Shown here: positions 1-64,000 of the stretch, piece after piece | Numbering within the stretch: position 1 is the stretch's first letter | How the letters are laid out: each line of letters starts with the position of its first letter | Assembly: GCA_965204035.1 (NCBI GenBank) | Contig: OZ241964.1 | Coordinates: 847,511-911,510 of the forward strand | Reading direction: 5' to 3' | Length of the DNA stretch: 64,000 bases | Source: Thermodesulfobacteriota bacterium | Lineage (GTDB): Bacteria; Desulfobacterota_D; UBA1144; Nemesobacterales; Nemesobacteraceae | Position numbers and translations under genes: made by a program | Notes under the pieces: model-generated | Database searches by the model: none | Told to the model about the DNA's origin: nothing | The model's input: the letters and a program-made list of their open reading frames with translations, nothing else

Positions 1-2
1 TT

Positions 3-1403
3 GATCTTGACGGTTATGAACGGGCTAAGGAAGCCAAGGGCTTTCTTTATGAAGCGGGGCTTAAGGAAGTGGAATCGGCGGTTGAATTTCTTATAAAAAC
101 GGGTTTCTGGAAGAAAGACGATGACCCGGAATCAAAAAAAATCGCTTTTCATTTCAAGCACTCGCAAAGGACGCTTGAGGAGGTGGAAGCTGTTTTGAGC
201 GTCCGGGGAGACTTCGAGGGCCTTACGGACAGGACGGACCTCGAAGTTTTTTCCGTTGACAGTGAAACGACTCAGGACATTGATGACGCCATTTCCTTTG
301 AGGTCCACGAAGACCGGGTCACTCTGGGAGTCCACATCTCGAATGTCGCCCATTTCATGGGCAGGGGATCTTTTCTTGACCAGGGGGCCCTTGAGCGCGC
401 CGAGACGGTTTATTTTCCGGAGGGGCGAGTGGATATGTTTCCCAGAGAGCTTGTGAGCCGGAAACTGAGCCTGACCGCCGGTGACCCTCGGCCCGTGCTC
501 TCCCTTTTCGCCACTTTTAACAAAGAAGACTTCACCTTGATCGATTATCGTTTTGAGGTGACGGTCATAAGGGTTTCGAAAAATCTTACCTACGCCGAAG
601 CTACTGAAATATTACACCAGGAGCAGTGGGGAAAATCCCTTGTCGCCCTCACTGATTCACTCAGAAGCGGGAGAGTGGACAAAGGGGCTTTTATAGTGCA
701 GCTTCCGGAACTCAAGATCAGGGTCAGAGACCAGGGGGAAATATCAATCGCCAAAGACTACATGGATTCCCCTGCCCATAATGTAGTTTCCGAATGCATG
801 ATACTTATGAACCGGCTTTCGGGGGATTTTTTCAGCAAAAACGAAATTCCGGCCCTTTTTCGCTCTCAGACCCAGGAGATTGATCCTGAAGCCAGAGAAC
901 TTGACCCCGAAGACGTTCTTTTTCCCGTAAAGGTAATAAAGCACTTAAAACCCTCTTTTGTTGCCTCCACTCCTGAAATCCACAGGTCTCTGGGGGTTGC
1001 CTGCTATGTTCAGATAACCTCTCCGATCAGAAGGTACATGGATCTTGTCATGCAGCGCCAGCTTATATCCTGGCTCGAGGAGCAAAAGATCTGCTGCTCG
1101 GAGAGCGAGCTTGAAGACACAAACACGCGGGTGAGTCTCGCCACCAGGGAAATAAAAAACGCACAGAGAAGCAGACACAGGTACTGGCTTATCCGCTATC
1201 TTCTGGAAAAAGACATAAAGGGGGCTACGGGCTACGTGAGTTCCAGGGGATATAACGGGTTTAACGTCTATATCCCGGAGTTTCTGGTTGAACTCGCGCT
1301 TTCTAACGCAGGCGGCAGGGTTTTTGACATAGGAAGTGAGCTTTCCCTCTCAATCTGGGGTGTCGACCCTCTTAGAAGAAGGATACGCGTAAGTCCGGCT
1401 TAG
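3..1403 (+). CDS. RNB-domain exoribonuclease (RNase II/R family), 5'-truncated by window edge
   Basis: Frame is open from position 3. It carries the RNB catalytic motif SVDSETTQDIDDAIS and the QITSPIRRYMDL motif. Confidence 0.9.
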   Translation, partial: DLDGYERAKEAKGFLYEAGLKEVESAVEFLIKTGFWKKDDDPESKKIAFHFKHSQRTLEEVEAVLSVRGDFEGLTDRTDLEVFSVDSETTQDIDDAISFEVHEDRVTLGVHISNVAHFMGRGSFLDQGALERAETVYFPEGRVDMFPRELVSRKLSLTAGDPRPVLSLFATFNKEDFTLIDYRFEVTVIRVSKNLTYAEATEILHQEQWGKSLVALTDSLRSGRVDKGAFIVQLPELKIRVRDQGEISIAKDYMDSPAHNVVSECMILMNRLSGDFFSKNEIPALFRSQTQEIDPEARELDPEDVLFPVKVIKHLKPSFVASTPEIHRSLGVACYVQITSPIRRYMDLVMQRQLISWLEEQKICCSESELEDTNTRVSLATREIKNAQRSRHRYWLIRYLLEKDIKGATGYVSSRGYNGFNVYIPEFLVELALSNAGGRVFDIGSELSLSIWGVDPLRRRIRVSPA

Positions 1404-1469
1404 TGTTCTGTGCGCCGGAACCCGGGTTCAGACAAGCATACGCTGTCGGAGCGGGAAAAACTGCTCTCT

Positions 1470-2849
1470 TCAGTGCTTTTTTTCAAGAATTTCGAGAATT
1501 TCTTCAAGCCTTGTGACCTTCACTCTCGGCCTTCCCTGTTTTTCGCCTTCTTTCTTTTCAAACCAGTCAACCCGCAGCCATTCATTGTAGGAAATATGTT
1601 TTTCTTCAAGCAGTTCCTTTATGCTCTCATCCGAGGTGAGTTCGGGACGCAGCGTGTTTCCCCTCTCGATATCCTCGACCATGCAGCTTACGGTTTCGCC
1701 GGAGTCGGACTTGTTCGTACCGATAACTCCGGTCGGTCCGCGTTTTATCCACCCTGTGGTGTAGAGTCCCGTAATCGGATTGCCGCCCGTTTCGTCAAGC
1801 ACTCTTCCTTTTTCGCTGGGGATTACCCCTGAACGGTCATCAAACGGTACGTCCCGAAGAGGTATTCCCCGGTACCCGACGGAGCGAAAAACCAGATCGG
1901 CGGGAATCTCTTCGGTCTCGTCCGTGGGTTTGGGCCGAAGGGATCCGTCATCGGATTTGTAAAGCCTGTTTCTCACGACTTTCACGCTTTTTACCCTGTT
2001 GTCTTCTCCGGCAATAATTTCTATGGGAGAAACCAAGAATCTTATGACTATTTTCTTTGATTTGGAGGGGACCCTTTCGGAAGCTTTTTTTATAAGCTCT
2101 ATTTTCGTCTGGGCTGTCCTGTTCGGTTTACGCTCAAGCTCCTCGAGCGTAAGGGAATCGGGCTCCGCTTCGTCCGCCAGGGTAAGGAGATCCGCGTCCT
2201 CAAGATTCTCAAGTTCCCGCAGTTCCGGGTTAGTGAAAGCCGCCTGCGCGGGGCCTCTTCTTCCAAGCATGTGTATTTCCCTTATTCCGCTTTTGGCCAG
2301 TTCCTCAAGCGCGTAGTCTGCGATATCCGTTTTTTCCATTTCGCTTCTTGTGAGGGAAAGAATTCTCGCCACATCCACCGCGACGTTCCCGACTCCGACT
2401 ATGACGATTCTTTTCCCCGAAAAGTCAAAACCAAGGCCCATGTGATCCGGGTGGGAGTTGTACCAGCCTACAAACTCCGTTGCCGTATGGCTTCCGATTA
2501 TGTCCTCTCCCGGTATTCCCATTTTTCTGTCGGTCTGGGCCCCTGTTGCGAAAATTATCTGGTGGTAACGGCTGCGCAGGTCCTCAAGCGTTACGTGTTT
2601 TCCGAACTCTACAAGTCCGAAAAACCTGAATTTGGGATTGGACGCGATTTTATCATAGACCTTGGCTACGCTCTTTATCTTTTGGTGGTCCGGAGCTACC
2701 CCGCTTCTCACGAGACCGTGGGGGGTCGGAAGTTTCTCGAACATGTCTATGAAGACATGTTCGCCAAGTTTTTTATGCAGGTGTTCGGCTGCGTAGAAAG
2801 CCGCGGGTCCCGATCCAACTATGGCAACTTTTATTTTTTCAAGGCTCAT
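1470..2849 (-). CDS. Ferredoxin/adrenodoxin-NADP+ reductase (FprA-like)
   Basis: VAIVGSGPAAFY FAD motif, GVAPDH, GVGNVAVDVAR NADP motif and GWIKRGPTGVIGTN. Start taken at MSLEKIK. Confidence 0.88.
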   Translation of the reverse strand: MSLEKIKVAIVGSGPAAFYAAEHLHKKLGEHVFIDMFEKLPTPHGLVRSGVAPDHQKIKSVAKVYDKIASNPKFRFFGLVEFGKHVTLEDLRSRYHQIIFATGAQTDRKMGIPGEDIIGSHTATEFVGWYNSHPDHMGLGFDFSGKRIVIVGVGNVAVDVARILSLTRSEMEKTDIADYALEELAKSGIREIHMLGRRGPAQAAFTNPELRELENLEDADLLTLADEAEPDSLTLEELERKPNRTAQTKIELIKKASERVPSKSKKIVIRFLVSPIEIIAGEDNRVKSVKVVRNRLYKSDDGSLRPKPTDETEEIPADLVFRSVGYRGIPLRDVPFDDRSGVIPSEKGRVLDETGGNPITGLYTTGWIKRGPTGVIGTNKSDSGETVSCMVEDIERGNTLRPELTSDESIKELLEEKHISYNEWLRVDWFEKKEGEKQGRPRVKVTRLEEILEILEKKH

Positions 2850-3015
2850 GCCGTGGGAAGTATATATGCAATATTCCATAAATCTATTTCCGAGAAAGCT
2901 TTTTTTTCTTTCTCTTTTAGGTCCTTGGTGGGGGATTCTTAGATGTTCCTTTTTCCGCTAACAGGGTCTGATGCTGGTATAATACTAGTTTATTTGTGTG
3001 TGGCGGAGTGACCCT

Positions 3016-5310
3016 ATGATTGCTAAAGAGCGTACCGAACCGGAGCATTTTCATCTCAAGGTGGTTCATGAGATAAGCGACTTGATCAACAAGTCCGTGG
3101 GCCTTAACACCGTTTTGGGCAGGGTGGTCAGAAAAATATCGTCCTCGCTTAACTACGATGTTGTTTCCATATACGTCTGGGATGACATGAGGGAGGTTCT
3201 CAGTCTCGTTGCCAACAGGGGTCTTCAGGTCAAACCGAAAAGCGATATCTTTCTGCGCTCGGACGAAGGTCTTACCGGAACTGTCTATAAAACGAAGGTT
3301 CCTTTGGTTGCCATGCCGGCTTCGAAGCATCCGAATTACAAGTATTTTCCCAAAATAGGCGAAGAGGAATACGAAAGCTACATGGGCGTACCCATAATGC
3401 TTCACGATGTATGTGTCGGGGTGCTTGTCGGGCAGAACAAAACTCCCATACAGATAACCCCGGCCGAGCAGACTCTTTTTCAGATCATAGCACTGCGACT
3501 TGCCGGGGTTCTTGAAGTCGCAAACACCTTGGATCGGCTGAAACCCCCGTCCATGGTAAAACATGAGACGAGAACCTACCAGGGAAAAGGAGTCTCTGAA
3601 GGAGTGGCCGTGGGGAAGGCGGTTACATTCCGCGGGCTCTTCCGCCGGATGTCCGCTATGGAGAAGACGGTCCGCACTCCAGGAATCGAGAAGAGAAGAG
3701 TTAGAAATTCTATAAAGAATATATCGCAAGACCTTAAAAACACTATCAAAAAAATGGATTCTGAAGGAAAGCTCTCGAAAAACGAAGTGGATATTTTTCG
3801 TTCACATCTGATGATAGTAGATAGTCGCGACATGCAGAAAGGAACTGGCGAACTCATAGATGAAAAGAGGGTTTCGGCCGAGGTTGCGGTGGTTGAGTAT
3901 CTCGAATCCCAGGCATCGCGCTTTGAATCTCTTCCGGATTCCTATATGAGGGAGAGAGCCTACGATTTCAGAGATATAGGTGAGAGGATCCTCCGGGATC
4001 TTACCCGTTCAAAGGACGAGAATATTTCGGCTTCCGCTGACGGAGAGCCCTTGATACTTGTGGCAAGAGAGATAGGCGTTTCTTTTGTCACCGCTGTTGA
4101 AGGGGAGGTGGGGGGAATAGTCCTTGAAAAAGGCGGAGAGACTTCGCACGCGGTCATAATAGCGAAATCGCTTGGGATTCCTGTAGTTGTCGGCATAGAC
4201 AACATCGTGAATCTGGTACATCCCGGGGAGGATATGATAGTTGACGGAAGAAGCGGTTTCATTTTCACGAATCCTGATCAGGTGCTCAAGGATGAATATC
4301 TGTCCATGCACCAAAAAGCCGTTGAGCTCCGCAGCTTCATAGAGACTGAAGCCGAAAAAAGCACCGGCACCGGTCTTGACGTCGAAATAACGGCGAATGT
4401 CGGAATTCCGGCCGATGCCGAGATGGCCAGGCGTTACGGCATCAAGAGTGCTGGGCTGTTCAGGACGGAGTTTGCCTTCGCGCGGTTTAAGAAATGGCCC
4501 AGTGTAAGGTCCCAGCTGAAAATATACAAGGAGATCTCGGCTAATTTTGAGGATGGAGTTACAATCAGGACTCTGGACGTGGGTTCTGACAAGATACTTT
4601 CCTATCTCAACATGCCCAAAGAAGAGAATCCTCTTCTTGGTCTTCGCTCGATCCGCTTTTCAATGGAGTATCTTGATCTTTTCAGGGATCAGGTGAAATC
4701 CATTTTGCTTGCGGCGAAAAAGGGGGGAAATTTCAAGATTCTTCTGCCCATGGTATCAAATGTCTGGGAGGTTGAGACCGCGGCGCAGATAATTGAGGAA
4801 CTGTCTGCCGAAGTCAGTCTTCACCGGCACGATGTACCGAAGCTCGGAATAATGATGGAGGTTCCCGCACTTGCGTATCAGTTCGGTGATTACTCGGACT
4901 TAATAGATTTTGTTTCCATTGGAACAAACGATCTCATACAATATCTGCTCGCGGTGGATAGAAATTCAAACGCGGTCGGGCATCTTTACTCGGCCTTTCA
5001 TCCCTCCGTGGTGAGAATGCTGGATTTTACCAGGGAACAGATCCTCTCAAGCGGAAAGGATCTCTCCATCTGCGGAGAAATAGCGGGAGTTCCTTCCGGT
5101 ACACTCCTGATACTGGCTCTTGGTTACCGTCATCTGAGCGTTTCCCCGCTTCGGTTTCCTTATGTGAAATTTCTTTCGGACAGGCTTTCTGAGCGGATGC
5201 TTGAAGAAATCAGGTCCGATGTATTGCTGCTCTCAAAGGAGTCTGACATAGAGAGGTACTTGAAGGATATCCTTAACTCCATAAACCCGAAGTTGCTCGA
5301 AGTAGAGTAG
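3016..5310 (+). CDS. ptsP: GAF-domain phosphoenolpyruvate-protein phosphotransferase (EI-Ntr type)
   Basis: N-terminal GAF domain, GGETSHAVIIA phospho-His, GLFRTEF, EENPLLGLRSIR, SIGTNDLIQY and ICGE. Confidence 0.92.
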   Translation: MIAKERTEPEHFHLKVVHEISDLINKSVGLNTVLGRVVRKISSSLNYDVVSIYVWDDMREVLSLVANRGLQVKPKSDIFLRSDEGLTGTVYKTKVPLVAMPASKHPNYKYFPKIGEEEYESYMGVPIMLHDVCVGVLVGQNKTPIQITPAEQTLFQIIALRLAGVLEVANTLDRLKPPSMVKHETRTYQGKGVSEGVAVGKAVTFRGLFRRMSAMEKTVRTPGIEKRRVRNSIKNISQDLKNTIKKMDSEGKLSKNEVDIFRSHLMIVDSRDMQKGTGELIDEKRVSAEVAVVEYLESQASRFESLPDSYMRERAYDFRDIGERILRDLTRSKDENISASADGEPLILVAREIGVSFVTAVEGEVGGIVLEKGGETSHAVIIAKSLGIPVVVGIDNIVNLVHPGEDMIVDGRSGFIFTNPDQVLKDEYLSMHQKAVELRSFIETEAEKSTGTGLDVEITANVGIPADAEMARRYGIKSAGLFRTEFAFARFKKWPSVRSQLKIYKEISANFEDGVTIRTLDVGSDKILSYLNMPKEENPLLGLRSIRFSMEYLDLFRDQVKSILLAAKKGGNFKILLPMVSNVWEVETAAQIIEELSAEVSLHRHDVPKLGIMMEVPALAYQFGDYSDLIDFVSIGTNDLIQYLLAVDRNSNAVGHLYSAFHPSVVRMLDFTREQILSSGKDLSICGEIAGVPSGTLLILALGYRHLSVSPLRFPYVKFLSDRLSERMLEEIRSDVLLLSKESDIERYLKDILNSINPKLLEVE

Positions 5311-5312
5311 CC

Positions 5313-6239
5313 ATGATCAAAAGATCTACTCTTATCCCGCTGATACTTTTTATCCTTACGGCGGCCACGACTTTTCTTTCCGGCTACATGATAAGCGGAA
5401 CCTATACGGGAGGCGTTCTTTTCTCGATTTCTCTGGTCGCTATTCTCGGAGCCCATGAAATGGGCCATTACTTTTACGGCAGAAAATACGGCGTTTCCAT
5501 AACTCTTCCCTGGTTTATTCCTGCTCCTCCCTTTCTCTCCCCGATAGGGACGTTCGGGGCGTTTATAAGGATAAAGTCCCGGATACAGGGCCGAAGGGAG
5601 CTTTTCGACATAGGGGTTGCCGGTCCCATAGCCGGAGTGGTGGTAGCTCTTCCGCTCCTGTTTGTCGGACTTCTTTTCTCGGAAGTGGTCGCCTTGGATT
5701 CCCAGAGGCTCTCTGAGATGCAGACGGCCATGTCTCTCGGCAATTCTCTTATATTTGCCCTTTTCTCAAAAATGGCCATCGGGGAGGTCGCCCAGGGGTA
5801 CGAAATTTTGCTGCACCCGGTTGCGTTTGCTGGATGGATAGGTCTTTTCGTAACCGTTTTGAATCTCATGCCCGCGGGGCAGCTTGACGGAGGGCATCTT
5901 GTATACTGCGTCTTCCCGGCGCAGTGGCATAAAGCTATATCGGCCGCTACGGTTATTTTTCTTGCAATAATGGGAGTGGGAACGGTGCCTCTGATGGATT
6001 TTGCGGATTATCTGGGATTGTGGGTGCTTGGCGTTCTTCCCGAGTGGCTTATGTTTGAAGGCTGGGTCGGCTGGCTTTTCTGGGCGATATTGCTTCTGGT
6101 TCTCGGTACATCACATCCGCCGACCATATCAAGTGATGCAGAAATCGGTGCCGGAAGAAAAGCGCTTGCTTTTGCCTCGCTGCTTATTTTTATTTCCTGT
6201 TTTACCCCTGTCCCCATCAGTATCGTGGAATTCGGTTAG
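5313..6239 (+). CDS. Site-2 protease family (M50) membrane metalloprotease
   Basis: HEMGH (HExxH) and NLMPAGQLDGGH motifs, with multiple TM segments. Confidence 0.9.
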   Translation: MIKRSTLIPLILFILTAATTFLSGYMISGTYTGGVLFSISLVAILGAHEMGHYFYGRKYGVSITLPWFIPAPPFLSPIGTFGAFIRIKSRIQGRRELFDIGVAGPIAGVVVALPLLFVGLLFSEVVALDSQRLSEMQTAMSLGNSLIFALFSKMAIGEVAQGYEILLHPVAFAGWIGLFVTVLNLMPAGQLDGGHLVYCVFPAQWHKAISAATVIFLAIMGVGTVPLMDFADYLGLWVLGVLPEWLMFEGWVGWLFWAILLLVLGTSHPPTISSDAEIGAGRKALAFASLLIFISCFTPVPISIVEFG

Positions 6240-6399
6240 GCCGTTTTGCGTTTAGTTAAAAAATCTGTTACAATCACTCCGATCGGTTGGATTGACTCCG
6301 AAGGGTGTTGGAGTGAAAAAGAGGGTGGTTCACATACGGGAATCCGATTCGACCGGTAACTTGATTTAAACAACTTCACTACTGCGAGGAGATTTACAA

Positions 6400-7695
6400 A
6401 TGTCGAAGAACACTTTGTCTGTAACGGATAACAGGACAGGTAAAACATACGAACTTGCTATAGACAACGATACCATAAAAGCCACTGACCTTCGTCAGAT
6501 AAGGGTTAAGGACGAAGATTTTGGCATGATGAGCTATGACCCCGCTTTCGGGAATACGGCTTCGTGCAAAAGCAAGGTTACTTTCATTGACGGAGAAAAG
6601 GGAATCCTGAGATACAGGGGATACCCGATAGAAGAGCTGGCGAAAAAAAGCAACTTCCTGGAAGTCGCTTACCTGCTTATTCACGGTGAACTGCCTAACA
6701 AATCGGAATACAACAGCTGGGTTCACGACATAACGCACCACACCTACGTGCATGAGAACATAAGGAAGCTCATGGATGGATTCCGCTACGACGCGCACCC
6801 GATGGGCATGCTTCTTGCGACCGTCGGAGCCCTCTCGACCTTCTATCCGGACGCAAAGGACATATTCGATACCGATGTGCAGAAGCTTGAGATAAGAAGG
6901 CTCATAGCGAAGACGCCGACCATAGCCGGATTTTCCTACAGGCATATAATGGGTCTTCCATATGTATATCCTGACAACGAACTCAGCTACGCCGGGAATT
7001 TCCTTTCAATGATGTTCAAGATGACCGAGACCAAGTATGAGCCGAATCCGGCGATAGAGAAGGCTATAGATGTTCTTTTCATCCTTCACGCAGACCACGA
7101 GCAGAACTGCAGCGCAAGCGCGATGAGGAACGTCGGAAGCTCCCATCCGGATCCGTACTCCGCGGCCGCCGCGGCGATTGCCGCCCTGTACGGCCCTCTT
7201 CACGGTGGAGCGAACGAGGCGGTGCTTGAAATGCTCGCCGACATAGGTTCGATTGACAGAATTCCGCAGTACATAGAAAGGGCCAAGAAAGGAGAATTCA
7301 GGCTCATGGGCTTCGGGCACAGGGTGTACAAGGCTTACGATCCGAGAGCGGCGATAATAAAGGACATAGCCCACGACGTGTTTGAGGTAACCGGGAAAAA
7401 CCCTCTGCTCGACATAGCGCTTGAGCTTGAGAGAATAGCCCTTGAAGACGACTATTTCGTAAGAAGAAGGCTTTATCCGAACGTTGATTTCTACTCCGGA
7501 CTCATATACCAGAGCATAGGTCTTCCCACGAGCATGTTTACCGTCCTTTTCGCGATAGCGAGGATGGCCGGATGGCTTGCCCAGTGGCTTGAGCTGATGA
7601 ACGATCCCGAAACCAGAATCGCAAGGCCTAGACAGGTTTATCTTGGGGAAGATAACAGAAAATACGTGGCGATGAGCAGAAGGCGCAAGAAGTAA
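6400..7695 (+). CDS. gltA: Citrate synthase
   Basis: HADHEQN, GPLHGGANE, LMGFGHRVYK and YPNVDFYSG motifs; AGGAG RBS upstream. Confidence 0.96.
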   Translation: MSKNTLSVTDNRTGKTYELAIDNDTIKATDLRQIRVKDEDFGMMSYDPAFGNTASCKSKVTFIDGEKGILRYRGYPIEELAKKSNFLEVAYLLIHGELPNKSEYNSWVHDITHHTYVHENIRKLMDGFRYDAHPMGMLLATVGALSTFYPDAKDIFDTDVQKLEIRRLIAKTPTIAGFSYRHIMGLPYVYPDNELSYAGNFLSMMFKMTETKYEPNPAIEKAIDVLFILHADHEQNCSASAMRNVGSSHPDPYSAAAAAIAALYGPLHGGANEAVLEMLADIGSIDRIPQYIERAKKGEFRLMGFGHRVYKAYDPRAAIIKDIAHDVFEVTGKNPLLDIALELERIALEDDYFVRRRLYPNVDFYSGLIYQSIGLPTSMFTVLFAIARMAGWLAQWLELMNDPETRIARPRQVYLGEDNRKYVAMSRRRKK

Positions 7696-7758
7696 CTCTG
7701 TCGGCGCAAAATCACGGCTGAGGAAAAAACGGGGAAGGGGGTGGAGAGACGCTCACGC

Positions 7759-8103
7759 TTAACTTGCCGAGAAGTGTTTTCCTATTATCGTGTTGTAATA
7801 GTAGTCGATCGTGTGCTCGGTGTTGGCTATCAGAATTGAGACGGCTTCGTTGCGGCCTCTCTCCGACAGAATAAATGCTTTCCCGCTGTTCTCACGCGCC
7901 GCTCTTTCCTCAAGCATTTCCAGAAAAGAGTCTTTGAAGGTGTCTCTGTCATCCCGAAGGGCAGCCTCAAGCAGGGCTTCGTCCTGAAGATCGTATTTTT
8001 TCTTTTTTATCTCTTCATGGAGCGCTATTGAGAATTTCTCGAGATCAAGTTCGGGAAAGTTCTCTCTGGCAATCTCTTCAAATACGCGAAACAGTTCTTC
8101 CAT
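7759..8103 (-). CDS. Hypothetical acidic helical protein
   Basis: 114-aa ORF translationally coupled (TAATG overlap) to the upstream M42 peptidase; no motif recognised. Confidence 0.65.
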   Translation of the reverse strand: MEELFRVFEEIARENFPELDLEKFSIALHEEIKKKKYDLQDEALLEAALRDDRDTFKDSFLEMLEERAARENSGKAFILSERGRNEAVSILIANTEHTIDYYYNTIIGKHFSAS

Positions 8104-9161
8104 TATTGCTGCTGGGCACTCTGACTCTGATTTGAGGGACTGAATTTTCCTATATCCCTAAGCAGGCACGATACCAGATCTATAGTATGGTTAATATCGC
8201 TTTTATAGGCGAGGGAGCTCGGGCTGTGAAGATATCTTGTCGGAACTGACAGGACAGCCGCTCTGGTTCCCTTTCCCGTGACCTGCATGGCGGTCGCGTT
8301 TGTGCTGCCCGCCTTTTTTACCGTTACTTGGCAGGGAATTTCGTTTTTCTCCGCGAGTTCCTTTATGAAAAAACTAAACGGCCTGTGCGCCACCAAGTAC
8401 CTGTCGGAAAGCCTGATCTCGGGCCCTTTGCCGATATTGGCAAGGGATTTGCTCTCAGAAACTCCCGGTATGTCCATTGCCACCGTGCCTTCAAGCGCGA
8501 CGGCGAAATCCGGTTCGTAAACCGGCGTTATAACTCGCGCCCCGCGAAGCCCGACTTCTTCCTGCACCGTAAAGGTGACTATGAGATCGCAGCCCGGATT
8601 CGGGGTCTTTCTAAGAGCTTCAATTATTACGAAAAGACCCATCCTGTCATCCAGAGCCTTGGAGATTACCGAATCCTCCGTTTCATCAAGAGAAGTGTCA
8701 AACGACACCACGTCTCCTATTTTTACGAGATCGGTGACTTTGTCTACGCTGAGTCCAAGGTCAATTGCGCAATCCTCGATCTCTGGAACTTCCTTGGCAC
8801 CTCCGCTGGTCCTGGTTACATGGGGTGGAACAGCCGCCACAACACCTTTTAAGGATTTTTTTCCCCATACCACGAGACGCTGTCCGTAAAAAACCCTTGC
8901 GTCCATTCCCCCAAGCGGGGTCACTCTCAAAAACCCCCTGCTGTCTATGTGGTGGACCATGAATCCCACTTCATCCATGTGGGCGTCAAGGACCAGAGTG
9001 GGGCCGTCTCCCGGGATACGGATGATTACGTTTCCCAAAACGTCTTCGGTGATATCCTTTGAGTATTTTCCTGTCTCCTCAAGCAGAATCGCCTTCACCT
9101 TGCCCTCATCCCCGGGTATTCCGGGAGTGTCGCACAGCTTCTTCAGAAGTTCTATATCCAT
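8103..9161 (-). CDS. M42 family aminopeptidase (TET-like)
   Basis: DAHMDEVG, KALDDRMG, VQEEVGLRGA and RYLHS motifs. The real start is MDIELL; the ORF-track extension to 9839 is spurious. Confidence 0.9.
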   Translation of the reverse strand: MDIELLKKLCDTPGIPGDEGKVKAILLEETGKYSKDITEDVLGNVIIRIPGDGPTLVLDAHMDEVGFMVHHIDSRGFLRVTPLGGMDARVFYGQRLVVWGKKSLKGVVAAVPPHVTRTSGGAKEVPEIEDCAIDLGLSVDKVTDLVKIGDVVSFDTSLDETEDSVISKALDDRMGLFVIIEALRKTPNPGCDLIVTFTVQEEVGLRGARVITPVYEPDFAVALEGTVAMDIPGVSESKSLANIGKGPEIRLSDRYLVAHRPFSFFIKELAEKNEIPCQVTVKKAGSTNATAMQVTGKGTRAAVLSVPTRYLHSPSSLAYKSDINHTIDLVSCLLRDIGKFSPSNQSQSAQQQ

Positions 9162-9360
9162 GATGGGCTGATTATAACCAAACGGCCTTCTTTTCCAAAA
9201 CCGCGGAAAGAACCGGGGTTTTTTCGAATCGATTTGTGGAGGATTGCATACAAGTCCTGCACGAACTCGGTTTTGAGTTCCCGTCGTTAACTTCGGTGGA
9301 TAGCGACAGTTGCCATCATGTGCCTTGACGAGGCTCCCGTAATTATAGTAATATGGCACC

Positions 9361-9612
9361 ATGAAGACCACTATTGAACTTCCAGACGCCGTTTTCAGAC
9401 AAGCCAAGGCTCTTGCGGCTAGCCGCGGCATAACTTTGAAGCGGTTTTTCACCGAAGCTCTGCAGGAGCATATTCGTCGTTGCGCAAGCAGAACGGATCC
9501 TCCATGGATGGCCGGATTCGGTGCGCTGTCAGACCTCTCGGACGAGAACCGCCGCATTCTTGGGATAATCGAGGAGAAATTTGAAACGATCTCCCCCGAG
9601 GATGTCGGGTGA
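9361..9612 (+). CDS. Orphan ribbon-helix-helix (VapB/CopG-like) antitoxin
   Basis: MKTTIELPDAVFRQAKALAASRGITLKRFFTEAL is a typical RHH antitoxin N-terminus. No toxin ORF follows. Confidence 0.7.
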   Translation: MKTTIELPDAVFRQAKALAASRGITLKRFFTEALQEHIRRCASRTDPPWMAGFGALSDLSDENRRILGIIEEKFETISPEDVG

Positions 9613-9645
9613 TACGAAAGTGCGAACCAAGGACAGGAGACAGAT

Positions 9646-10956
9646 TTGAACCCCGATGACCCCGGTCTTTTCAGACCTCCGAAAGAATCTCTTCCTCTTC
9701 CCGAGAGAATGAGACCTGAGAGCATAGAACAGATGGTAGGCCAGGAGCATCTGATAGGGCCGGACGGGCTTGTGACGAAAACGCTTGAGGCCGGGGGAGT
9801 GCATTCCATGATATTCTGGGGTCCCCCTGGGACGGGCAAGACGACTCTTTCAAGGCTTATCGCGGGCAGGTCGGGTGCCAGATTCGTACAGATAAACGCG
9901 ATTTCCTCAGGAGTAAAGGAACTGAGAGATATAGTCGCGGCCGCAAAAGACGCTCTTTACTCCGGGCGAAAGACCGTGCTCTTCATCGATGAAATACACA
10001 GGTTCAACAAAGCACAGCAGGCGGCGCTTCTAAAAAGCGTCGAGGAAGGGGTTCTGATTCTCATAGGGGCTACCACCGAGAACCCTTCGTTTGAGGTCAT
10101 AAGTCCTCTTCTCTCCCGCTGCCAGGTCTATGTTCTTAACCCGCTCTCGGCGCAGGAGCTTGACCACATACTCGAAAAAGTTTTCTCAGGGGACGAACTT
10201 CTTGCGGGCACCGGCATTTCGGCCGAGGCCCGAGCCGAACTCATAGCTCTTTGCGGGGGAGATGCCAGGGTTATGCTAAACGCCCTCGAGATCGGTTCTT
10301 CTCTTCTTCGCGCAAAGAAGCTTACTGAGATTGACTCTGATCTGGTGAAAGAAATTTTCCAGAAAACGGGTCTTCTCTACGACAGGGCTGGGGAGGAGCA
10401 CTACAATACGATTTCCGCTTTCATAAAAAGCGTCAGGGGAAGCGATCCCGATGCGGCGGTCTATTACCTGGCAAGAATGCTTGAGGCGGGGGAGGATCCG
10501 AAGTTCATCGCAAGACGTCTTGTGATACTTGCTTCAGAGGACATCGGAAACGCAGAGCCCTACGCGCTTACCTTGGCGACCGACTGTTTCACGGCGGTTA
10601 ATTACGTGGGGATGCCTGAGAGCAGGATAATCCTCTCGCAGGTTACTACCTATCTTGCCAGTTGTCCCAAGAGCAATGCGGCCTACAGGGCGATAAAAAA
10701 AGCTGAGAAAGATGTGAAAGAAAATCCGGGCCTCCAGATCCCGCTTCACCTGAGAAACGCTCCCACGAAACTCATGAAGGATCTTGGTTACAAAAAAGGC
10801 TATAAGTACGCCCACGACTATGAAGATCATTTCGTCGAGGACGATTTTCTTCCCGAGGAGATAAAGGACAGCGTTTACTACGAACCCACCGAGAAGGGGA
10901 GGGAGGCGAACCTCAAGAAGTACTTGGAAGCGAGGTGGAAGAAGAGAAAAAAGTGA
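9646..10956 (+). CDS. rarA: Replication-associated recombination protein A (MgsA/RarA AAA+ ATPase)
   Basis: GPPGTGKTT, FIDEIHRFNKAQQ, SAFIKSVRGSDPDAA and LASEDIGNA motifs. Confidence 0.95.
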   Translation: MNPDDPGLFRPPKESLPLPERMRPESIEQMVGQEHLIGPDGLVTKTLEAGGVHSMIFWGPPGTGKTTLSRLIAGRSGARFVQINAISSGVKELRDIVAAAKDALYSGRKTVLFIDEIHRFNKAQQAALLKSVEEGVLILIGATTENPSFEVISPLLSRCQVYVLNPLSAQELDHILEKVFSGDELLAGTGISAEARAELIALCGGDARVMLNALEIGSSLLRAKKLTEIDSDLVKEIFQKTGLLYDRAGEEHYNTISAFIKSVRGSDPDAAVYYLARMLEAGEDPKFIARRLVILASEDIGNAEPYALTLATDCFTAVNYVGMPESRIILSQVTTYLASCPKSNAAYRAIKKAEKDVKENPGLQIPLHLRNAPTKLMKDLGYKKGYKYAHDYEDHFVEDDFLPEEIKDSVYYEPTEKGREANLKKYLEARWKKRKK

Positions 10957-10965
10957 CTGGGGGAA

Positions 10966-11349
10966 TCAGCTTTTTCTCTGTATGAGTTCGATTTTGTACG
11001 AATCGGGGTCCTCGACGAAGGCTATCACGGTGGTTCCGTGTTTCATGGGCCCCGGAGCTCTGGTTACCCGCCCGCCGGCTTGTTCTATCTTCTCGCACGT
11101 TGCGTATATATCTTCTACTCCAAATGCCATGTGTCCGTAACCTTCTCCAAGGTCGTATTTCGAGGTGTCCCAATTATGCGTGAGTTCAAGGAAAGGTTCC
11201 GTGTCGCCACCGTAACCCAGAAAAGCAAGAGTGAAGCGGCCTTCGGGATAATCCGTTTTCCTGTGAAACTTAAGACCGACGACATCGGTATAGAATGCGA
11301 TCGATTTCTCAAGATTGCCTACCCTTATCATTGTGTGAAGATATCTCAT
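10966..11349 (-). CDS. gloA: Lactoylglutathione lyase (glyoxalase I)
   Basis: MRYLHTMIRV, LELTHNW, GYGHMAF and AFVEDPDSYKIEL motifs. Confidence 0.93.
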   Translation of the reverse strand: MRYLHTMIRVGNLEKSIAFYTDVVGLKFHRKTDYPEGRFTLAFLGYGGDTEPFLELTHNWDTSKYDLGEGYGHMAFGVEDIYATCEKIEQAGGRVTRAPGPMKHGTTVIAFVEDPDSYKIELIQRKS

Positions 11350-11439
11350 GTGTCTGACCAAGTCGTTTGTCCGATTTTGCTTATCAATTTATTATACTCT
11401 GTGATCTCCTGAGCGGTAAATAGACCGCAGAGGTGTGAG

Positions 11440-11580
11440 ATGACCGAAAAGAAGGTAAAAAAACAGAAAACCAGAAAGCCTGTTTCCACAAGACCCGGGA
11501 AAGTTATCCCCTCGAAAAAAGATGTCGAGACCAAGAAAAGATTCAGAAAACCGGACTGGGAAAAGGAAATCAAGAAATAA
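11440..11580 (+). CDS. Small Lys-rich protein (46 aa), not in ORF track
   Basis: MTEKKVKKQKTRKPVSTRPGKVIPSKKDVETKKRFRKPDWEKEIKK*. It has a GAGGTG RBS upstream and ends 4 nt before the next ATG. Confidence 0.6.
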   Translation: MTEKKVKKQKTRKPVSTRPGKVIPSKKDVETKKRFRKPDWEKEIKK

Positions 11581-11584
11581 GCTC

Positions 11585-12640
11585 ATGGGGACTTCCGAGA
11601 ACTTAAAAGCGGGGATAACCGGGGCGACGGGTTTTATCGGCGGCAAGCTTGCTGAAAGACTTGCAAACGACGGTTTCTCGATAAGATGTCTGGTAAGAGA
11701 AACGAGCGATACCGAGAAGCTGCGTTCTCTGGGCGCAGAGCTTATTCACGGGGACCTTTGCGACTCCAGTTCGCTTCAAGCTTTTCCGCAAGGGTGTGAT
11801 TACGTTTTTCATCTTGCTTCCAAAGTTTCTGACTGGGGACCGAGGGATGATTTCTTCAGGCAGAACGTAGAGGCGACGGAAACCCTTCTTGACTCTTCAC
11901 GCGAGGCGGGGGTTAGAAGGTTCGTCTACATGAGTTCCTCTACTGTGATCTGGAACGCTTCTTTCCTGGGAACGGTCAACCTCGAGGATATAGATGAGAC
12001 CTATCCATATCCGAAAAGCCACCATAATTTCTATAATGAAACCAAGGCATTATCCGAAAAGATTGTGAGAGAATATAACGGACGGGGAGGCATGGAAACA
12101 GTCATATTAAGACCGTCAAACGTCTGGGGAGCCGGCGACACGGTCATACTTCCGAGAATAGCTGACGCCTGCCTCAAGGGGCTTCTGGTTAACATGGGTT
12201 TTAACAAAAAAATTATCTCTCCATGCCATGTGCTTAATCTTGTTCACGCCGCGGCGCTATCGGCCCTCTCTCCTGCCGGTGCGGGCAACATATACTTCGT
12301 AAACGACGGGGCGCGTATCGATAACCGCCATTTTGTCTCAGACCAGCTTTCATCAATAGGAATTGAATGGAAGCCGGGGGTCACCGTACCTTATACCCTC
12401 GGGTATGCGGTCGCTTTCATTCTTGAGAAGATCTTTGAACTCAGGAAATCTCAGACCCCGCCTGTGCTTACCCGCTTCGGCGTTTCCGCTCTTTCAAAAA
12501 GCAGAACCTACAGCATTGAAAAAGCTAAGAAAGACTTGGGGTATGAACCGGTATGCGGTTACGATGCGGGAATGGCCGGGCTTGCGGAGTGGATTTCAGA
12601 GATTGGCGGTTATGAAAAAATCCTTGGAAGAGGAAAATGA
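11585..12640 (+). CDS. NAD-dependent epimerase/dehydratase (3-beta-HSD-like extended SDR)
   Basis: ITGATGFIGG Rossmann motif and YNETK (YxxxK). Start taken at MGTSEN. Confidence 0.88.
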   Translation: MGTSENLKAGITGATGFIGGKLAERLANDGFSIRCLVRETSDTEKLRSLGAELIHGDLCDSSSLQAFPQGCDYVFHLASKVSDWGPRDDFFRQNVEATETLLDSSREAGVRRFVYMSSSTVIWNASFLGTVNLEDIDETYPYPKSHHNFYNETKALSEKIVREYNGRGGMETVILRPSNVWGAGDTVILPRIADACLKGLLVNMGFNKKIISPCHVLNLVHAAALSALSPAGAGNIYFVNDGARIDNRHFVSDQLSSIGIEWKPGVTVPYTLGYAVAFILEKIFELRKSQTPPVLTRFGVSALSKSRTYSIEKAKKDLGYEPVCGYDAGMAGLAEWISEIGGYEKILGRGK

Positions 12641-12641
12641 T

Positions 12642-13364
12642 ATGCAACCCGGTGCTTTTGCGATAGAAACCAGGGGGCTTGAGAAGCAGTTCGGGTTTTT
12701 CCCTGTGCTGATGGGAATTGATCTTACCGTCAGCCAGGGAGAATTTCTCACAATTTTCGGTCCCAATGGCGCCGGCAAGTCCACATTGCTTTCCATCCTT
12801 TCGACTTTCATAAAACCCGGCGGGGGAGAGGCTTTTGTAGGCGGTTTTGACGTTTCCAGGGAAAAACAGCAGATAAGAAAGCTTATAGGGTTCATCTCCC
12901 ATAACACGATGCTTTATGAGAACCTAACCGCCCGGGAAAATCTCGAATTCATAGGCGCGTTCTACGACGTGCCGGATCTTAAGAACAGGTGCTCTGATAT
13001 TCTCAAGAGGGTTGAACTCTATGCCAAGAAAGACGCGCTCGTAAGCACCCTTTCTTTCGGAACGCGCCAGCGTCTGGCTATCGCCAGAACGCTTCTTCAC
13101 GACCCGCGAATACTTTTTCTTGATGAACCGTACAGCGGTCTTGATTATGGCGGAGCCGCCATCCTTACCTCAATTCTTGGTTCAATGAAAGCGGACAAAA
13201 CCATAGTCATGACGACCCATAATGTCTACGAGGGGCTTTCGCTGTGCGACAAGGTCGCAATTCTCGATCAAGGAGAGGTGGTCTATGCATCCGCGCAGAA
13301 GCCCGCTCGCGAGGAATTTCAGGATATCTACATGTCTCGCGTCAGAAGTGGGGACGGGCAATGA
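12642..13364 (+). CDS. ccmA: Heme exporter ABC ATPase CcmA
   Basis: GPNGAGKST, LSFGTRQR and LDEPY motifs; first gene of the ccm cluster. Confidence 0.88.
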   Translation: MQPGAFAIETRGLEKQFGFFPVLMGIDLTVSQGEFLTIFGPNGAGKSTLLSILSTFIKPGGGEAFVGGFDVSREKQQIRKLIGFISHNTMLYENLTARENLEFIGAFYDVPDLKNRCSDILKRVELYAKKDALVSTLSFGTRQRLAIARTLLHDPRILFLDEPYSGLDYGGAAILTSILGSMKADKTIVMTTHNVYEGLSLCDKVAILDQGEVVYASAQKPAREEFQDIYMSRVRSGDGQ

Positions 13365-14059
13365 GAAATATATTGCTTATATTCAGGAAGGATTTTCTGG
13401 TGGAGTGGCGTTCAAAGCAGATATTCCCCACGATGTTCGTATTCTCGCTTCTGCTTCTTCTTATCTTCAATGTCGCTTTTGAGTTCCGCTCGGATGTTGA
13501 TTCCCGGGCGGTCTCGGCCGTTATATGGATAACTTTTATTTTTTCCGGGCTCCTGGCTCTTGGAAGGTCTTTTTCTCTTGAAAAGGAAAATAACGCCTTC
13601 GCGTTTCTTCTTCTGACTCCCGTCAGCAGAAGCTACATCTATCTTGGAAAACTGCTTTCAAACACGGTTATGGTCCTGCTCTCCGAGCTCTTCATACTTC
13701 CGCTTTTCCTTCTGTTCTTCCTTTTTGACGCAAGCGGGGTTTCATTCTCACTGACGGGCACCGTACTGCCTTTTCTCGGGGTTGTGGTTCTTGGAACGAT
13801 AGGGTTTGTGTCGCTCGGCACTTTTTTTTCTTCGATGGCCCTTAATACAAAGCTTCGCGACATGATGCTTCCCCTGCTGGTTTTTCCCCTCATAATACCT
13901 GTCGTGATAACCTCGGTCGGAATATGCTCTTCAATACTTGAAGGAAGGCCTCCGGAGTACTACGCTTTTTCTTTGCAGGTGCTGGTTTCCTTCGATATAA
14001 TCTTCATCCTTTTATGCTCTATTCTGTTTGAGTATCTTATTGAGGATAGCGGGGACTGA
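13361..14059 (+). CDS. ccmB: Heme exporter permease CcmB
   Basis: RKDFLVEWRSK, RSFSLEKEN and LLVFPLIIP motifs; ATGA overlap with ccmA. Confidence 0.88.
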   Translation: MRNILLIFRKDFLVEWRSKQIFPTMFVFSLLLLLIFNVAFEFRSDVDSRAVSAVIWITFIFSGLLALGRSFSLEKENNAFAFLLLTPVSRSYIYLGKLLSNTVMVLLSELFILPLFLLFFLFDASGVSFSLTGTVLPFLGVVVLGTIGFVSLGTFFSSMALNTKLRDMMLPLLVFPLIIPVVITSVGICSSILEGRPPEYYAFSLQVLVSFDIIFILLCSILFEYLIEDSGD

Positions 14060-14079
14060 CCCGTTTCCTTTTAAAAAAA

Positions 14080-14739
14080 ATGCGAAAAATATTGTTTTTC
14101 CTGACGTTTGCGCTGATGGTTCTCGCTACCTGGATGACGCTTTTTTACGCGCCTACCGAGGTAGTTATGGGCCACGTGCAGAGAATTTTCTATTTCCACA
14201 TGGGGACGGTCTGGGCCGCCACCGTGGCGTTTACGGTGGTTTTCGTGGCGAGCATATATTATCTGCTAAAGGAGACGGCGAAATGGGATACGCTTGCCTA
14301 CTGCTCGGCCGAGATAGGCATGCTGCTTCTTACTCTTACGATCATCACCGGGAGCATATGGGCAAAGCCGGTCTGGGGAACCTGGTGGACGTGGGATCCG
14401 CAGCTGACGACCACGTTTATTCTCTGGGTCCTCTACGCCGTTTATCTGGTTTTGCGCTCCGGTGCCGGAGGACGCGGAAAAAAGGCCAGGTACTCGGCCA
14501 TATTCGCCATAATAGCCTACGTGGACCTTCCCGTGGTTTATGTCTCGGCCCGTATAAAAAGGGGCATATCGCCCGTGGTCTTCGGACCGGGGGGAGGGGG
14601 CATAGATCCCGCCATGATGCACACCCTTTTGGTCACGCTGCTTGGATTCACGCTTCTTTTCGTTTTACTTCTTGGCGAAAGAATAAGGATAATGAATATG
14701 GAAAACACTCTTTACGCCCGGGGCGGGCGAGGGGGTTAG
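14080..14739 (+). CDS. ccmC: Heme exporter/chaperone loader CcmC
   Basis: QRIFYFH and the WWD motif GSIWAKPVWGTWWTWDP. Confidence 0.9.
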   Translation: MRKILFFLTFALMVLATWMTLFYAPTEVVMGHVQRIFYFHMGTVWAATVAFTVVFVASIYYLLKETAKWDTLAYCSAEIGMLLLTLTIITGSIWAKPVWGTWWTWDPQLTTTFILWVLYAVYLVLRSGAGGRGKKARYSAIFAIIAYVDLPVVYVSARIKRGISPVVFGPGGGGIDPAMMHTLLVTLLGFTLLFVLLLGERIRIMNMENTLYARGGRGG

Positions 14740-14745
14740 TCTGCG

Positions 14746-14886
14746 ATGGAGTATTTCCTCTGGTCAAGCGTAGTTGTCTGGGGTTCGCTTATCGCTTACG
14801 TGCTCTACCTGCGCGCGAAGTCAGATTTGGTAAGGAAAAAGCTGCTCTCAGGCGGGGACGGCCCCGGAAGTGGAGGTGAAGGTTGA
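14746..14886 (+). CDS. ccmD: CcmD-like small membrane protein (46 aa), not in ORF track
   Basis: MEYFLWSSVVVWGSLIAYVLYLRAKSDLVRKKL...*: a single TM plus basic tail, lying between ccmC and ccmE with a TTGA overlap. Confidence 0.75.
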   Translation: MEYFLWSSVVVWGSLIAYVLYLRAKSDLVRKKLLSGGDGPGSGGEG

Positions 14887-15293
14887 AGGGTAGACTCAAA
14901 TTCATTCTGCCTCTTTTGGTGATAGTTTCTTTGATTTCCTGGCTTGTCTTCGCGGGAGTCAAGGATTCCATGGTCTACTACATAACGGTTGACGAGCTGC
15001 TGGAGGACGTCCCGGACATCTATGGGCAGAAGGTAAGGGTTTCTGGAACCGTGGTTCACGGTTCAATAAAGAACGAGCTGGATGATTCGCTTCGGTTTAC
15101 CATAGCGGACGGGAAGGGTGAAATCGACGTCGAGTACGACGGCATAATTCCCGATATATTCACAGACGGGGTTGAGGCGGTCGTTGAGGGCAAGTTCTCA
15201 GCCGACAACGTCTTTGAGGCGGACCTGCTGCTTGCGAAATGCCCCACCAAGTATGAGTCGGAAGAAGCCCCCTACCAGAGAAAAGAAGGTTGA
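14883..15293 (+). CDS. ccmE: Heme chaperone CcmE, CxxxY variant
   Basis: N-terminal TM, YYITVDE, PDIFTDG and LAKCPTKY. Confidence 0.92.
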   Translation: MKGRLKFILPLLVIVSLISWLVFAGVKDSMVYYITVDELLEDVPDIYGQKVRVSGTVVHGSIKNELDDSLRFTIADGKGEIDVEYDGIIPDIFTDGVEAVVEGKFSADNVFEADLLLAKCPTKYESEEAPYQRKEG

Positions 15294-15296
15294 AAA

Positions 15297-17255
15297 ATGT
15301 CTGATCTAGGAAGTATAGCCATACTTCTTTCCTTCTTTATCACCATTTACAGTCTTGCCGCCTGCGCTGTTGGTGCGAGAACGGGGAGCCGCGCGTTCGC
15401 TCAAAGCGGTGGAAACGGTATTGTCTCGGCTGCCTTTCTTCTTCTGGTCGCGGTGTGCTGCCTTGTCTATGAGCTTGTGACGCTTGATTTCTCGCTCAGG
15501 TACGTGGCGCTTAACACTAGCACCGACCTTCCCGTGATATACAGGGTGACGGCTCTTTGGGCCGGACAGGCGGGTTCTTTGCTTCTCTGGAGTTTTATTC
15601 TCTCCCTGTATATGGCCTTCGCAGTCCTAAGGAGCAGAAAAAAGGGCGGCGACCCTTACGTAAACGCCGTTTTATGCGCCGTTTCTCTTTTCTTTCTTTT
15701 CCTCATAGCCTACGTTGAAGATCCCTTCGAGAAGCTTGGCGTGGCGGTAGGGGAAGGTAGGGGGCTTAATCCGATTCTTCAAAACGGATACATGGCCATC
15801 CACCCGGTCACTCTTTATGTGGGATACGTGGGGATTACGGTACCTTTCGCTTTCGGCATAGCCGCCCTGCTCAGCGGTCGCCTCGGGGACGAATGGATAA
15901 GGAACTGCAGAAAATACGCCCTTTTCTCCTGGATGTTTCTCTCCGCGGGGCTTCTTCTCGGGGCGAGGTGGGCTTATCTTGAACTCGGCTGGGGAGGATA
16001 CTGGGCATGGGATCCGGTTGAGAACGCGGCGTTTATGCCCTGGCTTGCGGGAACCGCGTTTCTTCACTCCGTCATGATTCAGGAGAGAAAGGCGATGCTT
16101 AAGAAATGGAACATGATTCTGCTTATAATCACCTTTTTCCTCTCCATATTCGGTACTTTCATAACCAGAAGCGGCATAGTGTCCTCGGTTCACTCCTTTG
16201 CCCGCTCGGACATAGGCCCGCTTTTTGTGGGCTTCATGGTCCTCATACTCCTTGTCTCGTTCTCTCTTCTCGCCTACAGGTCAAAAGAGCTTGAAAGCGA
16301 GGAGAAATTTGACTCCCCACTCTCAAGAGAAAGCGCCTTTCTGTTTAACAATCTCCTTTTTCTGGCGGCGGCGTTCTCCGTTTTTCTGGGAACGATTTTC
16401 CCCGTACTCTCGGAGGCTTTCACTGGGAAGAAGATTCTCGTCGGTCCTCCTTATTTCAACGCGGTGGGGGTGCCCATAGGACTTGTTCTTATCCTGCTTA
16501 TGGGGATAGGTCCGCTCATATCCTGGAAAAAGGCTTCGACTGCAAATCTTAAGAGAAATTTCGTTTTCCCCGCGGTGGTTTTTCTGGTGGTTCTTCTGGC
16601 CCTTATAGCCTTCGGCATGAGAGAACCGGTAGCGCTTTTGAGTTTCGCGCTCTGCGGATTTGTCGCTGCGACAGTATTTCTGGAGTATTTCAGGGGTATA
16701 AGGGTGCGCAGCGGCAGGGGGGAGAACCCGGTTTCGGCATTTTTTAACCTCATCTCAAGGAACCGCAGGCGCTACGGCGGATATATCGTTCACCTGGGGG
16801 TGGTGCTTTTGGTAATAGGAATCACGGCTTCTTCTCTTTTCGTTACCCAGAAGGAAGTTGTTCTTGGTAAGGGAGATTCCTTTTCTCTCGGGAGATACGA
16901 TCTGGTCTTCCGCGGAGTGCAGTATATATCAAATGACGCCAAGGACGGATTTTCGGCGGAACTTTCGATCGAGAACGACGGTAAAAGCGTCGCGACCATG
17001 TATCCCGAAAAAAATATCTACAAATACGAGGGAAACAGGGAGATAAACCAGGAAACCGAGGTCGCTCTCCGCTCCACTTTCAGAGACGATCTTTATCTCA
17101 TACTGTCCGAGGTCGGCGGAGGAGGCAAGGTAAACATAAGGGCTCTTCTTAACCCGATGGTTAACTGGATATGGGCAGGAGGTTTTGTTATCGTCCTTGG
17201 AGCGATTGTCACGATGTGGCCCGAAGGACGAAGAAAAAAGGAGTCTGGCGCGTGA
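15297..17255 (+). CDS. ccmF: Heme lyase CcmF
   Basis: WAGQAGSLLLW, GLNPILQ..MAIHP, WGGYWAWDPVENA and SVHSFA motifs. Confidence 0.95.
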   Translation: MSDLGSIAILLSFFITIYSLAACAVGARTGSRAFAQSGGNGIVSAAFLLLVAVCCLVYELVTLDFSLRYVALNTSTDLPVIYRVTALWAGQAGSLLLWSFILSLYMAFAVLRSRKKGGDPYVNAVLCAVSLFFLFLIAYVEDPFEKLGVAVGEGRGLNPILQNGYMAIHPVTLYVGYVGITVPFAFGIAALLSGRLGDEWIRNCRKYALFSWMFLSAGLLLGARWAYLELGWGGYWAWDPVENAAFMPWLAGTAFLHSVMIQERKAMLKKWNMILLIITFFLSIFGTFITRSGIVSSVHSFARSDIGPLFVGFMVLILLVSFSLLAYRSKELESEEKFDSPLSRESAFLFNNLLFLAAAFSVFLGTIFPVLSEAFTGKKILVGPPYFNAVGVPIGLVLILLMGIGPLISWKKASTANLKRNFVFPAVVFLVVLLALIAFGMREPVALLSFALCGFVAATVFLEYFRGIRVRSGRGENPVSAFFNLISRNRRRYGGYIVHLGVVLLVIGITASSLFVTQKEVVLGKGDSFSLGRYDLVFRGVQYISNDAKDGFSAELSIENDGKSVATMYPEKNIYKYEGNREINQETEVALRSTFRDDLYLILSEVGGGGKVNIRALLNPMVNWIWAGGFVIVLGAIVTMWPEGRRKKESGA

Positions 17256-17599
17256 GTGAATACGTAATTTCTCTTCTGCTTGTGGTGCTGGTCTCGGTTT
17301 TTACCGTTTATCCTCTTTTTCTGGGTCGCAGGAAGCCGGGCGCAGCGGATAGTCCCGAGGTTAGCCGGCTTGAGCAGCTTTACGAGAGAAGGGAGCTTTA
17401 TTACTCCTCCATAAAAGACATAGAGCTTGACCGTGATATGGGCAAGCTCAACGAGCAGGATTACGCCGAGCTTATATCAAGGTACAAGGAGAAAGCGGCG
17501 GCTGTTACAAAACAGATCTCGGAGCTTCAACCCACGGGGAAGAACGAAAAAACCGAAGAGGAAATGAAAACATCTCCTTTCAAGACCCCCGTTTCGTGA
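17252..17599 (+). CDS. CcmI N-terminal-like membrane protein
   Basis: GTG start overlaps the ccmF stop. TM segment followed by IKDIELDRDMGKLNEQDYAEL, the CcmI-type motif. Confidence 0.7.
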   Translation: MSEYVISLLLVVLVSVFTVYPLFLGRRKPGAADSPEVSRLEQLYERRELYYSSIKDIELDRDMGKLNEQDYAELISRYKEKAAAVTKQISELQPTGKNEKTEEEMKTSPFKTPVS

Positions 17600-17664
17600 C
17601 TATCGGGAATAATGAAGGAAACAGCGTCGACGTTATGGAAAGACATATGACGAAGGTCAGATCA

Positions 17665-17994
17665 ATGGAAACCGAAGAGACGAGGGTCGAATGTGGCAGC
17701 GGCAATATATTTGCGGACTTAGGTTGTTCCGAAGCCGAGGTTCATCTTCTAAAGGCAGAACTTGTCACCTGTATTGACGAAATTATTCGCCGCCGCAAGC
17801 TGAGGCGAGTTGAAGCAGCGAAGTTGCTAGGTTTGTCTCAATCTGATGTTTCCCGGTTCCTGAGAGGAGATTTTCGCGATTACTCGGTGGAAAAGCTCCT
17901 GCGCTTTTTGACGCTGCTTGGAAGAGACGTGGAAATCGTTATTAAAAAATCTCGTTTAGGGCGACAAGGCAGGCTTAGCGTTGCAACGCCATAG
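17665..17994 (+). CDS. Orphan XRE-family HTH antitoxin (HigA/HTH_37-like)
   Basis: GSGNIFADLG, AAKLLGLSQSDVSR and LLRFLTLLGRDVEIVI. No adjacent toxin. Confidence 0.8.
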   Translation: METEETRVECGSGNIFADLGCSEAEVHLLKAELVTCIDEIIRRRKLRRVEAAKLLGLSQSDVSRFLRGDFRDYSVEKLLRFLTLLGRDVEIVIKKSRLGRQGRLSVATP

Positions 17995-18076
17995 ATACAA
18001 AACCATGCCTCTTGGGGCCGTGAGAGTTCTCTTCTGTTTCCAAGGTGTCCTCAAAGCTGCGGTTAACAAAACGATT

Positions 18077-19351
18077 ATGAAAAAAGTGTTTAGGTTCGGT
18101 TTTTCAGTTCTCATATTCCTTTTTTTTCAGCAGGCTCCCGTTTCCGCCCAGACGCTATCCTCCGGCGAGGAAATTTTTACACAAGGCAAATGCGTAAGAT
18201 GCCATACGATTGGAAAGGGAAGGTTCGTAGGCCCTGATCTTCTGGGTGTGGGGGAGAGGTACTCAAGAGATGATCTGATCAGATGGGCCAAGAATCCGGA
18301 AAGCCTCTATGCTGAAAGAAAGAAAAAACCGATAAACGAAGGCTATCCGCCGATGCCTCCCATGAATCTTTCAGAAAGCGATGCCCAGAGAGTTACTGAC
18401 TACCTGCTGGAGTACACGCCTCCCTCAGGCCTTTCTGAAAGCGGGACGATAGTGGGTCAGGTAAGGAACATCACGACACGGAAGCCGCAAGAGGGCCAGG
18501 ATATCGTTTTGATCTCGTACATGGGAGACAGAAAGGAGGAACGACACTTCGCCAAATCGGATTCGCTGGGCGTGTTTTCTTTTTCCTCTCTGCGGTGGGA
18601 CAGAAGCTATGAGATCGTGCTTTTTCACGAGGGAGTTCAGTATGTTTCGGGAAAGATGGTCTTTCTTCCCGGAAAGGACGAGATTACCCTTGATCTCCCG
18701 GTCTACGATACCACGAGTTCGGATGAAAACATCTCTTTGCGGTCCCTGAACTTGATTGTCTACCCGGATAACGGGGGTACAAGCGTGAATGTAACCTCAC
18801 TTTATGTTTTTGAAAATTCGGGCGATACCGTTTTTACCGGAGAGCAGGTGGGCTCGGATATGACGACCCTTGTTTTCTCGATTCCCGAGGCGGCTGAGGA
18901 TGTTACTTATTCGGACAGCGTCAATCCAGAGGTGGCTGAGAGAAAGGGAGAGAAGCTTTACAGCAGACTTCCTTTTCTTCCGGGGATGAAAAGGATTGCT
19001 CTTGGTTATTCCCTCCCTCTTTCCCAGATCGGGGAGAAGTTCTCGATAGGCTTTGACTATGAAGTCGGCGATCTTGCGGTGTTTGTAAGAAAGACAGAGC
19101 TCGGAATCCGGGTCAAACAGCCCGGGGCGGTTGCAGAGGAGATCATGATTCACGACGAGGCGTTTTTGAAATACGCGTTATCCGACTTAGAACCCGGAAG
19201 CGTAAAAGTAGTTGTTTCCAATATTTCTTTTCTTAAAAGCAACCTCGGCAAATATCTGCCCGTGATACTCTTTTTTCTCTTTGCCGCAGCGGGAGTCATG
19301 TATTTTTTCTACGGGAAAAACAGGTTTTCAAGTATCAACTCAGGCAAATAG
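18077..19351 (+). CDS. Membrane-anchored monoheme cytochrome c with beta-sandwich extension
   Basis: Signal peptide, CVRCH, GPDL, distal PPMPPM, a carboxypeptidase-regulatory-like beta domain and a C-terminal TM. Confidence 0.8.
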   Translation: MKKVFRFGFSVLIFLFFQQAPVSAQTLSSGEEIFTQGKCVRCHTIGKGRFVGPDLLGVGERYSRDDLIRWAKNPESLYAERKKKPINEGYPPMPPMNLSESDAQRVTDYLLEYTPPSGLSESGTIVGQVRNITTRKPQEGQDIVLISYMGDRKEERHFAKSDSLGVFSFSSLRWDRSYEIVLFHEGVQYVSGKMVFLPGKDEITLDLPVYDTTSSDENISLRSLNLIVYPDNGGTSVNVTSLYVFENSGDTVFTGEQVGSDMTTLVFSIPEAAEDVTYSDSVNPEVAERKGEKLYSRLPFLPGMKRIALGYSLPLSQIGEKFSIGFDYEVGDLAVFVRKTELGIRVKQPGAVAEEIMIHDEAFLKYALSDLEPGSVKVVVSNISFLKSNLGKYLPVILFFLFAAAGVMYFFYGKNRFSSINSGK

Positions 19352-19354
19352 GAA

Positions 19355-20530
19355 ATGAGCGACGCGCAGAAAAATCCACCGCCTTTACTTAACAGGAGCT
19401 TTGTGCTTGTAACCTTCCTCGGGTGTCTTTACTTCTTTAACTTTCATTCGTTTCTCCTTCTGCCCATTAGAATTTTTGAACTGGGAGGAACAGAAAAGAT
19501 AGTTGGGTTCGTGATGGGGATCGCGGGAATGAGCACCCTTTTTCTTACTCCTTACGCGGGCCACATAACCGACAGGTACGGAAAGAAACTGTTTGTGCTG
19601 CTCGGGTTTGCGCTGCTTGCCGCCTCGACGTTTCCGCTGGCCTTCTTAGACAGGGTCGACTACCTCTACTATGTTATAAGAATAGTTCACGGCTGTTCTT
19701 TTTCCCTTTTCTTTGTAGCCGCGGGGGCGCTCACGGTTGATGTTTCAAGCGAGCAGAGAAGGGCGCAGGCACTCGGCATATACGGCGTTTTCACAATAAT
19801 AAACTATGCGATTGCTCCTTACGTTGGTTCCATTCTGATAAAGAATTTCGGTTTTGATTTCTTTATTTTCTTCCTTACTGTTACGGCGCTTGTTGGCTTG
19901 GGAGTCTCCTTTATGATCGGAGAGAGGAAAAAAACAGCGGCGCCGAAAGACACGGGACCAGGCTATATGGACTGTCTTCGTGATAAGGCTACATCTCTGT
20001 CTTCAGTTACGCTTTTTATATGCGGGGCGGCGTTTATAACAACGTTTAACTTCATATCCATCTTCTCGCTTTCAATAAACATAGAGAACTTTCACGTTTA
20101 TTTTCTTTCCTACACCCTTTCGGTGCTCGCTATCAGGATATTTCTCGGCTGGGTTCCCGACAGGTACGGCAAGTGGAGAGTCGCTTCCCCGTCTGTTTTC
20201 TTTCTGGGGCTGAGTGTTGTCATGCTGAGTTTCGTGCATGAGGTTAAACTTCTTATTCTCTGCGGAATCATATTCGGCTGCGCGCACGGATTTGTGTATC
20301 CTTCAATATATTCGATCATAATAGATTCGAATCCGAAGGAGGCTAGAGCGAAGGCTTTTGCCATAAGCAGCGTTTCGTTCACGGCCGGCGGAATGTTGGG
20401 GTCTTTTGTTTTCGGAATTGTGGCGGAATTTTTCGGATTCAGGACGATGTTTGTTTCAATAGGGCTTATGGTATTCCTAGGTTTTTTATTTTTCGCCAGA
20501 AGTTCAATTCTAAAGGAGCGCGGAATATGA
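19355..20530 (+). CDS. MFS transporter
   Basis: About 12 TM segments, with GHITDRYGKK and GWVPDRYGKW MFS loop motifs. Confidence 0.9.
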   Translation: MSDAQKNPPPLLNRSFVLVTFLGCLYFFNFHSFLLLPIRIFELGGTEKIVGFVMGIAGMSTLFLTPYAGHITDRYGKKLFVLLGFALLAASTFPLAFLDRVDYLYYVIRIVHGCSFSLFFVAAGALTVDVSSEQRRAQALGIYGVFTIINYAIAPYVGSILIKNFGFDFFIFFLTVTALVGLGVSFMIGERKKTAAPKDTGPGYMDCLRDKATSLSSVTLFICGAAFITTFNFISIFSLSINIENFHVYFLSYTLSVLAIRIFLGWVPDRYGKWRVASPSVFFLGLSVVMLSFVHEVKLLILCGIIFGCAHGFVYPSIYSIIIDSNPKEARAKAFAISSVSFTAGGMLGSFVFGIVAEFFGFRTMFVSIGLMVFLGFLFFARSSILKERGI

Positions 20531-20919
20531 GCAAGGAACCCATCAGACTTCCTTCCGGTCACCCGACGATTTTTGACACGATGAAAATAGAGATTCTCCG
20601 AATGGAAAACGGGGAATCAGAACTTTCCATGCCGTTTATTGAGGAATATACGCAGCACTACGGAATGCTCCACGGCGGGGCCATTTTCACCTTGGCGGAT
20701 GCGGCTTGCGGGGTCGCAGTTGCCAGTGTTGCAAGAGAAGAAAAGAAGTTTCTTACGTCCGGAATGAATATAAATTACATTGAGCCCATCAGGGAAGGTG
20801 TTACTATCTGTCGCGCCAAGGTGCTCAGGCAGGGAAGGATAATGCCTGTTGAGAGCGAGATATGGAATTCGGGCGTATGCGTGGCGAAGGCCACCGCTAT
20901 TTATACCTTGGTTGACTGA
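20527..20919 (+). CDS. PaaI-family hotdog thioesterase
   Basis: HYGMLHGGAIFTLAD motif. Confidence 0.88.
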   Translation: MSKEPIRLPSGHPTIFDTMKIEILRMENGESELSMPFIEEYTQHYGMLHGGAIFTLADAACGVAVASVAREEKKFLTSGMNINYIEPIREGVTICRAKVLRQGRIMPVESEIWNSGVCVAKATAIYTLVD

Positions 20920-21072
20920 CTCTTATTTAATCTCGACCAAATACAAAAGAAATGAACTTGTCAAAAAAAACTGTCTAGTTTAATTTGTTTGCTACGCATT
21001 CCTTGCAATCCTGTTGCTTGATTTACCAACCATAGAGATAATAATTAAATCTATATAGCTGGAGCTGCTATC

Positions 21073-23268
21073 GTGAAAAAAAAGAAAGAGTTTATTTCGA
21101 CCTCGGGAAGCTACGGAAAAGCACGGGGGTCTGCTGGCATCAGCACTGTCCAGGGTTTCTTATATATGCTTTTTCTGGCGTGCTCCATGCTTTTTCTGGC
21201 AGGTGGCTGCGGGGGCGCTGGCGGCGATACGGGAGGAGGTCCTCCGGTCGATCCACCAGAGTTCCAAAATTCCTGCTCTCAGGATCAACGCGCCCCGCTT
21301 GTCCTGATTTTCGACCCATCCAACCAACGAGAGGAAGATCCAGACGGTGTGCTGAGGGTAACAGCAGCGCTTGACAGTCCGGCGCCTTCAGGGGGCACGA
21401 GGGTAACGGTTGACATAGAACTTAAAGACGACGAAGGAAACAGAATAGCCGGTCTTCGCGAGATTATTACCATAGCCGAGGGCGAAACTGCCGCCACCAG
21501 AGCCATAACGTTTACCACTGACCGGGCTATTTTCGAAGCAGTCAATACCATCGTTTTTTCTGCTGAAAGCGACAACCCGGTATTGCGCACCGAGTGCGCA
21601 TTAGAAAATCTGGCCGGACCCCCAAGCCGCCCCCCTTCAAACCGCCCGCCCACAAGGCCGAATCCGGTCCAACTTGAATTTCGTCCGAAGCAGCTTGGAA
21701 CCGCCAATCCGCCGGATAGCCAAAACTACCGGCGGACCGATGAATTTGACGGACATTACGGACTTGCGTCAATTTCCGCGGATGAAGCCTACATGCGTGG
21801 GTACTTTGGTCGGGGGGTGACCATCGCGATTGCTGAAGACGGCATGGATGCCAGTCACCCCGATCTTGTCGGCAGGGTCAGGGACAAGTGGCATATCCGC
21901 AACCGAAACGCGGTAGTGGGAGAAACCTGCGGAGAGGGGGGGGGGGTGACAGGAGGGATCTGTACGGTGCCAGGTGCGGGCCATGGCACGTATGTCGCAT
22001 TGATAGCTGCGGGGGCAAGTGGAAATGGGAATCCGGGTGACACGTTCGAGATAACACTCGACGGAGGTTCTTCCGTAGTTCGCACTGGAAATGTCCATGG
22101 TGTCGCGCCGCAGGCCTCGATAACGTCAATATCCATGTCCGGCGGCGCAGAACCTGGAGAGGCAGTTGACTATGCGGTCAGAAGCGATGTTCAGGTACTC
22201 AATTTCAGCATAGGGCTCCGGGCTCCTCCTACCCTTTCTGCTCCTGCTTTCTGCCAATACGGTAGATACGACGGCAAAGATGGAGTATGGCTTACCTGTA
22301 AAAGTTTTCCGTATTTCAGGCCGCTTCTTGTTGAAGATCTGGGCAGCTATACAAGTCGTCTGACAGGAGAGTTTGCCGATATGGCTATGACGCTTGAAGG
22401 TGCGGATATTGTCCTTGTGTGGGCGGCCGGCAACGATGGGTGGAATTCTGAAAGCGATTTCCGTGTTCCAATGTGCGGGAAAAATCGCATTAAGCCCGAT
22501 GAGAGAGGATGTCCGCTTGGGGAATTGGATACCACGAAACAGGACTTCATGGAGAACTTCAAGTGGATTTACGATGCGGACAATCCCGAAAACACGGTTT
22601 CGTTCAGGGAGATGTGGGGGACGGAATGCGGGGAGGACAACTGCATTGAGTACAACTCCCCGGGAGGATGGAAAGAGGCTCCCAGATTTGAGCCCGAATT
22701 GCTGGGGAAATGGCTTGTGGTTGCTGCGTCCGATGAGAACGGCAGAATCGCGGATTTTTCCAACGGATGCGGCGCTGCTAGGAACTGGTGTCTTGTAGCG
22801 CCGGGGGACAGCCTCACGGTTAATCCCCCCGGTGAGGAAGGAATTGACGGCACCTCTTTTGCCGCTCCCATGGTGAGCGGAGCGCTTGCGGTGCTCAAGA
22901 GCCGGTTCCGCGATATGCCGATGGAGGTTATACATGCCATACTGCTAGTTTCTGCGGATCCCGTGGGGGAGCGTGAAATGAATCCCGAAAAGCCGGATCC
23001 GGTCTATGGCTGGGGAAGGTTGAATCTTGGAAGGGCTATTGCTCTTCAGGGAAATGTCAGGCTTCCGTACTCTGTGCCTGATATGGCCGGGGCGATGCGG
23101 GGAATTTCTCCGGGAGGCTACCGCTCCGCTTTGGTTTCCGCCTTCGCCTCGGCGGGCGCTGGTCAGGGCGGCAGCCTGTACAGGGGGCAATGCGCGTCGC
23201 CGTATGAAATTATCCGGCGATATCGATTGGAACTTACAGCTTCCAGGTTTTGGCGCGCGTTTGGATAG
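21073..23268 (+). CDS. S8 subtilisin-like serine protease, predicted lipoprotein
   Basis: Lipobox-like LAGGC, IAIAEDG, HGTYVA, WAAGND, GTSFAAPMVSG and YGWGRLNL. Confidence 0.88.
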   Translation: MKKKKEFISTSGSYGKARGSAGISTVQGFLYMLFLACSMLFLAGGCGGAGGDTGGGPPVDPPEFQNSCSQDQRAPLVLIFDPSNQREEDPDGVLRVTAALDSPAPSGGTRVTVDIELKDDEGNRIAGLREIITIAEGETAATRAITFTTDRAIFEAVNTIVFSAESDNPVLRTECALENLAGPPSRPPSNRPPTRPNPVQLEFRPKQLGTANPPDSQNYRRTDEFDGHYGLASISADEAYMRGYFGRGVTIAIAEDGMDASHPDLVGRVRDKWHIRNRNAVVGETCGEGGGVTGGICTVPGAGHGTYVALIAAGASGNGNPGDTFEITLDGGSSVVRTGNVHGVAPQASITSISMSGGAEPGEAVDYAVRSDVQVLNFSIGLRAPPTLSAPAFCQYGRYDGKDGVWLTCKSFPYFRPLLVEDLGSYTSRLTGEFADMAMTLEGADIVLVWAAGNDGWNSESDFRVPMCGKNRIKPDERGCPLGELDTTKQDFMENFKWIYDADNPENTVSFREMWGTECGEDNCIEYNSPGGWKEAPRFEPELLGKWLVVAASDENGRIADFSNGCGAARNWCLVAPGDSLTVNPPGEEGIDGTSFAAPMVSGALAVLKSRFRDMPMEVIHAILLVSADPVGEREMNPEKPDPVYGWGRLNLGRAIALQGNVRLPYSVPDMAGAMRGISPGGYRSALVSAFASAGAGQGGSLYRGQCASPYEIIRRYRLELTASRFWRAFG
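21936..21946 (+). repeat. G11 homopolymer inside the S8 protease CDS (currently in frame)
   Basis: ggagaGGGGGGGGGGGtgac, read as GEGGGVT. Confidence 0.85.
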
Positions 23269-23489
23269 ATGCTCTCAGTACCGAAAGGTCTTGTCCGAAT
23301 CTGAGCACTCCGGTTGACTGACACCTCTTTTTTGCTTCTGGGAAAATACAAACGGGATAATAACTGCCGATTCACCCAACCGGCATAAGCAGGCGGCAGC
23401 CGTTATAGCGTGCTTCCAAAACGCCCGTGCGTTTTTTCTGACTGCAGCCTGTTAGAAAAACCTCGTTTTCGCAAGCTTTTTTGACAGCG

Positions 23490-24224
23490 TCAGATATTGC
23501 CGAAACGTGACTGAAGAATCGCCAAGCTTGCCACCGATGCCGTCTCCGCTCTTAGTATTCTCTTTCCAAGCCCGAGGGCTGTATAACCGTTTTTCCTGGC
23601 CGAGATGATTTCCCGCTCCGAAAAGCCTCCTTCGGGCCCTATATAGACGTTTATGCTGTCTACGGATTCCCTGAAGGAATCCATGTAATCCCCGAGCAGT
23701 TTGTCCTGATTTGCATGCAGTATTATTTTCATTCTGCTTTGCTTTCCGATCCCGAAGGAACTCTGGAAATCAACCGGCTCGGAAACCGGAGGCGGCGTCG
23801 CCCTTCCGCATTGCTTTGTCGATTCCCGGGCTATCTTGTTCCATCTGTCCACCTTGGCGGTTGACCTTACCTGGGTCCTTTCGGAAACTACCGGAAAAAT
23901 CCCCGATACGCCGAGTTGCGTTGCCTGACTTATTATCCCGTCCATCTTGTTTCCCTTGAGGATTGCCTGGAAGAGATTCAGTTCCAGTCCAGGTTCTGTT
24001 TGCAGCAGACGGGTGTTGTGAACCTGGAGGGCTATGGTTCCAGGAGAGAGATCCGTTATTTTGCCCTCATACTCTGTGGATTCAGTGTCAAAAACCGTTA
24101 TGCGGTCCCCGGCCCCTAGTCTCAGCACTTTCGTTATGTGCGTGTAGTCGCTCTCGGATATTGTTCCGCGGAGGGTTCCGTCATCTTCTGTGGATGGCTC
24201 TTTTCTGATCGGAAATCTTGGCAT
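23490..24224 (-). CDS. rsmE: 16S rRNA m3U1498 methyltransferase
   Basis: HITKVLRL, IGPEGGFS and LGKRILRAETA motifs. Confidence 0.95.
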   Translation of the reverse strand: MPRFPIRKEPSTEDDGTLRGTISESDYTHITKVLRLGAGDRITVFDTESTEYEGKITDLSPGTIALQVHNTRLLQTEPGLELNLFQAILKGNKMDGIISQATQLGVSGIFPVVSERTQVRSTAKVDRWNKIARESTKQCGRATPPPVSEPVDFQSSFGIGKQSRMKIILHANQDKLLGDYMDSFRESVDSINVYIGPEGGFSEREIISARKNGYTALGLGKRILRAETASVASLAILQSRFGNI

Positions 24225-24237
24225 TTTAAGCCGCCTT

Positions 24238-25749
24238 TTATGAGACGTATAGGTCCAGGATTTTTTCTTTAAGGCCCCGGGTCGTATGAATGTCGGCGGT
24301 TACCACCGGGGTAAAACCGTAGCCAAGCAGCGTTGCGGCCGTTACAGGTCCTATGCAGGCAAACCCGGTCTTGCCGAAAAGCTCGGGATCTTCTCCAAGA
24401 AGCGAGAAGAAATTCGCTGCGGTCGAGGAACTTGTGAACGTTACGAGATCTATCTCCGCGTCGGAGAATCTCATCTTAATCAAGTCAAGTTCTTCCTTTG
24501 TATAGTCTGGAACAAGAGTTTCATAAACGCAGAGTACCTCCACTTCGGCCCCCATTGTCCGCAACGTGTCAGGGAGAATTTCTCTTGCCACAAGCGCCCT
24601 CGGGATAAGTATTTTCTTTCCGTCGAGATTGATTCTTTCTGCAAGCGAGATTATTCCTTCGGCAGTGTAGACAGCGGGCATGTAATCCGCTGAGAGGCCG
24701 TACTTGAGGAGTTCCTCCGATGTTTTTTCTCCTATGGTTATTATCTCTTTGCCTTTTAGTTCACGCGAGTCCTTTCCATGGGAGGCGAGCACCTCAAAAT
24801 AGTTGGTGACTCCGTTTACGCTTGTGAACACCAGAAAGTCGTAGTCTTCGAGGTTCTCTACCGAGAGCTTCTGTTCCTTGGTATTTCTTACGGGATTTAT
24901 TGCGATTGTGGGGAATTCAATGGTCTTTGCCCCGCAGGAGGCGAGAAGTTCTCCGAACTCGGATGAAGCCTCCTTTTCTCTTGTTACCATTATGGTCTTT
25001 CCGAAAAGGGGCTTTTTCTCGTACCACCCTATCGCTTCTGCGAGCGAGGCTACCTCTCCGACCACTATGGTTGCCGGGGTCTGGACGTCAAGAACTCTCG
25101 TTTTCTCCGCTATGTCGGAAATGGTCCCTACAACGGATCTCTGTTCGGGGAGCGTGCCGGATGATATAACGGCAACGGGAGTGGACGGCTCCCTTCCCAG
25201 CCCAAGCAGTTTTTTCATTATGCTTTCGAGGTTGCTCAGTCCCATGAGGAACACCATTGTTTCGATCTCGGCCGGATCGTACTCAGAATCCTCTCCTTTG
25301 TGGTGCCCGGTAAAGACCGCGAAAGACGAATTGTAACTCCTGTGAGTAATGGGAATTCCTCCGTAAGCCGGCACCGCTGTAACGGAGCTTACTCCCGGGA
25401 CAATCTCGATATCGATGCCGTTTTGAACTATCGCCTCGGCTTCCTCTCCACCCCTCCCGAAGACAAAGGGATCGCCCCCCTTAAGCCTTGCCACAGTCTT
25501 TCCCTCTTTTGCCCTGCTTACGAGAAGTTCGTTTATCTCTTCCTGGGATATATGCGCCTGACCGATTGTCTTGCCGGCAAATACAAGTTCTGTGTCCGGG
25601 CGGCAGAACTTAAGGATCTGCGGGTTTACAAGCGAATCGTAGATTACCACCTGCGCTTTTCCGAGCAGTTCCTTTCCCCTGAGAGTAAGAAGCCCCGCGT
25701 CACCGGGCCCCGCGCCGATCAGATAAACCCTGCCTTTTTTTTCGCTCAT
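24238..25749 (-). CDS. cobA: Fused uroporphyrinogen-III C-methyltransferase / uroporphyrinogen-III synthase (CobA-HemD)
   Basis: GAGPGDAGLLT and RLKGGDPFVFGRGGEE in the N-terminal part; the C-terminal HemD part has FTSVNGV, FTSSST and IGPVT. Confidence 0.92.
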   Translation of the reverse strand: MSEKKGRVYLIGAGPGDAGLLTLRGKELLGKAQVVIYDSLVNPQILKFCRPDTELVFAGKTIGQAHISQEEINELLVSRAKEGKTVARLKGGDPFVFGRGGEEAEAIVQNGIDIEIVPGVSSVTAVPAYGGIPITHRSYNSSFAVFTGHHKGEDSEYDPAEIETMVFLMGLSNLESIMKKLLGLGREPSTPVAVISSGTLPEQRSVVGTISDIAEKTRVLDVQTPATIVVGEVASLAEAIGWYEKKPLFGKTIMVTREKEASSEFGELLASCGAKTIEFPTIAINPVRNTKEQKLSVENLEDYDFLVFTSVNGVTNYFEVLASHGKDSRELKGKEIITIGEKTSEELLKYGLSADYMPAVYTAEGIISLAERINLDGKKILIPRALVAREILPDTLRTMGAEVEVLCVYETLVPDYTKEELDLIKMRFSDAEIDLVTFTSSSTAANFFSLLGEDPELFGKTGFACIGPVTAATLLGYGFTPVVTADIHTTRGLKEKILDLYVS

Positions 25750-25976
25750 GGAACCGTGGATAGCTGGGAAGAGATCCCCGAGAAATTCACCTGTCTGTTT
25801 CTTTATATATTAAACCGCGAAGCGGAAGCCAGTGCCGCAGCGCCGTCTTCCGGATACCAAATATATTATTTCTCATGGGTTGGCTCCTGTAAAATTACCG
25901 AAAGACCGATTGCGTGCTCGCGGTCGGGTCCTTGTTGTTTATGATGGCTCTAGGGATGGTTAGAATAGTCCGTGAC

Positions 25977-27995
25977 ATGAATTCCCCAAAGCCTTTGTTC
26001 AATCTCGAAAGCCCCTTTGAACCCAAGGGAGATCAGCCCCGGGCCATCTCCGCTCTCGGCGAAGGGCTAGGGTGCGGACACAAGGATCAGGTTCTCCTTG
26101 GAGTTACCGGAAGCGGCAAGACCTTTACCATAGCTCACGTTATACGTGACGCGGGACGTCCCGCCCTGATACTTGTTCACAACAAGACCCTGGCCGCCCA
26201 GATATATGCGGAGCTGCGCGACTTCTTCCCCGACAATGAAGTTCACTATTTCGTAAGCTACTACGACTACTACCAGCCCGAGGCCTATATACCCGAGACC
26301 GACACGTACATAGAAAAAGACGCCTCGATAAACGAATACATAGACCGCATGCGCCACGCTGCCACCAAGGCTCTTTTCAGGCGAAGGGACGTGATAATCG
26401 TCTCAAGCGTTTCAGCTATCTACGGAATCGGGGCACCCAAGGTTTATTACGGCATGCTTACCGAAATCGAAGTGGGAATGGAGATCTCAAGAAACGATTT
26501 TGCCCTGAGGCTCGAGGAGGTGCGTTACGAAAGAAAGATCGATGAGCTTGACAGGGGCACCTACAGGGTGAGGGGGGACGTAGTGGATGTGTTTCCTTCG
26601 CACGAGGAGTCGGTTGCGCTCAGGGTCGAGTTTTTCGGAGACTCCATCGAGACGATACGCGCTATAGACCCGCTGAGCGGCCGGTCGGTCGGGGACATGC
26701 GGGAAGTTTCCATTTTTCCGGGCTCGCATTATGTGGCTCCCAAAAGCATTCTTGAAGAGGCAGTGGAGAGCATAGGAAGGGAGCTTGAAACGAGGCTCGC
26801 TGAGCTCAGGGGCCGGGGGATGGAACTTGAGGCCAGCCGTCTTGAGGAGAGGACCAGGTTTGATCTTGAACTGCTCGATACCATGGGGTTCTGCCCCGGC
26901 ATCGAGAATTACTCAAGGTACATCTCGGGGCGGAGCCCCGGAGAACCTCCTTACACGCTTCTTGATTATTTCCCCGAGGATTTTCTCTGCGTTATCGACG
27001 AGAGTCACCAGATGGTTCCGCAGCTTCGGGGCATGTATCTGGGTGACAGAAGCAGGAAGCTTTCTCTTGTTGAAAACGGGTTCAGGCTTCCTTCCGCGTT
27101 TGATAACCGCCCCCTTAATTTCGAGGAGTTCGAAGCCAAGATCGGGCAGGTTATATATGTTTCGGCTACCCCGGGGCCCTATGAACTCGGACAGTCGGGC
27201 GGCAACATCGTCGAGCAGATAATACGACCGACGGGACTTGCGGACCCGCTGATTGAAATCCGCCCCGCCCAGAACCAGGTGGACGATCTCTTCGATGAAC
27301 TGAAAAAAGTAGCTCATGGGGGACAAAGAGCGCTCGTTACGACGCTTACCAAGAAAATGGCCGAGGATCTTACGGATTATTACAGAGAGCTCGGCCTGCG
27401 GGTTGAGTACCTGCATTCTGAGATCGACACCCTGGAGAGGATAAGGATCGTTAGGGACCTGCGGGCCGCCAGGTTTGACATTCTGATCGGAATAAACCTG
27501 CTGCGTGAGGGACTCGACATACCAGAGGTTTCCCTCGTGGCCGTGCTTGACGCCGACAAGGAAGGGTACCTGCGCTCAGAAACCTCGCTTGTTCAGATTT
27601 TCGGCCGGGCTGCGAGAAACGTTTCGGGCAGGGCGATTCTCTACGCGGACATGGTAACCGGATCGATGCGCGCCGCCATGGCGGAAACCCGGAGAAGAAG
27701 GAATATCCAGATGGAATACAACGCGGAAAACAACATAGTTCCCAGAAGCATTGAAAAAAACATAACCGACGTGCTGGGTTCCATATACGAATCTGACTAC
27801 CTCAAGATTTCCGGTACGGATGAAGAGGACCTCCTCGATATACCTCCGAACAAGATCCCGGAGGCCGTAGCCAAGCTTTCAAGGGAGATGAAGTCTGCTG
27901 CGAAGAAACTTGAATTCGAGAAGGCTGCCGAATTCAGAAACAGGATAAAGAAACTCCAGGAACTGGAACTCAAATACGCTGAAGGAGTCGCTTGA
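25977..27995 (+). CDS. uvrB: Excinuclease ABC subunit B
   Basis: GVTGSGKTFT, YYDYYQPEAY, GIENYSR, DESH, INLLREGLD and a C-terminal UVR motif. Confidence 0.97.
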   Translation: MNSPKPLFNLESPFEPKGDQPRAISALGEGLGCGHKDQVLLGVTGSGKTFTIAHVIRDAGRPALILVHNKTLAAQIYAELRDFFPDNEVHYFVSYYDYYQPEAYIPETDTYIEKDASINEYIDRMRHAATKALFRRRDVIIVSSVSAIYGIGAPKVYYGMLTEIEVGMEISRNDFALRLEEVRYERKIDELDRGTYRVRGDVVDVFPSHEESVALRVEFFGDSIETIRAIDPLSGRSVGDMREVSIFPGSHYVAPKSILEEAVESIGRELETRLAELRGRGMELEASRLEERTRFDLELLDTMGFCPGIENYSRYISGRSPGEPPYTLLDYFPEDFLCVIDESHQMVPQLRGMYLGDRSRKLSLVENGFRLPSAFDNRPLNFEEFEAKIGQVIYVSATPGPYELGQSGGNIVEQIIRPTGLADPLIEIRPAQNQVDDLFDELKKVAHGGQRALVTTLTKKMAEDLTDYYRELGLRVEYLHSEIDTLERIRIVRDLRAARFDILIGINLLREGLDIPEVSLVAVLDADKEGYLRSETSLVQIFGRAARNVSGRAILYADMVTGSMRAAMAETRRRRNIQMEYNAENNIVPRSIEKNITDVLGSIYESDYLKISGTDEEDLLDIPPNKIPEAVAKLSREMKSAAKKLEFEKAAEFRNRIKKLQELELKYAEGVA

Positions 27996-28025
27996 CAATC
28001 GACTGTTTCAGTACCATTCACAATC

Positions 28026-28058
28026 TTGACAAAATGGGGGGGGGTAGAATGGTATACT
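28026..28058 (+). promoter_or_regulatory. Sigma70-type promoter elements with a G9 tract in the spacer
   Basis: TTGACA (28026-31), AAAT, G9 (28036-44), TAGAAT (28045-50), plus an extended TGnTATACT (28050-58), upstream of CDS 28109. Confidence 0.6.
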
Positions 28059-28108
28059 TAGGCATAATCAGGAAGTTCTAACAGGTAGCATATAAAAAGG
28101 GGTCTAAG

Positions 28109-31100
28109 ATGCTCTTATCCGGGAACATTGACAGAAGATCTATTCTTGCTTTGTTTGGAATAAGGTCAGGTGCGATGTCATTTTTTATTGCTGGCGTGCT
28201 TGTCCTCGTTCTGATTCTGGTCGGGTGTGGCGGTGACACCACGCCTTCCCAATCTCCCGATCCTGACAATCCTCCGCACATGGGCCCTGAACCCGATGAT
28301 CCATCGCCGGAGGGCCCCGACCCCGATGTTCCGTCGCCAGAGGATACTGACCCACCCCCGCCCCAACCCGGGATATACACGACACGTCTGGATCAATCCA
28401 TCACCTTTGACATGCAGGGCAGCGATCCTCTGAGTGACCGGATTCTGAGGCAATCACAGCAGGGGACGGTGGTTTTGAATGCCGACGGCTCCGTTACCTA
28501 CTCGCCCGTACCCGGGGCTTCGGGAGAAGACAGCTTCGAAATTGAAATTAACGGAAGCCCGAGGGAGATTACCATTTACAACAATCTCGCTTACGAAGGC
28601 CAGATTGAAGGCGGGGTGAACTCCTCCGGCAACGTTGAAGTGCTGTTAACTGGGGACGGCGTATTGGAAACCGCATCGCCGGACGCTTCCGGCAGGTTCA
28701 GGTTCTATGGGTTGGAGGACGGTGACTATGTCGTCAAGGTGCGCAAAGCGGGCTACACGTCGTCGCTTGCCCGGGCGTTCAGCCTTGATATCGGGCAGCA
28801 TGATCCTTTGCATGACAGGATCGACCGATTTGTTCTGGAAGCGATCGATTCAGATACCTTTGTCTATCACTGGGAAGAAGATCAGAGTACGGCCGGCTAT
28901 GATTACGCGGCCCATGTGAACCAACCCGTGGTCGTGGAGTTTCTGGATGAGGAGGTTGAGGTGGTCAGCGAAGCGTCAGCCGGCCAGCTCCATCATGACT
29001 ACAACATCTTGCTGGTCGATTCGGAAGACGGTTCATGGACACAAGAGCATGCCTATCGCCTTCTCGAAACCATGAAGTCCATCCCGCAGAAGCTGCGGGA
29101 CCCCCATAAGGAACAAAGCCTCCCCGCCAGCAGGTGGCTTCTTACTTCCGACCACCTGGAGGACGACATCCGGATTACACATCATGAAGGCGGAGACCAC
29201 AGGACCGTTCTCATTTCCGAAGATGCCTTCGTCAATGCCAGCCCCCGGATCGCCAGGGTTGAAGGCAAGCGAGGAGTCTACTACTCACAACGTCTGCACC
29301 ACGCGCTGGTGCGCTTCGTCACGAACAACGGCAGGGATGAAACGGCGTACGAAGAGATTTTCCGGTTGCGTTACGGCGTCACGACCCTCATACCGGATTA
29401 TGCCCAGCTCACCAGTTCCACCACTAACGAATCCGCGTCGCGCTTTCAGAAATTCCATCCCGAAGAAATCGTCCAATTGATCAATATGTTTGAGGAAATG
29501 CCCAGGGGGATGCACAAACTGCCTGAGCTGCGGTATCTGGTGCGGCGCTTGGACGGCACGCTGCACCCTATATATCCTGGTGCGCCTGCGGTGGCTTGGC
29601 CCGATTACGGCTATATCGAGTTCATGGAAAGCGGGTTCAGCGAATTTTCCCCCGCCTATGTCCATCGCCTCATCATTCATGAAAAGGCGCATTTCCTGTG
29701 GGCCCACCAGTTCGACGAGCAACTCAAGGAGGACTGGATTGAATTGGGCGGCTGGTACCACGACCCGGAAAGCTCAAGTGGCTGGTCGACGACCAAACAA
29801 ACGGAGTTTGTCTCCGCCTACGCCCACTCAGAAAATCCAAATGAGGACATGGCCGAGTCCATCGCCTACTTCATCGTGAATCCGGACAGGCTGAAATCCC
29901 GAGCCATCGGCAAGTACGAGTTCGTCCGCGACCGCATCATGCAAGGTAACATCTACATCTCCACCATCCGGGAAGACCTGACCTTTGAGGTATATAACCT
30001 GTATCCGGACTACGTCTTTCCGGGCAAGATACGGCGAGTGGATATTGCGGTCGAAGGGGATCCGGAGGACGACAAAACAATCCATGTGGAAATCGAGTTG
30101 CATGCTCTGGATGAGGAGTTGGAAGGAGCGAAACACGCCTATACGCGCATTTTCAGCGAGACCGGCACCTTTGTGGACCTGTTCCTCTACCCAAGGGATG
30201 TGAACGGCAACCAGCTGACTCAAGGCACGGTACTCAAAGGCAGCTTCACTCTCAGCAAGCACGCCAAAGCCGGTTACTGGAGGCCGGACCAGATCGTTAT
30301 CACGGATGCGGTTGGCAACGAGCGGTTCGAAGGGGTGAACGACTTTGGGTGGAGACTCTACGTCGGCAACCTGCTGGAGGATGTCACCGCTCCTGAGTAT
30401 GTGGACAATACGGCGTCACTGAGCAAGAGCGTGACGACCCTTGAAGGCCGGGAGGTTCAGCTGATTCATGCAACCTGGGAGGTGGATGAGGACACGGCAA
30501 TGCGGGGGCAGGAACCTTGTTTCGCCACCCTGAATGACGAGTTTCTGGAAACCTACAGTTATAACGGATACGGTTCCTATGATTCAGCTAGCAGGTTGTG
30601 TCAGGTGGACTTTATGATGCCTCACTACATGCCGAGTTCCGTCTACAGGATGAATTACATCATCATGGTCGACGAGGCACTGAATAGCCGGGGAGTCTAC
30701 TTCACCCATCCTGGGCACGGCCTGCGTCCGGAGCAAAGTGTCGTGGATGAAACGCCCCGGCAAATTGAACTGGTAACCAGCAATCCGGACCTCAACCCCC
30801 CTGAGTTGGATATCAACGATATTCAGATCAATGCCGAGCCCACTTATCCGGATGCGCCCAATGGCGAAACTCTGGTGACGATCACCTTTCCCGTCAGGGA
30901 CAACATATCTGGTTATGAGATCGCACACATGATGCTACGCGACCCTCAGGGCATCGAGCATTATTTCTATCACCATGCTGAAGATCGCTCCCGATTATTT
31001 CCCGAAGGTGATCCCGCCCGTTGGGCCACTCAGACCCGAACGGTGCTTCTACCGCCGGGTTCTGCGCCCGGTATTTGGGGACTGGCCGAGATGACGATTC

Positions 31101-31174
31101 AGGACCGGGCGGGCAACTTCCGGCGCTACGATTTCACCGAGATCATCCACTTCGAAGTATTAGACGAGAGTTGA
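28109..31174 (+). CDS. Large lipoprotein with Ig/cadherin-like and carboxypeptidase-regulatory-like domains and a putative zinc metallopeptidase domain
   Basis: Lipobox LVGC, Pro/Asp linker, LNADGSVTYSP, GRFRFYGLEDGDYVVKV, IIHEKAH (HExxH) and SAYA..NPNEDMAES. Confidence 0.75.
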   Translation: MLLSGNIDRRSILALFGIRSGAMSFFIAGVLVLVLILVGCGGDTTPSQSPDPDNPPHMGPEPDDPSPEGPDPDVPSPEDTDPPPPQPGIYTTRLDQSITFDMQGSDPLSDRILRQSQQGTVVLNADGSVTYSPVPGASGEDSFEIEINGSPREITIYNNLAYEGQIEGGVNSSGNVEVLLTGDGVLETASPDASGRFRFYGLEDGDYVVKVRKAGYTSSLARAFSLDIGQHDPLHDRIDRFVLEAIDSDTFVYHWEEDQSTAGYDYAAHVNQPVVVEFLDEEVEVVSEASAGQLHHDYNILLVDSEDGSWTQEHAYRLLETMKSIPQKLRDPHKEQSLPASRWLLTSDHLEDDIRITHHEGGDHRTVLISEDAFVNASPRIARVEGKRGVYYSQRLHHALVRFVTNNGRDETAYEEIFRLRYGVTTLIPDYAQLTSSTTNESASRFQKFHPEEIVQLINMFEEMPRGMHKLPELRYLVRRLDGTLHPIYPGAPAVAWPDYGYIEFMESGFSEFSPAYVHRLIIHEKAHFLWAHQFDEQLKEDWIELGGWYHDPESSSGWSTTKQTEFVSAYAHSENPNEDMAESIAYFIVNPDRLKSRAIGKYEFVRDRIMQGNIYISTIREDLTFEVYNLYPDYVFPGKIRRVDIAVEGDPEDDKTIHVEIELHALDEELEGAKHAYTRIFSETGTFVDLFLYPRDVNGNQLTQGTVLKGSFTLSKHAKAGYWRPDQIVITDAVGNERFEGVNDFGWRLYVGNLLEDVTAPEYVDNTASLSKSVTTLEGREVQLIHATWEVDEDTAMRGQEPCFATLNDEFLETYSYNGYGSYDSASRLCQVDFMMPHYMPSSVYRMNYIIMVDEALNSRGVYFTHPGHGLRPEQSVVDETPRQIELVTSNPDLNPPELDINDIQINAEPTYPDAPNGETLVTITFPVRDNISGYEIAHMMLRDPQGIEHYFYHHAEDRSRLFPEGDPARWATQTRTVLLPPGSAPGIWGLAEMTIQDRAGNFRRYDFTEIIHFEVLDES

Positions 31175-31348
31175 ACCACTTACTGTCGCGTACCAGCGGC
31201 GGCGGCCCTTGACCGTCGCAACTTTGTTGCGCCTCGTCTCAACGCCATTGGATAAATCCAGTTCCGGAAGCAATTGCTGAGTTAGAATTGACAGATCAGA
31301 CCATTATTGCTCAACTTAATTTGCCAACTGCACCAATCGGATATTTCC

Positions 31349-31376
31349 TTGCCGATTTTTTAGTTTTATGTAGAAT
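31349..31376 (+). promoter_or_regulatory. Probable promoter of the rimP-nusA-infB operon
   Basis: TTGCCG-16 nt-TAGAAT. Confidence 0.5.
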
Positions 31377-31390
31377 TTAAACCGCTTTGG

Positions 31391-31419
31391 AAAGAGTGGG
31401 TCTTTACCCGCTCTTTTTT
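31391..31419 (+). terminator. rimP leader terminator-like hairpin
   Basis: AAAGAGTGGG-tcttta-CCCGCTCTTT followed by a T-run, at the usual rimP-leader position. Confidence 0.75.
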
Positions 31420-31451
31420 GTTGAAGGGCAAGAAAGATACGGAGAAATTTT

Positions 31452-31940
31452 ATGGAAAAAGCTAACGGCAAGCTTGAAAAAGCGGTTCTGGAAGTTCTTC
31501 ACCCGATTGTCGAGGAGAATTCCTGCGAGCTTGTGGATATAAAGTATCTGAGGGAAAGAGGAGGCAGGATTTTAAGGGTATTTCTTGACAAGGAGGGCGG
31601 GGTTACAGTTGATGACTGCGCTAACGTGAGCAGGGAGCTCGGCGTGGTTCTGGATGCCTACGACATAATGCCGCAGCATTCTTACACGCTTGAGGTGTCT
31701 TCTCCAGGCCTCAGGAGGCCCCTTAACAGGCAAAGCGACTACGAGAGGTTCAAGGGAAGGAAAGTGAAGATAAAGACCACGGATCCGGTCGAGGACAGAA
31801 AGGTTTTCTCCGGGACCCTTCTTGGAATTAGAGGAGAAATGATTCTGGTGGAAGTCGACGGCCATTCCTACAGCGTGCCTTTCGGTTCCGTCAGCAGGGC
31901 GAACTTGGAAATTGATCTTGGGAAAGGAGCGAGAAAATGA
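31452..31940 (+). CDS. rimP: Ribosome maturation factor RimP
   Basis: YTLEVSSPGLRRPL motif and operon position. Confidence 0.95.
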   Translation: MEKANGKLEKAVLEVLHPIVEENSCELVDIKYLRERGGRILRVFLDKEGGVTVDDCANVSRELGVVLDAYDIMPQHSYTLEVSSPGLRRPLNRQSDYERFKGRKVKIKTTDPVEDRKVFSGTLLGIRGEMILVEVDGHSYSVPFGSVSRANLEIDLGKGARK

Positions 31941-33292
31941 TTACGGAACTGACAAGGGTTATAGATTCCGTAGGGAAGGACAAGGGCATTGACAGGGAAC
32001 GCATAATAAGCGCGGTCGAGGAAGCGGTTCTCTCCGCTGCCGAGAAGCTTCTCAAGTCAAAGAACCAGGACAAGGAATTCGACGTTTACTATAACCCCGA
32101 AGAGGGAGAGGTGGAGCTTTTCGAGTACAAGGAGGTTGTGGAGACCGTAAGCGACTCCGAAATCGAGATTTCACTCGCGGAAGCGTCCGAACTCGACCCC
32201 GAAACTGAACTTGGCGACATGATAGGCGTCAAGATAAGCCCTGAATACACCAGAATTGCCATTCACAACGCCAAGCAGAAGGTTCTTCAGAAACTCAAGG
32301 AGGCCGAAGGCAAGGTTATATACGAGGAATTTATCGGCAGGAAAGGAACCATAATCGGCGGCATAGTGAGAAGGGTTGACAGAAGGCACATAATAGTTGA
32401 TCTCGGAAGGGTTGAGGCCGTCCTGCCCCCGGAACAGCAGGTACCGAGAGAGTATTACAAGATGAAAGAAAGGATACGTGCCGTGCTTCTCGACATAAGG
32501 GAATCGCCCCGGGGGGAACCAAGGCTTATCCTTTCAAGGGCTCACGTGAGTTTCGTAATGAGGCTTTTTGAATCGGAAGTACCTGAAATCGCCGAGAATA
32601 TAGTTGAGATAAAAGCTATCTCAAGAGACCCAGGCGGAAGAACGAAAATAGCCGTGGCGTCAAACGATTCGGATGTGGACGCGGTTGGTGCATGCGTGGG
32701 AATGAGGGGCTCGAGGGTTCAGAGCATCATCCAGGAGCTCAGGGGCGAGAAGGTGGATATAGTTCCCTGGTCAGAAGACCCCGCCCGCTACGTCTGTAAC
32801 GCCCTCTCTCCGGCTGTCGTGAACAAGGTTGTGATTGACGAGAACAGCCGCTCTATGGAAGTCATAGTTGATGATGACCAGCTCTCTCTCGCCATCGGGA
32901 GAAAGGGACAGAACGTAAGGCTGGCATCGCAGCTTACCGAGTGGAAGATAGATATAAAAACTGAGTCTAGGGTCAAGCAGGAACAGCAGGAAGTGCTCTC
33001 CCTTCTTACAAGCTTGCCGTCTGTAAGCGAGGTTACGGCAAGTTTGCTTTATAATGACGGATTTTACTCTCTTGAACACATAGCTTTTTGCGAACCGGAC
33101 GTGCTCATGAAGGTTGGAAGTCTCAACGAAGACGAGGTCTCCACGCTTCAGAAAGCAGCCCGCGTGGCGCTTATGGAGAAACTTGAGGAGATGCCTGTTG
33201 AGACTGAAGCCGAAGAGGTTTCGGACGCGGAAGAGGTCAAGATATCGTCACCGACCGGGGCAGAGGTGCAGGATTCGCAGGAAGACAAGTAG
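31937..33292 (+). CDS. nusA: Transcription termination factor NusA
   Basis: S1 and KH domains, GACVGMRGSRV and LAIGRKGQNVRLA. Confidence 0.97.
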   Translation: MITELTRVIDSVGKDKGIDRERIISAVEEAVLSAAEKLLKSKNQDKEFDVYYNPEEGEVELFEYKEVVETVSDSEIEISLAEASELDPETELGDMIGVKISPEYTRIAIHNAKQKVLQKLKEAEGKVIYEEFIGRKGTIIGGIVRRVDRRHIIVDLGRVEAVLPPEQQVPREYYKMKERIRAVLLDIRESPRGEPRLILSRAHVSFVMRLFESEVPEIAENIVEIKAISRDPGGRTKIAVASNDSDVDAVGACVGMRGSRVQSIIQELRGEKVDIVPWSEDPARYVCNALSPAVVNKVVIDENSRSMEVIVDDDQLSLAIGRKGQNVRLASQLTEWKIDIKTESRVKQEQQEVLSLLTSLPSVSEVTASLLYNDGFYSLEHIAFCEPDVLMKVGSLNEDEVSTLQKAARVALMEKLEEMPVETEAEEVSDAEEVKISSPTGAEVQDSQEDK

Positions 33293-33339
33293 CAAAAACC
33301 ACCGGCCGGCCTCCTCAGGAGAGCGGGTTTTTTGGGAAT

Positions 33340-35904
33340 ATGCCTAAAGTCAGAATACATCAGATAGCCAAAGAGCTGGGAATAACCAGCAAAGAGGTAA
33401 TAGATCAGAGCGCAAAGCTTGGAATGAAAGTTACAAGTCACCAGAACGTAGTCTCGGAAACGGATGCCGAGAGAATAAAAAAGGCGCTTGTCAGCATCCC
33501 GGAGGAAAATTCTTCAGAAACGGCGGAAGAGCAGAAGGAAACCGTAAAGGTTTTCAAATCTGAAACGGGCGACTTCGTCGAAAGAAGAAAGGGTTCCAGG
33601 GTTGTAAGAAGAAGAAAGAAAGTTGTGAAGCCGGAGCCCGAACCCGAGCCTGTGGAAGCAGAAGCCGTTCCGGCCGCCGGGGAACCTGCGGAAATCAAGC
33701 CGGAGCCCGAGATTCCCGCCACACCCGAGCCCGTGGAAGCTGAAGCGTCCCATGCTCTAGGCGCCGAGAGCGAAGCAATGCCCGAGGAGGCGCCTGAAGT
33801 CGAGCAGCTGCCCGAAGCCGAGGTTCCGCAGGAAGATGGCATTGAACTCAAGCCCGAGCCGTCTCCCGAACCTGAAAAGGTCATTGAGGAAGAGGATGAC
33901 AAGGAAAAGCCAAAGCAGAAGAAAAAAGCCAAGAAGAGCAAGCCTCTTAAAGAGGAGATACATGATGAGGAGACCCTGGAGCAGCTTAAAAGAGCGTTTC
34001 GGACCAAGGTCCCGAGCAGAAAGGAATACGTAATACAGAACAAAAAGCCCAAACTGAGGCAGAATTTTGACGGAGCTGGAAGAAACAGGGGGGGTTATCA
34101 GGCCGATGGCCAAGACACCCAGCTTATTCCTGCTTTCCCGGCCCATACTTCGAAAAGAAACATCAAGGTCGGCGAAACCGTAGTAGTTTCCGATCTTGCG
34201 AAAATGATGAGCGTGAAGGCGTCGGAAGTCGTTAAGAAACTCATGACCATGGGTACGGGCGCAACGATCAACCAGTCAATTGACAGCGATACCGCCGAGC
34301 TTATTGCCGATGAATTCGGTTTTAACGTAACCGTTGAGAGATTTGTCGAGGAGGACCTGCTTTTTGATCAGGATGAGTCGGGCGATGCGGAGAAAATGCC
34401 ACGTCCGCCGGTCGTTACGGTCATGGGACATGTTGATCACGGCAAGACCACACTGCTTGATTCTATAAGGGAAACCAATGTTGTCGCGGGAGAAGCCGGT
34501 GGAATAACGCAGCACATAGGCGCCTACGCGGTGAACATAAAGGATTTAACCATAGTTTTCGTGGATACGCCCGGGCACGAGGCGTTTACTTCAATGAGGG
34601 CCCGCGGCGCAAGCATAACGGATATAGTGATTCTGGTAGTGGCGGCGGATGACGGAGTAATGCCCCAGACGGTCGAAGCGGTTAACCACGCGAAAGCGGC
34701 CGGAGTTCCGATTATAGTAGCTATAAACAAAGTCGACAAGGAAGGTGCCGATGTCGAAAAAATCAGGAGGGAACTCTCCGAGATAGATCTCATATCGGAA
34801 CAGTGGGGAGGAGACACTCTTTTTGCCGAGGTTTCAGCGAAAAAGAAAAAGGGCATAAGTGAACTCCTTGAACTTGTCCTGCTCCAGGCCGATATACTCG
34901 AACTCAAGGCGTCGCCCGATAAAAAAGCAAACGGCGTGGTGGTGGAAGCTGAGCTTGACAAGGGCAGGGGAGCAGTCTCCACGGTCATAGTCAAGGAAGG
35001 GACTCTTCGGGTCGGAGATTGCGTCGTGTCAGGGGTTCACAGCGGGAAAATAAGGGCCCTTACCGACGACAAGGGCAAAACGGTAAAAAGCGTAGGTCCT
35101 TCAATGCCCGTTAAGATCATGGGTCTCTCGGGAGTTGCCGAAGCCGGCGAGAAATTCCACGTAGTGAAGGATGAGAAGACATCCAGAGAGATAACTTCTC
35201 ACCGTCTCGATAAGATCAGATCCCGCAAGGTGATCGCCACTCCGAAGCTTTCGCTCGAGGACCTTTTCAGTTCCATTGAAAACGAGGAAGCCAAGGAGCT
35301 GTCCCTCATTATAAAGGCAGATACCCAGGGCTCGGTTGAGGCTCTCAGGGAGTCTCTGGAGAAGCTCTCTACCGAGAAGTGCAGGGTAAAGATCGTTCAC
35401 TCAGGAGCCGGAGGCATAAACGAGACGGATGTGGTTCTTGCAAGTGCCTCAAACGCGGTGGTGGTAGGGTTTAACGTCCGCCCGGATGCGAACGCGCTTA
35501 GGATTTCTGAAAAAGAAGGGGTCTCTCTTGAGCTTCATTCAATAATTTACGACGTGGTAAACCGCGTAAAAAGCGCGATGGAGGGACTTCTCGAGCCCAT
35601 TAGCAAGGAAGTCGTGGTGGCCCACATGGACGTAAAGGAGCTTTTCCACGTGTCAAGAGTGGGAACTATCGCGGGATGCATGGTTTCTGACGGCAAGGTA
35701 AGCAGGGACAACAGCATCAGAGTGGTTCGCGACGGCACGGTTGTCTTTGACGGCAAGGTAAGTTCTCTCAGGCGTTTTAAAGAGGACGTGAAGGAGGTTC
35801 CCTCGGGCTACGAATGCGGTATAACGATAGAGAATTTCAACGACGTGAAGCAGGGAGACGTCTTCGAACTCTACAAGCTTGAGGAGATAAAGCAGGAGCT
35901 TTGA
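33340..35904 (+). CDS. infB: Translation initiation factor IF-2
   Basis: MGHVDHGKTTLLD, GGITQHIGA, DTPGHEAF and INKVD motifs. Confidence 0.98.
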   Translation: MPKVRIHQIAKELGITSKEVIDQSAKLGMKVTSHQNVVSETDAERIKKALVSIPEENSSETAEEQKETVKVFKSETGDFVERRKGSRVVRRRKKVVKPEPEPEPVEAEAVPAAGEPAEIKPEPEIPATPEPVEAEASHALGAESEAMPEEAPEVEQLPEAEVPQEDGIELKPEPSPEPEKVIEEEDDKEKPKQKKKAKKSKPLKEEIHDEETLEQLKRAFRTKVPSRKEYVIQNKKPKLRQNFDGAGRNRGGYQADGQDTQLIPAFPAHTSKRNIKVGETVVVSDLAKMMSVKASEVVKKLMTMGTGATINQSIDSDTAELIADEFGFNVTVERFVEEDLLFDQDESGDAEKMPRPPVVTVMGHVDHGKTTLLDSIRETNVVAGEAGGITQHIGAYAVNIKDLTIVFVDTPGHEAFTSMRARGASITDIVILVVAADDGVMPQTVEAVNHAKAAGVPIIVAINKVDKEGADVEKIRRELSEIDLISEQWGGDTLFAEVSAKKKKGISELLELVLLQADILELKASPDKKANGVVVEAELDKGRGAVSTVIVKEGTLRVGDCVVSGVHSGKIRALTDDKGKTVKSVGPSMPVKIMGLSGVAEAGEKFHVVKDEKTSREITSHRLDKIRSRKVIATPKLSLEDLFSSIENEEAKELSLIIKADTQGSVEALRESLEKLSTEKCRVKIVHSGAGGINETDVVLASASNAVVVGFNVRPDANALRISEKEGVSLELHSIIYDVVNRVKSAMEGLLEPISKEVVVAHMDVKELFHVSRVGTIAGCMVSDGKVSRDNSIRVVRDGTVVFDGKVSSLRRFKEDVKEVPSGYECGITIENFNDVKQGDVFELYKLEEIKQEL

Positions 35905-35920
35905 TCTCTGGATTTTTTAA

Positions 35921-36211
35921 ATGGTAGTGGGCATAGCCAGATTTGAACTCTACATGTCGGGCAACAGGTCTTTGAAAGATAAAAGACGCCTGGTAAAAAG
36001 CCTTGTGGAAAGGGCGAGGTCAAAATTCCCGAGTCTCTCATTTGCTGAAGTTGATTCCCTGGATCTAAAGGACAAAGCCACCATAGGGCTTGGGTATGTT
36101 TCCAACGATGCTTCTCTTGTGAATTCCGTTCTCGAGAAGGTGACTTCCTATATAGAGAGCACGGGGAATTTCCGCATGGGTGAAAAGGAGATGGAAATCA
36201 TCCATTTCTAA
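35921..36211 (+). CDS. DUF503 (YlxP-like) protein
   Basis: SLKDKRRLVKS motif; lies between infB and rbfA. Confidence 0.88.
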   Translation: MVVGIARFELYMSGNRSLKDKRRLVKSLVERARSKFPSLSFAEVDSLDLKDKATIGLGYVSNDASLVNSVLEKVTSYIESTGNFRMGEKEMEIIHF

Positions 36212-36221
36212 GCGACCGAAG

Positions 36222-36575
36222 ATGTCTCACAGTTACAAAAGATCCGCGAGGATATCCGATCTTCTCATAAAGGAGATATCCGAGATGCTGGTGCGCGGCA
36301 AGATCAAGGACCCCAGGGTGTCGTCGGCAAGCATAACGGCTGTGAGGGTTACAGACGACATGGGCCACGCGAAGGTCTTTTTTACCTCTTTTGATGAAAG
36401 CTCCGATACCCAGGAGATGCTTGAAGGACTGAGGAACGCTACCGGCTACATAAGAGGCGTCCTCTCAAGGAGATTAAGAATAAAGAAAATCCCGAACATA
36501 GAATTCGAGTACGACGGCCTGGTGGAGAAGCGGGCGAGAATTGATGAACTGATAAAGGGTTTGTCTGATGGATAA
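36222..36575 (+). CDS. rbfA: Ribosome-binding factor A
   Basis: IKDPRV, VRVTDDMGHAKVF and IPNIEFEYD motifs. Confidence 0.93.
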   Translation: MSHSYKRSARISDLLIKEISEMLVRGKIKDPRVSSASITAVRVTDDMGHAKVFFTSFDESSDTQEMLEGLRNATGYIRGVLSRRLRIKKIPNIEFEYDGLVEKRARIDELIKGLSDG

Positions 36576-37530
36576 GATTGACAACATCCTTGACCTCATA
36601 AGGGCAAACCAAAGCTTCCTTGTCGTTTCCCACGAGAATCCGGATTGCGACGCTCTGGGTTCGACTATAGTCATGGCGCTGGTTCTTCGCGAGCTTGGAA
36701 AGGATGTGATCATGTACAACGCAGACGGGGTTCCTGAGTACCTGCGGTTTCTTCCCGAGTGCTCCGGCATTATCGATTCCCTTGAAGGCGTCACCAACCC
36801 GGTGGATGTGGTTATGCTCCTTGACTGTGCCGATGTTTCGCGGCCCGGAAAAGAGTTTGAGAAATTTATCCTGAAAGACGGTTTCACGTTTGCGTTTGTG
36901 GATCACCACGCGACTAACAGCGCGGGTTCGGAGTACTGCCTTGTTGATGAAAACGCATCTTCCACCGGAGTTATTCTCTACAGGATGATAAAACGGCTCG
37001 GGATTCCCGTAAGCCCGGACGTTGCGGAGTGCCTTTTTTCCACCATAGTCGGGGATACGGGTTCGTTCCGGTATTCAAACACCCGTTCTGAGACGTTCAC
37101 GATCGCTGCCGATCTGGTCAACTGCGGAGCCGACCCCGAGAGGATCTCAAGATTCATTTACGATAACGAACCTCTTAGAAAGGTTATGCTTAGAACCCTG
37201 GCAATGAACACCCTTGAGGTAACCGGGAAAATCGCCTTTCTTCACGTATCGAGCGAGATGTTCCAGCAGACCGGCACCGAAAAGGAGCATACCGAGGGCC
37301 TTGTAAGCATGGCGCGGGCGATTGAAGGGGTTGAGGTCGCGGTTTTTCTCAGGCAGGAATCCGCCATCGGTTGGAAAGTGAGTCTCCGCTCCAAGGAGTA
37401 CGTGGACGTGGCGCAGATCGCCAGGCGGTACGGCGGGGGAGGACACCGCAAGGCGGCGGGATGTGTGATTCCCGCGCCGCTTGCCACCGTCAAGCGCAGA
37501 CTTCGCAGTTCGATTGAGGAAGCGATTTGA
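36568..37530 (+). CDS. nrnA: DHH-family oligoribonuclease/pAp phosphatase (NrnA-like)
   Basis: HENPDCDALGS, DHH, GDTGSF and GGGGHRKAAG motifs. Confidence 0.88.
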   Translation: MDKIDNILDLIRANQSFLVVSHENPDCDALGSTIVMALVLRELGKDVIMYNADGVPEYLRFLPECSGIIDSLEGVTNPVDVVMLLDCADVSRPGKEFEKFILKDGFTFAFVDHHATNSAGSEYCLVDENASSTGVILYRMIKRLGIPVSPDVAECLFSTIVGDTGSFRYSNTRSETFTIAADLVNCGADPERISRFIYDNEPLRKVMLRTLAMNTLEVTGKIAFLHVSSEMFQQTGTEKEHTEGLVSMARAIEGVEVAVFLRQESAIGWKVSLRSKEYVDVAQIARRYGGGGHRKAAGCVIPAPLATVKRRLRSSIEEAI

Positions 37531-38441
37531 TGGACGGAGTTATGATTCTCGATAAGCCCAAGGGATGTACTTCCGCCCAGGCGCTTAACAGGGTGAAAAA
37601 AGCCCTGGGGGCAAAAAAGGCGGGTCATACGGGCACTCTGGATCCGTTCGCGACGGGGGTGTTGCCTGTGTGTTTTAATCAGGCGACAAAAGCCATTCCT
37701 TACCTCGGAGACGATATAAAGGAATACGAGGCCGAGATGGTCCTGGGCGTATCAACCGATACCATGGACGGCACCGGTGCTGTCACCGGCCGGGTGGATG
37801 CGCGGCATCTGGGCAGGGGGGAGGTTGAGGAGGTAATTGAGGGATTTGCGGGGGAGATAATGCAGGTCCCGCCGATGTACTCCGCCGCCAAGGTCTCAGG
37901 TACGAAGCTCTACGCCCTTGCGAGAGCCGGAAAGGAAGTTGAGAGAAAACCGAAAAGAGTCACCATAGAGGAAATAAGACTTCTTCATTTCTCTTACCCT
38001 AAGGCGACTTTTTACGTGAAGTGTTCTCGAGGAACCTACGTAAGGGTGATTGCCTCGGATGCCGGAGGGAAACTGGGCTGCGGAGCCCATCTCTCCGAGT
38101 TGAGGAGGCTCAGGAGTGGCCCATTCACGCTTAGCGGGGCCAGCAGTATTGAAGATGTGGAATCCGGAAATTACAATGTTCTTCCCTTGGAGGATGTTCT
38201 CGGGGGCTATCCCAGGGTTCATCTGGAAGAGGGTCTCTGCGAGAGCGTGCGCAACGGAATCCCTCTTTGCAGGGGGGTTCTTTCGGGCGTGGAATTGCCC
38301 GAATTCAAAAATAGGGATATAATCACCATATTTTGCCGGAAAACGATTCTTTCCATCTGCGAGGCGAAAGCTGATTCGGATGAATTTGAGTATATGGGAG
38401 ATAAGGATATAGTGTTTCGGCATTTAAGAGTATTTAACTGA
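37527..38441 (+). CDS. truB: tRNA pseudouridine(55) synthase
   Basis: KAGHTGTLDPFATGVL, QVPPMYSA and CSRGTYVR motifs. Confidence 0.96.
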   Translation: MMDGVMILDKPKGCTSAQALNRVKKALGAKKAGHTGTLDPFATGVLPVCFNQATKAIPYLGDDIKEYEAEMVLGVSTDTMDGTGAVTGRVDARHLGRGEVEEVIEGFAGEIMQVPPMYSAAKVSGTKLYALARAGKEVERKPKRVTIEEIRLLHFSYPKATFYVKCSRGTYVRVIASDAGGKLGCGAHLSELRRLRSGPFTLSGASSIEDVESGNYNVLPLEDVLGGYPRVHLEEGLCESVRNGIPLCRGVLSGVELPEFKNRDIITIFCRKTILSICEAKADSDEFEYMGDKDIVFRHLRVFN

Positions 38442-38470
38442 TCAGGCAAGGGTCTAGGAGGAAGTAGTTT

Positions 38471-38740
38471 ATGTCTTTGCAGAAAGAAGAGAAGGCTCGA
38501 ATCATAAAGGAGTTTCAAACCCATGAAAACGACGTTGGTTCGGCCGAAGTTCAGATAGGAATTCTGAACGGAAAGATAGAGGAACTGTCCGAGCATGTGA
38601 AAAGAGCTCCCAAGGATAACCACTCAAGAAAAGGACTGGTTTCAATGGTTGCCAAGAGAAGGAAGCTGCTCAATTACGTAAAGAGGGTGAGACCGCAGGA
38701 GTACGGAAAGCTGATTGAGACCCTTGGGCTAAGGAAGTAA
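38471..38740 (+). CDS. rpsO: 30S ribosomal protein S15
   Basis: DVGSAEVQI, KDNHSRKGL and LGLRK motifs. Confidence 0.96.
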   Translation: MSLQKEEKARIIKEFQTHENDVGSAEVQIGILNGKIEELSEHVKRAPKDNHSRKGLVSMVAKRRKLLNYVKRVRPQEYGKLIETLGLRK

Positions 38741-38766
38741 GGAAGTAATATTTTGGAGGAAATGAA

Positions 38767-40875
38767 TTGACTGAACAAATAAGACAAATGGAAGCGGAGC
38801 TGTTCGGAAGCAAGCTGCGTCTTGAAACCGGAAGGCTTGCCAAGCAGGCAAACGGTGCTGTGCTCGCTTCCTGCGGAGGAACTACCGTGCTTGCCACGGT
38901 CGTTGCCTCGGAAGAAAAAATAGAAGAAGATTTCCTGCCCCTTACGATTAACTATCAGGAGAAATCTTACGCGGCCGGGAAAATTCCCGGAGGTTATTTT
39001 AAGAGAGAAGGGCGCCCCAGCGAAAAAGAAATTCTTACGTCAAGGCTTATTGACAGGCCGGTAAGACCGCTTATACCCAAGGGGTTTTCCTATCCCACCC
39101 AGGTTATAGTTACGGTTATTTCCGCTGACGGCGAGAACGCCACGGATGTTCTGTCGGTGATAGCGTCTTCAGCCGCGCTGATGGTTTCGGATATTCCGTT
39201 TGCGGGGCCCATAGCGGCTCTCACGGTCGGGAAAGTCGACGGCAACCTTGTTGTAAATCCCTCTCCCGAGCAGCTTGAAACCAGCACTATGGAGATAACC
39301 GTCGCCGGCACCTCGGAAGCCATCGTGATGGTCGAAGGCGGCGCGAAGGAAGTAAGCGAGGCAGAGGTTGTTGAAGCCCTTATGTTCGCCCACGAGGGAA
39401 TCAGGGAAATCGTTTCTTTCGAGAATAGTTTTCTTGAAGGAATCGGCAAGGAAAAAAGACAGATTTCCGTTGTCGAAACGGACGATGCGCTTGAGGGCGA
39501 GGTTCGCTCGACTGCTCTGCCTTTCTTGGAACAGGGGGTAGTTGCCGATTCAAAGGACGGCAGAAAGGATCTGATAAAACAGACTTATGAAGAAGCGATA
39601 AAAAAGCTTGTTGAGGACCGTCCGGAAGACAAATCCAAAATTGACAAGGCGTTTGACGAGCTGATCAAAGATTCCGTGAGAAGCAGGATAGTGGATGGTA
39701 CGAGACCCGACGGAAGGGACTACACGACGGTGAGGTCCATATGGGGCGAGGTGGGACTTCTTGAGAGGACCCACGGTTCGGCGCTTTTTACCCGCGGAGA
39801 AACCCAGGCCATAGTTGTCGCGACTCTGGGAACTTCGTACGACGAGCAGAGAATCGACGCGCTTGAAGGCGACCAGACAAGAAGCTTCATGCTGCACTAC
39901 AATTTCCCTCCTTATTCCGTTGGAGAGACGAGCAACCGGCTGGGTCCAGGAAGAAGAGAGATAGGACACGGCGCGCTTGCCGCGAGGGCGATAAAACCCG
40001 TCCTGCCGGATAAAGAGGACTTTCCCTACACTATCAGGATCGTTTCCGAGATCCTTGAGTCAAACGGTTCTTCTTCAATGGCGACCGTGTGCGGTTCCTC
40101 GATGTCTCTTATGGACGCGGGTGTGCCCATAAGCGCTTCCGTGGCCGGCATAGCCATGGGGCTTATAAAGGAAGGGGACAATTTCGTCATTCTCTCCGAT
40201 ATTCTCGGCGATGAGGATCATCTCGGGGACATGGATTTCAAGGTGGCCGGCACCAAAGACGGCATCACCGCCTTGCAGATGGATATCAAGATAACCGGCA
40301 TAACCGAGGATATCCTCACGACCGCGCTTGGTCAGGCAAAAGATGGCAGGATGCATATACTCGGGAAAATGGATGAGGTAATCGCCGGACCCAGAGAGGA
40401 ACTTTCCGACTACGCCCCGAGAATTCTTACAATGCAGCTTAAGCCCGATAAGGTGAAGGTCGTGATAGGTTCGGGCGGCAAGACCATAAAGAAGATAGTC
40501 GAGGACACGGGAGCGCAGATAGACATACAGGATGACGGTCTCGTGAAGATTTTCTCCCCCGACTACGAAGCCTGCAAGAAGGCCGAGAACATCATAAAAA
40601 GAATCGTTGAGGACATAGTCGCCGGCAAGCTGTATGTCGGCGTGGTCAAGCGCATTCTGGATTTCGGAGCGATAGTTGAGCTTGGTCCTGGAAAAGACGG
40701 GCTTCTGCACATCTCCGAACTTGAAAACCGCAGGGTTGAAAAGGTAACCGATATCCTGAACGAAAAGGACGAGGTTCTCGTAAAGTGTCTCGAAGTTGCG
40801 CGTGACGGCAGGGTGAGGCTCAGCAGAAAAGCAGTGCTTGACCAGAACATAGAAGACTACAGGATTTCCGATTAA
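38767..40875 (+). CDS. pnp: Polyribonucleotide nucleotidyltransferase
   Basis: KIPGGYFKREGRP, RREIGHG, ESNGSSSMA and DEDHLGDMDFKVAG motifs, plus KH and S1 domains. Confidence 0.98.
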   Translation: MTEQIRQMEAELFGSKLRLETGRLAKQANGAVLASCGGTTVLATVVASEEKIEEDFLPLTINYQEKSYAAGKIPGGYFKREGRPSEKEILTSRLIDRPVRPLIPKGFSYPTQVIVTVISADGENATDVLSVIASSAALMVSDIPFAGPIAALTVGKVDGNLVVNPSPEQLETSTMEITVAGTSEAIVMVEGGAKEVSEAEVVEALMFAHEGIREIVSFENSFLEGIGKEKRQISVVETDDALEGEVRSTALPFLEQGVVADSKDGRKDLIKQTYEEAIKKLVEDRPEDKSKIDKAFDELIKDSVRSRIVDGTRPDGRDYTTVRSIWGEVGLLERTHGSALFTRGETQAIVVATLGTSYDEQRIDALEGDQTRSFMLHYNFPPYSVGETSNRLGPGRREIGHGALAARAIKPVLPDKEDFPYTIRIVSEILESNGSSSMATVCGSSMSLMDAGVPISASVAGIAMGLIKEGDNFVILSDILGDEDHLGDMDFKVAGTKDGITALQMDIKITGITEDILTTALGQAKDGRMHILGKMDEVIAGPREELSDYAPRILTMQLKPDKVKVVIGSGGKTIKKIVEDTGAQIDIQDDGLVKIFSPDYEACKKAENIIKRIVEDIVAGKLYVGVVKRILDFGAIVELGPGKDGLLHISELENRRVEKVTDILNEKDEVLVKCLEVARDGRVRLSRKAVLDQNIEDYRISD

Positions 40876-40884
40876 CCCCCACAG

Positions 40885-41817
40885 TTGAGTCTTTCTCGGG
40901 AAAAACCGAAGCTGATAGTTGTCTTAGGACCTACAGCTTCGGGCAAGACCGAAATGGCGCTTGAAATAGCTAGCAGAACCGGCGCTTGCATAGTAAGCGC
41001 CGATTCCGTTCAGGTCTACAGGCATTTCGATATAGGAAGCGCCAAGCCCACCCGGGAGCAGAGACGGGAGATTCCCCATTTCCTTATAGATGTCGCGGAC
41101 CCCGATGAGGATTTTAACGCCGGCACGTACATGAGGCTTGCCCTTGACCAGATCAAGAGGCTGGTTGCGGACGGCAGGAGGATAGTCGTGGTCGGGGGAA
41201 CTTTTCTTTACGTAAAGGCTCTTCTTTACGGACTTCTCGAAGGTGTTGAGGTTGACCGGGAGTTCAGAGATCGCCTCGCACGCGAGAGGGACGCGAAGGG
41301 AGCGGCGTCGCTTCACAAAAGGCTTGAGGCTGTAGACCCGGTGTCCGCCGGGCGGATAAACCCGAATGATTACGTAAGAATTGAAAGAGCGCTTGAAGTC
41401 CATCACACGACGGGCGAGCGCATGTCGGATCATCACCTGCGGCACGGCTTTACGGAACAGAGGTTTAACGCCCTTAAGATAGGCCTCCACGGGGAACGGG
41501 AGCACCTTCGCCGCACTATAGACGAGAGGGTTGACGCGATGATTGACCGCGGCTGGGTCGAAGAAGTAAAAGCTATAAGGGCCAGGGGATACGGACCCGA
41601 TTTAAAACCCATGAAGTCCATAGGTTACAAGCGGATAAACGAGTTCCTTGACAGTCGGCTTGATTTTGAGACGGCGGTTGAAAAAATAAAGACGGACACC
41701 AAAAGATTTTCCAAAAGACAGTCCACCTGGCTTCGCGCGGATGACGGCATAAAATGGTTTGATCCCGCGGAAGGAAAGGATATTGTTCTGGATGCCTGCT
41801 CAGAGTTTTCTGACTGA
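40885..41817 (+). CDS. miaA: tRNA dimethylallyltransferase
   Basis: GPTASGKT, SADSVQVY, DIGSAKP and KRQSTW motifs. Confidence 0.95.
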   Translation: MSLSREKPKLIVVLGPTASGKTEMALEIASRTGACIVSADSVQVYRHFDIGSAKPTREQRREIPHFLIDVADPDEDFNAGTYMRLALDQIKRLVADGRRIVVVGGTFLYVKALLYGLLEGVEVDREFRDRLARERDAKGAASLHKRLEAVDPVSAGRINPNDYVRIERALEVHHTTGERMSDHHLRHGFTEQRFNALKIGLHGEREHLRRTIDERVDAMIDRGWVEEVKAIRARGYGPDLKPMKSIGYKRINEFLDSRLDFETAVEKIKTDTKRFSKRQSTWLRADDGIKWFDPAEGKDIVLDACSEFSD

Positions 41818-41942
41818 TTCTCTTTTCACAGGTCCAGTCTGTGCGCGTTTTGAATTTCCCGGCCTGAGCCAGCAGGTCTTTTCGCTTAAAATCGTCTCGG
41901 TTGCCGTTTAGAGACGTCTGGTGTGAGTTACTAATTCGTACC

Positions 41943-42275
41943 CTATTTGGAAATCCGGGTATTGCCGGATCTTTTTGATGCCGCTCTCTGTCTCTTTTTC
42001 CCTTGGAGCTTTAGCATTTCAATCGGACTGAAAGGCCGGTCGGGAATGAGATTTTCCAGATTCTCAAGTTGCTCCAGCATCCTCATGATGCCTATAATGA
42101 CCTCGAATCTGGCCCTGCCCTTGATCGCCTTGCGGTAAGTCCCCTCGGAGATGCCGAGTTCATAAGCGATTTCTTTTTGCGGCTTGTTAGCTTCAAGACG
42201 AAGCTGCTCCAGTCTGCGCCCGAGTTCTTCAGCTATGGCTAAGTCGGTCATGGCATAAAGATTCTTTCTGATCAT
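41943..42275 (-). CDS. Orphan XRE/HipB-like HTH transcriptional regulator
   Basis: AIAEELGRRLEQLRLEANKPQKEIAYELGIS...SPIEMLKLQGKKRQRA resembles hipA-associated antitoxins. No hipA downstream. Confidence 0.75.
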   Translation of the reverse strand: MIRKNLYAMTDLAIAEELGRRLEQLRLEANKPQKEIAYELGISEGTYRKAIKGRARFEVIIGIMRMLEQLENLENLIPDRPFSPIEMLKLQGKKRQRAASKRSGNTRISK

Positions 42276-42298
42276 CCTTTTCCAGTCTCTCCTATAAA

Positions 42299-42355
42299 CA
42301 GCAATAATTTGATGCTAAAGCCTATATAAAGCCTATAAGCAGCATTTTACTGATG
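42299..42355. promoter_or_regulatory. Two CAGCA-N6-TGATG imperfect palindromes flanking a TAAAGCCTATA x2 tandem; likely operators
   Basis: Boxes at 42299-42314 and 42340-42355, tandem repeat at 42316-42337, immediately upstream of the HTH gene. Confidence 0.5.
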
Positions 42356-42406
42356 GTTAGAATTAAAGCAATGAAGGTATTGAACGGCAATTAATGCTGA
42401 ATTCGG

Positions 42407-42805
42407 TTATTCCTTTTCCTCAACCCTGTATGTGCGAATGGTTCTCAGGATTATCGCCCCGCCTATAAGTACGGAAAGTACGGGCAGGAGCCATAATATG
42501 ACGCTGAATCCTCTGGGCGGAGGGGATGCGAGGATAGTCTCTCCGTAGCTCGAGATGAAATAATCTATTATCTCTTCCTTTGAATGACCTTCAAGCAGTT
42601 TTGTTTTTATGATGGCCCTCATGTCCCTGGCAAGCTGGGCGTTTGATTCCGCGACACTCTGCCCCTCGCACACCGGGCACATGAGTTCTCCCGAGATGTC
42701 GGCGATCTGGTCTTCAAGCGTGTCCGCGTTCACTTGGAAGGCGACAAGAAGGGCCAGGGACAAGACAAGTCCCCCACTCAGGATCTTATGAAAAAAACGG
42801 TTCAT
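42407..42805 (-). CDS. ccmH: Cytochrome c biogenesis protein CcmH (N-terminal redox domain)
   Basis: LMCPVCEGQSVAESNA, YGETILASPP and LWLLP motifs. Confidence 0.9.
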   Translation of the reverse strand: MNRFFHKILSGGLVLSLALLVAFQVNADTLEDQIADISGELMCPVCEGQSVAESNAQLARDMRAIIKTKLLEGHSKEEIIDYFISSYGETILASPPPRGFSVILWLLPVLSVLIGGAIILRTIRTYRVEEKE

Positions 42806-43365
42806 GGGTTTTCAGTCCCCGGGCTCTGCCCGTTGTAAAGAGCAGCGTTCTTTATATAGCGTATGATCATTCTTTCGGTAAGCGGACCCCTGTGCTTGGC
42901 GGTTATAACTCCCTCGGGGTTTACGAAGAAGGTCTCAGGAACCCCTCCCACTCCGTAATCCAGGTGCACCCTGTTTTCCGGGTCGTAAATGTTGACGAAA
43001 GTTCCCCCGAACGATTTTACGTATTCCTCGGCGCTTTTTCTGTCGTCCATTACGTTTATTCCTATGAACTCAACCTGGTTGTGCGAAAGAGACATGTAAG
43101 CCCTCTCAAGCGCGGGAGCCTCCTCTCTGCAGGGATGACACCAGGACGCCCAGAAATTCACAAGCAATGTCTTTCCCCGAAAATCAGAAAGCCTTACCTT
43201 CTCCCCGTTAAACGATTTCAGCGCGAACTCGGGCGCGGGTTTTCCCACAAGCTGCGAGGGATTCTGAAGGTTTCCTTTTTCCGAAAGCCCGTTCCAGAGC
43301 GTGTAGGCAAGCAGGGCTATGATAAGGACGGTGAGAATCTTCGGGACTGCGTTTGATATTTTCAT
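42802..43365 (-). CDS. TlpA/CcmG-type thiol-disulfide oxidoreductase
   Basis: N-terminal TM, NFWASWCHPC and GVPETFF; coupled to ccmH. Confidence 0.88.
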   Translation of the reverse strand: MKISNAVPKILTVLIIALLAYTLWNGLSEKGNLQNPSQLVGKPAPEFALKSFNGEKVRLSDFRGKTLLVNFWASWCHPCREEAPALERAYMSLSHNQVEFIGINVMDDRKSAEEYVKSFGGTFVNIYDPENRVHLDYGVGGVPETFFVNPEGVITAKHRGPLTERMIIRYIKNAALYNGQSPGTENP

Positions 43366-43447
43366 ACAAGGAACCTGTTCTTTCTAGCCTTAAGTTTTCT
43401 TTTGGTTATTATTCCTGCGACTGCCCCGTTTATTATAATAGATTTTC

Positions 43448-45682
43448 ATGAAAAAGCTGATAATTGTATCCAACAGGCTGCCGACGACCGTTCGGGAGGA
43501 AAACGGAAAGCTTTTCTTTGATCCGAGCGTGGGAGGAGTGGCTACGGGGCTCAGTTCCCTCGATACCGATTACGAAAAATGCTGGATAGGATGGCCGGGG
43601 ATAGATTACGGAAGTCTGTCTGGGGAGCAGGTTTCGGAAATGGAGCGGCGGCTCGCAGAGGAAAACTTCTATCCCGTGGGTCTGAGCGCAGAAGAGGTAA
43701 AAGACTATTACCAGGGGTTTTGCAACGAAGTAATATGGCCTATCTTTCATTATTTCGTCCAGTACGGAACCTATAAAAAAGAGTTCTGGGAATCATACAT
43801 CAGTGTGAACACCAAGTTCGCCAGCGCCATACTCGATGTGGCGAGTGAAGGGGACTACATCTGGGTCCACGATTATCATCTTATGCTCGTCCCCGAGCTT
43901 GTGAAGAAGCAGCTGCCCAAATCAAGCATCGGTTTTTTTCTGCACATACCTTTTCCGTCTTCCGAGATTTTCAGACTTATTCCGTGGTGCCGGGAAATAA
44001 TACAGGGGCTTACTGGGGCTGATCTCATAGGTTTTCACACTTTTGACTACGTGAGGCATTTTGCCGAAAGCGTAAGAAGGATACTGGGGCACGAGCATTC
44101 CCTGGGGCGGTTTATAATCGGGGAAAGAGAGATAAGAACCGATACTTTTCCTATGGGGATCGATTACGAGAAGTTCTCCTCCGCGCCGAAGAAGCGAAGC
44201 ATCCAGAAAAGAAAAGACGAATTCAGAAACCTCTTGGGAAATGACCGGAAGGTTATCCTTTCCATAGACCGCCTCGATTACTCAAAGGGAATTCCGGAGA
44301 GACTGAGGGCGTTTGATCTTTTCCTCGAGAAAAATCCCGAGCTTAGGGAGAAAGTGGTTCTTTTGCTTGTCGCGGTGCCTTCGAGAACAGAAGTGGTTCA
44401 CTACAAGATACTGAAGAACGAAGTTGACAATCTGGTCGGCGCGATAAACGGTCGCTACGACACTATCGGCTGGAATCCCATTCACTACATGTACAGATCT
44501 TTCGGTTTCGAGGACCTGATTTCCCTTTACCTGGCGGCGGACATCCTTTTCATTACTCCCCTTCGCGACGGCATGAACCTGATTGCCAAGGAGTATGTTG
44601 CGGCAAGGCAGAACAAGGCCGGTGTGCTGATACTCGGCGAGATGGCAGGAACCGCGCAGGAATTGAGCGAAGCAATAATCATAAACCCCAATGATTTAGA
44701 GTCCACTTCACAGGCGCTCGAAACCGCCCTTTCCATGACCAAAACGGAGCAGAAAAGACGGATGAAAGCAATGCAGAGTCGTCTCAGCAGATACGATATC
44801 AGGACATGGACGGCGGACTTCATGGAAAGACTTGATGAAACCAAGGAAAGGCAGCTTAAGATGTTTGCCCGAAGATTCAGTCCGGAAATGACAGTCGAAC
44901 TGATTGAAAAATACAGGGCGAGCAGAAACTGTCTTTTTCTGCTTGATTACGACGGTTCACTTGTCTCCTTCAAAAATAATCCGCAGGATGCGAAGCCTGA
45001 TCCGGAAATCTATTCCGCGCTTAGGGAACTTTCCCTGAGGGAAAAAAACGAACTTGTCATCATAAGCGGCAGAGACAGAAATACCCTTGCCAAGTGGCTT
45101 GGGGATGTGACAAACGGCCTTGCGGCCGAGCACGGTCTTTGGATAAGACGCGAAAAGTGGAAGATGTCCGATATCGCTCCGGAGGGATGGAAGGAAGAAA
45201 TAAGGCCCATACTGGAAGTGTTTGTCGACAGGACTCCGGGGTCGCTTATCGAGGAGAAAAATTTTTCCCTGGCCTGGCACTACAGGAAGGTTGATCCGGC
45301 ACTCTCAATAGTGAGAGTAGGGGAGCTTAAGGACATGCTGTCGCACATAACTGCGAATCTGGAGGTCGGGGTGTTGGAAGGAAACAAGGTGGTGGAGATC
45401 AAAGGCTCCTTCATAAACAAAGGCAAGGCGGCTACTCAGTGGCTGAAAGCGAAGAAATGGGACCTTATCATATCCATAGGGGACGACTGGACTGATGAGG
45501 ATATTTTTGAGCAGCTTCCCGAAGATGCCTATTCCATAAAGGTGGGCTTCGGACCGTCAAAAGCCAAGTACAGGGTCCGCTCAACCGCCGAGGCGAGAGA
45601 CCTTCTGTTCTCGCTGGTGGATGCAACCCGCGAGACAGGGGACTTGCCTTCTGAAAGAATAAGGAACGGGAGACGGAAATAA
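43448..45682 (+). CDS. Bifunctional trehalose-6-phosphate synthase/phosphatase (fused OtsA-OtsB)
   Basis: VSNRLP, WVHDYHL, FFLHIPFP, DRLDYSKG and RDGMNL; the HAD part has LDYDGSL and GDDWTDED. Confidence 0.94.
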   Translation: MKKLIIVSNRLPTTVREENGKLFFDPSVGGVATGLSSLDTDYEKCWIGWPGIDYGSLSGEQVSEMERRLAEENFYPVGLSAEEVKDYYQGFCNEVIWPIFHYFVQYGTYKKEFWESYISVNTKFASAILDVASEGDYIWVHDYHLMLVPELVKKQLPKSSIGFFLHIPFPSSEIFRLIPWCREIIQGLTGADLIGFHTFDYVRHFAESVRRILGHEHSLGRFIIGEREIRTDTFPMGIDYEKFSSAPKKRSIQKRKDEFRNLLGNDRKVILSIDRLDYSKGIPERLRAFDLFLEKNPELREKVVLLLVAVPSRTEVVHYKILKNEVDNLVGAINGRYDTIGWNPIHYMYRSFGFEDLISLYLAADILFITPLRDGMNLIAKEYVAARQNKAGVLILGEMAGTAQELSEAIIINPNDLESTSQALETALSMTKTEQKRRMKAMQSRLSRYDIRTWTADFMERLDETKERQLKMFARRFSPEMTVELIEKYRASRNCLFLLDYDGSLVSFKNNPQDAKPDPEIYSALRELSLREKNELVIISGRDRNTLAKWLGDVTNGLAAEHGLWIRREKWKMSDIAPEGWKEEIRPILEVFVDRTPGSLIEEKNFSLAWHYRKVDPALSIVRVGELKDMLSHITANLEVGVLEGNKVVEIKGSFINKGKAATQWLKAKKWDLIISIGDDWTDEDIFEQLPEDAYSIKVGFGPSKAKYRVRSTAEARDLLFSLVDATRETGDLPSERIRNGRRK

Positions 45683-46674
45683 TGGAGTTTGTGGAAATTG
45701 CCGGCACGAAAATAAATTCGTCGAGAATAGGGCTTGGTACCTGGGCGATGGGAGGGTGGCTCTGGGGAGGAAGTGACAGGAAGGAGTGCGTGAGAACGAT
45801 ATACAAGGCGTTTGATAACGGGGTGAATCTGATTGACACAGCCCCTATCTACGGCTTCGGTCTTTCAGAAGAAATTGTGGGAGAAGCGGTTTCTCAGAGC
45901 GGGATGAGAGATGAGCTGATAATCGCGACGAAAGTGGGGCTTGAGTGGGAGAGGGGAGGAATATTCAGAAATTCCCTCCCGGAGAGGATACACAAGGAGA
46001 TTGACGATTCCCTTAGAAGGCTGCGCACCGACCGTATAGATCTTTATCAGATTCACTGGCCCGATCCCCTTGCCCCTGTTGAGGAAACCGCGCAAGCCAT
46101 GGCGGAACTTATTGAAAGCGGAAAGATAAGGGCTGTCGGAGTAAGCAACTATTCGGTTGAGCAGATGGAGATTTTCCGTTCCGTGTGCCCGCTTAACTCG
46201 AGTCAGCCTCCTTACAACCTTTTTGAGAGAGGAATTGAGGATGACGTGCTTCCCTGGTGTGAAGAGCAAGGGGTTACCATGCTTCTCTACGGGGCTTTAT
46301 GCAGAGGGCTTCTGGGCGGGAAGCTGAAAATCGACTCTGAGTTTCAGGGAGATGACATAAGAAATTTTGATCCCAAGTTTCGAAGGCCCGTCTACGATAA
46401 TTACCTCGGCGCGGTTGGAAAGCTGGGGGAGCTTGCCTCCGAGCGTTTCGCAAAGAACGTGCTTGAACTTTCCGTAAGGTGGGTTCTCGATAAATGCAAA
46501 AACGATATCACTCTCTGGGGAGCTAGACGCCCGGGGCAGCTCGATGACCTTGCGGGCACCGTGGGGTGGACCATAGACGATGACTCTATGAATGAAATAG
46601 ACGCGATACTCGATAGTTTCGTCCCGAATCCCATAGGTCCGGAATTCATGGCTCCCGGTCCGAGACCTTTCTAA
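45682..46674 (+). CDS. Aldo/keto reductase (general stress protein type)
   Basis: IGLGTWAMGG, IDTAPIYG, DLYQIHWPD and GVSNY motifs. Confidence 0.92.
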   Translation: MEFVEIAGTKINSSRIGLGTWAMGGWLWGGSDRKECVRTIYKAFDNGVNLIDTAPIYGFGLSEEIVGEAVSQSGMRDELIIATKVGLEWERGGIFRNSLPERIHKEIDDSLRRLRTDRIDLYQIHWPDPLAPVEETAQAMAELIESGKIRAVGVSNYSVEQMEIFRSVCPLNSSQPPYNLFERGIEDDVLPWCEEQGVTMLLYGALCRGLLGGKLKIDSEFQGDDIRNFDPKFRRPVYDNYLGAVGKLGELASERFAKNVLELSVRWVLDKCKNDITLWGARRPGQLDDLAGTVGWTIDDDSMNEIDAILDSFVPNPIGPEFMAPGPRPF

Positions 46675-47336
46675 GCAAAGCTCTTTATGTCTTCAAGGCG
46701 GATTTCAGAAACGCTTTTTCTGAATATGTCGGCCTGAGGGTAGTCTTCTGGCTCTATCCTCCGATCGGGCACCCCGATGCAACGCATTCCGGCCTCTTTG
46801 GCTGACACTATGCCGTTTATGGAATCTTCAATCGCGACGCATTCTTCTGGGCTGACCCCGAGACGCCTTGCGGTTTCAAGGTATATGTCGGGGTGAGGCT
46901 TTCCTCTTTCCACGCAGTCCCCGGAGACTTTTATTCTGAAAGTGCCGGAAAGAGAGAATTTCTTGAGAACAAACTCTATTACTTTCATCGGGGAGCCCGA
47001 GGCGAGAGCCCTTTTTATATGTTTCTCCGCGCTTAGGATTTGAAGGATCTCGGGAATTCCGTCAACGAGTCTGAGTTCCTTTTCGTAAAGTTCGAGAAGG
47101 ATATTAAGACGGGTGTGGAGAATTTCCTCCGGGGATTCATCAAGGCCGAAAGTTTCTTTTAGAAGTTTTACGGAGTCTTTCTGGTTAAGACCCATTATCT
47201 TCTTTCTGTATTCCTTTCTGTAACTTTCGTTCCCCGCAAATCCCTTTTGCCTGAGCATGATAGACTCGCTTTTCTCCCAGAGGGGTTCGCTGTCTATTAT
47301 GACTCCATCCATATCAAATATGACTGCTTTTATCAA
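46671..47336 (-). CDS. HAD-family phosphatase (beta-PGM-like)
   Basis: FDMDGVIIDS, GKPHPDIY and IEDS motifs. Confidence 0.9.
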   Translation of the reverse strand: MIKAVIFDMDGVIIDSEPLWEKSESIMLRQKGFAGNESYRKEYRKKIMGLNQKDSVKLLKETFGLDESPEEILHTRLNILLELYEKELRLVDGIPEILQILSAEKHIKRALASGSPMKVIEFVLKKFSLSGTFRIKVSGDCVERGKPHPDIYLETARRLGVSPEECVAIEDSINGIVSAKEAGMRCIGVPDRRIEPEDYPQADIFRKSVSEIRLEDIKSFA

Positions 47337-47357
47337 TGGACCGGACAGGTGTTTGAA

Positions 47358-47389
47358 AACTGCCTTCCGCGAGATGACGGAAGGCAGTT
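47358..47389 (-). terminator. Intrinsic terminator-like hairpin after the malic enzyme gene
   Basis: 12-bp perfect stem AACTGCCTTCCG/CGGAAGGCAGTT with a short T-run on the minus strand. Confidence 0.65.
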
Positions 47390-47432
47390 AAACGGAGGAT
47401 TGAGGCAATCTCGCAAAACGTTGGTTTTCTTT

Positions 47433-48701
47433 TTAGACCAGATCTTTTATCTTGTCTTCAAGAGATTTCTTATAATCATCAAGATCGATCTTGATTCTGG
47501 AAACGCCGGTTTCCATCGCGGCCTGCGCGACCGCGGCTGACTCCCATACCAGAACTCTGGGATCAAATGGTTTAGGGACTATGTAGTCCGGACCGAACTC
47601 AAATTTCTGGTTTCCGTAGGCCTCGGCCACTTTATCCGGCACGGGCTCCTTTGCGAGCGCCGCGAGTGAGTATGCCGCAGCAACTTTCATTTCGTCGTTT
47701 ATTTTTGTCGCCCTTACGTCAAGCGCTCCCCTGAAGATAAAGGGGAATCCCAGAACGTTATTCACCTGGTTCGCGAAGTCAGAGCGGCCCGTGGCGGTTA
47801 TTACGTCGCTTCTGGCTTCCTTCGCGTCGACAGGAAGTATTTCCGGGTCGGGATTCGCCATGGCGAATATTATAGGATTTTTCGCCATGTTCTTTACATC
47901 TTGCTGATTGATGGCTCCGCCGTTTGAGAGTCCGACGAAAACATCGGCTCCTACAAGCGCGTCCCCTATGGTTCTTTTGTCCGTATCGACAAGGAACCTT
48001 TCTTTCTGGGGATTGAGCCCAGCGTTTCTTCCCTCGTAAATTACGCCCCTGCTGTCGCACATTATTATGTTTTCTCTTTTTGCCCCGAGTGATATGAAGA
48101 ACTCTGCGCACGCGATCGCGGACGCCCCGGCGCCGTTAAACGCCATTTTGAGCTCGCTCATCTTTTTCCCGGTAATCTCACAGGCGTTAAGGAGTCCGGC
48201 TCCCGATATTATCGCGGTTCCGTGCTGGTCGTCGTGGAAAACGGGTATGTCCATCTCTTCTTTAAGCTTGTCTTCTATGTAGAAGCATTCAGGGGCTTTT
48301 ATATCTTCGAGATTTATGCCGCCGAAAGTGGGCTCGAGGTATTTTACGGTCTTTATGAATTCGTCGGGGTCTTCGGTGGCTATTTCAATGTCGTAGGCGT
48401 CAACGTCCGCGAACTTTTTGAAAAGCACCCCCTTTCCTTCCATCACGGGTTTCCCCGCCAGGGCGCCCAGGTTTCCGAGTCCCAGTATGGCGGTGCCGTT
48501 TGAAGCTACCGCGACCAGATTTCCCCTGTTTGTGTATTCATAAGAGAGATCTTCGTCCTTGTCTATTTCCCTGCAGGGCTCAGCGACTCCGGGGGAGTAC
48601 GCAAGAGAGAGCTCCCAAGCCGTGTCACAGGGTTTTGTCGGCAGGACTTCGAGTTTTCCTTTTCTTCCGCTCCTATGATACTCAAGGGCGGCTTCCTTCA
48701 T
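47433..48701 (-). CDS. NAD(P)-dependent malic enzyme (no PTA domain)
   Basis: [35 protein letters not shown] and [10 protein letters not shown] motifs. Confidence 0.93.
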
Positions 48702-48806
48702 GTTTTTATCGCCTTCGCACATTTTTGGACCGATCCTCCATCGGGTGTTTTAAAATGAAAAGTTAATTATATACAGAGATAAATTTTGTGCAATTGCATT
48801 GGGAAA

Positions 48807-49028
48807 TCAGCAGCAAGAGCAGGACGGTTGCGGGTGCGAGCAGTTCCCCGAATCCCCGCTCTCGGAAATTTCAGGACTCCCGTCGCCGCTGCCAAGGCCG
48901 AAAGTCGAGAATTGCTTTCCGATGTTCTCCGAGTCGCAAATCGTACATTTTATGGTTTCGTCTGGGTCAAGCACCAGGAATTCGAATTCCTCGCCGCAGT
49001 CGGAGCATTCGTATTCGTATAAGGGCAT
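48807..49028 (-). CDS. FmdB-family zinc-ribbon protein
   Basis: MPLYEYECSDCG...CTICDS with a Cys-rich tail; GGAGGT RBS. Confidence 0.85.
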   Translation of the reverse strand: MPLYEYECSDCGEEFEFLVLDPDETIKCTICDSENIGKQFSTFGLGSGDGSPEISESGDSGNCSHPQPSCSCC

Positions 49029-49122
49029 TTCTACCTCCAATTAAATATCAGTAACAAATATAAAAAATATTTACGCGGTTTCAAGTTTTAAACCACGGGT
49101 TAAACTGTTTTGCGAAAAGACA

Positions 49123-50082
49123 TTACGGCTGTTTCTTTGGTCCTAAAAATCGGTCTCCATCATAGTGGATCATATGATCCGGAGCTGAGGCTATCCACAC
49201 TTCAGTCTCCCAGGCAATTTCTCTCATGTGCTGGCGGAACTCCATAAAATCGGGGAAGGCGGTGACGTAGACCAAGCTGTTGGCGGTTCCGCCGAGCATT
49301 TTTTCGAATTCAACAATACGTTTCGGTGTCACGGGACCATGCGACGTTACTGCTTCAATGAGAAAAAGCCAGTTGCGTTTTTCATCGTATAAAACGACAT
49401 CAGGTAACTTGCCGTGGTCTGTAATTGAAATACGGGAATGGGATAGTCCTTCCTCATCTATAAAAAGATTCTTCTTTGCCGTATCGCCCAAGTAGAGTAG
49501 ACGTGCACCTGGTGCGAATCTGGGCGCGAATTCCTCAATGATGGATTTTTGAACTTCGTTGTGTTTACCGGGTGAGAGACGATACTCCGTGCCGTCAGAA
49601 ATCCTGATCGGCACTTTTACAATATCTCTATCGCGTCCGTAAATTTCTGTTAGAACACCGTGTTTTTGACGGAATTTTGCCACAGCGGTCTTCCACCTCT
49701 TGGTACCATGAAGTTGCACGACCGCCAACGCGGCTTTTGTTATGGCATAGTGAGTATTCGGACTGTTGGTAGGAAGATCAGGATTGAAGGGATTGTAGTC
49801 GGCGATGCGGCCCTGTATGAACTGATGAAGAACTTGGCGACGAAAAGTTTCCCGAGTATTAGCCGCATAATTAATCCCGAAATGTTCTCGGATGTAATCC
49901 ATTATTCCCTTGGTTATCGTGCAGGGCCTGCGTATTGCTTTTGACCAAGTGGAATCTGTCGCGAGTCCGCAAAGAGCGAGCAGGGTCATACCAGACATGC
50001 TGTTGCACTGAGGGGGTGGCATGCCCAGTGCTTCAAGGATTTCTTGAGCTTCTTTTACGCTAGCCAACTGCCAGGTCCCCAT
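49123..50082 (-). CDS. BsuBI/PstI-family type II restriction endonuclease
   Basis: YAANTRETFRRQVLHQF, LSPGKHN, FAPRFAPG, HGKLPDVV, EAVTSHGP and IAWETEVW. Confidence 0.9.
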   Translation of the reverse strand: MGTWQLASVKEAQEILEALGMPPPQCNSMSGMTLLALCGLATDSTWSKAIRRPCTITKGIMDYIREHFGINYAANTRETFRRQVLHQFIQGRIADYNPFNPDLPTNSPNTHYAITKAALAVVQLHGTKRWKTAVAKFRQKHGVLTEIYGRDRDIVKVPIRISDGTEYRLSPGKHNEVQKSIIEEFAPRFAPGARLLYLGDTAKKNLFIDEEGLSHSRISITDHGKLPDVVLYDEKRNWLFLIEAVTSHGPVTPKRIVEFEKMLGGTANSLVYVTAFPDFMEFRQHMREIAWETEVWIASAPDHMIHYDGDRFLGPKKQP

Positions 50083-51703
50083 GCGCTAGAACCGAAACCA
50101 TCTCCGTTATAACTTCGTCTAATCTCTGTATCGGGTTTTCTAAGCGTTTCATCTGATTTCCCAAAGCCACAATTACATTGTGTTCGGGCAATGGCATCGC
50201 GCGCAATTCTGTTGCACTGACTTGCGTGTTGCCATTTACGCATCGAAAGTAGCTGTCGAGAATGCTGCTGTTGTAGAAAGCTGCTAATCCCCAAGCTTCC
50301 TCTTCCGAAAGTACTCCGCCGGGACGATAAATATAATTCAGATGATTTTCGATTCCAATCTCGGGAACGGGGAAGTCCTCGGCGATATAGGGCGCTGCTA
50401 TCAGGCGCCGCGTTTCTTCTTTGGCGCTGAATCGTCGCATCAAAACATAGTTGTCGTTCGGTACCAACAGGGCCTTTGCTCCCTTCCTTTTCATATACTC
50501 CGGCTTTTGCTGATTTAACGGCCACTTTACCCGCATAGCGCAAACATGGTTCATCCAGACTAACGGTACGTGGGTTTTCGGAACGCATCCCTCGTTGTCA
50601 ACTAACTCCGTTGCGCGGAAGGGGATTACGGGCCCGGTTGAGATATTAAGCCCCAAGCTCCGCAAAGTGTTTGGCCATGAATTTACCAAGGCCAGAATCT
50701 GTATGTCCCTTTCAGATAGAGGAAGTCGTAATACCTTATCTACAGTGCTTGGATCAAGAGATACTCTCATCGGAACTGTCAGGTGGGCTGGTTCTTGGAT
50801 ATCCCTAACCCCGCAGCTTGAAGAAATATTCAGTACTACTTGGGTTTCATCTTTATACCAGTGATCTTGGCGAATGCCCACGAAGACAATATTTTCCTGC
50901 AGAACATCGTCACGACTGAAAGCATCGCGTCGTGATCCAAATACATGAACTTTGGTTGGAAGGATGATGTCGAACAATACCGCACGAAAACGCTGAAAAT
51001 ATGGACCGGAAGCAAAACTGCGAGGTGTTATGAAAATAAAATCCCCACCCTTTCTTAAAAGTGCAGCACTGACGGCCATGAACAGTGCGTAGATGTTAGG
51101 CTGCCCGTGGACCACCTTGGATACAGCCATAGCGCGCGGGTCAGACTTGGCGATTTTGAAATAAGGAGGATTGGAGATAACTATATCAAAACCCTGATCG
51201 TCTGATTCGTAGGGAATCAGGCCATGCACGAGCCAAAGGGCTTCTGCTTGCGCAACCAGGAAATCGACATTTTTGATTCGTACTTTGAGATCTACTCCGT
51301 GCTCAGTACGGCACCAAGTGGCTAAATAGTCCAGAGTGGCTTTTAGGGGGGCAATAAGTTCGGGATCAACCTCGTATGCCAGAAGTTCAATTGACTGCGG
51401 CCTTGGTTGGCGTATAACAAGAGTTTCAACTGCGGCGCAGCAGAGAATCCCTGCGCCTGCGGCAGGATCTAGAATCCGCATACCGCTTCCCGACACTGTG
51501 ATTTGTTCAGCCATGAATTCTGCGACAGGCACAGTGGTGAGATAGAGACCATGCTTCTTGCGATATGCTTGTGGTTTAGATGCGATATACCATTCACCAA
51601 CGCGGTCGGCATATAAGGTCGGCTGCTCGTTGTGTAGAGGCGTTGGAATGGTTGAGTCAAGTGATAATTCTTTAAGGTTGGTGGACATTCTCTGCTCGTG
51701 CAT
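50060..51703 (-). CDS. Cognate N6-adenine DNA methyltransferase (BsuBI/PstI, Eco57I-type domain)
   Basis: ILDPAAGAG (motif I) precedes ISNPPY (motif IV); NGNTQVSATEL; overlaps the REase. Confidence 0.9.
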   Translation of the reverse strand: MHEQRMSTNLKELSLDSTIPTPLHNEQPTLYADRVGEWYIASKPQAYRKKHGLYLTTVPVAEFMAEQITVSGSGMRILDPAAGAGILCCAAVETLVIRQPRPQSIELLAYEVDPELIAPLKATLDYLATWCRTEHGVDLKVRIKNVDFLVAQAEALWLVHGLIPYESDDQGFDIVISNPPYFKIAKSDPRAMAVSKVVHGQPNIYALFMAVSAALLRKGGDFIFITPRSFASGPYFQRFRAVLFDIILPTKVHVFGSRRDAFSRDDVLQENIVFVGIRQDHWYKDETQVVLNISSSCGVRDIQEPAHLTVPMRVSLDPSTVDKVLRLPLSERDIQILALVNSWPNTLRSLGLNISTGPVIPFRATELVDNEGCVPKTHVPLVWMNHVCAMRVKWPLNQQKPEYMKRKGAKALLVPNDNYVLMRRFSAKEETRRLIAAPYIAEDFPVPEIGIENHLNYIYRPGGVLSEEEAWGLAAFYNSSILDSYFRCVNGNTQVSATELRAMPLPEHNVIVALGNQMKRLENPIQRLDEVITEMVSVLAHGDLAVG

Positions 51704-52144
51704 TGGCGTTGTTCCTGTTGAAAATAACCATTCGTTCTGCTCAGCTCCCCGCCATCATTATGCCATGGATTCAAGGCTAGTTAAAAAGTTTTGGGCTGCC
51801 TGAAAAGCCTTTTTCCCCAATACTATATTATGCCCGAAAAGAGACCATAAAACACGGGAATTTCCCTGCGAAGCATTTGCGCTGCAATTTCCGGCTTCTG
51901 GAACAAATCAGCCGGTTTTCAAGGGTTTTTATCGAATTTATGGGGTAAAAAACTTTATGCCCCTTGCAAATCCCCTTGACCTATATGCACATTCTCAACT
52001 ACGCAAATGTCTCTAGGAAAGGGCTTTGAATTAAATTTTGTGAAAGCCAGTTCAGCTTTACTGTACGATTCATATTACACTGAATTACAAGAGATTGCAT
52101 GATATGCTATCGTAATACGAAACAAGACGTCTTTGGAGGTTCTG

Positions 52145-52408
52145 ATGGCAAGATCAAGATTGATTTCGTTCCGTGCCGATGAAGAGGTTAATGAGTTGCT
52201 AGACCAGTTGGTAAAAGCAACTGACCGAACCAAAACATGGCACATAAAAGAGGCCTTACGAAAGTATTTATATCTGCACGCTTGGCAGGTTGAAGAAGTC
52301 CGCAAGTCGCTTGAAGATGTCGAATCCGGCCGGCTTATTAACAATGATGACCTTTACCGATGGATCAGTTCATGGGGTGAAGATAACGAAGGCGAAGCGC
52401 CCGCATGA
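52145..52408 (+). CDS. CopG/RHH antitoxin
   Basis: ISFRADEE...TDRTKTWHIKEAL...WQVEEV; GGAGG RBS; ATGA-coupled to the toxin. Confidence 0.85.
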   Translation: MARSRLISFRADEEVNELLDQLVKATDRTKTWHIKEALRKYLYLHAWQVEEVRKSLEDVESGRLINNDDLYRWISSWGEDNEGEAPA

Positions 52409-52689
52409 AAATTTTTTGGACCGTAAATGCGGTACAACATCTTAAACATATACGAACTTACATAGGCGAGCGGAATCCCGAAGCAGCTTCTGGGGTTGGA
52501 AATCTGATTCAGGAAGCGGCCGACGAACTGGCAGATTTCCCTTCAATTGGAAGACCGGGCCGTTTACCCAATACTCGTGAACTGACAATTCCAGGTTTAC
52601 CTTTCATCCTGTGTTATACGGTGGAGGAAAACTGCCTGATGGTTCTTGCGTTCATGCACGCATCACGCAAATGGCCGGACGGTTTTTAA
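52405..52689 (+). CDS. RelE/ParE-family toxin
   Basis: MKIFWTVNA..L..I..YI, FPSIGRPGRLPNTREL and HASRKWP. Confidence 0.88.
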   Translation: MKIFWTVNAVQHLKHIRTYIGERNPEAASGVGNLIQEAADELADFPSIGRPGRLPNTRELTIPGLPFILCYTVEENCLMVLAFMHASRKWPDGF

Positions 52690-52797
52690 GCGGGCGCGAG
52701 AAAACACTTTTTTCAGCGGACATTACTTGACAATTTGTGAAAAATTCCGAGGATTATCGTTGAACGCGCAGCCCGCGTAATCTTATATGAACTTGCC

Positions 52798-53628
52798 ATG
52801 TCGGACATAAATGAAGTTGGAACAACCGCGTTTGCCGTAGCCTGCTACAGGGAAATGGAAAGAAACCGTGAACACCGCGTGTTCAACGACCCCTACGCCC
52901 ACTGGTTTGTTACGGACGAGATAAGGGAAAAGATTGACAAGGTAACCAAAATTCTTCCGGAATCGGTTGAAATTCTCCGTTACCGCTTCTGCATACTGGA
53001 TGAAATCACAAGGCGCGAGATTCAAGCCGGCATGAAGCAGGTTGTCATACTCGGCTGCGGGTTTGACATGCGCTCCCTGGTTTTTGAGACCGAGGGGGTG
53101 CGCTTCTGCGATGTTGATCAGCCGGCCCTTCTGGAGTTCAAGCACAAGGTTCTTGAAAGTCACGGCGTTACTCCATGCGCGAGCATACCGTGCAACTATC
53201 TTGAAGTTGACCTGCCGGAAGAACTTGCCAAGGCGGGTTTTGACGTCAACTCCCCGATACTTTTTCTATGGGAAGGAAACAGCATGTATCTTCCCATTGA
53301 GCTGATCCACAGTTTCTTTGACAGTCTGTGCGCCGGAATTTCCTCGTTCAAAATCGCTTTTGACTACTACCCGTTGAGCGTCATTAACAGGACCTACGAG
53401 AACCCTGAGGTTGTCAGGGCAGCTGATATGTTTCAGAAAACTTTCAATGTGACCTGGGTGACAGGGTTTGATGACCTAAGCGTTTTTGAAAAGCGCCATG
53501 GCATGAAGGTAGAGGAATCGAAGGAACTGCTTGAAGTCGGGAAACGGGTCGCCCCGGAAGCCGTGGATTCCGTTGCCGCTCTTGCCGGTGTGTACAGCTA
53601 CGGGATCCTGAATTGTAGAGATGCTTAA
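52798..53628 (+). CDS. SAM-dependent methyltransferase (leucine carboxyl methyltransferase-like)
   Basis: FNDPYA, QVVILGCGFDMR, DVDQP and LWEG motifs. Confidence 0.85.
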   Translation: MSDINEVGTTAFAVACYREMERNREHRVFNDPYAHWFVTDEIREKIDKVTKILPESVEILRYRFCILDEITRREIQAGMKQVVILGCGFDMRSLVFETEGVRFCDVDQPALLEFKHKVLESHGVTPCASIPCNYLEVDLPEELAKAGFDVNSPILFLWEGNSMYLPIELIHSFFDSLCAGISSFKIAFDYYPLSVINRTYENPEVVRAADMFQKTFNVTWVTGFDDLSVFEKRHGMKVEESKELLEVGKRVAPEAVDSVAALAGVYSYGILNCRDA

Positions 53629-53750
53629 TCCGACTCCAGGGCTTTGGCTGTTTTTCCTCTGACTGCGCAGTACGGGTCCGAAACATGCTGTGCCCCAGGT
53701 TCCTCCGCAAAGGTTAAACTGTATATTGCGATGTAACAGGAGGCGATATA

Positions 53751-53996
53751 ATGACCGAATCTTCCATAACGAAAAAAGGACAGACGACCCTGCCGAAATC
53801 TGTTCGTGAATTCCTTGGGCTTCGGGCCGGAGACAAGGTGCGTTATTTCATTGCTGACGATGGAGTGCGTATTATGCCTGTGCGGAGCGTTAAACGACTG
53901 TGCGGCGCACTGCAGTACGATGGTTCTACGGTCACCCTTGAGGAGATGGAGCGGGCTATCGCGGAGGGGGCGTGTGAGGGAAATGATCGCGCTTGA
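53751..53996 (+). CDS. AbrB/MazE-type antitoxin
   Basis: SSITKKGQTTLPKSVREFLGLRAGD; AGGAGG RBS. Confidence 0.88.
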   Translation: MTESSITKKGQTTLPKSVREFLGLRAGDKVRYFIADDGVRIMPVRSVKRLCGALQYDGSTVTLEEMERAIAEGACEGNDRA

Positions 53997-54147
53997 TGCC
54001 AACATTCTGGTCCGTTATCTGACATGCGACGGCACCAAACAGTTCTAAGTGGTGGGGACCCTCTTGGAATCGCTCACTTTGTATGCATCAGACCGGAAGT
54101 TCTCACGGCTTGAGGGTGTTTCACTGTTAGACGGCCACGCAAGCTGA
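53983..54147 (+). pseudogene. Decayed VapC/PIN toxin (nonsense codon plus large internal deletion)
   Basis: Reads MIALDANILVRYLTCDGTKQF*VVGTLLESLT, joined in frame to a VapC-like C-terminus LYASDRKFSRLEGVSLL. Confidence 0.75.
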
Positions 54148-54173
54148 ATTGCTCCCTGAAGAGTTATCGCACC

Positions 54174-54929
54174 CTAAAACTTTTTCCAGAAGTCTATTCC
54201 CAGCGCGTCAAATATTTTCTGACCGTAGATATTCAGGTAGTGAATCTCATTTGAAAACATCATTATTCCTATGATTACAAGTCCCGAGCCTATTGCGTAC
54301 TTATAATACGGGTAATACCTTCTGATGCTTCCAAAGGATCTCATGGCGCCGTTAAACGCAAGACCGACCAGCATGAACGGTATGCCGATCCCGAGTGAGT
54401 AAACCGCGAGCAGCCCAACCGCGTTTAGCGTTCCTTCAACCGTGCTTGCGTAAAGGAGTATGGAACCGAGAATAGGTCCTACGCATGGCGTCCAGCCAAA
54501 GCCGAACGCCAGGCCGAGAATATAAGTTCCGAGGAGATTTCCCCTTTCCCGAGGAAGAGAGATTTTACGTTCTTTCTCAAGAAACGGGATCTTTACGATC
54601 TCCATTACGAATATTCCGAAAAGGATTATGAATATTCCGGCTATCCTGAGCAAAAAAGTCTTGTTGCCCGAGATCAATCCCCCAAGCTGGGAGGAGAATG
54701 CGCCTAGGGAGATAAATACGGTTGAGAATCCAAGTATGAAGATAAGACTTGGTACGACAACCCTTGAGAATTTGGGCAGGTTCCGAGTGTCTGAAAGATC
54801 CTCGTACGAGAGATTCGTTACCACTGAAAGGTAGCCCGGCATAAGCGGAAGAATACAGGGAGAAAGAAACGCGATCACTCCGGCGAAAAAAGAAGCAACT
54901 ATTCCCACATCTACGATTTCGGGATTCAT
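54174..54929 (-). CDS. ccdA: Cytochrome c biogenesis protein CcdA (DsbD TM domain)
   Basis: FLSPCILPL and FGWTPCVGPIL motifs. Confidence 0.92.
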   Translation of the reverse strand: MNPEIVDVGIVASFFAGVIAFLSPCILPLMPGYLSVVTNLSYEDLSDTRNLPKFSRVVVPSLIFILGFSTVFISLGAFSSQLGGLISGNKTFLLRIAGIFIILFGIFVMEIVKIPFLEKERKISLPRERGNLLGTYILGLAFGFGWTPCVGPILGSILLYASTVEGTLNAVGLLAVYSLGIGIPFMLVGLAFNGAMRSFGSIRRYYPYYKYAIGSGLVIIGIMMFSNEIHYLNIYGQKIFDALGIDFWKKF

Positions 54930-55639
54930 GCCGGGTTTCTCTCCCCGTTGTTCTCGGTACGGATTTCTTGATCTTTCAAAAGAATTTGCTCCAGTCTGCG
55001 CCCAAGATTCATGTCCCTTGTCATTATATCCTTTATGTTTATATCTTTTTCCTCATCAATATCCGAAAGTTCTCTCATGACGGCGTGGCGCAACCCGTTT
55101 TCCCTCATGCGTCTTTCAGTTTCCTTAAATACTCGGGCGCTGCTCCATTGTATTTCCTGAAAAACCGCGTCCATTTTCCTGCATAGCCCGAGGAGGTAGT
55201 ATCCCCCGTCGGTTGCCGGACCCAGCACCGCTTCAAATTGCCCTCTCGAGAGCAGCGAGAACGCTGTTTCCAGATCTTCTTCGGTTATCATCACGCAGTC
55301 TGTGCCTATGATGACGACATTTCTGAATCCCAGTGAAAAACATTTCGCAAACGCGCGGGACATTTTCTGCCCGAGAGAACCTGTCCCCTGTGCAAAAAAG
55401 AAGGCCTCTTTGTCTCCCAGCCACTCGAGGACTTCTTTTTTTCTTTTCTTGGGAGCGTAGAAAAAAAAAGTCGCCCAGTTCTCCTGACCTGAAAAGGAGT
55501 TGGCGACGAAATCTGCCACCTCACGGTAGAGTTCCGCGGCCCTCAGGTCCCCTATGTCTTTTCCCAGACGCGTCTTTACTTTTTTCGTTTCCGGATACTT
55601 AAGAAAAACGATCAGGGCGTTATCGTTTTTTCGCGACAT
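54926..55639 (-). CDS. TIGR04282/DUF2064-type glycosyltransferase-like protein (arsenosugar-cluster associated)
   Basis: VKTRL, LGQKM..AF, IIGTDC, LGPATDGGYYLLG, WSS and DID motifs. Start at MSRKND. Confidence 0.85.
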   Translation of the reverse strand: MSRKNDNALIVFLKYPETKKVKTRLGKDIGDLRAAELYREVADFVANSFSGQENWATFFFYAPKKRKKEVLEWLGDKEAFFFAQGTGSLGQKMSRAFAKCFSLGFRNVVIIGTDCVMITEEDLETAFSLLSRGQFEAVLGPATDGGYYLLGLCRKMDAVFQEIQWSSARVFKETERRMRENGLRHAVMRELSDIDEEKDINIKDIMTRDMNLGRRLEQILLKDQEIRTENNGERNPA

Positions 55640-55656
55640 TGCGCAGAGCCCCGGAA

Positions 55657-56751
55657 TCAGGATACCGTCTGTCCGCCGCAACTGCTTCCGCCCCCGGCGG
55701 TGCAGCCGAAACAGTGAACGCCGAATCTTATCTTTCTTCCGATCATCTTGCGGAGGTCGAAATTGAATATGGTAAGACCCCCGCTGCCGTTCCGGCATTG
55801 CATATCAAGCATCTGGTTAAAGTCGCAGTCGTAGATTTTTCCGTCGTGACTTACGCTTAAGAGGTTCCGGCACATTATGCCGTCAACGGCTTTGGGATTA
55901 AAGGCGTTTACGAGCTTTTCGATGTATTCTTCGTAGGCGTTCTGTCTTTTCAGTTCCTGCTCGAACCTGTTGATCGGCATATTGGTAATGGTGTATAGAT
56001 TATCGAACCTTATGCCGTAATTCTTTTTGAGCTTCGCCTTGAAATCCGCTTCAAGACTCCTCTGGTCCGGGGGGAGGAAGGTCCCGACGGGGTTGTATAC
56101 TAGGTTGAGTTTGAGTTCTCCGCCCCCGTAGCCTTCGCTGTTAAGCATTCTCAGGGACTCTATGCTTTTTTCGAAAACCCCTTCGCCCCTCTGCTTGTCC
56201 GTGAAGTAGCTGCTGTAATATGGAAGCGAGGATATGACCTCGACGCGGTTTTCGGCGAAAAACCCCGGTATGTAAGCTTTCTTCTCTCCCGTCCGGGGGT
56301 TTCCGTCGAGAGTGACGGTCAGGTTATGCCTTACCATCACGTGTTTACCAAGCCTTCTGGCTTCCCTTACGAAATAGTCAAAATGGGGGTTTAGTTCCGG
56401 AGCTCCGCCGGTCAGGTCAAGATTTTTAATGCAGTCGTTTTCGCTCAGTATTTCAAGACATCTGTCTACGGACTCAAGGCTCATCTGTTCCGTTCTCCAA
56501 GGCGAGGAATCCACGTGACAGTGGGTGCAGGCCTGGTTGCAGAGCTTTGTTATGTTTACCTGCAGGGTTTCAACCGTAACAGGGTTGATATTGAGGCCCT
56601 GGTCGGTCAGTTTCCGGGAAAAATCATGATTGTTTATTTTGGCTTTCTCTTCGGTTTTCGTTCTTTGGCTCATTTTGAAACCATCCAGCGGGGCAGGTTC
56701 TATTATCTGCGTTTTTTCTTGAACTATCCAGTACCGTTTGGAAGTTCCCAA
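55657..56751 (-). CDS. arsS: ArsS-type radical SAM protein with Cys-rich C-terminus (start may be 56673)
   Basis: CNQACTHC, DLTGGAPE, YDCDFNQML and HCFGCTAGGGSSCGG motifs. Confidence 0.85.
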   Translation of the reverse strand: MGTSKRYWIVQEKTQIIEPAPLDGFKMSQRTKTEEKAKINNHDFSRKLTDQGLNINPVTVETLQVNITKLCNQACTHCHVDSSPWRTEQMSLESVDRCLEILSENDCIKNLDLTGGAPELNPHFDYFVREARRLGKHVMVRHNLTVTLDGNPRTGEKKAYIPGFFAENRVEVISSLPYYSSYFTDKQRGEGVFEKSIESLRMLNSEGYGGGELKLNLVYNPVGTFLPPDQRSLEADFKAKLKKNYGIRFDNLYTITNMPINRFEQELKRQNAYEEYIEKLVNAFNPKAVDGIMCRNLLSVSHDGKIYDCDFNQMLDMQCRNGSGGLTIFNFDLRKMIGRKIRFGVHCFGCTAGGGSSCGGQTVS

Positions 56752-56790
56752 GATTTTCTGCCGAGGCCTCTTTGTTTCCCGGTTCCGTTT

Positions 56791-57126
56791 CTAAAGGGCG
56801 CGGTTTTTTTTCAACGTGTTGTGCATCTGGATCGCATGGATGAGTTTTATGCCGGCCGACATTGATGCGGCAACATGTACCGCTTCGGTCATCTGTTCGG
56901 GGTCCGCTCCCGTCTCAAGACACTGCGTGGTGTACGCGTCTATGCAGTAAGGACATTTTTCGGTGTGCGCCACGGCCAGGGCTATGAGCGCCTTTTCCCT
57001 TTTCGTAAGCGCCCCTTCTTCGCCCGTTGCCGAGTTGTAGTACTCGAAAAACTTATCCATGAGATCTTCTCCAAACTCTCCGATCTCGGAGAATCTCTTT
57101 AGATCTTCGGGGTTATAATAATCCAT
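56791..57126 (-). CDS. AhpD/carboxymuconolactone decarboxylase-like protein (ArsS-associated peroxidase-like)
   Basis: GALTKREKALIALAVAH..KCPYCIDAY, EQMTEAVHVAA. Confidence 0.85.
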   Translation of the reverse strand: MDYYNPEDLKRFSEIGEFGEDLMDKFFEYYNSATGEEGALTKREKALIALAVAHTEKCPYCIDAYTTQCLETGADPEQMTEAVHVAASMSAGIKLIHAIQMHNTLKKNRAL

Positions 57127-57227
57127 CTTTCTTTCTCTCCCGTCTCTTTGTTCTGAACATGCTCTCTTTATAAAGGGTCCTCTCGAAAGTAAAATACCAC
57201 AATATCTTATGAATCAGGAAAGCGGTA

Positions 57228-57896
57228 ATGATAAAAGCGGTCATATTCGATTTTGACGGAATAATAGTTGACAGCGAGCCCCTGCACCTCAGAGCTTTTC
57301 AGAGAACTGTGGAGACTCTCGGATTAAAACTCTCGCCCACGGACTATTACTCGCGGTATCTTGCCTGCGATGACAAGACTTTTTTCAGAAAGTTCCTTGA
57401 GGATAACGGACAACAGGGCACGGAGGGGGAGATCGTGCGGCTTGTGGAAGAAAAAGGCGTCTGTTTTGAAGAAATGATGGGGGAGGGCATAAGAATTTTC
57501 CCTGGGGTTGTCGAGTTCCTGGAAACCATCCGGGGCAAATTTCATACGGCGATAGGTTCGGGCGCTTTAACCGGAGAGATTAATCTCATATTGGGGAGAA
57601 GGGGTCTTTCCGAGTTTTTCGATTTTGTAATAGGGGCCGATGATACGCAAAACCCCAAGCCGTCCCCCGAGGTCTACCTTAAATGTCTTGAGCAGCTCAG
57701 GAGAGATTATGACGGCGCTATAACCGCCGGGCAGTGCGTCGTGTTTGAAGATTCTCCCCACGGCGTTCTGGCGGCCAAAAGAGCCGGGATGAGATGTATC
57801 GGGATTACCAACTCGTGTTCCGGTGGCGAACTCAAGCTTGCTGACCGAGTAACAGAAAGTTTCTTTGAAGTAGTTGATGATTTCCCCGAATTTTGA
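57228..57896 (+). CDS. HAD-family phosphatase
   Basis: FDFDGIIVDS, KPSPEVY and FEDS motifs. Confidence 0.9.
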   Translation: MIKAVIFDFDGIIVDSEPLHLRAFQRTVETLGLKLSPTDYYSRYLACDDKTFFRKFLEDNGQQGTEGEIVRLVEEKGVCFEEMMGEGIRIFPGVVEFLETIRGKFHTAIGSGALTGEINLILGRRGLSEFFDFVIGADDTQNPKPSPEVYLKCLEQLRRDYDGAITAGQCVVFEDSPHGVLAAKRAGMRCIGITNSCSGGELKLADRVTESFFEVVDDFPEF

Positions 57897-58150
57897 ATAT
57901 AGTTCCACCTTCCCGCAGAATCTCTTTTAATGCTTTTCCCTTCTGCCTGCGTTTAAGCTTCTCTATCTTCTCCACCCAAAGCGCCTTAACTGTAAAGAGT
58001 GCGTTACATGACCGGTTCTTAAGCGCGCGAGTTGGCTGGCTGAACAGAGATTTGAAATGCACATTTATCTTGGTTACATTGATTGCATATACCTAGACTG
58101 ACCGACATATTACTGATATGTGAAGCCTGTAATCAGGAGGTAAGTGTTTC

Positions 58151-60531
58151 ATGAAGAATTCAGCCTATAGAAGCAACCCGGTTCAACGGGAACTTAGTTC
58201 TACCCCCCCCCCCATTTTTATTCCGTAGTTCATAATCAGAGAACATTTTCATGCTTTATCATAGTTGCGCTGCTCGGCGCGCTCTCGCCGTTCGCTGCCG
58301 CGCCCGCTGCGGCACAAACTCCCGCGGTCCAATGGGCCCAAACCGCTTATTCGGTAACGGAAACTGACGTCGATCAGTCCCTTGACCTCACGATCAATAT
58401 CAATCCGGTGATACCAGGACCCAACAACAGGGGCTTCTTAGTTTCTGTATTAGGTACCAGCACGGCCACCCAAGGGATCGATTGGGACTTTTCCACTGGA
58501 TGCAGTTCCTTGCCCCACAGTACCGGTACAGCGACTTGCACCCTGACCATCAAAGGGGACGATATCAGTGAGGGGAGCGAGACCATCGTACTGAGGTTGG
58601 TGGGCGTAGGCTCCGCCTACAATATAGGCAGTAATGCCGTAACCACAGTTACGATCACCGACGACGACCCGCCCACGGTCTCTCTTTCTGCGGCTCCCAA
58701 CCCTGTGACGGAGGGTTCATCCGTAACCGTAACGGCGACGCTGTCGTCGTCGGCGAGCAACGTAAGCATCCCGGTGACGCTCACGGCGGGCACGGCGGAG
58801 CCGGACGACTACGGCACGCTCACGTCCATCAGCATCTCAAGCGGCCAGACCTCAGGTACCGGCACGATAACCACGGCGCAGGACACGGACACAGAAGGCT
58901 ATGAGAGGTTCACGGTGTCTCTGGGCACGCTTCCCTCGGGGGTGATCGCCGGCACATCCAGTTCAGTTGTGATCAGGATCAGGGATGACGACGTAAGTTA
59001 TCCCCCGCCCGCCCTGCGGGAGCTCTCCCTTTTCGCCTCGGACAAAGGACGCTTCGCGAGCCGCGGGAATTATGTAGATCTTGAACCGACCTTCCACGAA
59101 GACACCCTCAACTACACGGTGCGCGTAGACGACTGGGCGGGGTATATAAGAGTGGGGGCCGAAGCCCGAGACAGTAACCCTGAAGACCCGACGAAGGTAT
59201 TCATCAACGGCGAACTGAAGGGACCTTCACCTTCACGTCCTCAAGATCCTGACCCCTCTGCTAGCTCCTCTATTTGGGTGGAACTGAAGGATGTCACGCC
59301 GATCGAAATCGTGGTGAGGAATCCGCTCGGGGAGTCGCAGACCTACACGGTGAGAGTGCTTCGGGGCAGTGCCGAGGTATCTCCCGCGCAGACTCCGCCC
59401 GATCAGCCCCCCAACTCCGAGCCTCCGCCCGATCAGACTCCGACGACGGGAGGAAGCGGCACCCCGGGAGGCAGCGGTTCTCCTTCCGGTGGCGGAGGAG
59501 GCGGAGGTGAACCGCAACTGTCTTCAGACGCTTCCCTGAGCGGACTCCGCGTCTCTGAAGGAGACCTGATGTTCAGCCCCGGGACGCGGGACTACGAAGT
59601 GACGGTGGGTCTTGAGGTAAGCGAACTCTCACTCACCCCAGAGGCCGGTCACCCCGACGCGGAAATAGAGATGAACGGCGTCTCCGCGCAAAGCGGAGAG
59701 GAAACGCGGATTGATCTCGGGGAAGACGAAACCGTCTCGATAACTATAACGGTCACCGCTCCCGACGGAGAGACTGCGATAACCTACACGGTAAGGGTTA
59801 CCCGGGGGGAGGAGTGCGGGATAAACGACAAGGAGGCCCTCACAAGGTTCTACGGGGCCACGGGGGGAGACGCGTGGACAATGAAAGACAACTGGAACAC
59901 CGAAAATCCTCTCGGGGAGTGGTACGGAGTAAGCGCCGATGAAAACGAAAAAGTAATATCCCTTCTTCTGGCTGACAACAATCTTGAGGGAGAGATTCCC
60001 AGGGAGTTTCTGTGCCTCGCGGAACTCAAGGAACTCGCCCTCTGGGGCAACGGGGGGCTTTCGGGGCATGTACCCGAAAACCATACGCTGGCGACAGAGA
60101 GGGCCGCGCTTCTTTACATTGCGCGCGCGCTTTCGCTCAACGCCGTGTGGTTCGATACTTACGAAGACCCCTATTACGACTTCCCGGAGTGGCATTACGG
60201 GGTTACGACGGATGACGGAAGGGTGACTGGGCTTTCCTTCTCTGGGGAAGACATAAGCGGAGTGATTCCCGTAATTCTCTTAAGACAGCTAAAAGAGCTT
60301 GAGACTCTTGACCTTGAGTGCTCGGGCATCACCCTTGGCGGAGACGCGCCCGAGGGGGTTAAGGTAAAGGAGGGCTGCGAAGAGGAAGAGGACCTGCCGG
60401 GCGGAGGGGGAGGCTGCGCTCTCGGAGACCAGGGGAGCGGGGGAGCGCCAGGCATCCTGCTTCTGCTGCTTGTGGCTGTGGCGTACGGGAGAGGGGCTTT
60501 TCTGAAGGGGCGGCGCGGAAGAAACCTCTGA
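58151..60531 (+). CDS. Surface protein A (Calx-beta-like, cadherin-like beta-sandwich, LRR module, C-terminal anchor), frameshifted at a C11 tract
   Basis: AGGAGG RBS and ATG at 58151. The signal peptide IIVALLGALSPFAAAPAAA/QT is in the main frame upstream of the ORF-track start (58408). C12 or C9 would fuse the two frames. Confidence 0.75.
58203..58213 (+). repeat. C11 homopolymer in the 5' coding leader (OFF phase)
   Basis: ttctaCCCCCCCCCCCattttt; the ATG frame ends at TAG shortly afterwards (..STPPPIFIP*). Confidence 0.85.
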
Positions 60532-60837
60532 GAAGAGAGAATTCATCCGACAGGTAATCCGGGGATGTCGGGAAGCGGATTCGTTGCGGCGAAGCGCCGG
60601 GATTTTAACCGGCCGGCAAGTTTGAGGCGTGCGCGCTGTTGAGCACCCGCATATGTATCAAGGGTTTCCCCGAGTGTGAAAAAACTTCTGCCTCGGGATT
60701 TTCTGTTTCTGTTCAGAGCTTGACCGGATGCGGGAATTCTGAGAGGCGCCCGAAAGTCCTCGGGCGACCAATTTGAATTTATTCCCGCTTGCCGTTATAT
60801 TGGTGATCCAATGTTAGAAAGGAGGTTAGACAGAAAG

Positions 60838-63139
60838 ATGAACAAAACAGATAGAAATCCGTTACTGATGACTGAGAAAGGGGCTACCCCCCCCCCCATT
60901 TTGTCTCCCGCTAAGTTCTGATTCCCCCGGTTTTTCCCGCAAGAGCCCTAAGGCACTTTCCCTTTTTCCCGGATCGTCCTGCGGTCGGGCCGCGTCCGCG
61001 TGGCGCCGCCTCGCCCTCCTCCCCGTCCTCGCGCTGCTGGCGGGCGCGCTGTGCCTGTTCGAGGCCGCACCCGCCAAAGCGCAGACCGTGCCCGGCAGCA
61101 TGTCCGTCGATGGGTTCCACCCAATGGGACCCGGACGCATGAAGATCGCCGAGGGCACATCGATCACCTACGGCATCGTGATCCACCAGCCGCCGACCGC
61201 GGATCTGACCATCACGCCGCGACACCACAACGTCCGACCGGACGGCAGCGACTACCCCAACGTCGACACCAGTCTGCTCACGATCCACAACGCGGTCACC
61301 TGGAAAGCCAACCTCTCCAACCACTATGCCTCGGACTGGCAGCAGTCCAAATCGGTCAGGCTCACCGCGGTGGACGACAACGAGTGCAAGTCTCCGCCCG
61401 GCAACCGGTACTGGATCAGGCACCACGGCAGCGGCGGCGGTCCCAACTGGGGCGGGTGGGAGCGGCAGGACCGGCACCATGGCCTGGTGATTTCGATCGA
61501 AATCATCGACGACGACTGCAAATATCTGGCCGCTTCCCCGGGCCAGGTGTATCCGGAGGAGGGCGCCAGCGCGACCTACACCGTGCGTCTGAAGGAGCCG
61601 CTCGAGGACGCCGCGTACATTTCCCCGCGCATCAGCGTCCCCGGCGACAGCGACCCCGGCGCGATCACGGTCTCTCCCGAGCGGATCCGGGTCGAAGCGG
61701 GAGACACGAGCCCGCAAACGTTCACGGTCAGCGCCGGAAGGGACGCGAACTCCCGTAACGAGGTCCTGGTTGTCGACCACAGCGTCGACTCGCCGGAGGT
61801 CCCGGCGGATTACCTGGGCGCCCGGGTGACCGTCATTGTCCAGGACGAGCAGAACGCGGCGAGGAAGCAGGAGCGCGACCCGCTGACCGTGACCGGTCTT
61901 GCGCTCACGGCCGGTTCGGAGGCGGTGGCGCTGAGCCCGGCCTTCTCGACGAATGTGCTGTCGTACCGGGCGGAGGTTCCGGCGGGGACGACGAGCGTGT
62001 CGCTGGCGCCGCACTGGAGCGGCGGGGAGAGCGTGTTCGCGGGCTCGCGCCGGGGCGGCACGACCTTCACGCGCCCGGCGCGGGTGCGGCCCTCGGGGAC
62101 GGCGGTCGCGCTGGCGCTGGCGCCGGACGGCGGCGCGACCGAGCTGTGGGTGATGGCGAGCGGCGGTTCGGGCGGCATGACGACCTACCGCATCGAGGTG
62201 ACCGAGGCGCAGACTTCCCTCGCACAGACTCTGACGACGGGAGGAGACGGCACCACGGGCGGCGGTGGCGGTTCTCCTTCCGGTGGTGGCGGCGGGGGCG
62301 GAGCCCCTCCCACTGGCGGAGACAGTCCTTCGCCCGAAGAACCCCAAGAGCCTGAACAGACTGATGAGTGCGGAGATAACGACAGGGAAAACCTTGTGAG
62401 CTTCTACAACGCTACGGACGGAGACACCTGGCTTGAGAAAACAAACTGGAACTCCTCCGAACCTCTCGACCAGTGGTATGGAGTAGACACAGATGAAGAC
62501 GGAGAGATTGTATCCCTTCGTCTTGCGGATAACAATCTCTCCGGACAGATGCCGACAAGAGAACTTCTGTGTCTTAATGAAGACACGGAACTTAAGGAAC
62601 TTGCCCTCTGGGGCAACGAAGATCTCTTGGGAGATGAGCCGGAGGGGTTTGTGTTTGCCATTGAGAGAGCCGTGTTGAGAGACATAGCGGAAACGATTGA
62701 CCTTAACCCCGAGTGGTTTGAAGACTATGAAGACCACCTTTTTGACTTCGAGGACTGGCACGAGGGGGGAGTTATGACGGATGAGGAAGGAAGGGTGAGG
62801 GAGCTTGATTTCACCGAAGAAGGTATAACCGGAGAGATTCCGAGGAGTGTTTTTAAGCTTGAAAACCTCACAGTCATAAAGACGGGATGTGAAGTAACTC
62901 TTGAGGCTCCCGAGCCAGAGGGAGTGAGCGTGATGATGGCTGAAGACTGCCCGGAGGAGATGGAACCTGAAGACATGGAGGAAGGGGATACGTCAGCGTC
63001 CGGAGGCGGGGGCTGCGCCCTGGGTCAAGAGGATTCTTCTGTATCCGGCTTCGGCTTGTTCCTCGTGACTATTCTTGTCTTCGCGGCGCTTGTGAGAAAA
63101 AGGGTACTGGTTTCCCGTCTGGCTGGGAACAGGCTGTAA
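60838..63139 (+). CDS. Surface protein B (GC-rich beta-sandwich passenger, LRR module, C-terminal anchor), frameshifted at a C11 tract
   Basis: AAAGGAGGT RBS and ATG at 60838. The signal peptide RRLALLPVLALLAGALCLFEAAPAKA/QT is in the main frame upstream of 61088. C10 or C13 would fuse the two frames. Confidence 0.75.
60887..60897 (+). repeat. C11 homopolymer in the 5' coding leader (OFF phase)
   Basis: gctaCCCCCCCCCCCattttgtc; the ATG frame ends ..ATPPPILSPAKF*. Confidence 0.85.
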
Positions 63140-63164
63140 AAGTTTTTTGCGTTGCACGATGTGA

Positions 63165-63200
63165 TACGGCGCATCTCCTTAATCCCGGAGATGCGCCGTA
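63165..63200. repeat. Perfect 14-bp inverted repeat downstream of surface protein B
   Basis: TACGGCGCATCTCC-ttaatccc-GGAGATGCGCCGTA; no T-tract. Confidence 0.8.
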
Positions 63201-63524
63201 GTCTCCAGATGGGAAGTTCCGTTATGTTCTCAGGATAAGCCGGGACAAACGCTTCTTCGCTCAAGCCGCCCCTCGCCGCGAAATCAGCCTCTTCGGAGTC
63301 GCCCTTCAAGTCTGGCTTGAAGAAAAATTCAAAAGAACAAGCCGGTTGATTCATTAACTCAAAAAGCGGTCAAATCATGATGACTTAATTTACTCCCTAC
63401 ATCCAAGGCCTTAACTTGAGCGCGTATGGAGGTAGTGGTATATTTTCTGTCCGAGTGCGTGGAGAAGCACCCGACATTGAGTTCACTGCGTCTCCATGCG
63501 TTCACATACATCCCGAAGTGTTGA

Positions 63525-64000
<476 letters not shown>

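Follow-up and report, generated by a model that had tools for sequence, protein, structure and literature searches.

Three homopolymer runs in the 64,000-nucleotide stretch of Thermodesulfobacteriota DNA analysed here (the window) share a CTA-Cn-ATTTT context on one strand or the other, which raises the question of whether they are copies of one slippage element or members of a wider set of switches. The runs, a G9 (28036-28044) and two C11 (58203-58213 and 60887-60897), were present exactly as the original prediction had described them, reading tcttgacaaaat-G9-tagaatgg, agttcta-C11-atttttattccg and ggggcta-C11-attttgtctccc, respectively. The pattern CTA-C9-N0-2-ATTTT matched just these three places in the window and was matched in none of 100 dinucleotide-preserving shuffles. 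All window features described below are on the + strand. The first C11 lay in a leader of gene family C (58151..58228), which had an ATG at 58151 behind AGGAGG (58135-58140), 17 codons ahead of the run, and a premature TAG at 58226-58228. Behind the run, and counted from there, was an open frame of 771 codons (58214..60531). It encoded Calx-beta and Cadherin-like domains, a C-terminal tail of GGGGC / hydrophobic / basic layout and, 12 residues in, a signal-peptide-like stretch; one additional C would join this frame to the ATG. The second C11 lay in a family A leader (60838..60921; ATG 60838, AGGAGG 60820-60825, 16 codons, premature stop 60919-60921) and was followed by a 746-codon frame (60898..63139) with a signal-peptide-like stretch, a Cadherin-like domain and the same layout of tail, which the loss of one C would join to its ATG. 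Promoter-like sites were situated upstream of both loci, TTGAAA-17-TACATT at 58052..58080 and TTGAAT-17-TATATT at 60773..60801. The two copies had been expected to break the frame about 50 nt past an ATG with a strong ribosome-binding site, and they did so at 52 and 49 nt, with stops after 25 and 27 codons. The gene upstream of the 58203 locus was conserved at 83-85% in all five relatives examined, but the cassette was located elsewhere in the three that carry it, so no orthologous tract is comparable at that locus.

The third run fell between TTGACA (28026-28031) and a -10-like hexamer, TAGAAT (28045-28050), as had been proposed, although the spacer of this candidate promoter-type switch (28026..28050), made up of aaat and the G9, was only 13 nt long as assembled. 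Downstream was a gene for a 1021-aa predicted lipoprotein (28109..31174) whose sole Pfam match above cut-off was Big_9, the rest falling below. A further run, a G11 (21936..21946), kept the frame as assembled in the gene of an S8 subtilase lipoprotein (ORF 21073-23268), where it fell at around residue 288, inside the Peptidase_S8 match. With it, the window had four G/C runs of at least 9, and each was at a gene whose translation shows an export signal, namely the LAGGC lipobox of the protease, the LVGC lipobox of the 1021-aa protein and the signal-peptide-like stretches of the two leader-cassette genes. A scan of the window matched no Rfam family, so the sites are not explained by an RNA element.

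The 2.0 Mb genome contained 41 G/C runs of at least 9, against about 0.74 by extrapolation. Run lengths were bimodal, with 57 runs of 7, 6 of 8, 6 of 9, 3 of 10, 22 of 11 (the mode), 7 of 12 and 3 longer, while A/T runs fell off smoothly. More than half of the long runs (21 of 41) fell within the opening 100 nt of a long ORF, a compartment that makes up 2.8% of the genome (binomial P = 4e-22); counting about five independent cassettes of about 25 groups gave P ~6e-4. The expectation that such runs exceed chance and concentrate at the 5' ends of exported-protein genes and in promoters was upheld for both coding and promoter forms. The claim that every G/C run of 9 or more is at a secreted or surface-protein locus stood for the window, but genome-wide the link was strong without being exclusive; runs were also found at genes for a DNA methyltransferase, HsdS, two kinds of transposase and a permease, and upstream of ftsK. 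A tract repertoire of surface proteins, DNA methyltransferase, HsdS and transposases is typical of a phasome. Searches for tri- to heptanucleotide repeat arrays found none, and dinucleotide repeats were limited to two, (CT)6/(AG)6. Both MutS and MutL were intact, so there is no global mutator background, as is likewise the case in Neisseria. We think it probable that the three sites are part of a larger set, spread over the genome, of hypermutable G/C homopolymer tracts that act as contingency loci and come in two kinds. Slipped-strand homopolymer switching is long known as a mechanism, and we infer that lengths switch reversibly within the population and that expression follows.

The first kind comprised 23 runs situated 16-88 nt past a start codon, every one of them reading as poly-C in the sense direction. 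At 21 of these loci the run was followed by an open frame 480-2561 codons long, with the signal peptide kept in each; the other two (262678 and 643092) were short remnants, with 49- and 65-codon frames after the run. As assembled, 12 runs are one base too long for the frame, 9 are one base too short and 2 are in frame, the last being provisionally ON and fewer than the expected third (P = 0.007). A one-base change would restore a long frame in 19 of the 21 out-of-frame loci. In the translational switch that we propose, the sense-strand poly-C would lie in an N-terminal extension ahead of the signal peptide, and slipped-strand mispairing at replication would add or remove one C, bringing the long frame into or out of register with the ATG. 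Any product of the out-of-register state would be without the signal peptide; in-frame length changes would probably leave the mature protein unaltered, since translation passes through the run before it reaches the signal peptide. Alternatively, the out-of-frame genes might be decaying pseudogenes and the runs mutational scars, which would fit both the 21 of 23 loci out of frame as assembled and the two short remnants. Decay is, however, highly improbable given the long frames with signal peptides, the C-terminal anchor intact in 17 members of families A, B and C, the position of the break, which is always at the run, and the maintenance of the cassette, run included, in other species. The layout of the C-terminal tail appeared similar to the GlyGly-CTERM, MYXO-CTERM and JDVT-CTERM sorting signals, although the best NCBIfam scores (13.7 bits, 9.9 and 9.8, respectively) missed the curated cut-offs of 15.5, 20 and 27. 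An antisense promoter within the coding cassettes was also considered and set aside, its reverse complement GAGACA...TAGCCC being a poor match by eye.

The second kind consisted of about five runs between TTGACA and a TAG-type -10 hexamer. In a transcriptional switch of this form, the poly-G would fill the spacer between the -35 and -10 hexamers, and its length would set their spacing and with it the promoter strength. TTGACA and TAG(A/G)AT were conserved in four species, two of which had an ordinary spacer: the orthologous promoters of sister species G015 and G011 read TTGACA-18 nt-TAGGAT with no run, that of G014 had a G6 (12-nt spacer) and that of this genome the G9. Conservation of this kind suggests that the hexamers at 28026..28050 are functional, and the run looks to have grown in place from a GGG/GGGG seed. 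A sigma-70 scan with 16-18-nt spacers found no promoter at 28026..28050 as assembled; the spacer of the 28036 run is 4-5 nt below the optimum, and one-step changes would not switch the promoter on. Spacers elsewhere in the genome were 15 nt (the paralog at 422761) and 13, 15 and 19 nt (further loci), and likewise lay outside the 16-18 range. Relative G041 had four paralogous TTGACA-aaat(at/c)-G10-TAG(G/A)TT promoters with spacers of 16 or 15 nt, preceding signal-peptide proteins of 1012-1293 aa, the three complete ones sharing the same kind of C-terminal tail. In Neisseria porA and opc and in Bordetella fim, the length of a G or C tract separating the -35 from the -10 element tunes transcription. 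The promoter-class runs described here are placed alike, but the 13-nt spacer of the window copy is too short to work as assembled, with 15-16 nt in the G041 paralogs. Bordetella tracts are treated in PMC1891110.

The original prediction went further, taking CTA-Cn-ATTTT to be a single reusable, orientation-independent element copied into both coding leaders and promoters. The scan of genome and relatives that it called for found the motif 15 times in the genome, with none for the reversed control, and in 14 of the 36 genomes of the genus, this one included. The motif occurred at loci without evident mutual homology (families A and C, the methyltransferase at 593576 and the promoter at 28036), and the cassettes were mosaic with the run at the joint, families A and B having only the part after it in common and families B and C only that before it. 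Immediately 5' of the run, A was the base in 34 of the 41 long runs, compared with 20-29% for runs of 4-8, and immediately 3' of it in 24 of 41, compared with 19-25%; across five relatives, A was the 5' base in 98 of 124 runs. All of this is in keeping with a shared element, but similarity between promoter and coding copies spanned no more than 3-5 nt to the left and 5-8 nt to the right of the run, with the best-matching family differing per side, and identity over 12 nt on each side was otherwise at background. Run-less orthologous promoters already have TTGACAAAA and a TAG-type -10 hexamer, other promoter-type runs share nothing past the TAG of that hexamer, the common 3' flanks in relative G002 differ (tcaaaatt, atctctc, agtacta), and an informal look noticed no terminal repeats or target duplications. 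Flank conservation, then, was confirmed within paralogous coding families and failed between promoter and coding copies. Judged by these comparisons, the flanks would not define an element: those of the coding copies are leader and upstream stretches conserved within families of paralogous genes, and those of the promoter copy are its own hexamers. The reading of one invertible element is therefore unsupported, and we consider it improbable. A genus-wide modular switch is a more tentative extension of the contingency-locus reading, and one we hold to be rather doubtful. Interchangeable promoter-RBS-leader cassettes would then serve one anchored surface superfamily, their halves recombining at the homopolymer, with the superfamily coding-switched in one species and promoter-switched in its sister, and the A-Cn-A rule would reflect a lineage bias in tract origin or retention beyond paralogy.

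Tract length varied between copies and between species while the flanks stayed conserved. Family B members, with 94% identical upstream flanks, had runs of 11, 13, 10, 12 and 11; two IS copies, identical over 161 + 1509 nt around the run, differed solely in having G10 or G9; and the family C cassette had C9, C9, C14 and C11 across four species. Lengths were also strongly peaked, at 11 in 22 of 41 runs here and at 10 in 23 of 26 sampled G041 runs. This uniformity could reflect an equilibrium length or an effect of base-calling or assembly, and on account of the latter the ON and OFF calls are provisional. Both the peaked lengths and the scarcity of in-frame coding loci fit a reading in which the tracts, though real, do not serve as heritable DNA switches: the true lengths would be in frame and the frameshifts consensus errors, or RNA polymerase or ribosome slippage on the C run would allow read-through of the out-of-frame genes, with constant low expression. 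In favour of that reading, long-read consensus is prone to error at long homopolymers, and tRNA-Pro slips by +1 more readily in CCC-C contexts. Against it stand the calling of lengths 12, 13, 14 and 16, which indicates no hard cap, and the C11 found at 58203 in two independent sequencing runs. The shifts needed at the coding loci go in both directions, which rules out a uniform programmed ribosomal frameshift, and promoter-class tracts are beyond the reach of recoding. We regard a non-heritable origin as unlikely. The evidence from sequencing runs consisted of Logan contigs, which are unable to show minority lengths and carry no information where they give no cover: in runs X12 and X13 one contig each bridged 58203 with C11 and no gap, in run X14 contigs broke at the tract (58195/58204), and one X14 contig had an extra C at 60886 that may stem from a paralog with near-identical flanks. 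In eleven marine, sponge and coral runs, no more than 5-11% of the sampled words occurred, a share with no bearing on habitat, and a search of JGI metagenomes for the post-run leader pattern returned three loci, none related to this genome by BLAST.

The proposed switching has several known counterparts. The Neisseria opa genes are a multigene surface-protein family with CTCTT pentamers in the leader or signal-peptide coding region, whose copies switch independently by frameshift with few on at once. Our coding-class loci likewise form a surface multigene family in which each copy has its own tract in the leader region, but the tract is a homopolymer, poly-C, and precedes the signal peptide, and the proteins, with cadherin-like, Calx-beta and LRR-like repeats and a GGGGC C-terminal anchor, are unrelated to Opa. 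Campylobacter lacks MutS/MutL mismatch repair; here both proteins are intact and, again unlike Campylobacter, most tracts lie in leader cassettes conserved across a single large protein family. The genome resembles the Campylobacter jejuni poly-G phasome, as described in PMC6321876 and PMC8355987, in its small size, its few dozen G/C tracts as essentially the sole repeat class, both intragenic and intergenic, and their location in surface-structure and restriction-modification genes. Gardnerella nanH3, according to 10.1101/2020.09.16.300947, carries, some 100 nt from the start, a poly-C tract of 8-14 that varies in length within colonies. As here, that run adjoins the signal peptide of a secreted, C-terminally anchored protein, and with an out-of-frame run automated annotation loses the signal peptide; nanH3 is, however, one gene, in which the run closely follows the signal-peptide region, whereas here more than 20 genes have the run before the signal peptide. 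None of the papers listed by our literature search linked such tracts with metagenome-assembled genomes, although such a paper may exist.

To our knowledge, almost all detailed work on homopolymer phase variation concerns host-adapted pathogens. The lineage described here is distant from named organisms in the records compared, its UvrB being 54-59% identical to the best other named records in a comparison without its own and near genomes. It combines a small genome and a Campylobacter-sized set of G/C tracts with intact mismatch repair, and a single large family of anchored surface proteins accounts for most of the tracts. Should switching be confirmed, stochastic variation of the surface would count among the normal lifestyle traits of this lineage, automated annotation would systematically truncate or miss the surface proteome of such genomes, and the more than 20 near-identical leader cassettes would provide a natural system for the effects of flank and length on slippage rates. 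A remaining observation concerns the bases bordering the tracts: long runs are enclosed as A-Cn-A far more often than short ones, which we regard as an oddity.

All three sites at which the original prediction had placed CTA-Cn-ATTTT were found in the sequence: a G9 run at 28036-28044 (tcttgacaaaat-G9-tagaatgg) and two C11 runs at 58203-58213 (agttcta-C11-atttttattccg) and 60887-60897 (ggggcta-C11-attttgtctccc). They were the only matches to CTA-C9-N0-2-ATTTT in the window, and 100 dinucleotide-preserving shuffles gave none. The two C11 runs had been described as following an ATG with a strong ribosome-binding site by about 50 nt and breaking its frame, and this held: the runs started 52 nt after the ATG at 58151 and 49 nt after that at 60838, AGGAGG lay 10 and 12 nt upstream, respectively, and the assembled frames stopped after 25 and 27 codons. 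A σ70 consensus scan placed promoter-like hexamers ahead of both loci (TTGAAA-17-TACATT, 58052-58080, and TTGAAT-17-TATATT, 60773-60801). When these loci are out of frame, the long frame can first be entered at start codons past the signal-peptide region (58408 and 61088), so that any product would not be exported. The fourth and last G/C run of at least 9 nt in the window, a G11, was in frame within an S8 subtilase gene.

Long G/C runs were in excess across the genome holding the window (G000), a single contig of 2,009,148 bp with 51.5% G+C. Counts fell from 2755 runs of length 5 to 530, 57 and 6 for lengths 6, 7 and 8, then rose again (6, 3, 22 and 7 for lengths 9 to 12, and one each of 13, 14 and 16); A/T runs decayed smoothly with length. 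Random distribution did not account for them, with 41 runs of at least 9 nt observed against approximately 0.74 expected by extrapolation from short runs, and 21 of the 41 lying in the first 100 nt of long ORFs, a zone that makes up 2.8% of the genome (binomial probability ~4e-22; p ~6e-4 if about 25 groups are counted, with about five independent cassettes). Repeat arrays with units of three to seven nucleotides were not found in G000, dinucleotide repeats of six units numbered only two, and both MutS (904 aa, with its mismatch-binding domain) and MutL (615 aa) were intact. Runs of at least 10 nt occurred in 29 of the 31 genomes sampled from the genus and order, G000 counted. The scan of genome and relatives proposed along with the motif found CTA-C8+...ATTTT in 14 of 36 genomes of the genus, again counting G000, against two matches in all for the reversed control. 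The full CTA...ATTTT was rejected as a general motif, as different 3' flanks prevailed in relative G002.

Twenty-three of the runs in G000 sat 16-88 nt past a start codon, always with poly-C on the sense strand. Behind the run, the frame was open for 480-2561 codons at 21 of these loci, with short remnants at the other two (262678 and 643092). As assembled, only two were in frame (genome positions 1469852 and 1583070), a deficit (P = 0.007); 12 needed one base fewer and nine one more. The ON and OFF states of the tracts, this deficit included, are provisional. The two in-frame proteins, of 1174 and 820 aa, shared one layout: some 35 extra N-terminal residues, Pro run included, came before a typical signal peptide, which was followed by Cadherin-like (PF12733) and LapA/Calx-beta-type repeats and an LRR-like region, and the tail consisted of GGGGC, then a hydrophobic stretch and basic residues. 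When G000 was searched with an ad hoc tail pattern, 19 ORFs of 250 codons or more matched, 16 of them with a 5' poly-C run. The tail of the switched proteins read GGGGC(A/V/T)(L/I)(G/A) before the hydrophobic stretch and basic residues, and was found in the window at 60349-60528 and 62957-63136 and in 17 more ORFs of G000. Against GlyGly-CTERM, MYXO-CTERM and JDVT-CTERM it scored below cut-off in every case, just under for the first and far under for the other two, and it could represent a sorting signal that has yet to be described.

Compared over the 110 nt that precede each coding run and the 60 nt that follow it, the loci sorted into families of paralogous leader cassettes: A (eight copies, including 60887), B (five copies), C (about five copies, including 58203) and D (a pair). 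Promoter-like hexamers, the ribosome-binding site and the first 16-18 codons were conserved within cassettes, and members of family A differed by synonymous and conservative codon changes, as judged by eye. Families A and B were 87% identical after the run (over 60 nt) and 56% before it, and families B and C were 68% identical before the run (over 100 nt) and 55% after it. Cassettes such as those at window positions 58041-58273 and 60777-60957 were mosaics whose parts met at the homopolymer. The CTA-Cn-ATTTT shared by 58203 and 60887 thus stems partly from paralogy and partly from mixing of cassette halves. A family C cassette in relative G031 (locus L117, G031:C13:50600-51968, at about 445-525) had a second tract: besides the usual C9, 52 nt past the ATG, a G10 lay in the ribosome-binding region immediately ahead of that ATG.

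The G9 run lay, as had been proposed, between TTGACA (28026-28031) and a -10-like hexamer, TAGAAT (28045-28050), 64 nt upstream of a gene for a 1021-aa lipoprotein. We aligned the orthologous intergenic regions downstream of uvrB, together with a paralog at 422761. The spacer was 18 nt in G015 and G011, with no homopolymer and a -10 of TAGGAT, 12 nt in G014 (atgcta-G6), 13 nt at 28036 (aaat-G9) and 15 nt in the paralog (aaatgga-G8). The alignment shows what is probably a real, conserved promoter, older than the run, and the G9 appears to have arisen on site by expansion of a GGG or GGGG seed. A σ70 scan with 16-18-nt spacing did not accept the promoter at 28026-28050 as assembled. The idea that the three sites are one reusable, invertible element was not supported, since the flanks of the promoter copy exist at orthologous sites without a run, and promoter and coding copies were identical over only 3-8 nt per side. 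Conservation of the flanks stood for the coding copies, as families, but did not reach across to the promoter copy: read as poly-C, it matched the coding cassettes over just 3-5 nt to the left of the run, where family C came closest, and 5-8 nt to its right, where family A did, and the remainder of the 12-nt flanks was at background. Other promoter-type runs had only the TAG of the -10 hexamer in common. The bases next to long runs were nevertheless unusual: A preceded the C run in 34 of the 41 runs of at least 9 nt, compared to 20-29% of runs of 4-8 nt, and followed it in 24 of 41, compared to 19-25%, the shorter runs being followed mostly by G. In five relatives (G002, G013, G041, G043 and G047), A was the 5' base in 98 of 124 runs of at least 9 nt. 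These counts are inflated by paralogy, yet the trend covers unrelated loci.

About four further spacer-type runs were found in G000, with spacers of 13, 15 and 19 nt, upstream of genes for a collagen/pentapeptide-repeat protein, an S41 protease lipoprotein and a Mu-type transposase. Relative G041 had four paralogous promoters of the form TTGACA-aaat(at|c)-G10-TAG(G|A)TT, with spacers of 16 or 15 nt, ahead of genes whose products are 1012-1293 aa long and carry a signal peptide. Three of the four proteins were complete, and these ended in the same kind of Gly-Cys, hydrophobic and basic tail as in G000. A single protein superfamily would thus be controlled by coding switches in G000 and by promoter switches in G041. 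In G013:C1, several pairs of long runs lay about 200 nt apart on opposite strands (for example 1194122/1194314, 1461267/1461488, 1498191/1498396 and 1538696/1538917), as though each gene of a divergent pair carried a tract of its own.

Tract length varied between otherwise similar copies. Family B runs were 11, 13, 10, 12 and 11 nt long behind upstream flanks that were 94% identical, the family C cassette carried C9, C9, C14 and C11 in four species, and the T run behind the C run ranged from T4 to T6 among members of families A and B. Two insertion sequence copies (DDE_Tnp_1 transposase; G000:C1:1658224, locus L138, and 1967014) differed solely in a run some 100 nt ahead of the transposase start, G10 in one and G9 in the other; the 161 nt preceding this run and the 1509 nt following it were identical. 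Lengths were peaked, with 22 of 41 runs at 11 in G000 and 23 of 26 sampled runs at 10 in G041, and lengths up to 16 were called in G000, indicating no hard cap. The peaked, genome-specific length could be an equilibrium length or a sequencing or assembly effect. In sequencing runs containing the window sequence, compared as contigs, X12 and X13 each bridged 58203 with C11. In X14, from the same sample as X12, contigs stopped and started at that run, and one contig had an extra C at 60886, of which a C12 paralog at 1585832 may be the source; these differences are at most a hint of length heterogeneity. A metagenome scan for natural length variants found nothing related, and the 58203 locus had no synteny in the relatives examined.

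Homopolymer contingency loci are an already known class, which the G000 tracts join; on four anatomical and comparative grounds, this membership appears supported. The tracts would work in the manner of those known from Campylobacter and Neisseria. The coding class resembles the opa family of Neisseria, and the promoter class is comparable to porA, opc and fim. Phasomes are usually made up of surface proteins and restriction-modification genes. The coding class also resembles Gardnerella nanH3 (10.1101/2020.09.16.300947). What stands out in G000 is the size of the set, its leader cassettes and their mosaic structure, the intact mismatch repair, and the A-Cn-A flank preference.

Outside the window, an N6/N4 DNA methylase gene with an HNH domain (G000:C1:593576-593591, locus L131) carried a C16 tract 23 nt past its start, out of frame as assembled, and a type I hsdS (G000:C1:1382704, locus L144) a C9 in frame, which together point to putative phase-variable methylation and a possible phasevarion. 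Tracts also sat at the genes for the LRR/PKD pair of family D, for fn3/LRR and Spondin_N/cadherin proteins (there in frame), for an S41 protease lipoprotein, for a xanthine/uracil permease and for transposases of two kinds, and 48 nt upstream of ftsK. The repeat-domain region of the second switched gene in the window (60946-62349) reached a summed contig depth of up to ~300 times that of its flanks (41,729 versus 130 in X13), many contigs matched it at 90-99% identity, and the sequenced samples contain a great number of variant copies of it.

What the first reader, a model, noticed from the sequence alone, without database searches (positions are those of the whole stretch)
60817..61090. Tandem paralogue B carries the same C11 switch but needs the opposite frame correction
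ATG 60838 (AAAGGAGGT RBS) reads MNKTDRNPLLMTEKGATPPPILSPAKF*. The main frame is closed by TGA TGA at 60866-71, then runs through the signal peptide ..WRRLALLPVLALLAGALCLFEAAPAKA/QT. It is ON at C10 or C13, whereas A is ON at C9 or C12. The leaders are homologous in design: R(S)NP...TPPP, with the tract 49 versus 52 nt after the ATG. Opposite corrections argue against a single systematic sequencing bias or one fixed programmed frameshift, and fit independent stochastic switching (inference).
Basis: seen in the sequence. Interest (0 to 1): 0.72.

Follow-up and report, generated by a model that had tools for sequence, protein, structure and literature searches.

The report
Poly-C on/off switch, symbiont adhesin gene
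A surface-protein gene of an uncultured sponge-associated bacterium is held one base out of frame by a run of 11 C just after its start codon, the familiar design of a slippage-driven on/off switch, here driving a gene part that is shared almost unchanged with bacteria of many other phyla.

Summary
C11 at 60887-60897 separates a 16-codon leader (ATG 60838) from a 747-codon open frame that has a signal peptide but no start codon. Gene B reads through at C10/C13 and its neighbour A (C11 at 58203-58213) at C9/C12.

This is not a local oddity. The 2.0-Mb Candidatus Dadabacteria genome holds 35 G/C runs of 10 or more, against 0.35 expected. All 17 genes carrying B's C-terminal anchor module have such a leader and tract. 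Of these, 2 are in frame, 14 are out of frame (8 need -1, 6 need +1) and 1 is decoupled. The A-type leader recurs in other species of the genus with C9 to C14, both in and out of frame.

Best reading: slipped-strand phase variation, a known kind in a new lineage. Switching itself was not seen, because only assembled contigs were available.

The scan has already reported the same design at other loci of this genome.

New here: B's middle (61092-62212) is 88-95.5% identical in DNA (dS 0.06-0.21) to genes of nine differently titled groups of MAGs (79% to a tenth), so it is a recent cross-phylum import placed behind the native switch.

The parts
58052..58080 (+). Promoter-like site of gene A (TTGAAA, 17 nt, TACATT)
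   Evidence: Consensus scan. This is a match to a consensus only.
58151..58228 (+). Gene A leader as read at C11: 25 codons, then TAG. AGGAGG lies at 58135-58140.
58203..58213 (+). C11 tract of gene A, in frame at C9/C12.
   Evidence: Two contigs from two runs of one study span it with no gap, so they carry C11.
58198..60531 (+). Gene A long frame: signal peptide, Calx-beta domain, two cadherin-like domains, LRR-like C-terminal module, and a Cys-containing hydrophobic tail with basic end.
60747..60766 (+). Hairpin of 7 base pairs with a 6-nt loop between A and B. It is conserved upstream of 4 of 8 B-type cassettes.
   Evidence: Read and the alignment. The terminator scan did not list it.
60773..60801 (+). 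Promoter-like site of gene B (TTGAAT, 17 nt, TATATT).
   Evidence: The boxes align in 7 of 8 B-type cassettes of the genome.
60820..60825 (+). Ribosome-binding site AGGAGG, 12 nt before ATG 60838.
60838..60921 (+). Gene B leader as read at C11: 27 codons, then TGA.
60887..60897 (+). C11 tract of gene B, in frame at C10/C13. It is followed by A and a T4 run (60899-60902), whose length (4, 5 or 6 among the paralogues) sets which C length is in frame.
60560..60964 (+). Portable 5' cassette of gene B (intergenic DNA, promoter, leader, tract and first post-tract codons). It is 88-90% identical to three other loci of the genome, and shorter parts match four more.
60896..63139 (+). Gene B long frame, 747 codons plus stop, with no internal stop.
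60986..61087 (+). Signal-peptide piece of the high-GC type. It is 77-89% identical to the 5' ends of the homologous genes in other phyla.
61092..62212 (+). Cross-phylum cassette (63-77% GC): three beta-sandwich domains, the last cadherin-like.
62213..63139 (+). Gly-rich linker, LRR-like C-terminal module, and a tail with a GGGGC motif, a hydrophobic stretch and a basic end. The module occurs in 17 genes of the genome.

Best explanation
Gene B is a simple-sequence contingency locus. A short leader ORF starts at ATG 60838 behind its own promoter. It runs into a poly-C tract, and only behind that tract does the reading frame of a secreted, membrane-anchored adhesin-like protein begin.

Slipped-strand mispairing during replication adds or removes a C. 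At C10 or C13 the leader is fused to the signal peptide and the protein is made. At C11, as assembled, translation stops after 27 codons and the gene is silent. Neighbour A has its own promoter, leader and tract and is in frame at C9/C12, so the two should switch independently.

Both belong to a 17-gene family built from three parts: a portable promoter-leader-tract cassette, an exchangeable passenger, and a common C-terminal anchor module. Most copies are silent in the assembled consensus.

What is shown: the anatomy, the frames, the genome-wide excess of tracts, and the length differences among paralogues and species.

What is inferred: that the tract changes length at a high rate in living cells, that the in-frame protein is exported, and that variation serves to change the cell surface seen by host or phage.
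For: **1. The frames.** The leader ATG is the only start available. The long frame has no ATG/GTG/TTG before GTG 61088, which lies behind the signal peptide.

**2. The excess of tracts.** The genome has 35 G/C runs of 10 or more against 0.35 expected, with a mode at 11. A/T runs show no such hump.

**3. Complete association.** The tblastn search gave 19 hits to B's C-terminal module, which lie in 17 genes. All 17 have a leader with a C tract at the 5' end.

**4. Both states and both directions occur.**
- 2 genes are in frame: 1469852 (C11) and 1583070 (C12).
- 14 are out of frame, 8 needing -1/+2 and 6 needing +1/-2.
- 1 leader is decoupled.

**5. Indels sit in the homopolymers.** In the alignment of 8 B-type cassettes, 7 align from the ATG through the first 55 nt or so behind the tract (to GCAAG) with length differences only in the C run (11 or 12) and the adjacent T run (4, 5 or 6); a further 2-nt gap lies in the signal-peptide coding part further on. 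The eighth (1423890) has an extra insertion.

**6. Variation within and between genomes.**
- The second leader family carries C10, C11, C11, C12 and C13 between near-identical flanks.
- A DNA search with the A leader matched 8 of 35 other genomes of the genus.
- Seven loci from 6 of those genomes hold the tract-bearing leader. All seven carry the same leader ORF; in six of them the nearest ATG lies 52 nt before the tract, as in A.
- Their tracts are C9 (five loci), C11 and C14. Three are in frame (one of these runs off the locus after 15 codons) and four are out of frame.

**7. A genus-wide trait.** Runs of C10 or more occur in 34 of 36 genomes of the genus, from 0 to 112 per genome.

**8. Typical gene classes.** Besides surface proteins, tracts sit in a DNA methyltransferase gene (C16) and a restriction-modification gene (C11).

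**9. Direct strain polymorphism in a co-occurring lineage.** Two Poriferisodalis MAGs are 99.7% identical over 6116 nt. Their only gap is G21 against G15 in the leader of a homologous gene.
Against: - No read-level or strain-level length variation was seen at tract B or tract A. Contigs from two runs of one study, possibly the source sample, both give C11 at tract A, and none of the listed pieces spans tract B.
- 7 of 8 B-type cassettes carry exactly C11. That is little spread for a hypermutable tract, unless a mutational equilibrium or the consensus-calling of the assembly fixes the mode.
- 2 in frame out of 16 is fewer than the one in three expected at random (P = 0.059, and the loci are not independent). 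This is also what obligatory recoding would predict.
- MutS and MutL are each present in 35 of 36 genomes of the genus, so the tracts do not owe their instability to loss of mismatch repair.
- dN/dS of B's cassette is high, 0.48-1.22. Purifying selection on this copy is therefore not demonstrated.
Confidence: 0.75

Rival explanations
1. Expression by recoding, not by mutation. RNA polymerase slips on the 11-C run, or tRNA-Pro slips on CCC-C, so a fixed fraction of products from the out-of-frame template is full length. On this reading the out-of-frame arrangement is the working state and sets a low expression level.
For: - The modal C11 is out of frame for most family members: 14 of 16 are out of frame.
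- Most tracts are exactly 11 long.
- Long homopolymers and CCC-C sites are known to slip in transcription and translation (established knowledge, recalled, not tested here).
Against: - The correction needed is -1/+2 in 8 genes and +1/-2 in 6, so no single directional event serves them.
- Two family members and several leaders in other species are in frame at the DNA level.
- Tract lengths differ between near-identical cassettes.
- No known RNA element lies near either leader.
- Some leaky slippage on top of DNA switching is not excluded.
Confidence: 0.1
2. The state call is an assembly artefact. The tract is real, but its true modal length is C10, or the population is mixed, so B is in fact in frame. 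Homopolymers of this length are the weak point of current sequencing.
For: - Contigs of public runs break near tract B, and none of the listed pieces spans it.
- In fragmented genomes of the genus, tracts often lie at contig ends.
- 22 of 35 long tracts have the same length.
Against: - A uniform miscall cannot put A (C9/C12) and B (C10/C13) in frame together, nor the 8 and 6 family members that need opposite corrections.
- Two contigs from two runs give C11 at tract A with no gap.
- Lengths from 10 to 16 are called elsewhere in the same assembly.
- This rival concerns only the present state, not the nature of the switch.
Confidence: 0.1
3. Decaying pseudogenes. The frameshifts are ordinary inactivating mutations in a gene family that is being lost.
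For: - 14 of 16 copies are out of frame.
- One family leader (643092) is decoupled from its gene, and one leader (262678) has no long frame behind it.
- dN/dS of B's cassette is near 0.75.
Against: - In every out-of-frame copy the only lesion is at the tract. The frames behind it stay open for 629 to 2562 codons, and A and B have no further stop.
- The frameshifts all fall at one conserved position inside a conserved cassette that keeps its promoter-like boxes, ribosome-binding site and ATG.
- The leader ORF keeps its length across species.
Confidence: 0.05

Closest known systems
Neisseria pilC and similar genes with a poly-G/C run in the region that codes for the signal peptide (recalled, not read here)
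   Same: A homopolymer lies just behind the start codon and ahead of or inside the signal peptide. Length changes put a surface-protein gene in or out of frame. Several paralogues switch separately.
   Different: Here the tract sits in a separate 16-17-codon leader ahead of an unusually long N-terminal region. The same cassette serves 17 genes. The organism is an uncultured Candidatus Dadabacteria living with a sponge, not a pathogen. Switching has not been observed.
Poly-G 'phasome' of Campylobacter jejuni, and the homopolymeric tracts surveyed across prokaryotes (PMC2831843, search listing and start of abstract only; the Campylobacter facts are recalled)
   Same: Some tens of G/C tracts of about 9-13 per small genome. 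They are concentrated in surface-structure and restriction-modification genes, with a narrow modal length.
   Different: Mismatch-repair genes mutS and mutL are present here. As recalled, Campylobacter lacks a working MutS/MutL system. Here most tracts belong to one family of portable leader cassettes rather than to unrelated genes.
Multigene surface-variation families with mostly silent copies, such as Mycoplasma variable lipoproteins and Neisseria opa (recalled)
   Same: Many paralogues with a common export or anchor part and variable exposed parts. Few are on at a time. There is mosaic exchange between copies.
   Different: There is no invertase and no single expression site. Each copy has its own promoter and tract. 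Part of the variable repertoire comes from other phyla.
Cys-containing C-terminal sorting signals (MYXO-CTERM TIGR03901, JDVT-CTERM NF033191)
   Same: A Gly/Cys motif, a hydrophobic stretch and a basic end at the extreme C-terminus of secreted multi-domain proteins.
   Different: Scores are far below the curated cut-offs: 7.8-12 bits for JDVT-CTERM against 27, and 10.2 for MYXO-CTERM against 20. It is not a member by that test and may be an undescribed signal of this type.

Membership tests
Simple-sequence (homopolymer) contingency locus, translational type | Homopolymer of about 8 or more within the 5' coding region | tested here: met
   C11 at 60887-60897, starting 49 nt after ATG 60838.
Simple-sequence (homopolymer) contingency locus, translational type | A one-base length change joins or separates the start codon and an otherwise intact long frame | tested here: met
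   B is in frame at C10/C13. The frame behind the tract is 747 codons with no stop and has no start codon of its own before the signal peptide.
Simple-sequence (homopolymer) contingency locus, translational type | Long tracts are over-represented in the genome and sit in surface and restriction-modification genes | tested here: met
   35 runs of 10 or more against 0.35 expected. They lie in 17 adhesin-like genes, a DNA methyltransferase gene and an RM gene.
Simple-sequence (homopolymer) contingency locus, translational type | Tract length differs between cells or strains at the same locus | tested here: inconclusive
   - Only contigs were available. They give C11 at tract A in two runs of one study, and none of the listed pieces spans tract B.
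- Lengths differ among paralogous cassettes (C10-C14) and among species (C9-C14).
- Two metagenome pattern scans gave 0 hits.
Simple-sequence (homopolymer) contingency locus, translational type | Reversible switching at high frequency with a change of phenotype | not testable with these tools
   The organism is uncultured, and no raw reads, RNA or protein data were available.
Programmed ribosomal frameshift or programmed transcriptional slippage | The same out-of-frame arrangement and the same shift direction are conserved in all homologues | tested here: not met
   Among family members, 8 need -1/+2, 6 need +1/-2 and 2 are in frame. In other species, leaders are found both in and out of frame.
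Programmed ribosomal frameshift or programmed transcriptional slippage | A known stimulatory RNA element lies next to the slip site | tested here: not met
   No Rfam match of relevance in 57800-61200 at E up to 1. No fold of my own was computed.
MYXO-CTERM / JDVT-CTERM sorting domains | Score over the curated NCBIfam cut-off | tested here: not met
   JDVT-CTERM scores 7.8-12 bits against a cut-off of 27. MYXO-CTERM scores 10.2 against 20.
Calx-beta / cadherin-like beta-sandwich surface proteins | Pfam domain over the gathering score | tested here: met
   - B: Cadherin-like PF12733, 26.5 bits against 24.2.
- A: PF12733, 89.8 bits, and Calx-beta PF03160, 30.3 bits against 27.
- The model of B's cassette is three beta-sandwich domains with only generic Ig-like matches.

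The most novel reading that the evidence does not exclude
Sponge-associated bacteria of many phyla may draw on a common, recently exchanged pool of surface-adhesin modules. In Candidatus Dadabacteria these modules are plugged between a portable promoter-leader-poly-C switch cassette and a common anchor module. That would give a mutualist an antigenic-variation-like system in which most copies are silent and any one can be turned on by a one-base slip. Homologous genes in Poriferisodalis (Actinomycetota) and a Dehalococcoidia MAG carry their own poly-G leaders, so tract-switched display of the shared modules would be a convergent, community-wide strategy for dealing with host phagocytosis or phage.
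Probability: 0.35. Interest if true: 0.8.

Novelty: new member of a known kind. Interest (0 to 1): 0.55.

Why it matters
Mutational on/off switches of surface genes are textbook for pathogens that face adaptive immunity. They are hardly known from beneficial symbionts of animals that lack such immunity. In the library held, the two full-text searches aimed at it found nothing: one combined Dadabacteria with phase variation, the other combined sponge and symbiont with 'homopolymeric tract' and 'phase-variable'.

A 2-Mb symbiont genome that keeps 17 adhesin-like genes, a methyltransferase gene and a restriction-modification gene under poly-C control suggests that sponge symbionts live under strong, fluctuating selection on their surface. 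Possible sources are host recognition and phagocytosis, or phage.

The switch also drives a module that is about 95% identical in DNA to genes of unrelated phyla. That ties two open questions together: how symbionts avoid being eaten, and how 'eukaryote-like' adhesion domains spread through sponge microbiomes. Both become testable with read-level data from existing samples.

Tried and rejected
- **Read-level tract lengths.** The runs found are kept only as assembled contigs. When laid, two contigs (15,380 and 2,179 nt, runs X1 and X2, one study) cross tract A with no gap. None of the listed pieces crosses tract B. 16 further indel rows and 1145 further pieces were not shown. No RNA holder was listed.
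- **Metagenome pattern scans.** Scans for the B-type leader with a variable tract, and for the tract plus its downstream flank, gave 0 and 0 matches.
- **Orthologues of B in relatives.**
  - The 841-nt query gave no real match in 40 other genomes of the genus and order. Two weak hits fell in the intergenic part.
  - The 201-nt leader query matched nothing beyond about 20 nt around the tract in 35 other genomes of the genus.
  - The loci of other species with the A-type leader share only the leader cassette with A, not its flanks. They are cassette homologues, not syntenic orthologues.
- **In-frame alleles in the protein database.** A search with residues 1-70 of the in-frame paralogue found only the protein itself.
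- **Loss of mismatch repair as the cause.** Rejected, because mutS and mutL are each present in 35 of 36 genomes of the genus.
- **Known RNA families near the leaders.** None found.
- **C-terminal tail as a known CTERM family.** Below the cut-offs. The C-terminal module has no Pfam hit even at E up to 10.
- **Fold search of B's cassette.** Only generic tandem Ig-like, Calx-beta and pilin matches, with TM 0.17-0.27, so no specific function follows.
- **Long open frame as proof that B is functional.** Rejected as weak, because the high-GC cassette also carries a 616-codon open frame on the opposite strand.
Full report
**The observation**

- AGGAGG (60820-60825) is followed after 12 nt by ATG 60838. 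This frame reads 16 codons, then ACC and three CCC codons across a run of exactly 11 C (60887-60897), and stops at TGA 60919-60921 after 27 codons.
- The neighbouring frame is closed by TGA TGA at 60866-60871. It then stays open from 60896 to the stop at 63137-63139, 747 codons.
- That frame encodes a long N-terminal region and a typical signal peptide, but its first ATG/GTG/TTG is GTG 61088, behind the signal peptide. The leader ATG is therefore the only available start.
- The two frames join at C10 or C13.
- Gene A upstream is built the same way: ATG 58151, C11 at 58203-58213, long frame closed by TAG 58195 and open to 60531, 777 codons. It joins at C9 or C12.
- Each gene has its own promoter-like site, at 58052-58080 and 60773-60801.

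**More than chance**

The window lies in a single-contig genome of 2,009,148 bases with 51.5% GC. A housekeeping gene of the window, polynucleotide phosphorylase, is 90-92% identical to entries named Candidatus Dadabacteria bacterium.

G/C runs number 57, 6, 6 and 3 at lengths 7 to 10, then 22 at length 11, 7 at length 12, and one each at 13, 14 and 16. A log-linear fit to lengths 3-8 expects 0.35 runs of 10 or more, and 35 are present. A and T runs simply die away. The tracts are therefore a maintained feature of the genome.

**The family**

B's C-terminal module (62342-63136) gives 19 tblastn hits in the genome, which lie in 17 genes. Every one of the 17 has a short leader with a poly-C tract at its 5' end. 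There are three leader types.
- The B type occurs at 8 loci. The leader ends in ..LLMTEKGA and the tract starts 49 nt after the ATG.
- The A type, as in gene A, has the tract starting 52 nt after the ATG.
- A third type has an upstream half that resembles A and a downstream half that resembles B.

The states of the 17 genes are as follows.

| State | Genes |
|---|---|
| In frame (1469852 with C11; 1583070 with C12) | 2 |
| Out of frame, needing -1/+2 | 8 |
| Out of frame, needing +1/-2 | 6 |
| Leader decoupled from its gene by stops (643092) | 1 |

In the out-of-frame genes the frames behind the tract remain open for 629 to 2562 codons.

In the alignment of the 8 B-type cassettes, the promoter-like boxes, the ribosome-binding site and the ATG line up. 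Seven of the eight align from the ATG through the first 55 nt or so behind the tract (to GCAAG) with length differences only in the C run (11 or 12) and in the T run behind it (4, 5 or 6); a further 2-nt gap lies in the signal-peptide coding part further on. The eighth has one further insertion. For this type a gene is in frame when C plus T equals 2 modulo 3. B has 11 + 4.

**Beyond this genome**

- Runs of C10 or more occur in 34 of 36 genomes of the genus, from 0 to 112 per genome.
- B's leader cassette was not found outside this genome. In 35 other genomes of the genus there were only matches of about 20 nt around the tracts.
- A DNA search with the A leader matched 8 of 35 other genomes of the genus. 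Seven loci from 6 of those genomes hold the tract-bearing leader at 73-76% identity. All seven carry the same leader ORF; in six of them the nearest ATG lies 52 nt before the tract, as in A.
- These seven tracts are C9 (five loci), C11 and C14. Three are in frame, one of which runs off its locus after 15 codons, and four are out of frame.
- These loci share only the cassette with A, not its flanks. They show that the cassette is portable and that its tract length changes. They do not show variation at A itself.

**How it most likely works**

The anatomy is that of translational phase variation by slipped-strand mispairing. Opposite corrections (8 against 6), in-frame members and different lengths between near-identical cassettes cannot come from one sequencing bias or one fixed programmed frameshift.

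What was not shown is switching itself.
- Public runs that hold this DNA are kept only as assembled contigs.
- Two contigs from two runs of one study cross tract A without a gap, and none of the listed pieces crosses tract B.
- Two metagenome scans for the leader found nothing.

Several observations sit less easily with simple hypermutability.
- 7 of 8 B-type cassettes have exactly C11.
- Only 2 of 16 family members are in frame, where one in three is expected at random (P = 0.059, with loci that are not independent).
- Mismatch-repair genes are present.

A narrow modal length with most genes off would also be seen if the assembly reports the mode of a population in which each cell has few genes on, or if leaky transcriptional or ribosomal slippage on the C run gives low expression. 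I rate DNA-level phase variation at 0.75, recoding as the main route at 0.10, a wrong state call by the assembly at 0.10, and decay at 0.05.

**What the proteins are**

- A has a Calx-beta domain and two cadherin-like domains. B has one cadherin-like domain.
- A and B share only the last 243 residues or so, at 45% identity. This part is an LRR-like module (by eye; no Pfam hit) and a tail with a Gly-Cys motif, a hydrophobic stretch and a basic end.
- The tail has the build of a C-terminal sorting signal, but it scores far below the cut-offs of JDVT-CTERM and MYXO-CTERM.
- An AlphaFold model of B's residues encoded by 61088-62200 has a mean pLDDT of 73.7, built on a shallow alignment of 19 sequences. 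It shows three beta-sandwich domains, and Foldseek returns only generic Ig-like, Calx-beta and pilin folds.
- Enrichment of cadherin, LRR, fn3 and Calx-beta proteins in sponge symbionts is known (PMC11706023; passages found by term search).

**B is a mosaic with a foreign middle**

GC content rises from 48% in the 300-base window at 60650-60949 to 63-77% across 61000-62300, and falls back to about 50% after 62300.

Window 61092-62212 matches loci in MAGs of other groups at the following DNA identities (titles, blastn).

| DNA identity | MAG titles |
|---|---|
| 94.4-95.6% (one Binatia locus, L062, 92.3%) | Alphaproteobacteria, Candidatus Binatia, Nitrospirales, Candidatus Poriferihabitaceae, Gammaproteobacteria, and an unclassified bacterium |
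| 90-92% | Candidatus Rariloculaceae |
| 88-89% | Dehalococcoidia and Candidatus Poriferisodalis |
| 79% | Vicinamibacterales |

- Synonymous divergence is only 0.056-0.10 to the first groups and 0.16-0.21 to the last three (Dehalococcoidia, Poriferisodalis, Vicinamibacterales). dN/dS is 0.48-1.22.
- The flanks of these loci are unrelated to one another. The shared piece is 1.1-3.3 kb inside a gene.
- The cassette was not found in 40 other genomes of the same genus and order. It is present three times in this genome, in B and in the genes at 1466600 and 1589035, at 92-93% identity.
- The summed contig depth over 60909-62324 in run X2 is 7,900-42,000, against about 100-800 on either side. That fits many abundant carriers in the same community, although the tool warns that such depths mix organisms.
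- Gene A shows nothing comparable, only 66-81% identity with pieces of those genomes.

B is therefore a native switch cassette (60560-60964), a high-GC signal-peptide piece (60986-61087), a recently imported three-domain module, and the native linker and anchor module.

**Tract-controlled homologues in other phyla**

- In two Poriferisodalis MAGs the homologous gene has a 16-codon leader that ends in a G run and a TAG. The two loci are 99.7% identical over 6116 nt, and their only gap is G21 against G15. Both are out of frame.
- In a Dehalococcoidia MAG a G11 run in the same position is in frame.
- These two genomes hold 52 and 30 runs of C10 or more. The Rariloculaceae, Nitrospirales and Poriferihabitaceae genomes hold 17, 3 and 3.
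- Among the 26 loci that hold the whole cassette (L045-L070), those of Alphaproteobacteria, Binatia, Nitrospirales, Poriferihabitaceae and the unclassified bacterium have no run of 9 or more in the roughly 6 kb examined; one Alphaproteobacteria locus has an internal C8. The Gammaproteobacteria locus (L045) has a C16 about 2.4 kb downstream of the match. One Rariloculaceae locus has an internal in-frame C9.

**Comparison and novelty**

The design is that of classical contingency loci. Neisseria pilC and the Campylobacter poly-G genes are the closest I can name, from memory. A general survey of homopolymeric tracts exists (PMC2831843; listing and start of abstract only).

Two full-text searches found no paper on phase variation in this setting. 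One combined Dadabacteria with phase variation. The other combined sponge and symbiont with the terms 'homopolymeric tract' and 'phase-variable'.

Earlier follow-ups of this scan already reported the same design at 1464119, 1466600 and 1469852, and tracts in a restriction-modification gene and in a promoter of this genome. My own table agrees with them.

The finding is therefore a further member of a known kind in a lineage where it is not in print. This report adds three things:
- the complete association of the switch with one 17-gene family;
- the rule that couples the C and T runs;
- the cross-phylum origin of B's passenger.

Noticed in passing
window 61092-62212: A 1.12-kb high-GC module of gene B is 88-95.5% identical in DNA (dS 0.056-0.21) to genes in MAGs titled as nine other groups (Alpha- and Gammaproteobacteria, Binatia, Nitrospirales, Poriferihabitaceae, Rariloculaceae, Poriferisodalis, Dehalococcoidia, an unclassified bacterium) and 79% to Vicinamibacterales. 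The flanks of those loci are unrelated. This indicates recent cross-phylum transfer of a surface-protein module.
   Followed up: partly
L067 1987-2007, L068 1993-2007, L069 2041-2051: Homologous genes in Poriferisodalis and Dehalococcoidia MAGs have their own short leader ending in a poly-G run. Two Poriferisodalis strains are 99.7% identical and differ by G21 against G15, both out of frame. The Dehalococcoidia G11 is in frame. These genomes hold 52 and 30 runs of C10 or more.
   Followed up: partly
window 21936-21946: A G11 run lies in frame inside a 731-codon subtilase (Peptidase_S8) gene (21073-23268), near codon 288. This is a possible second kind of switch, one that would truncate the protease.
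   Followed up: partly
window 28036-28044: A G9 run lies between a TTGACA and a TAGAAT box, 65 nt upstream of a 1021-codon Ig/cadherin-like gene (28109-31174). Similar G runs between such boxes lie at genome positions 163817, 422761, 749120 and 1282623. These are candidate promoter-spacer switches.
   Followed up: no
genome G000:C1:593576-593591: A C16 run lies behind a 7-codon leader of a DNA methyltransferase gene (DPPF motif) and is out of frame as assembled. This is a candidate phase-variable methyltransferase, which could change methylation genome-wide.
   Followed up: no
window 59382-60964: The unit '3' end of one family gene, intergenic DNA, then the leader of the next gene' is duplicated as a block. 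It is 88.6% identical to genome 1584331-1585910, and 60339-60964 is 90.5% identical to 1469310-1469931. The tandem arrays therefore grow or homogenise by junction-spanning duplication or conversion.
   Followed up: partly
window 62960-63136 and 60370-60528: The C-terminal tail (Gly run, Cys, hydrophobic stretch, basic end) recurs in 17 genes and looks like a sorting signal, but it matches no curated CTERM family (best JDVT-CTERM at 12 bits against a cut-off of 27). It may be an undescribed sorting signal. No processing enzyme was looked for.
   Followed up: partly
window 60911-62761, minus strand: A 616-codon open frame runs antisense to gene B through the high-GC module. It is most likely a by-product of the GC content, and it warns that frame length alone is weak evidence in this region.
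   Followed up: no
genus-wide (G001-G051): The number of runs of C10 or more varies from 0 to 112 among 36 genomes of one genus. It tends to be high in the larger single-contig genomes (G017 112, G007 60, G004 43, G021 41). In fragmented assemblies tracts often lie at contig ends.
   Followed up: no
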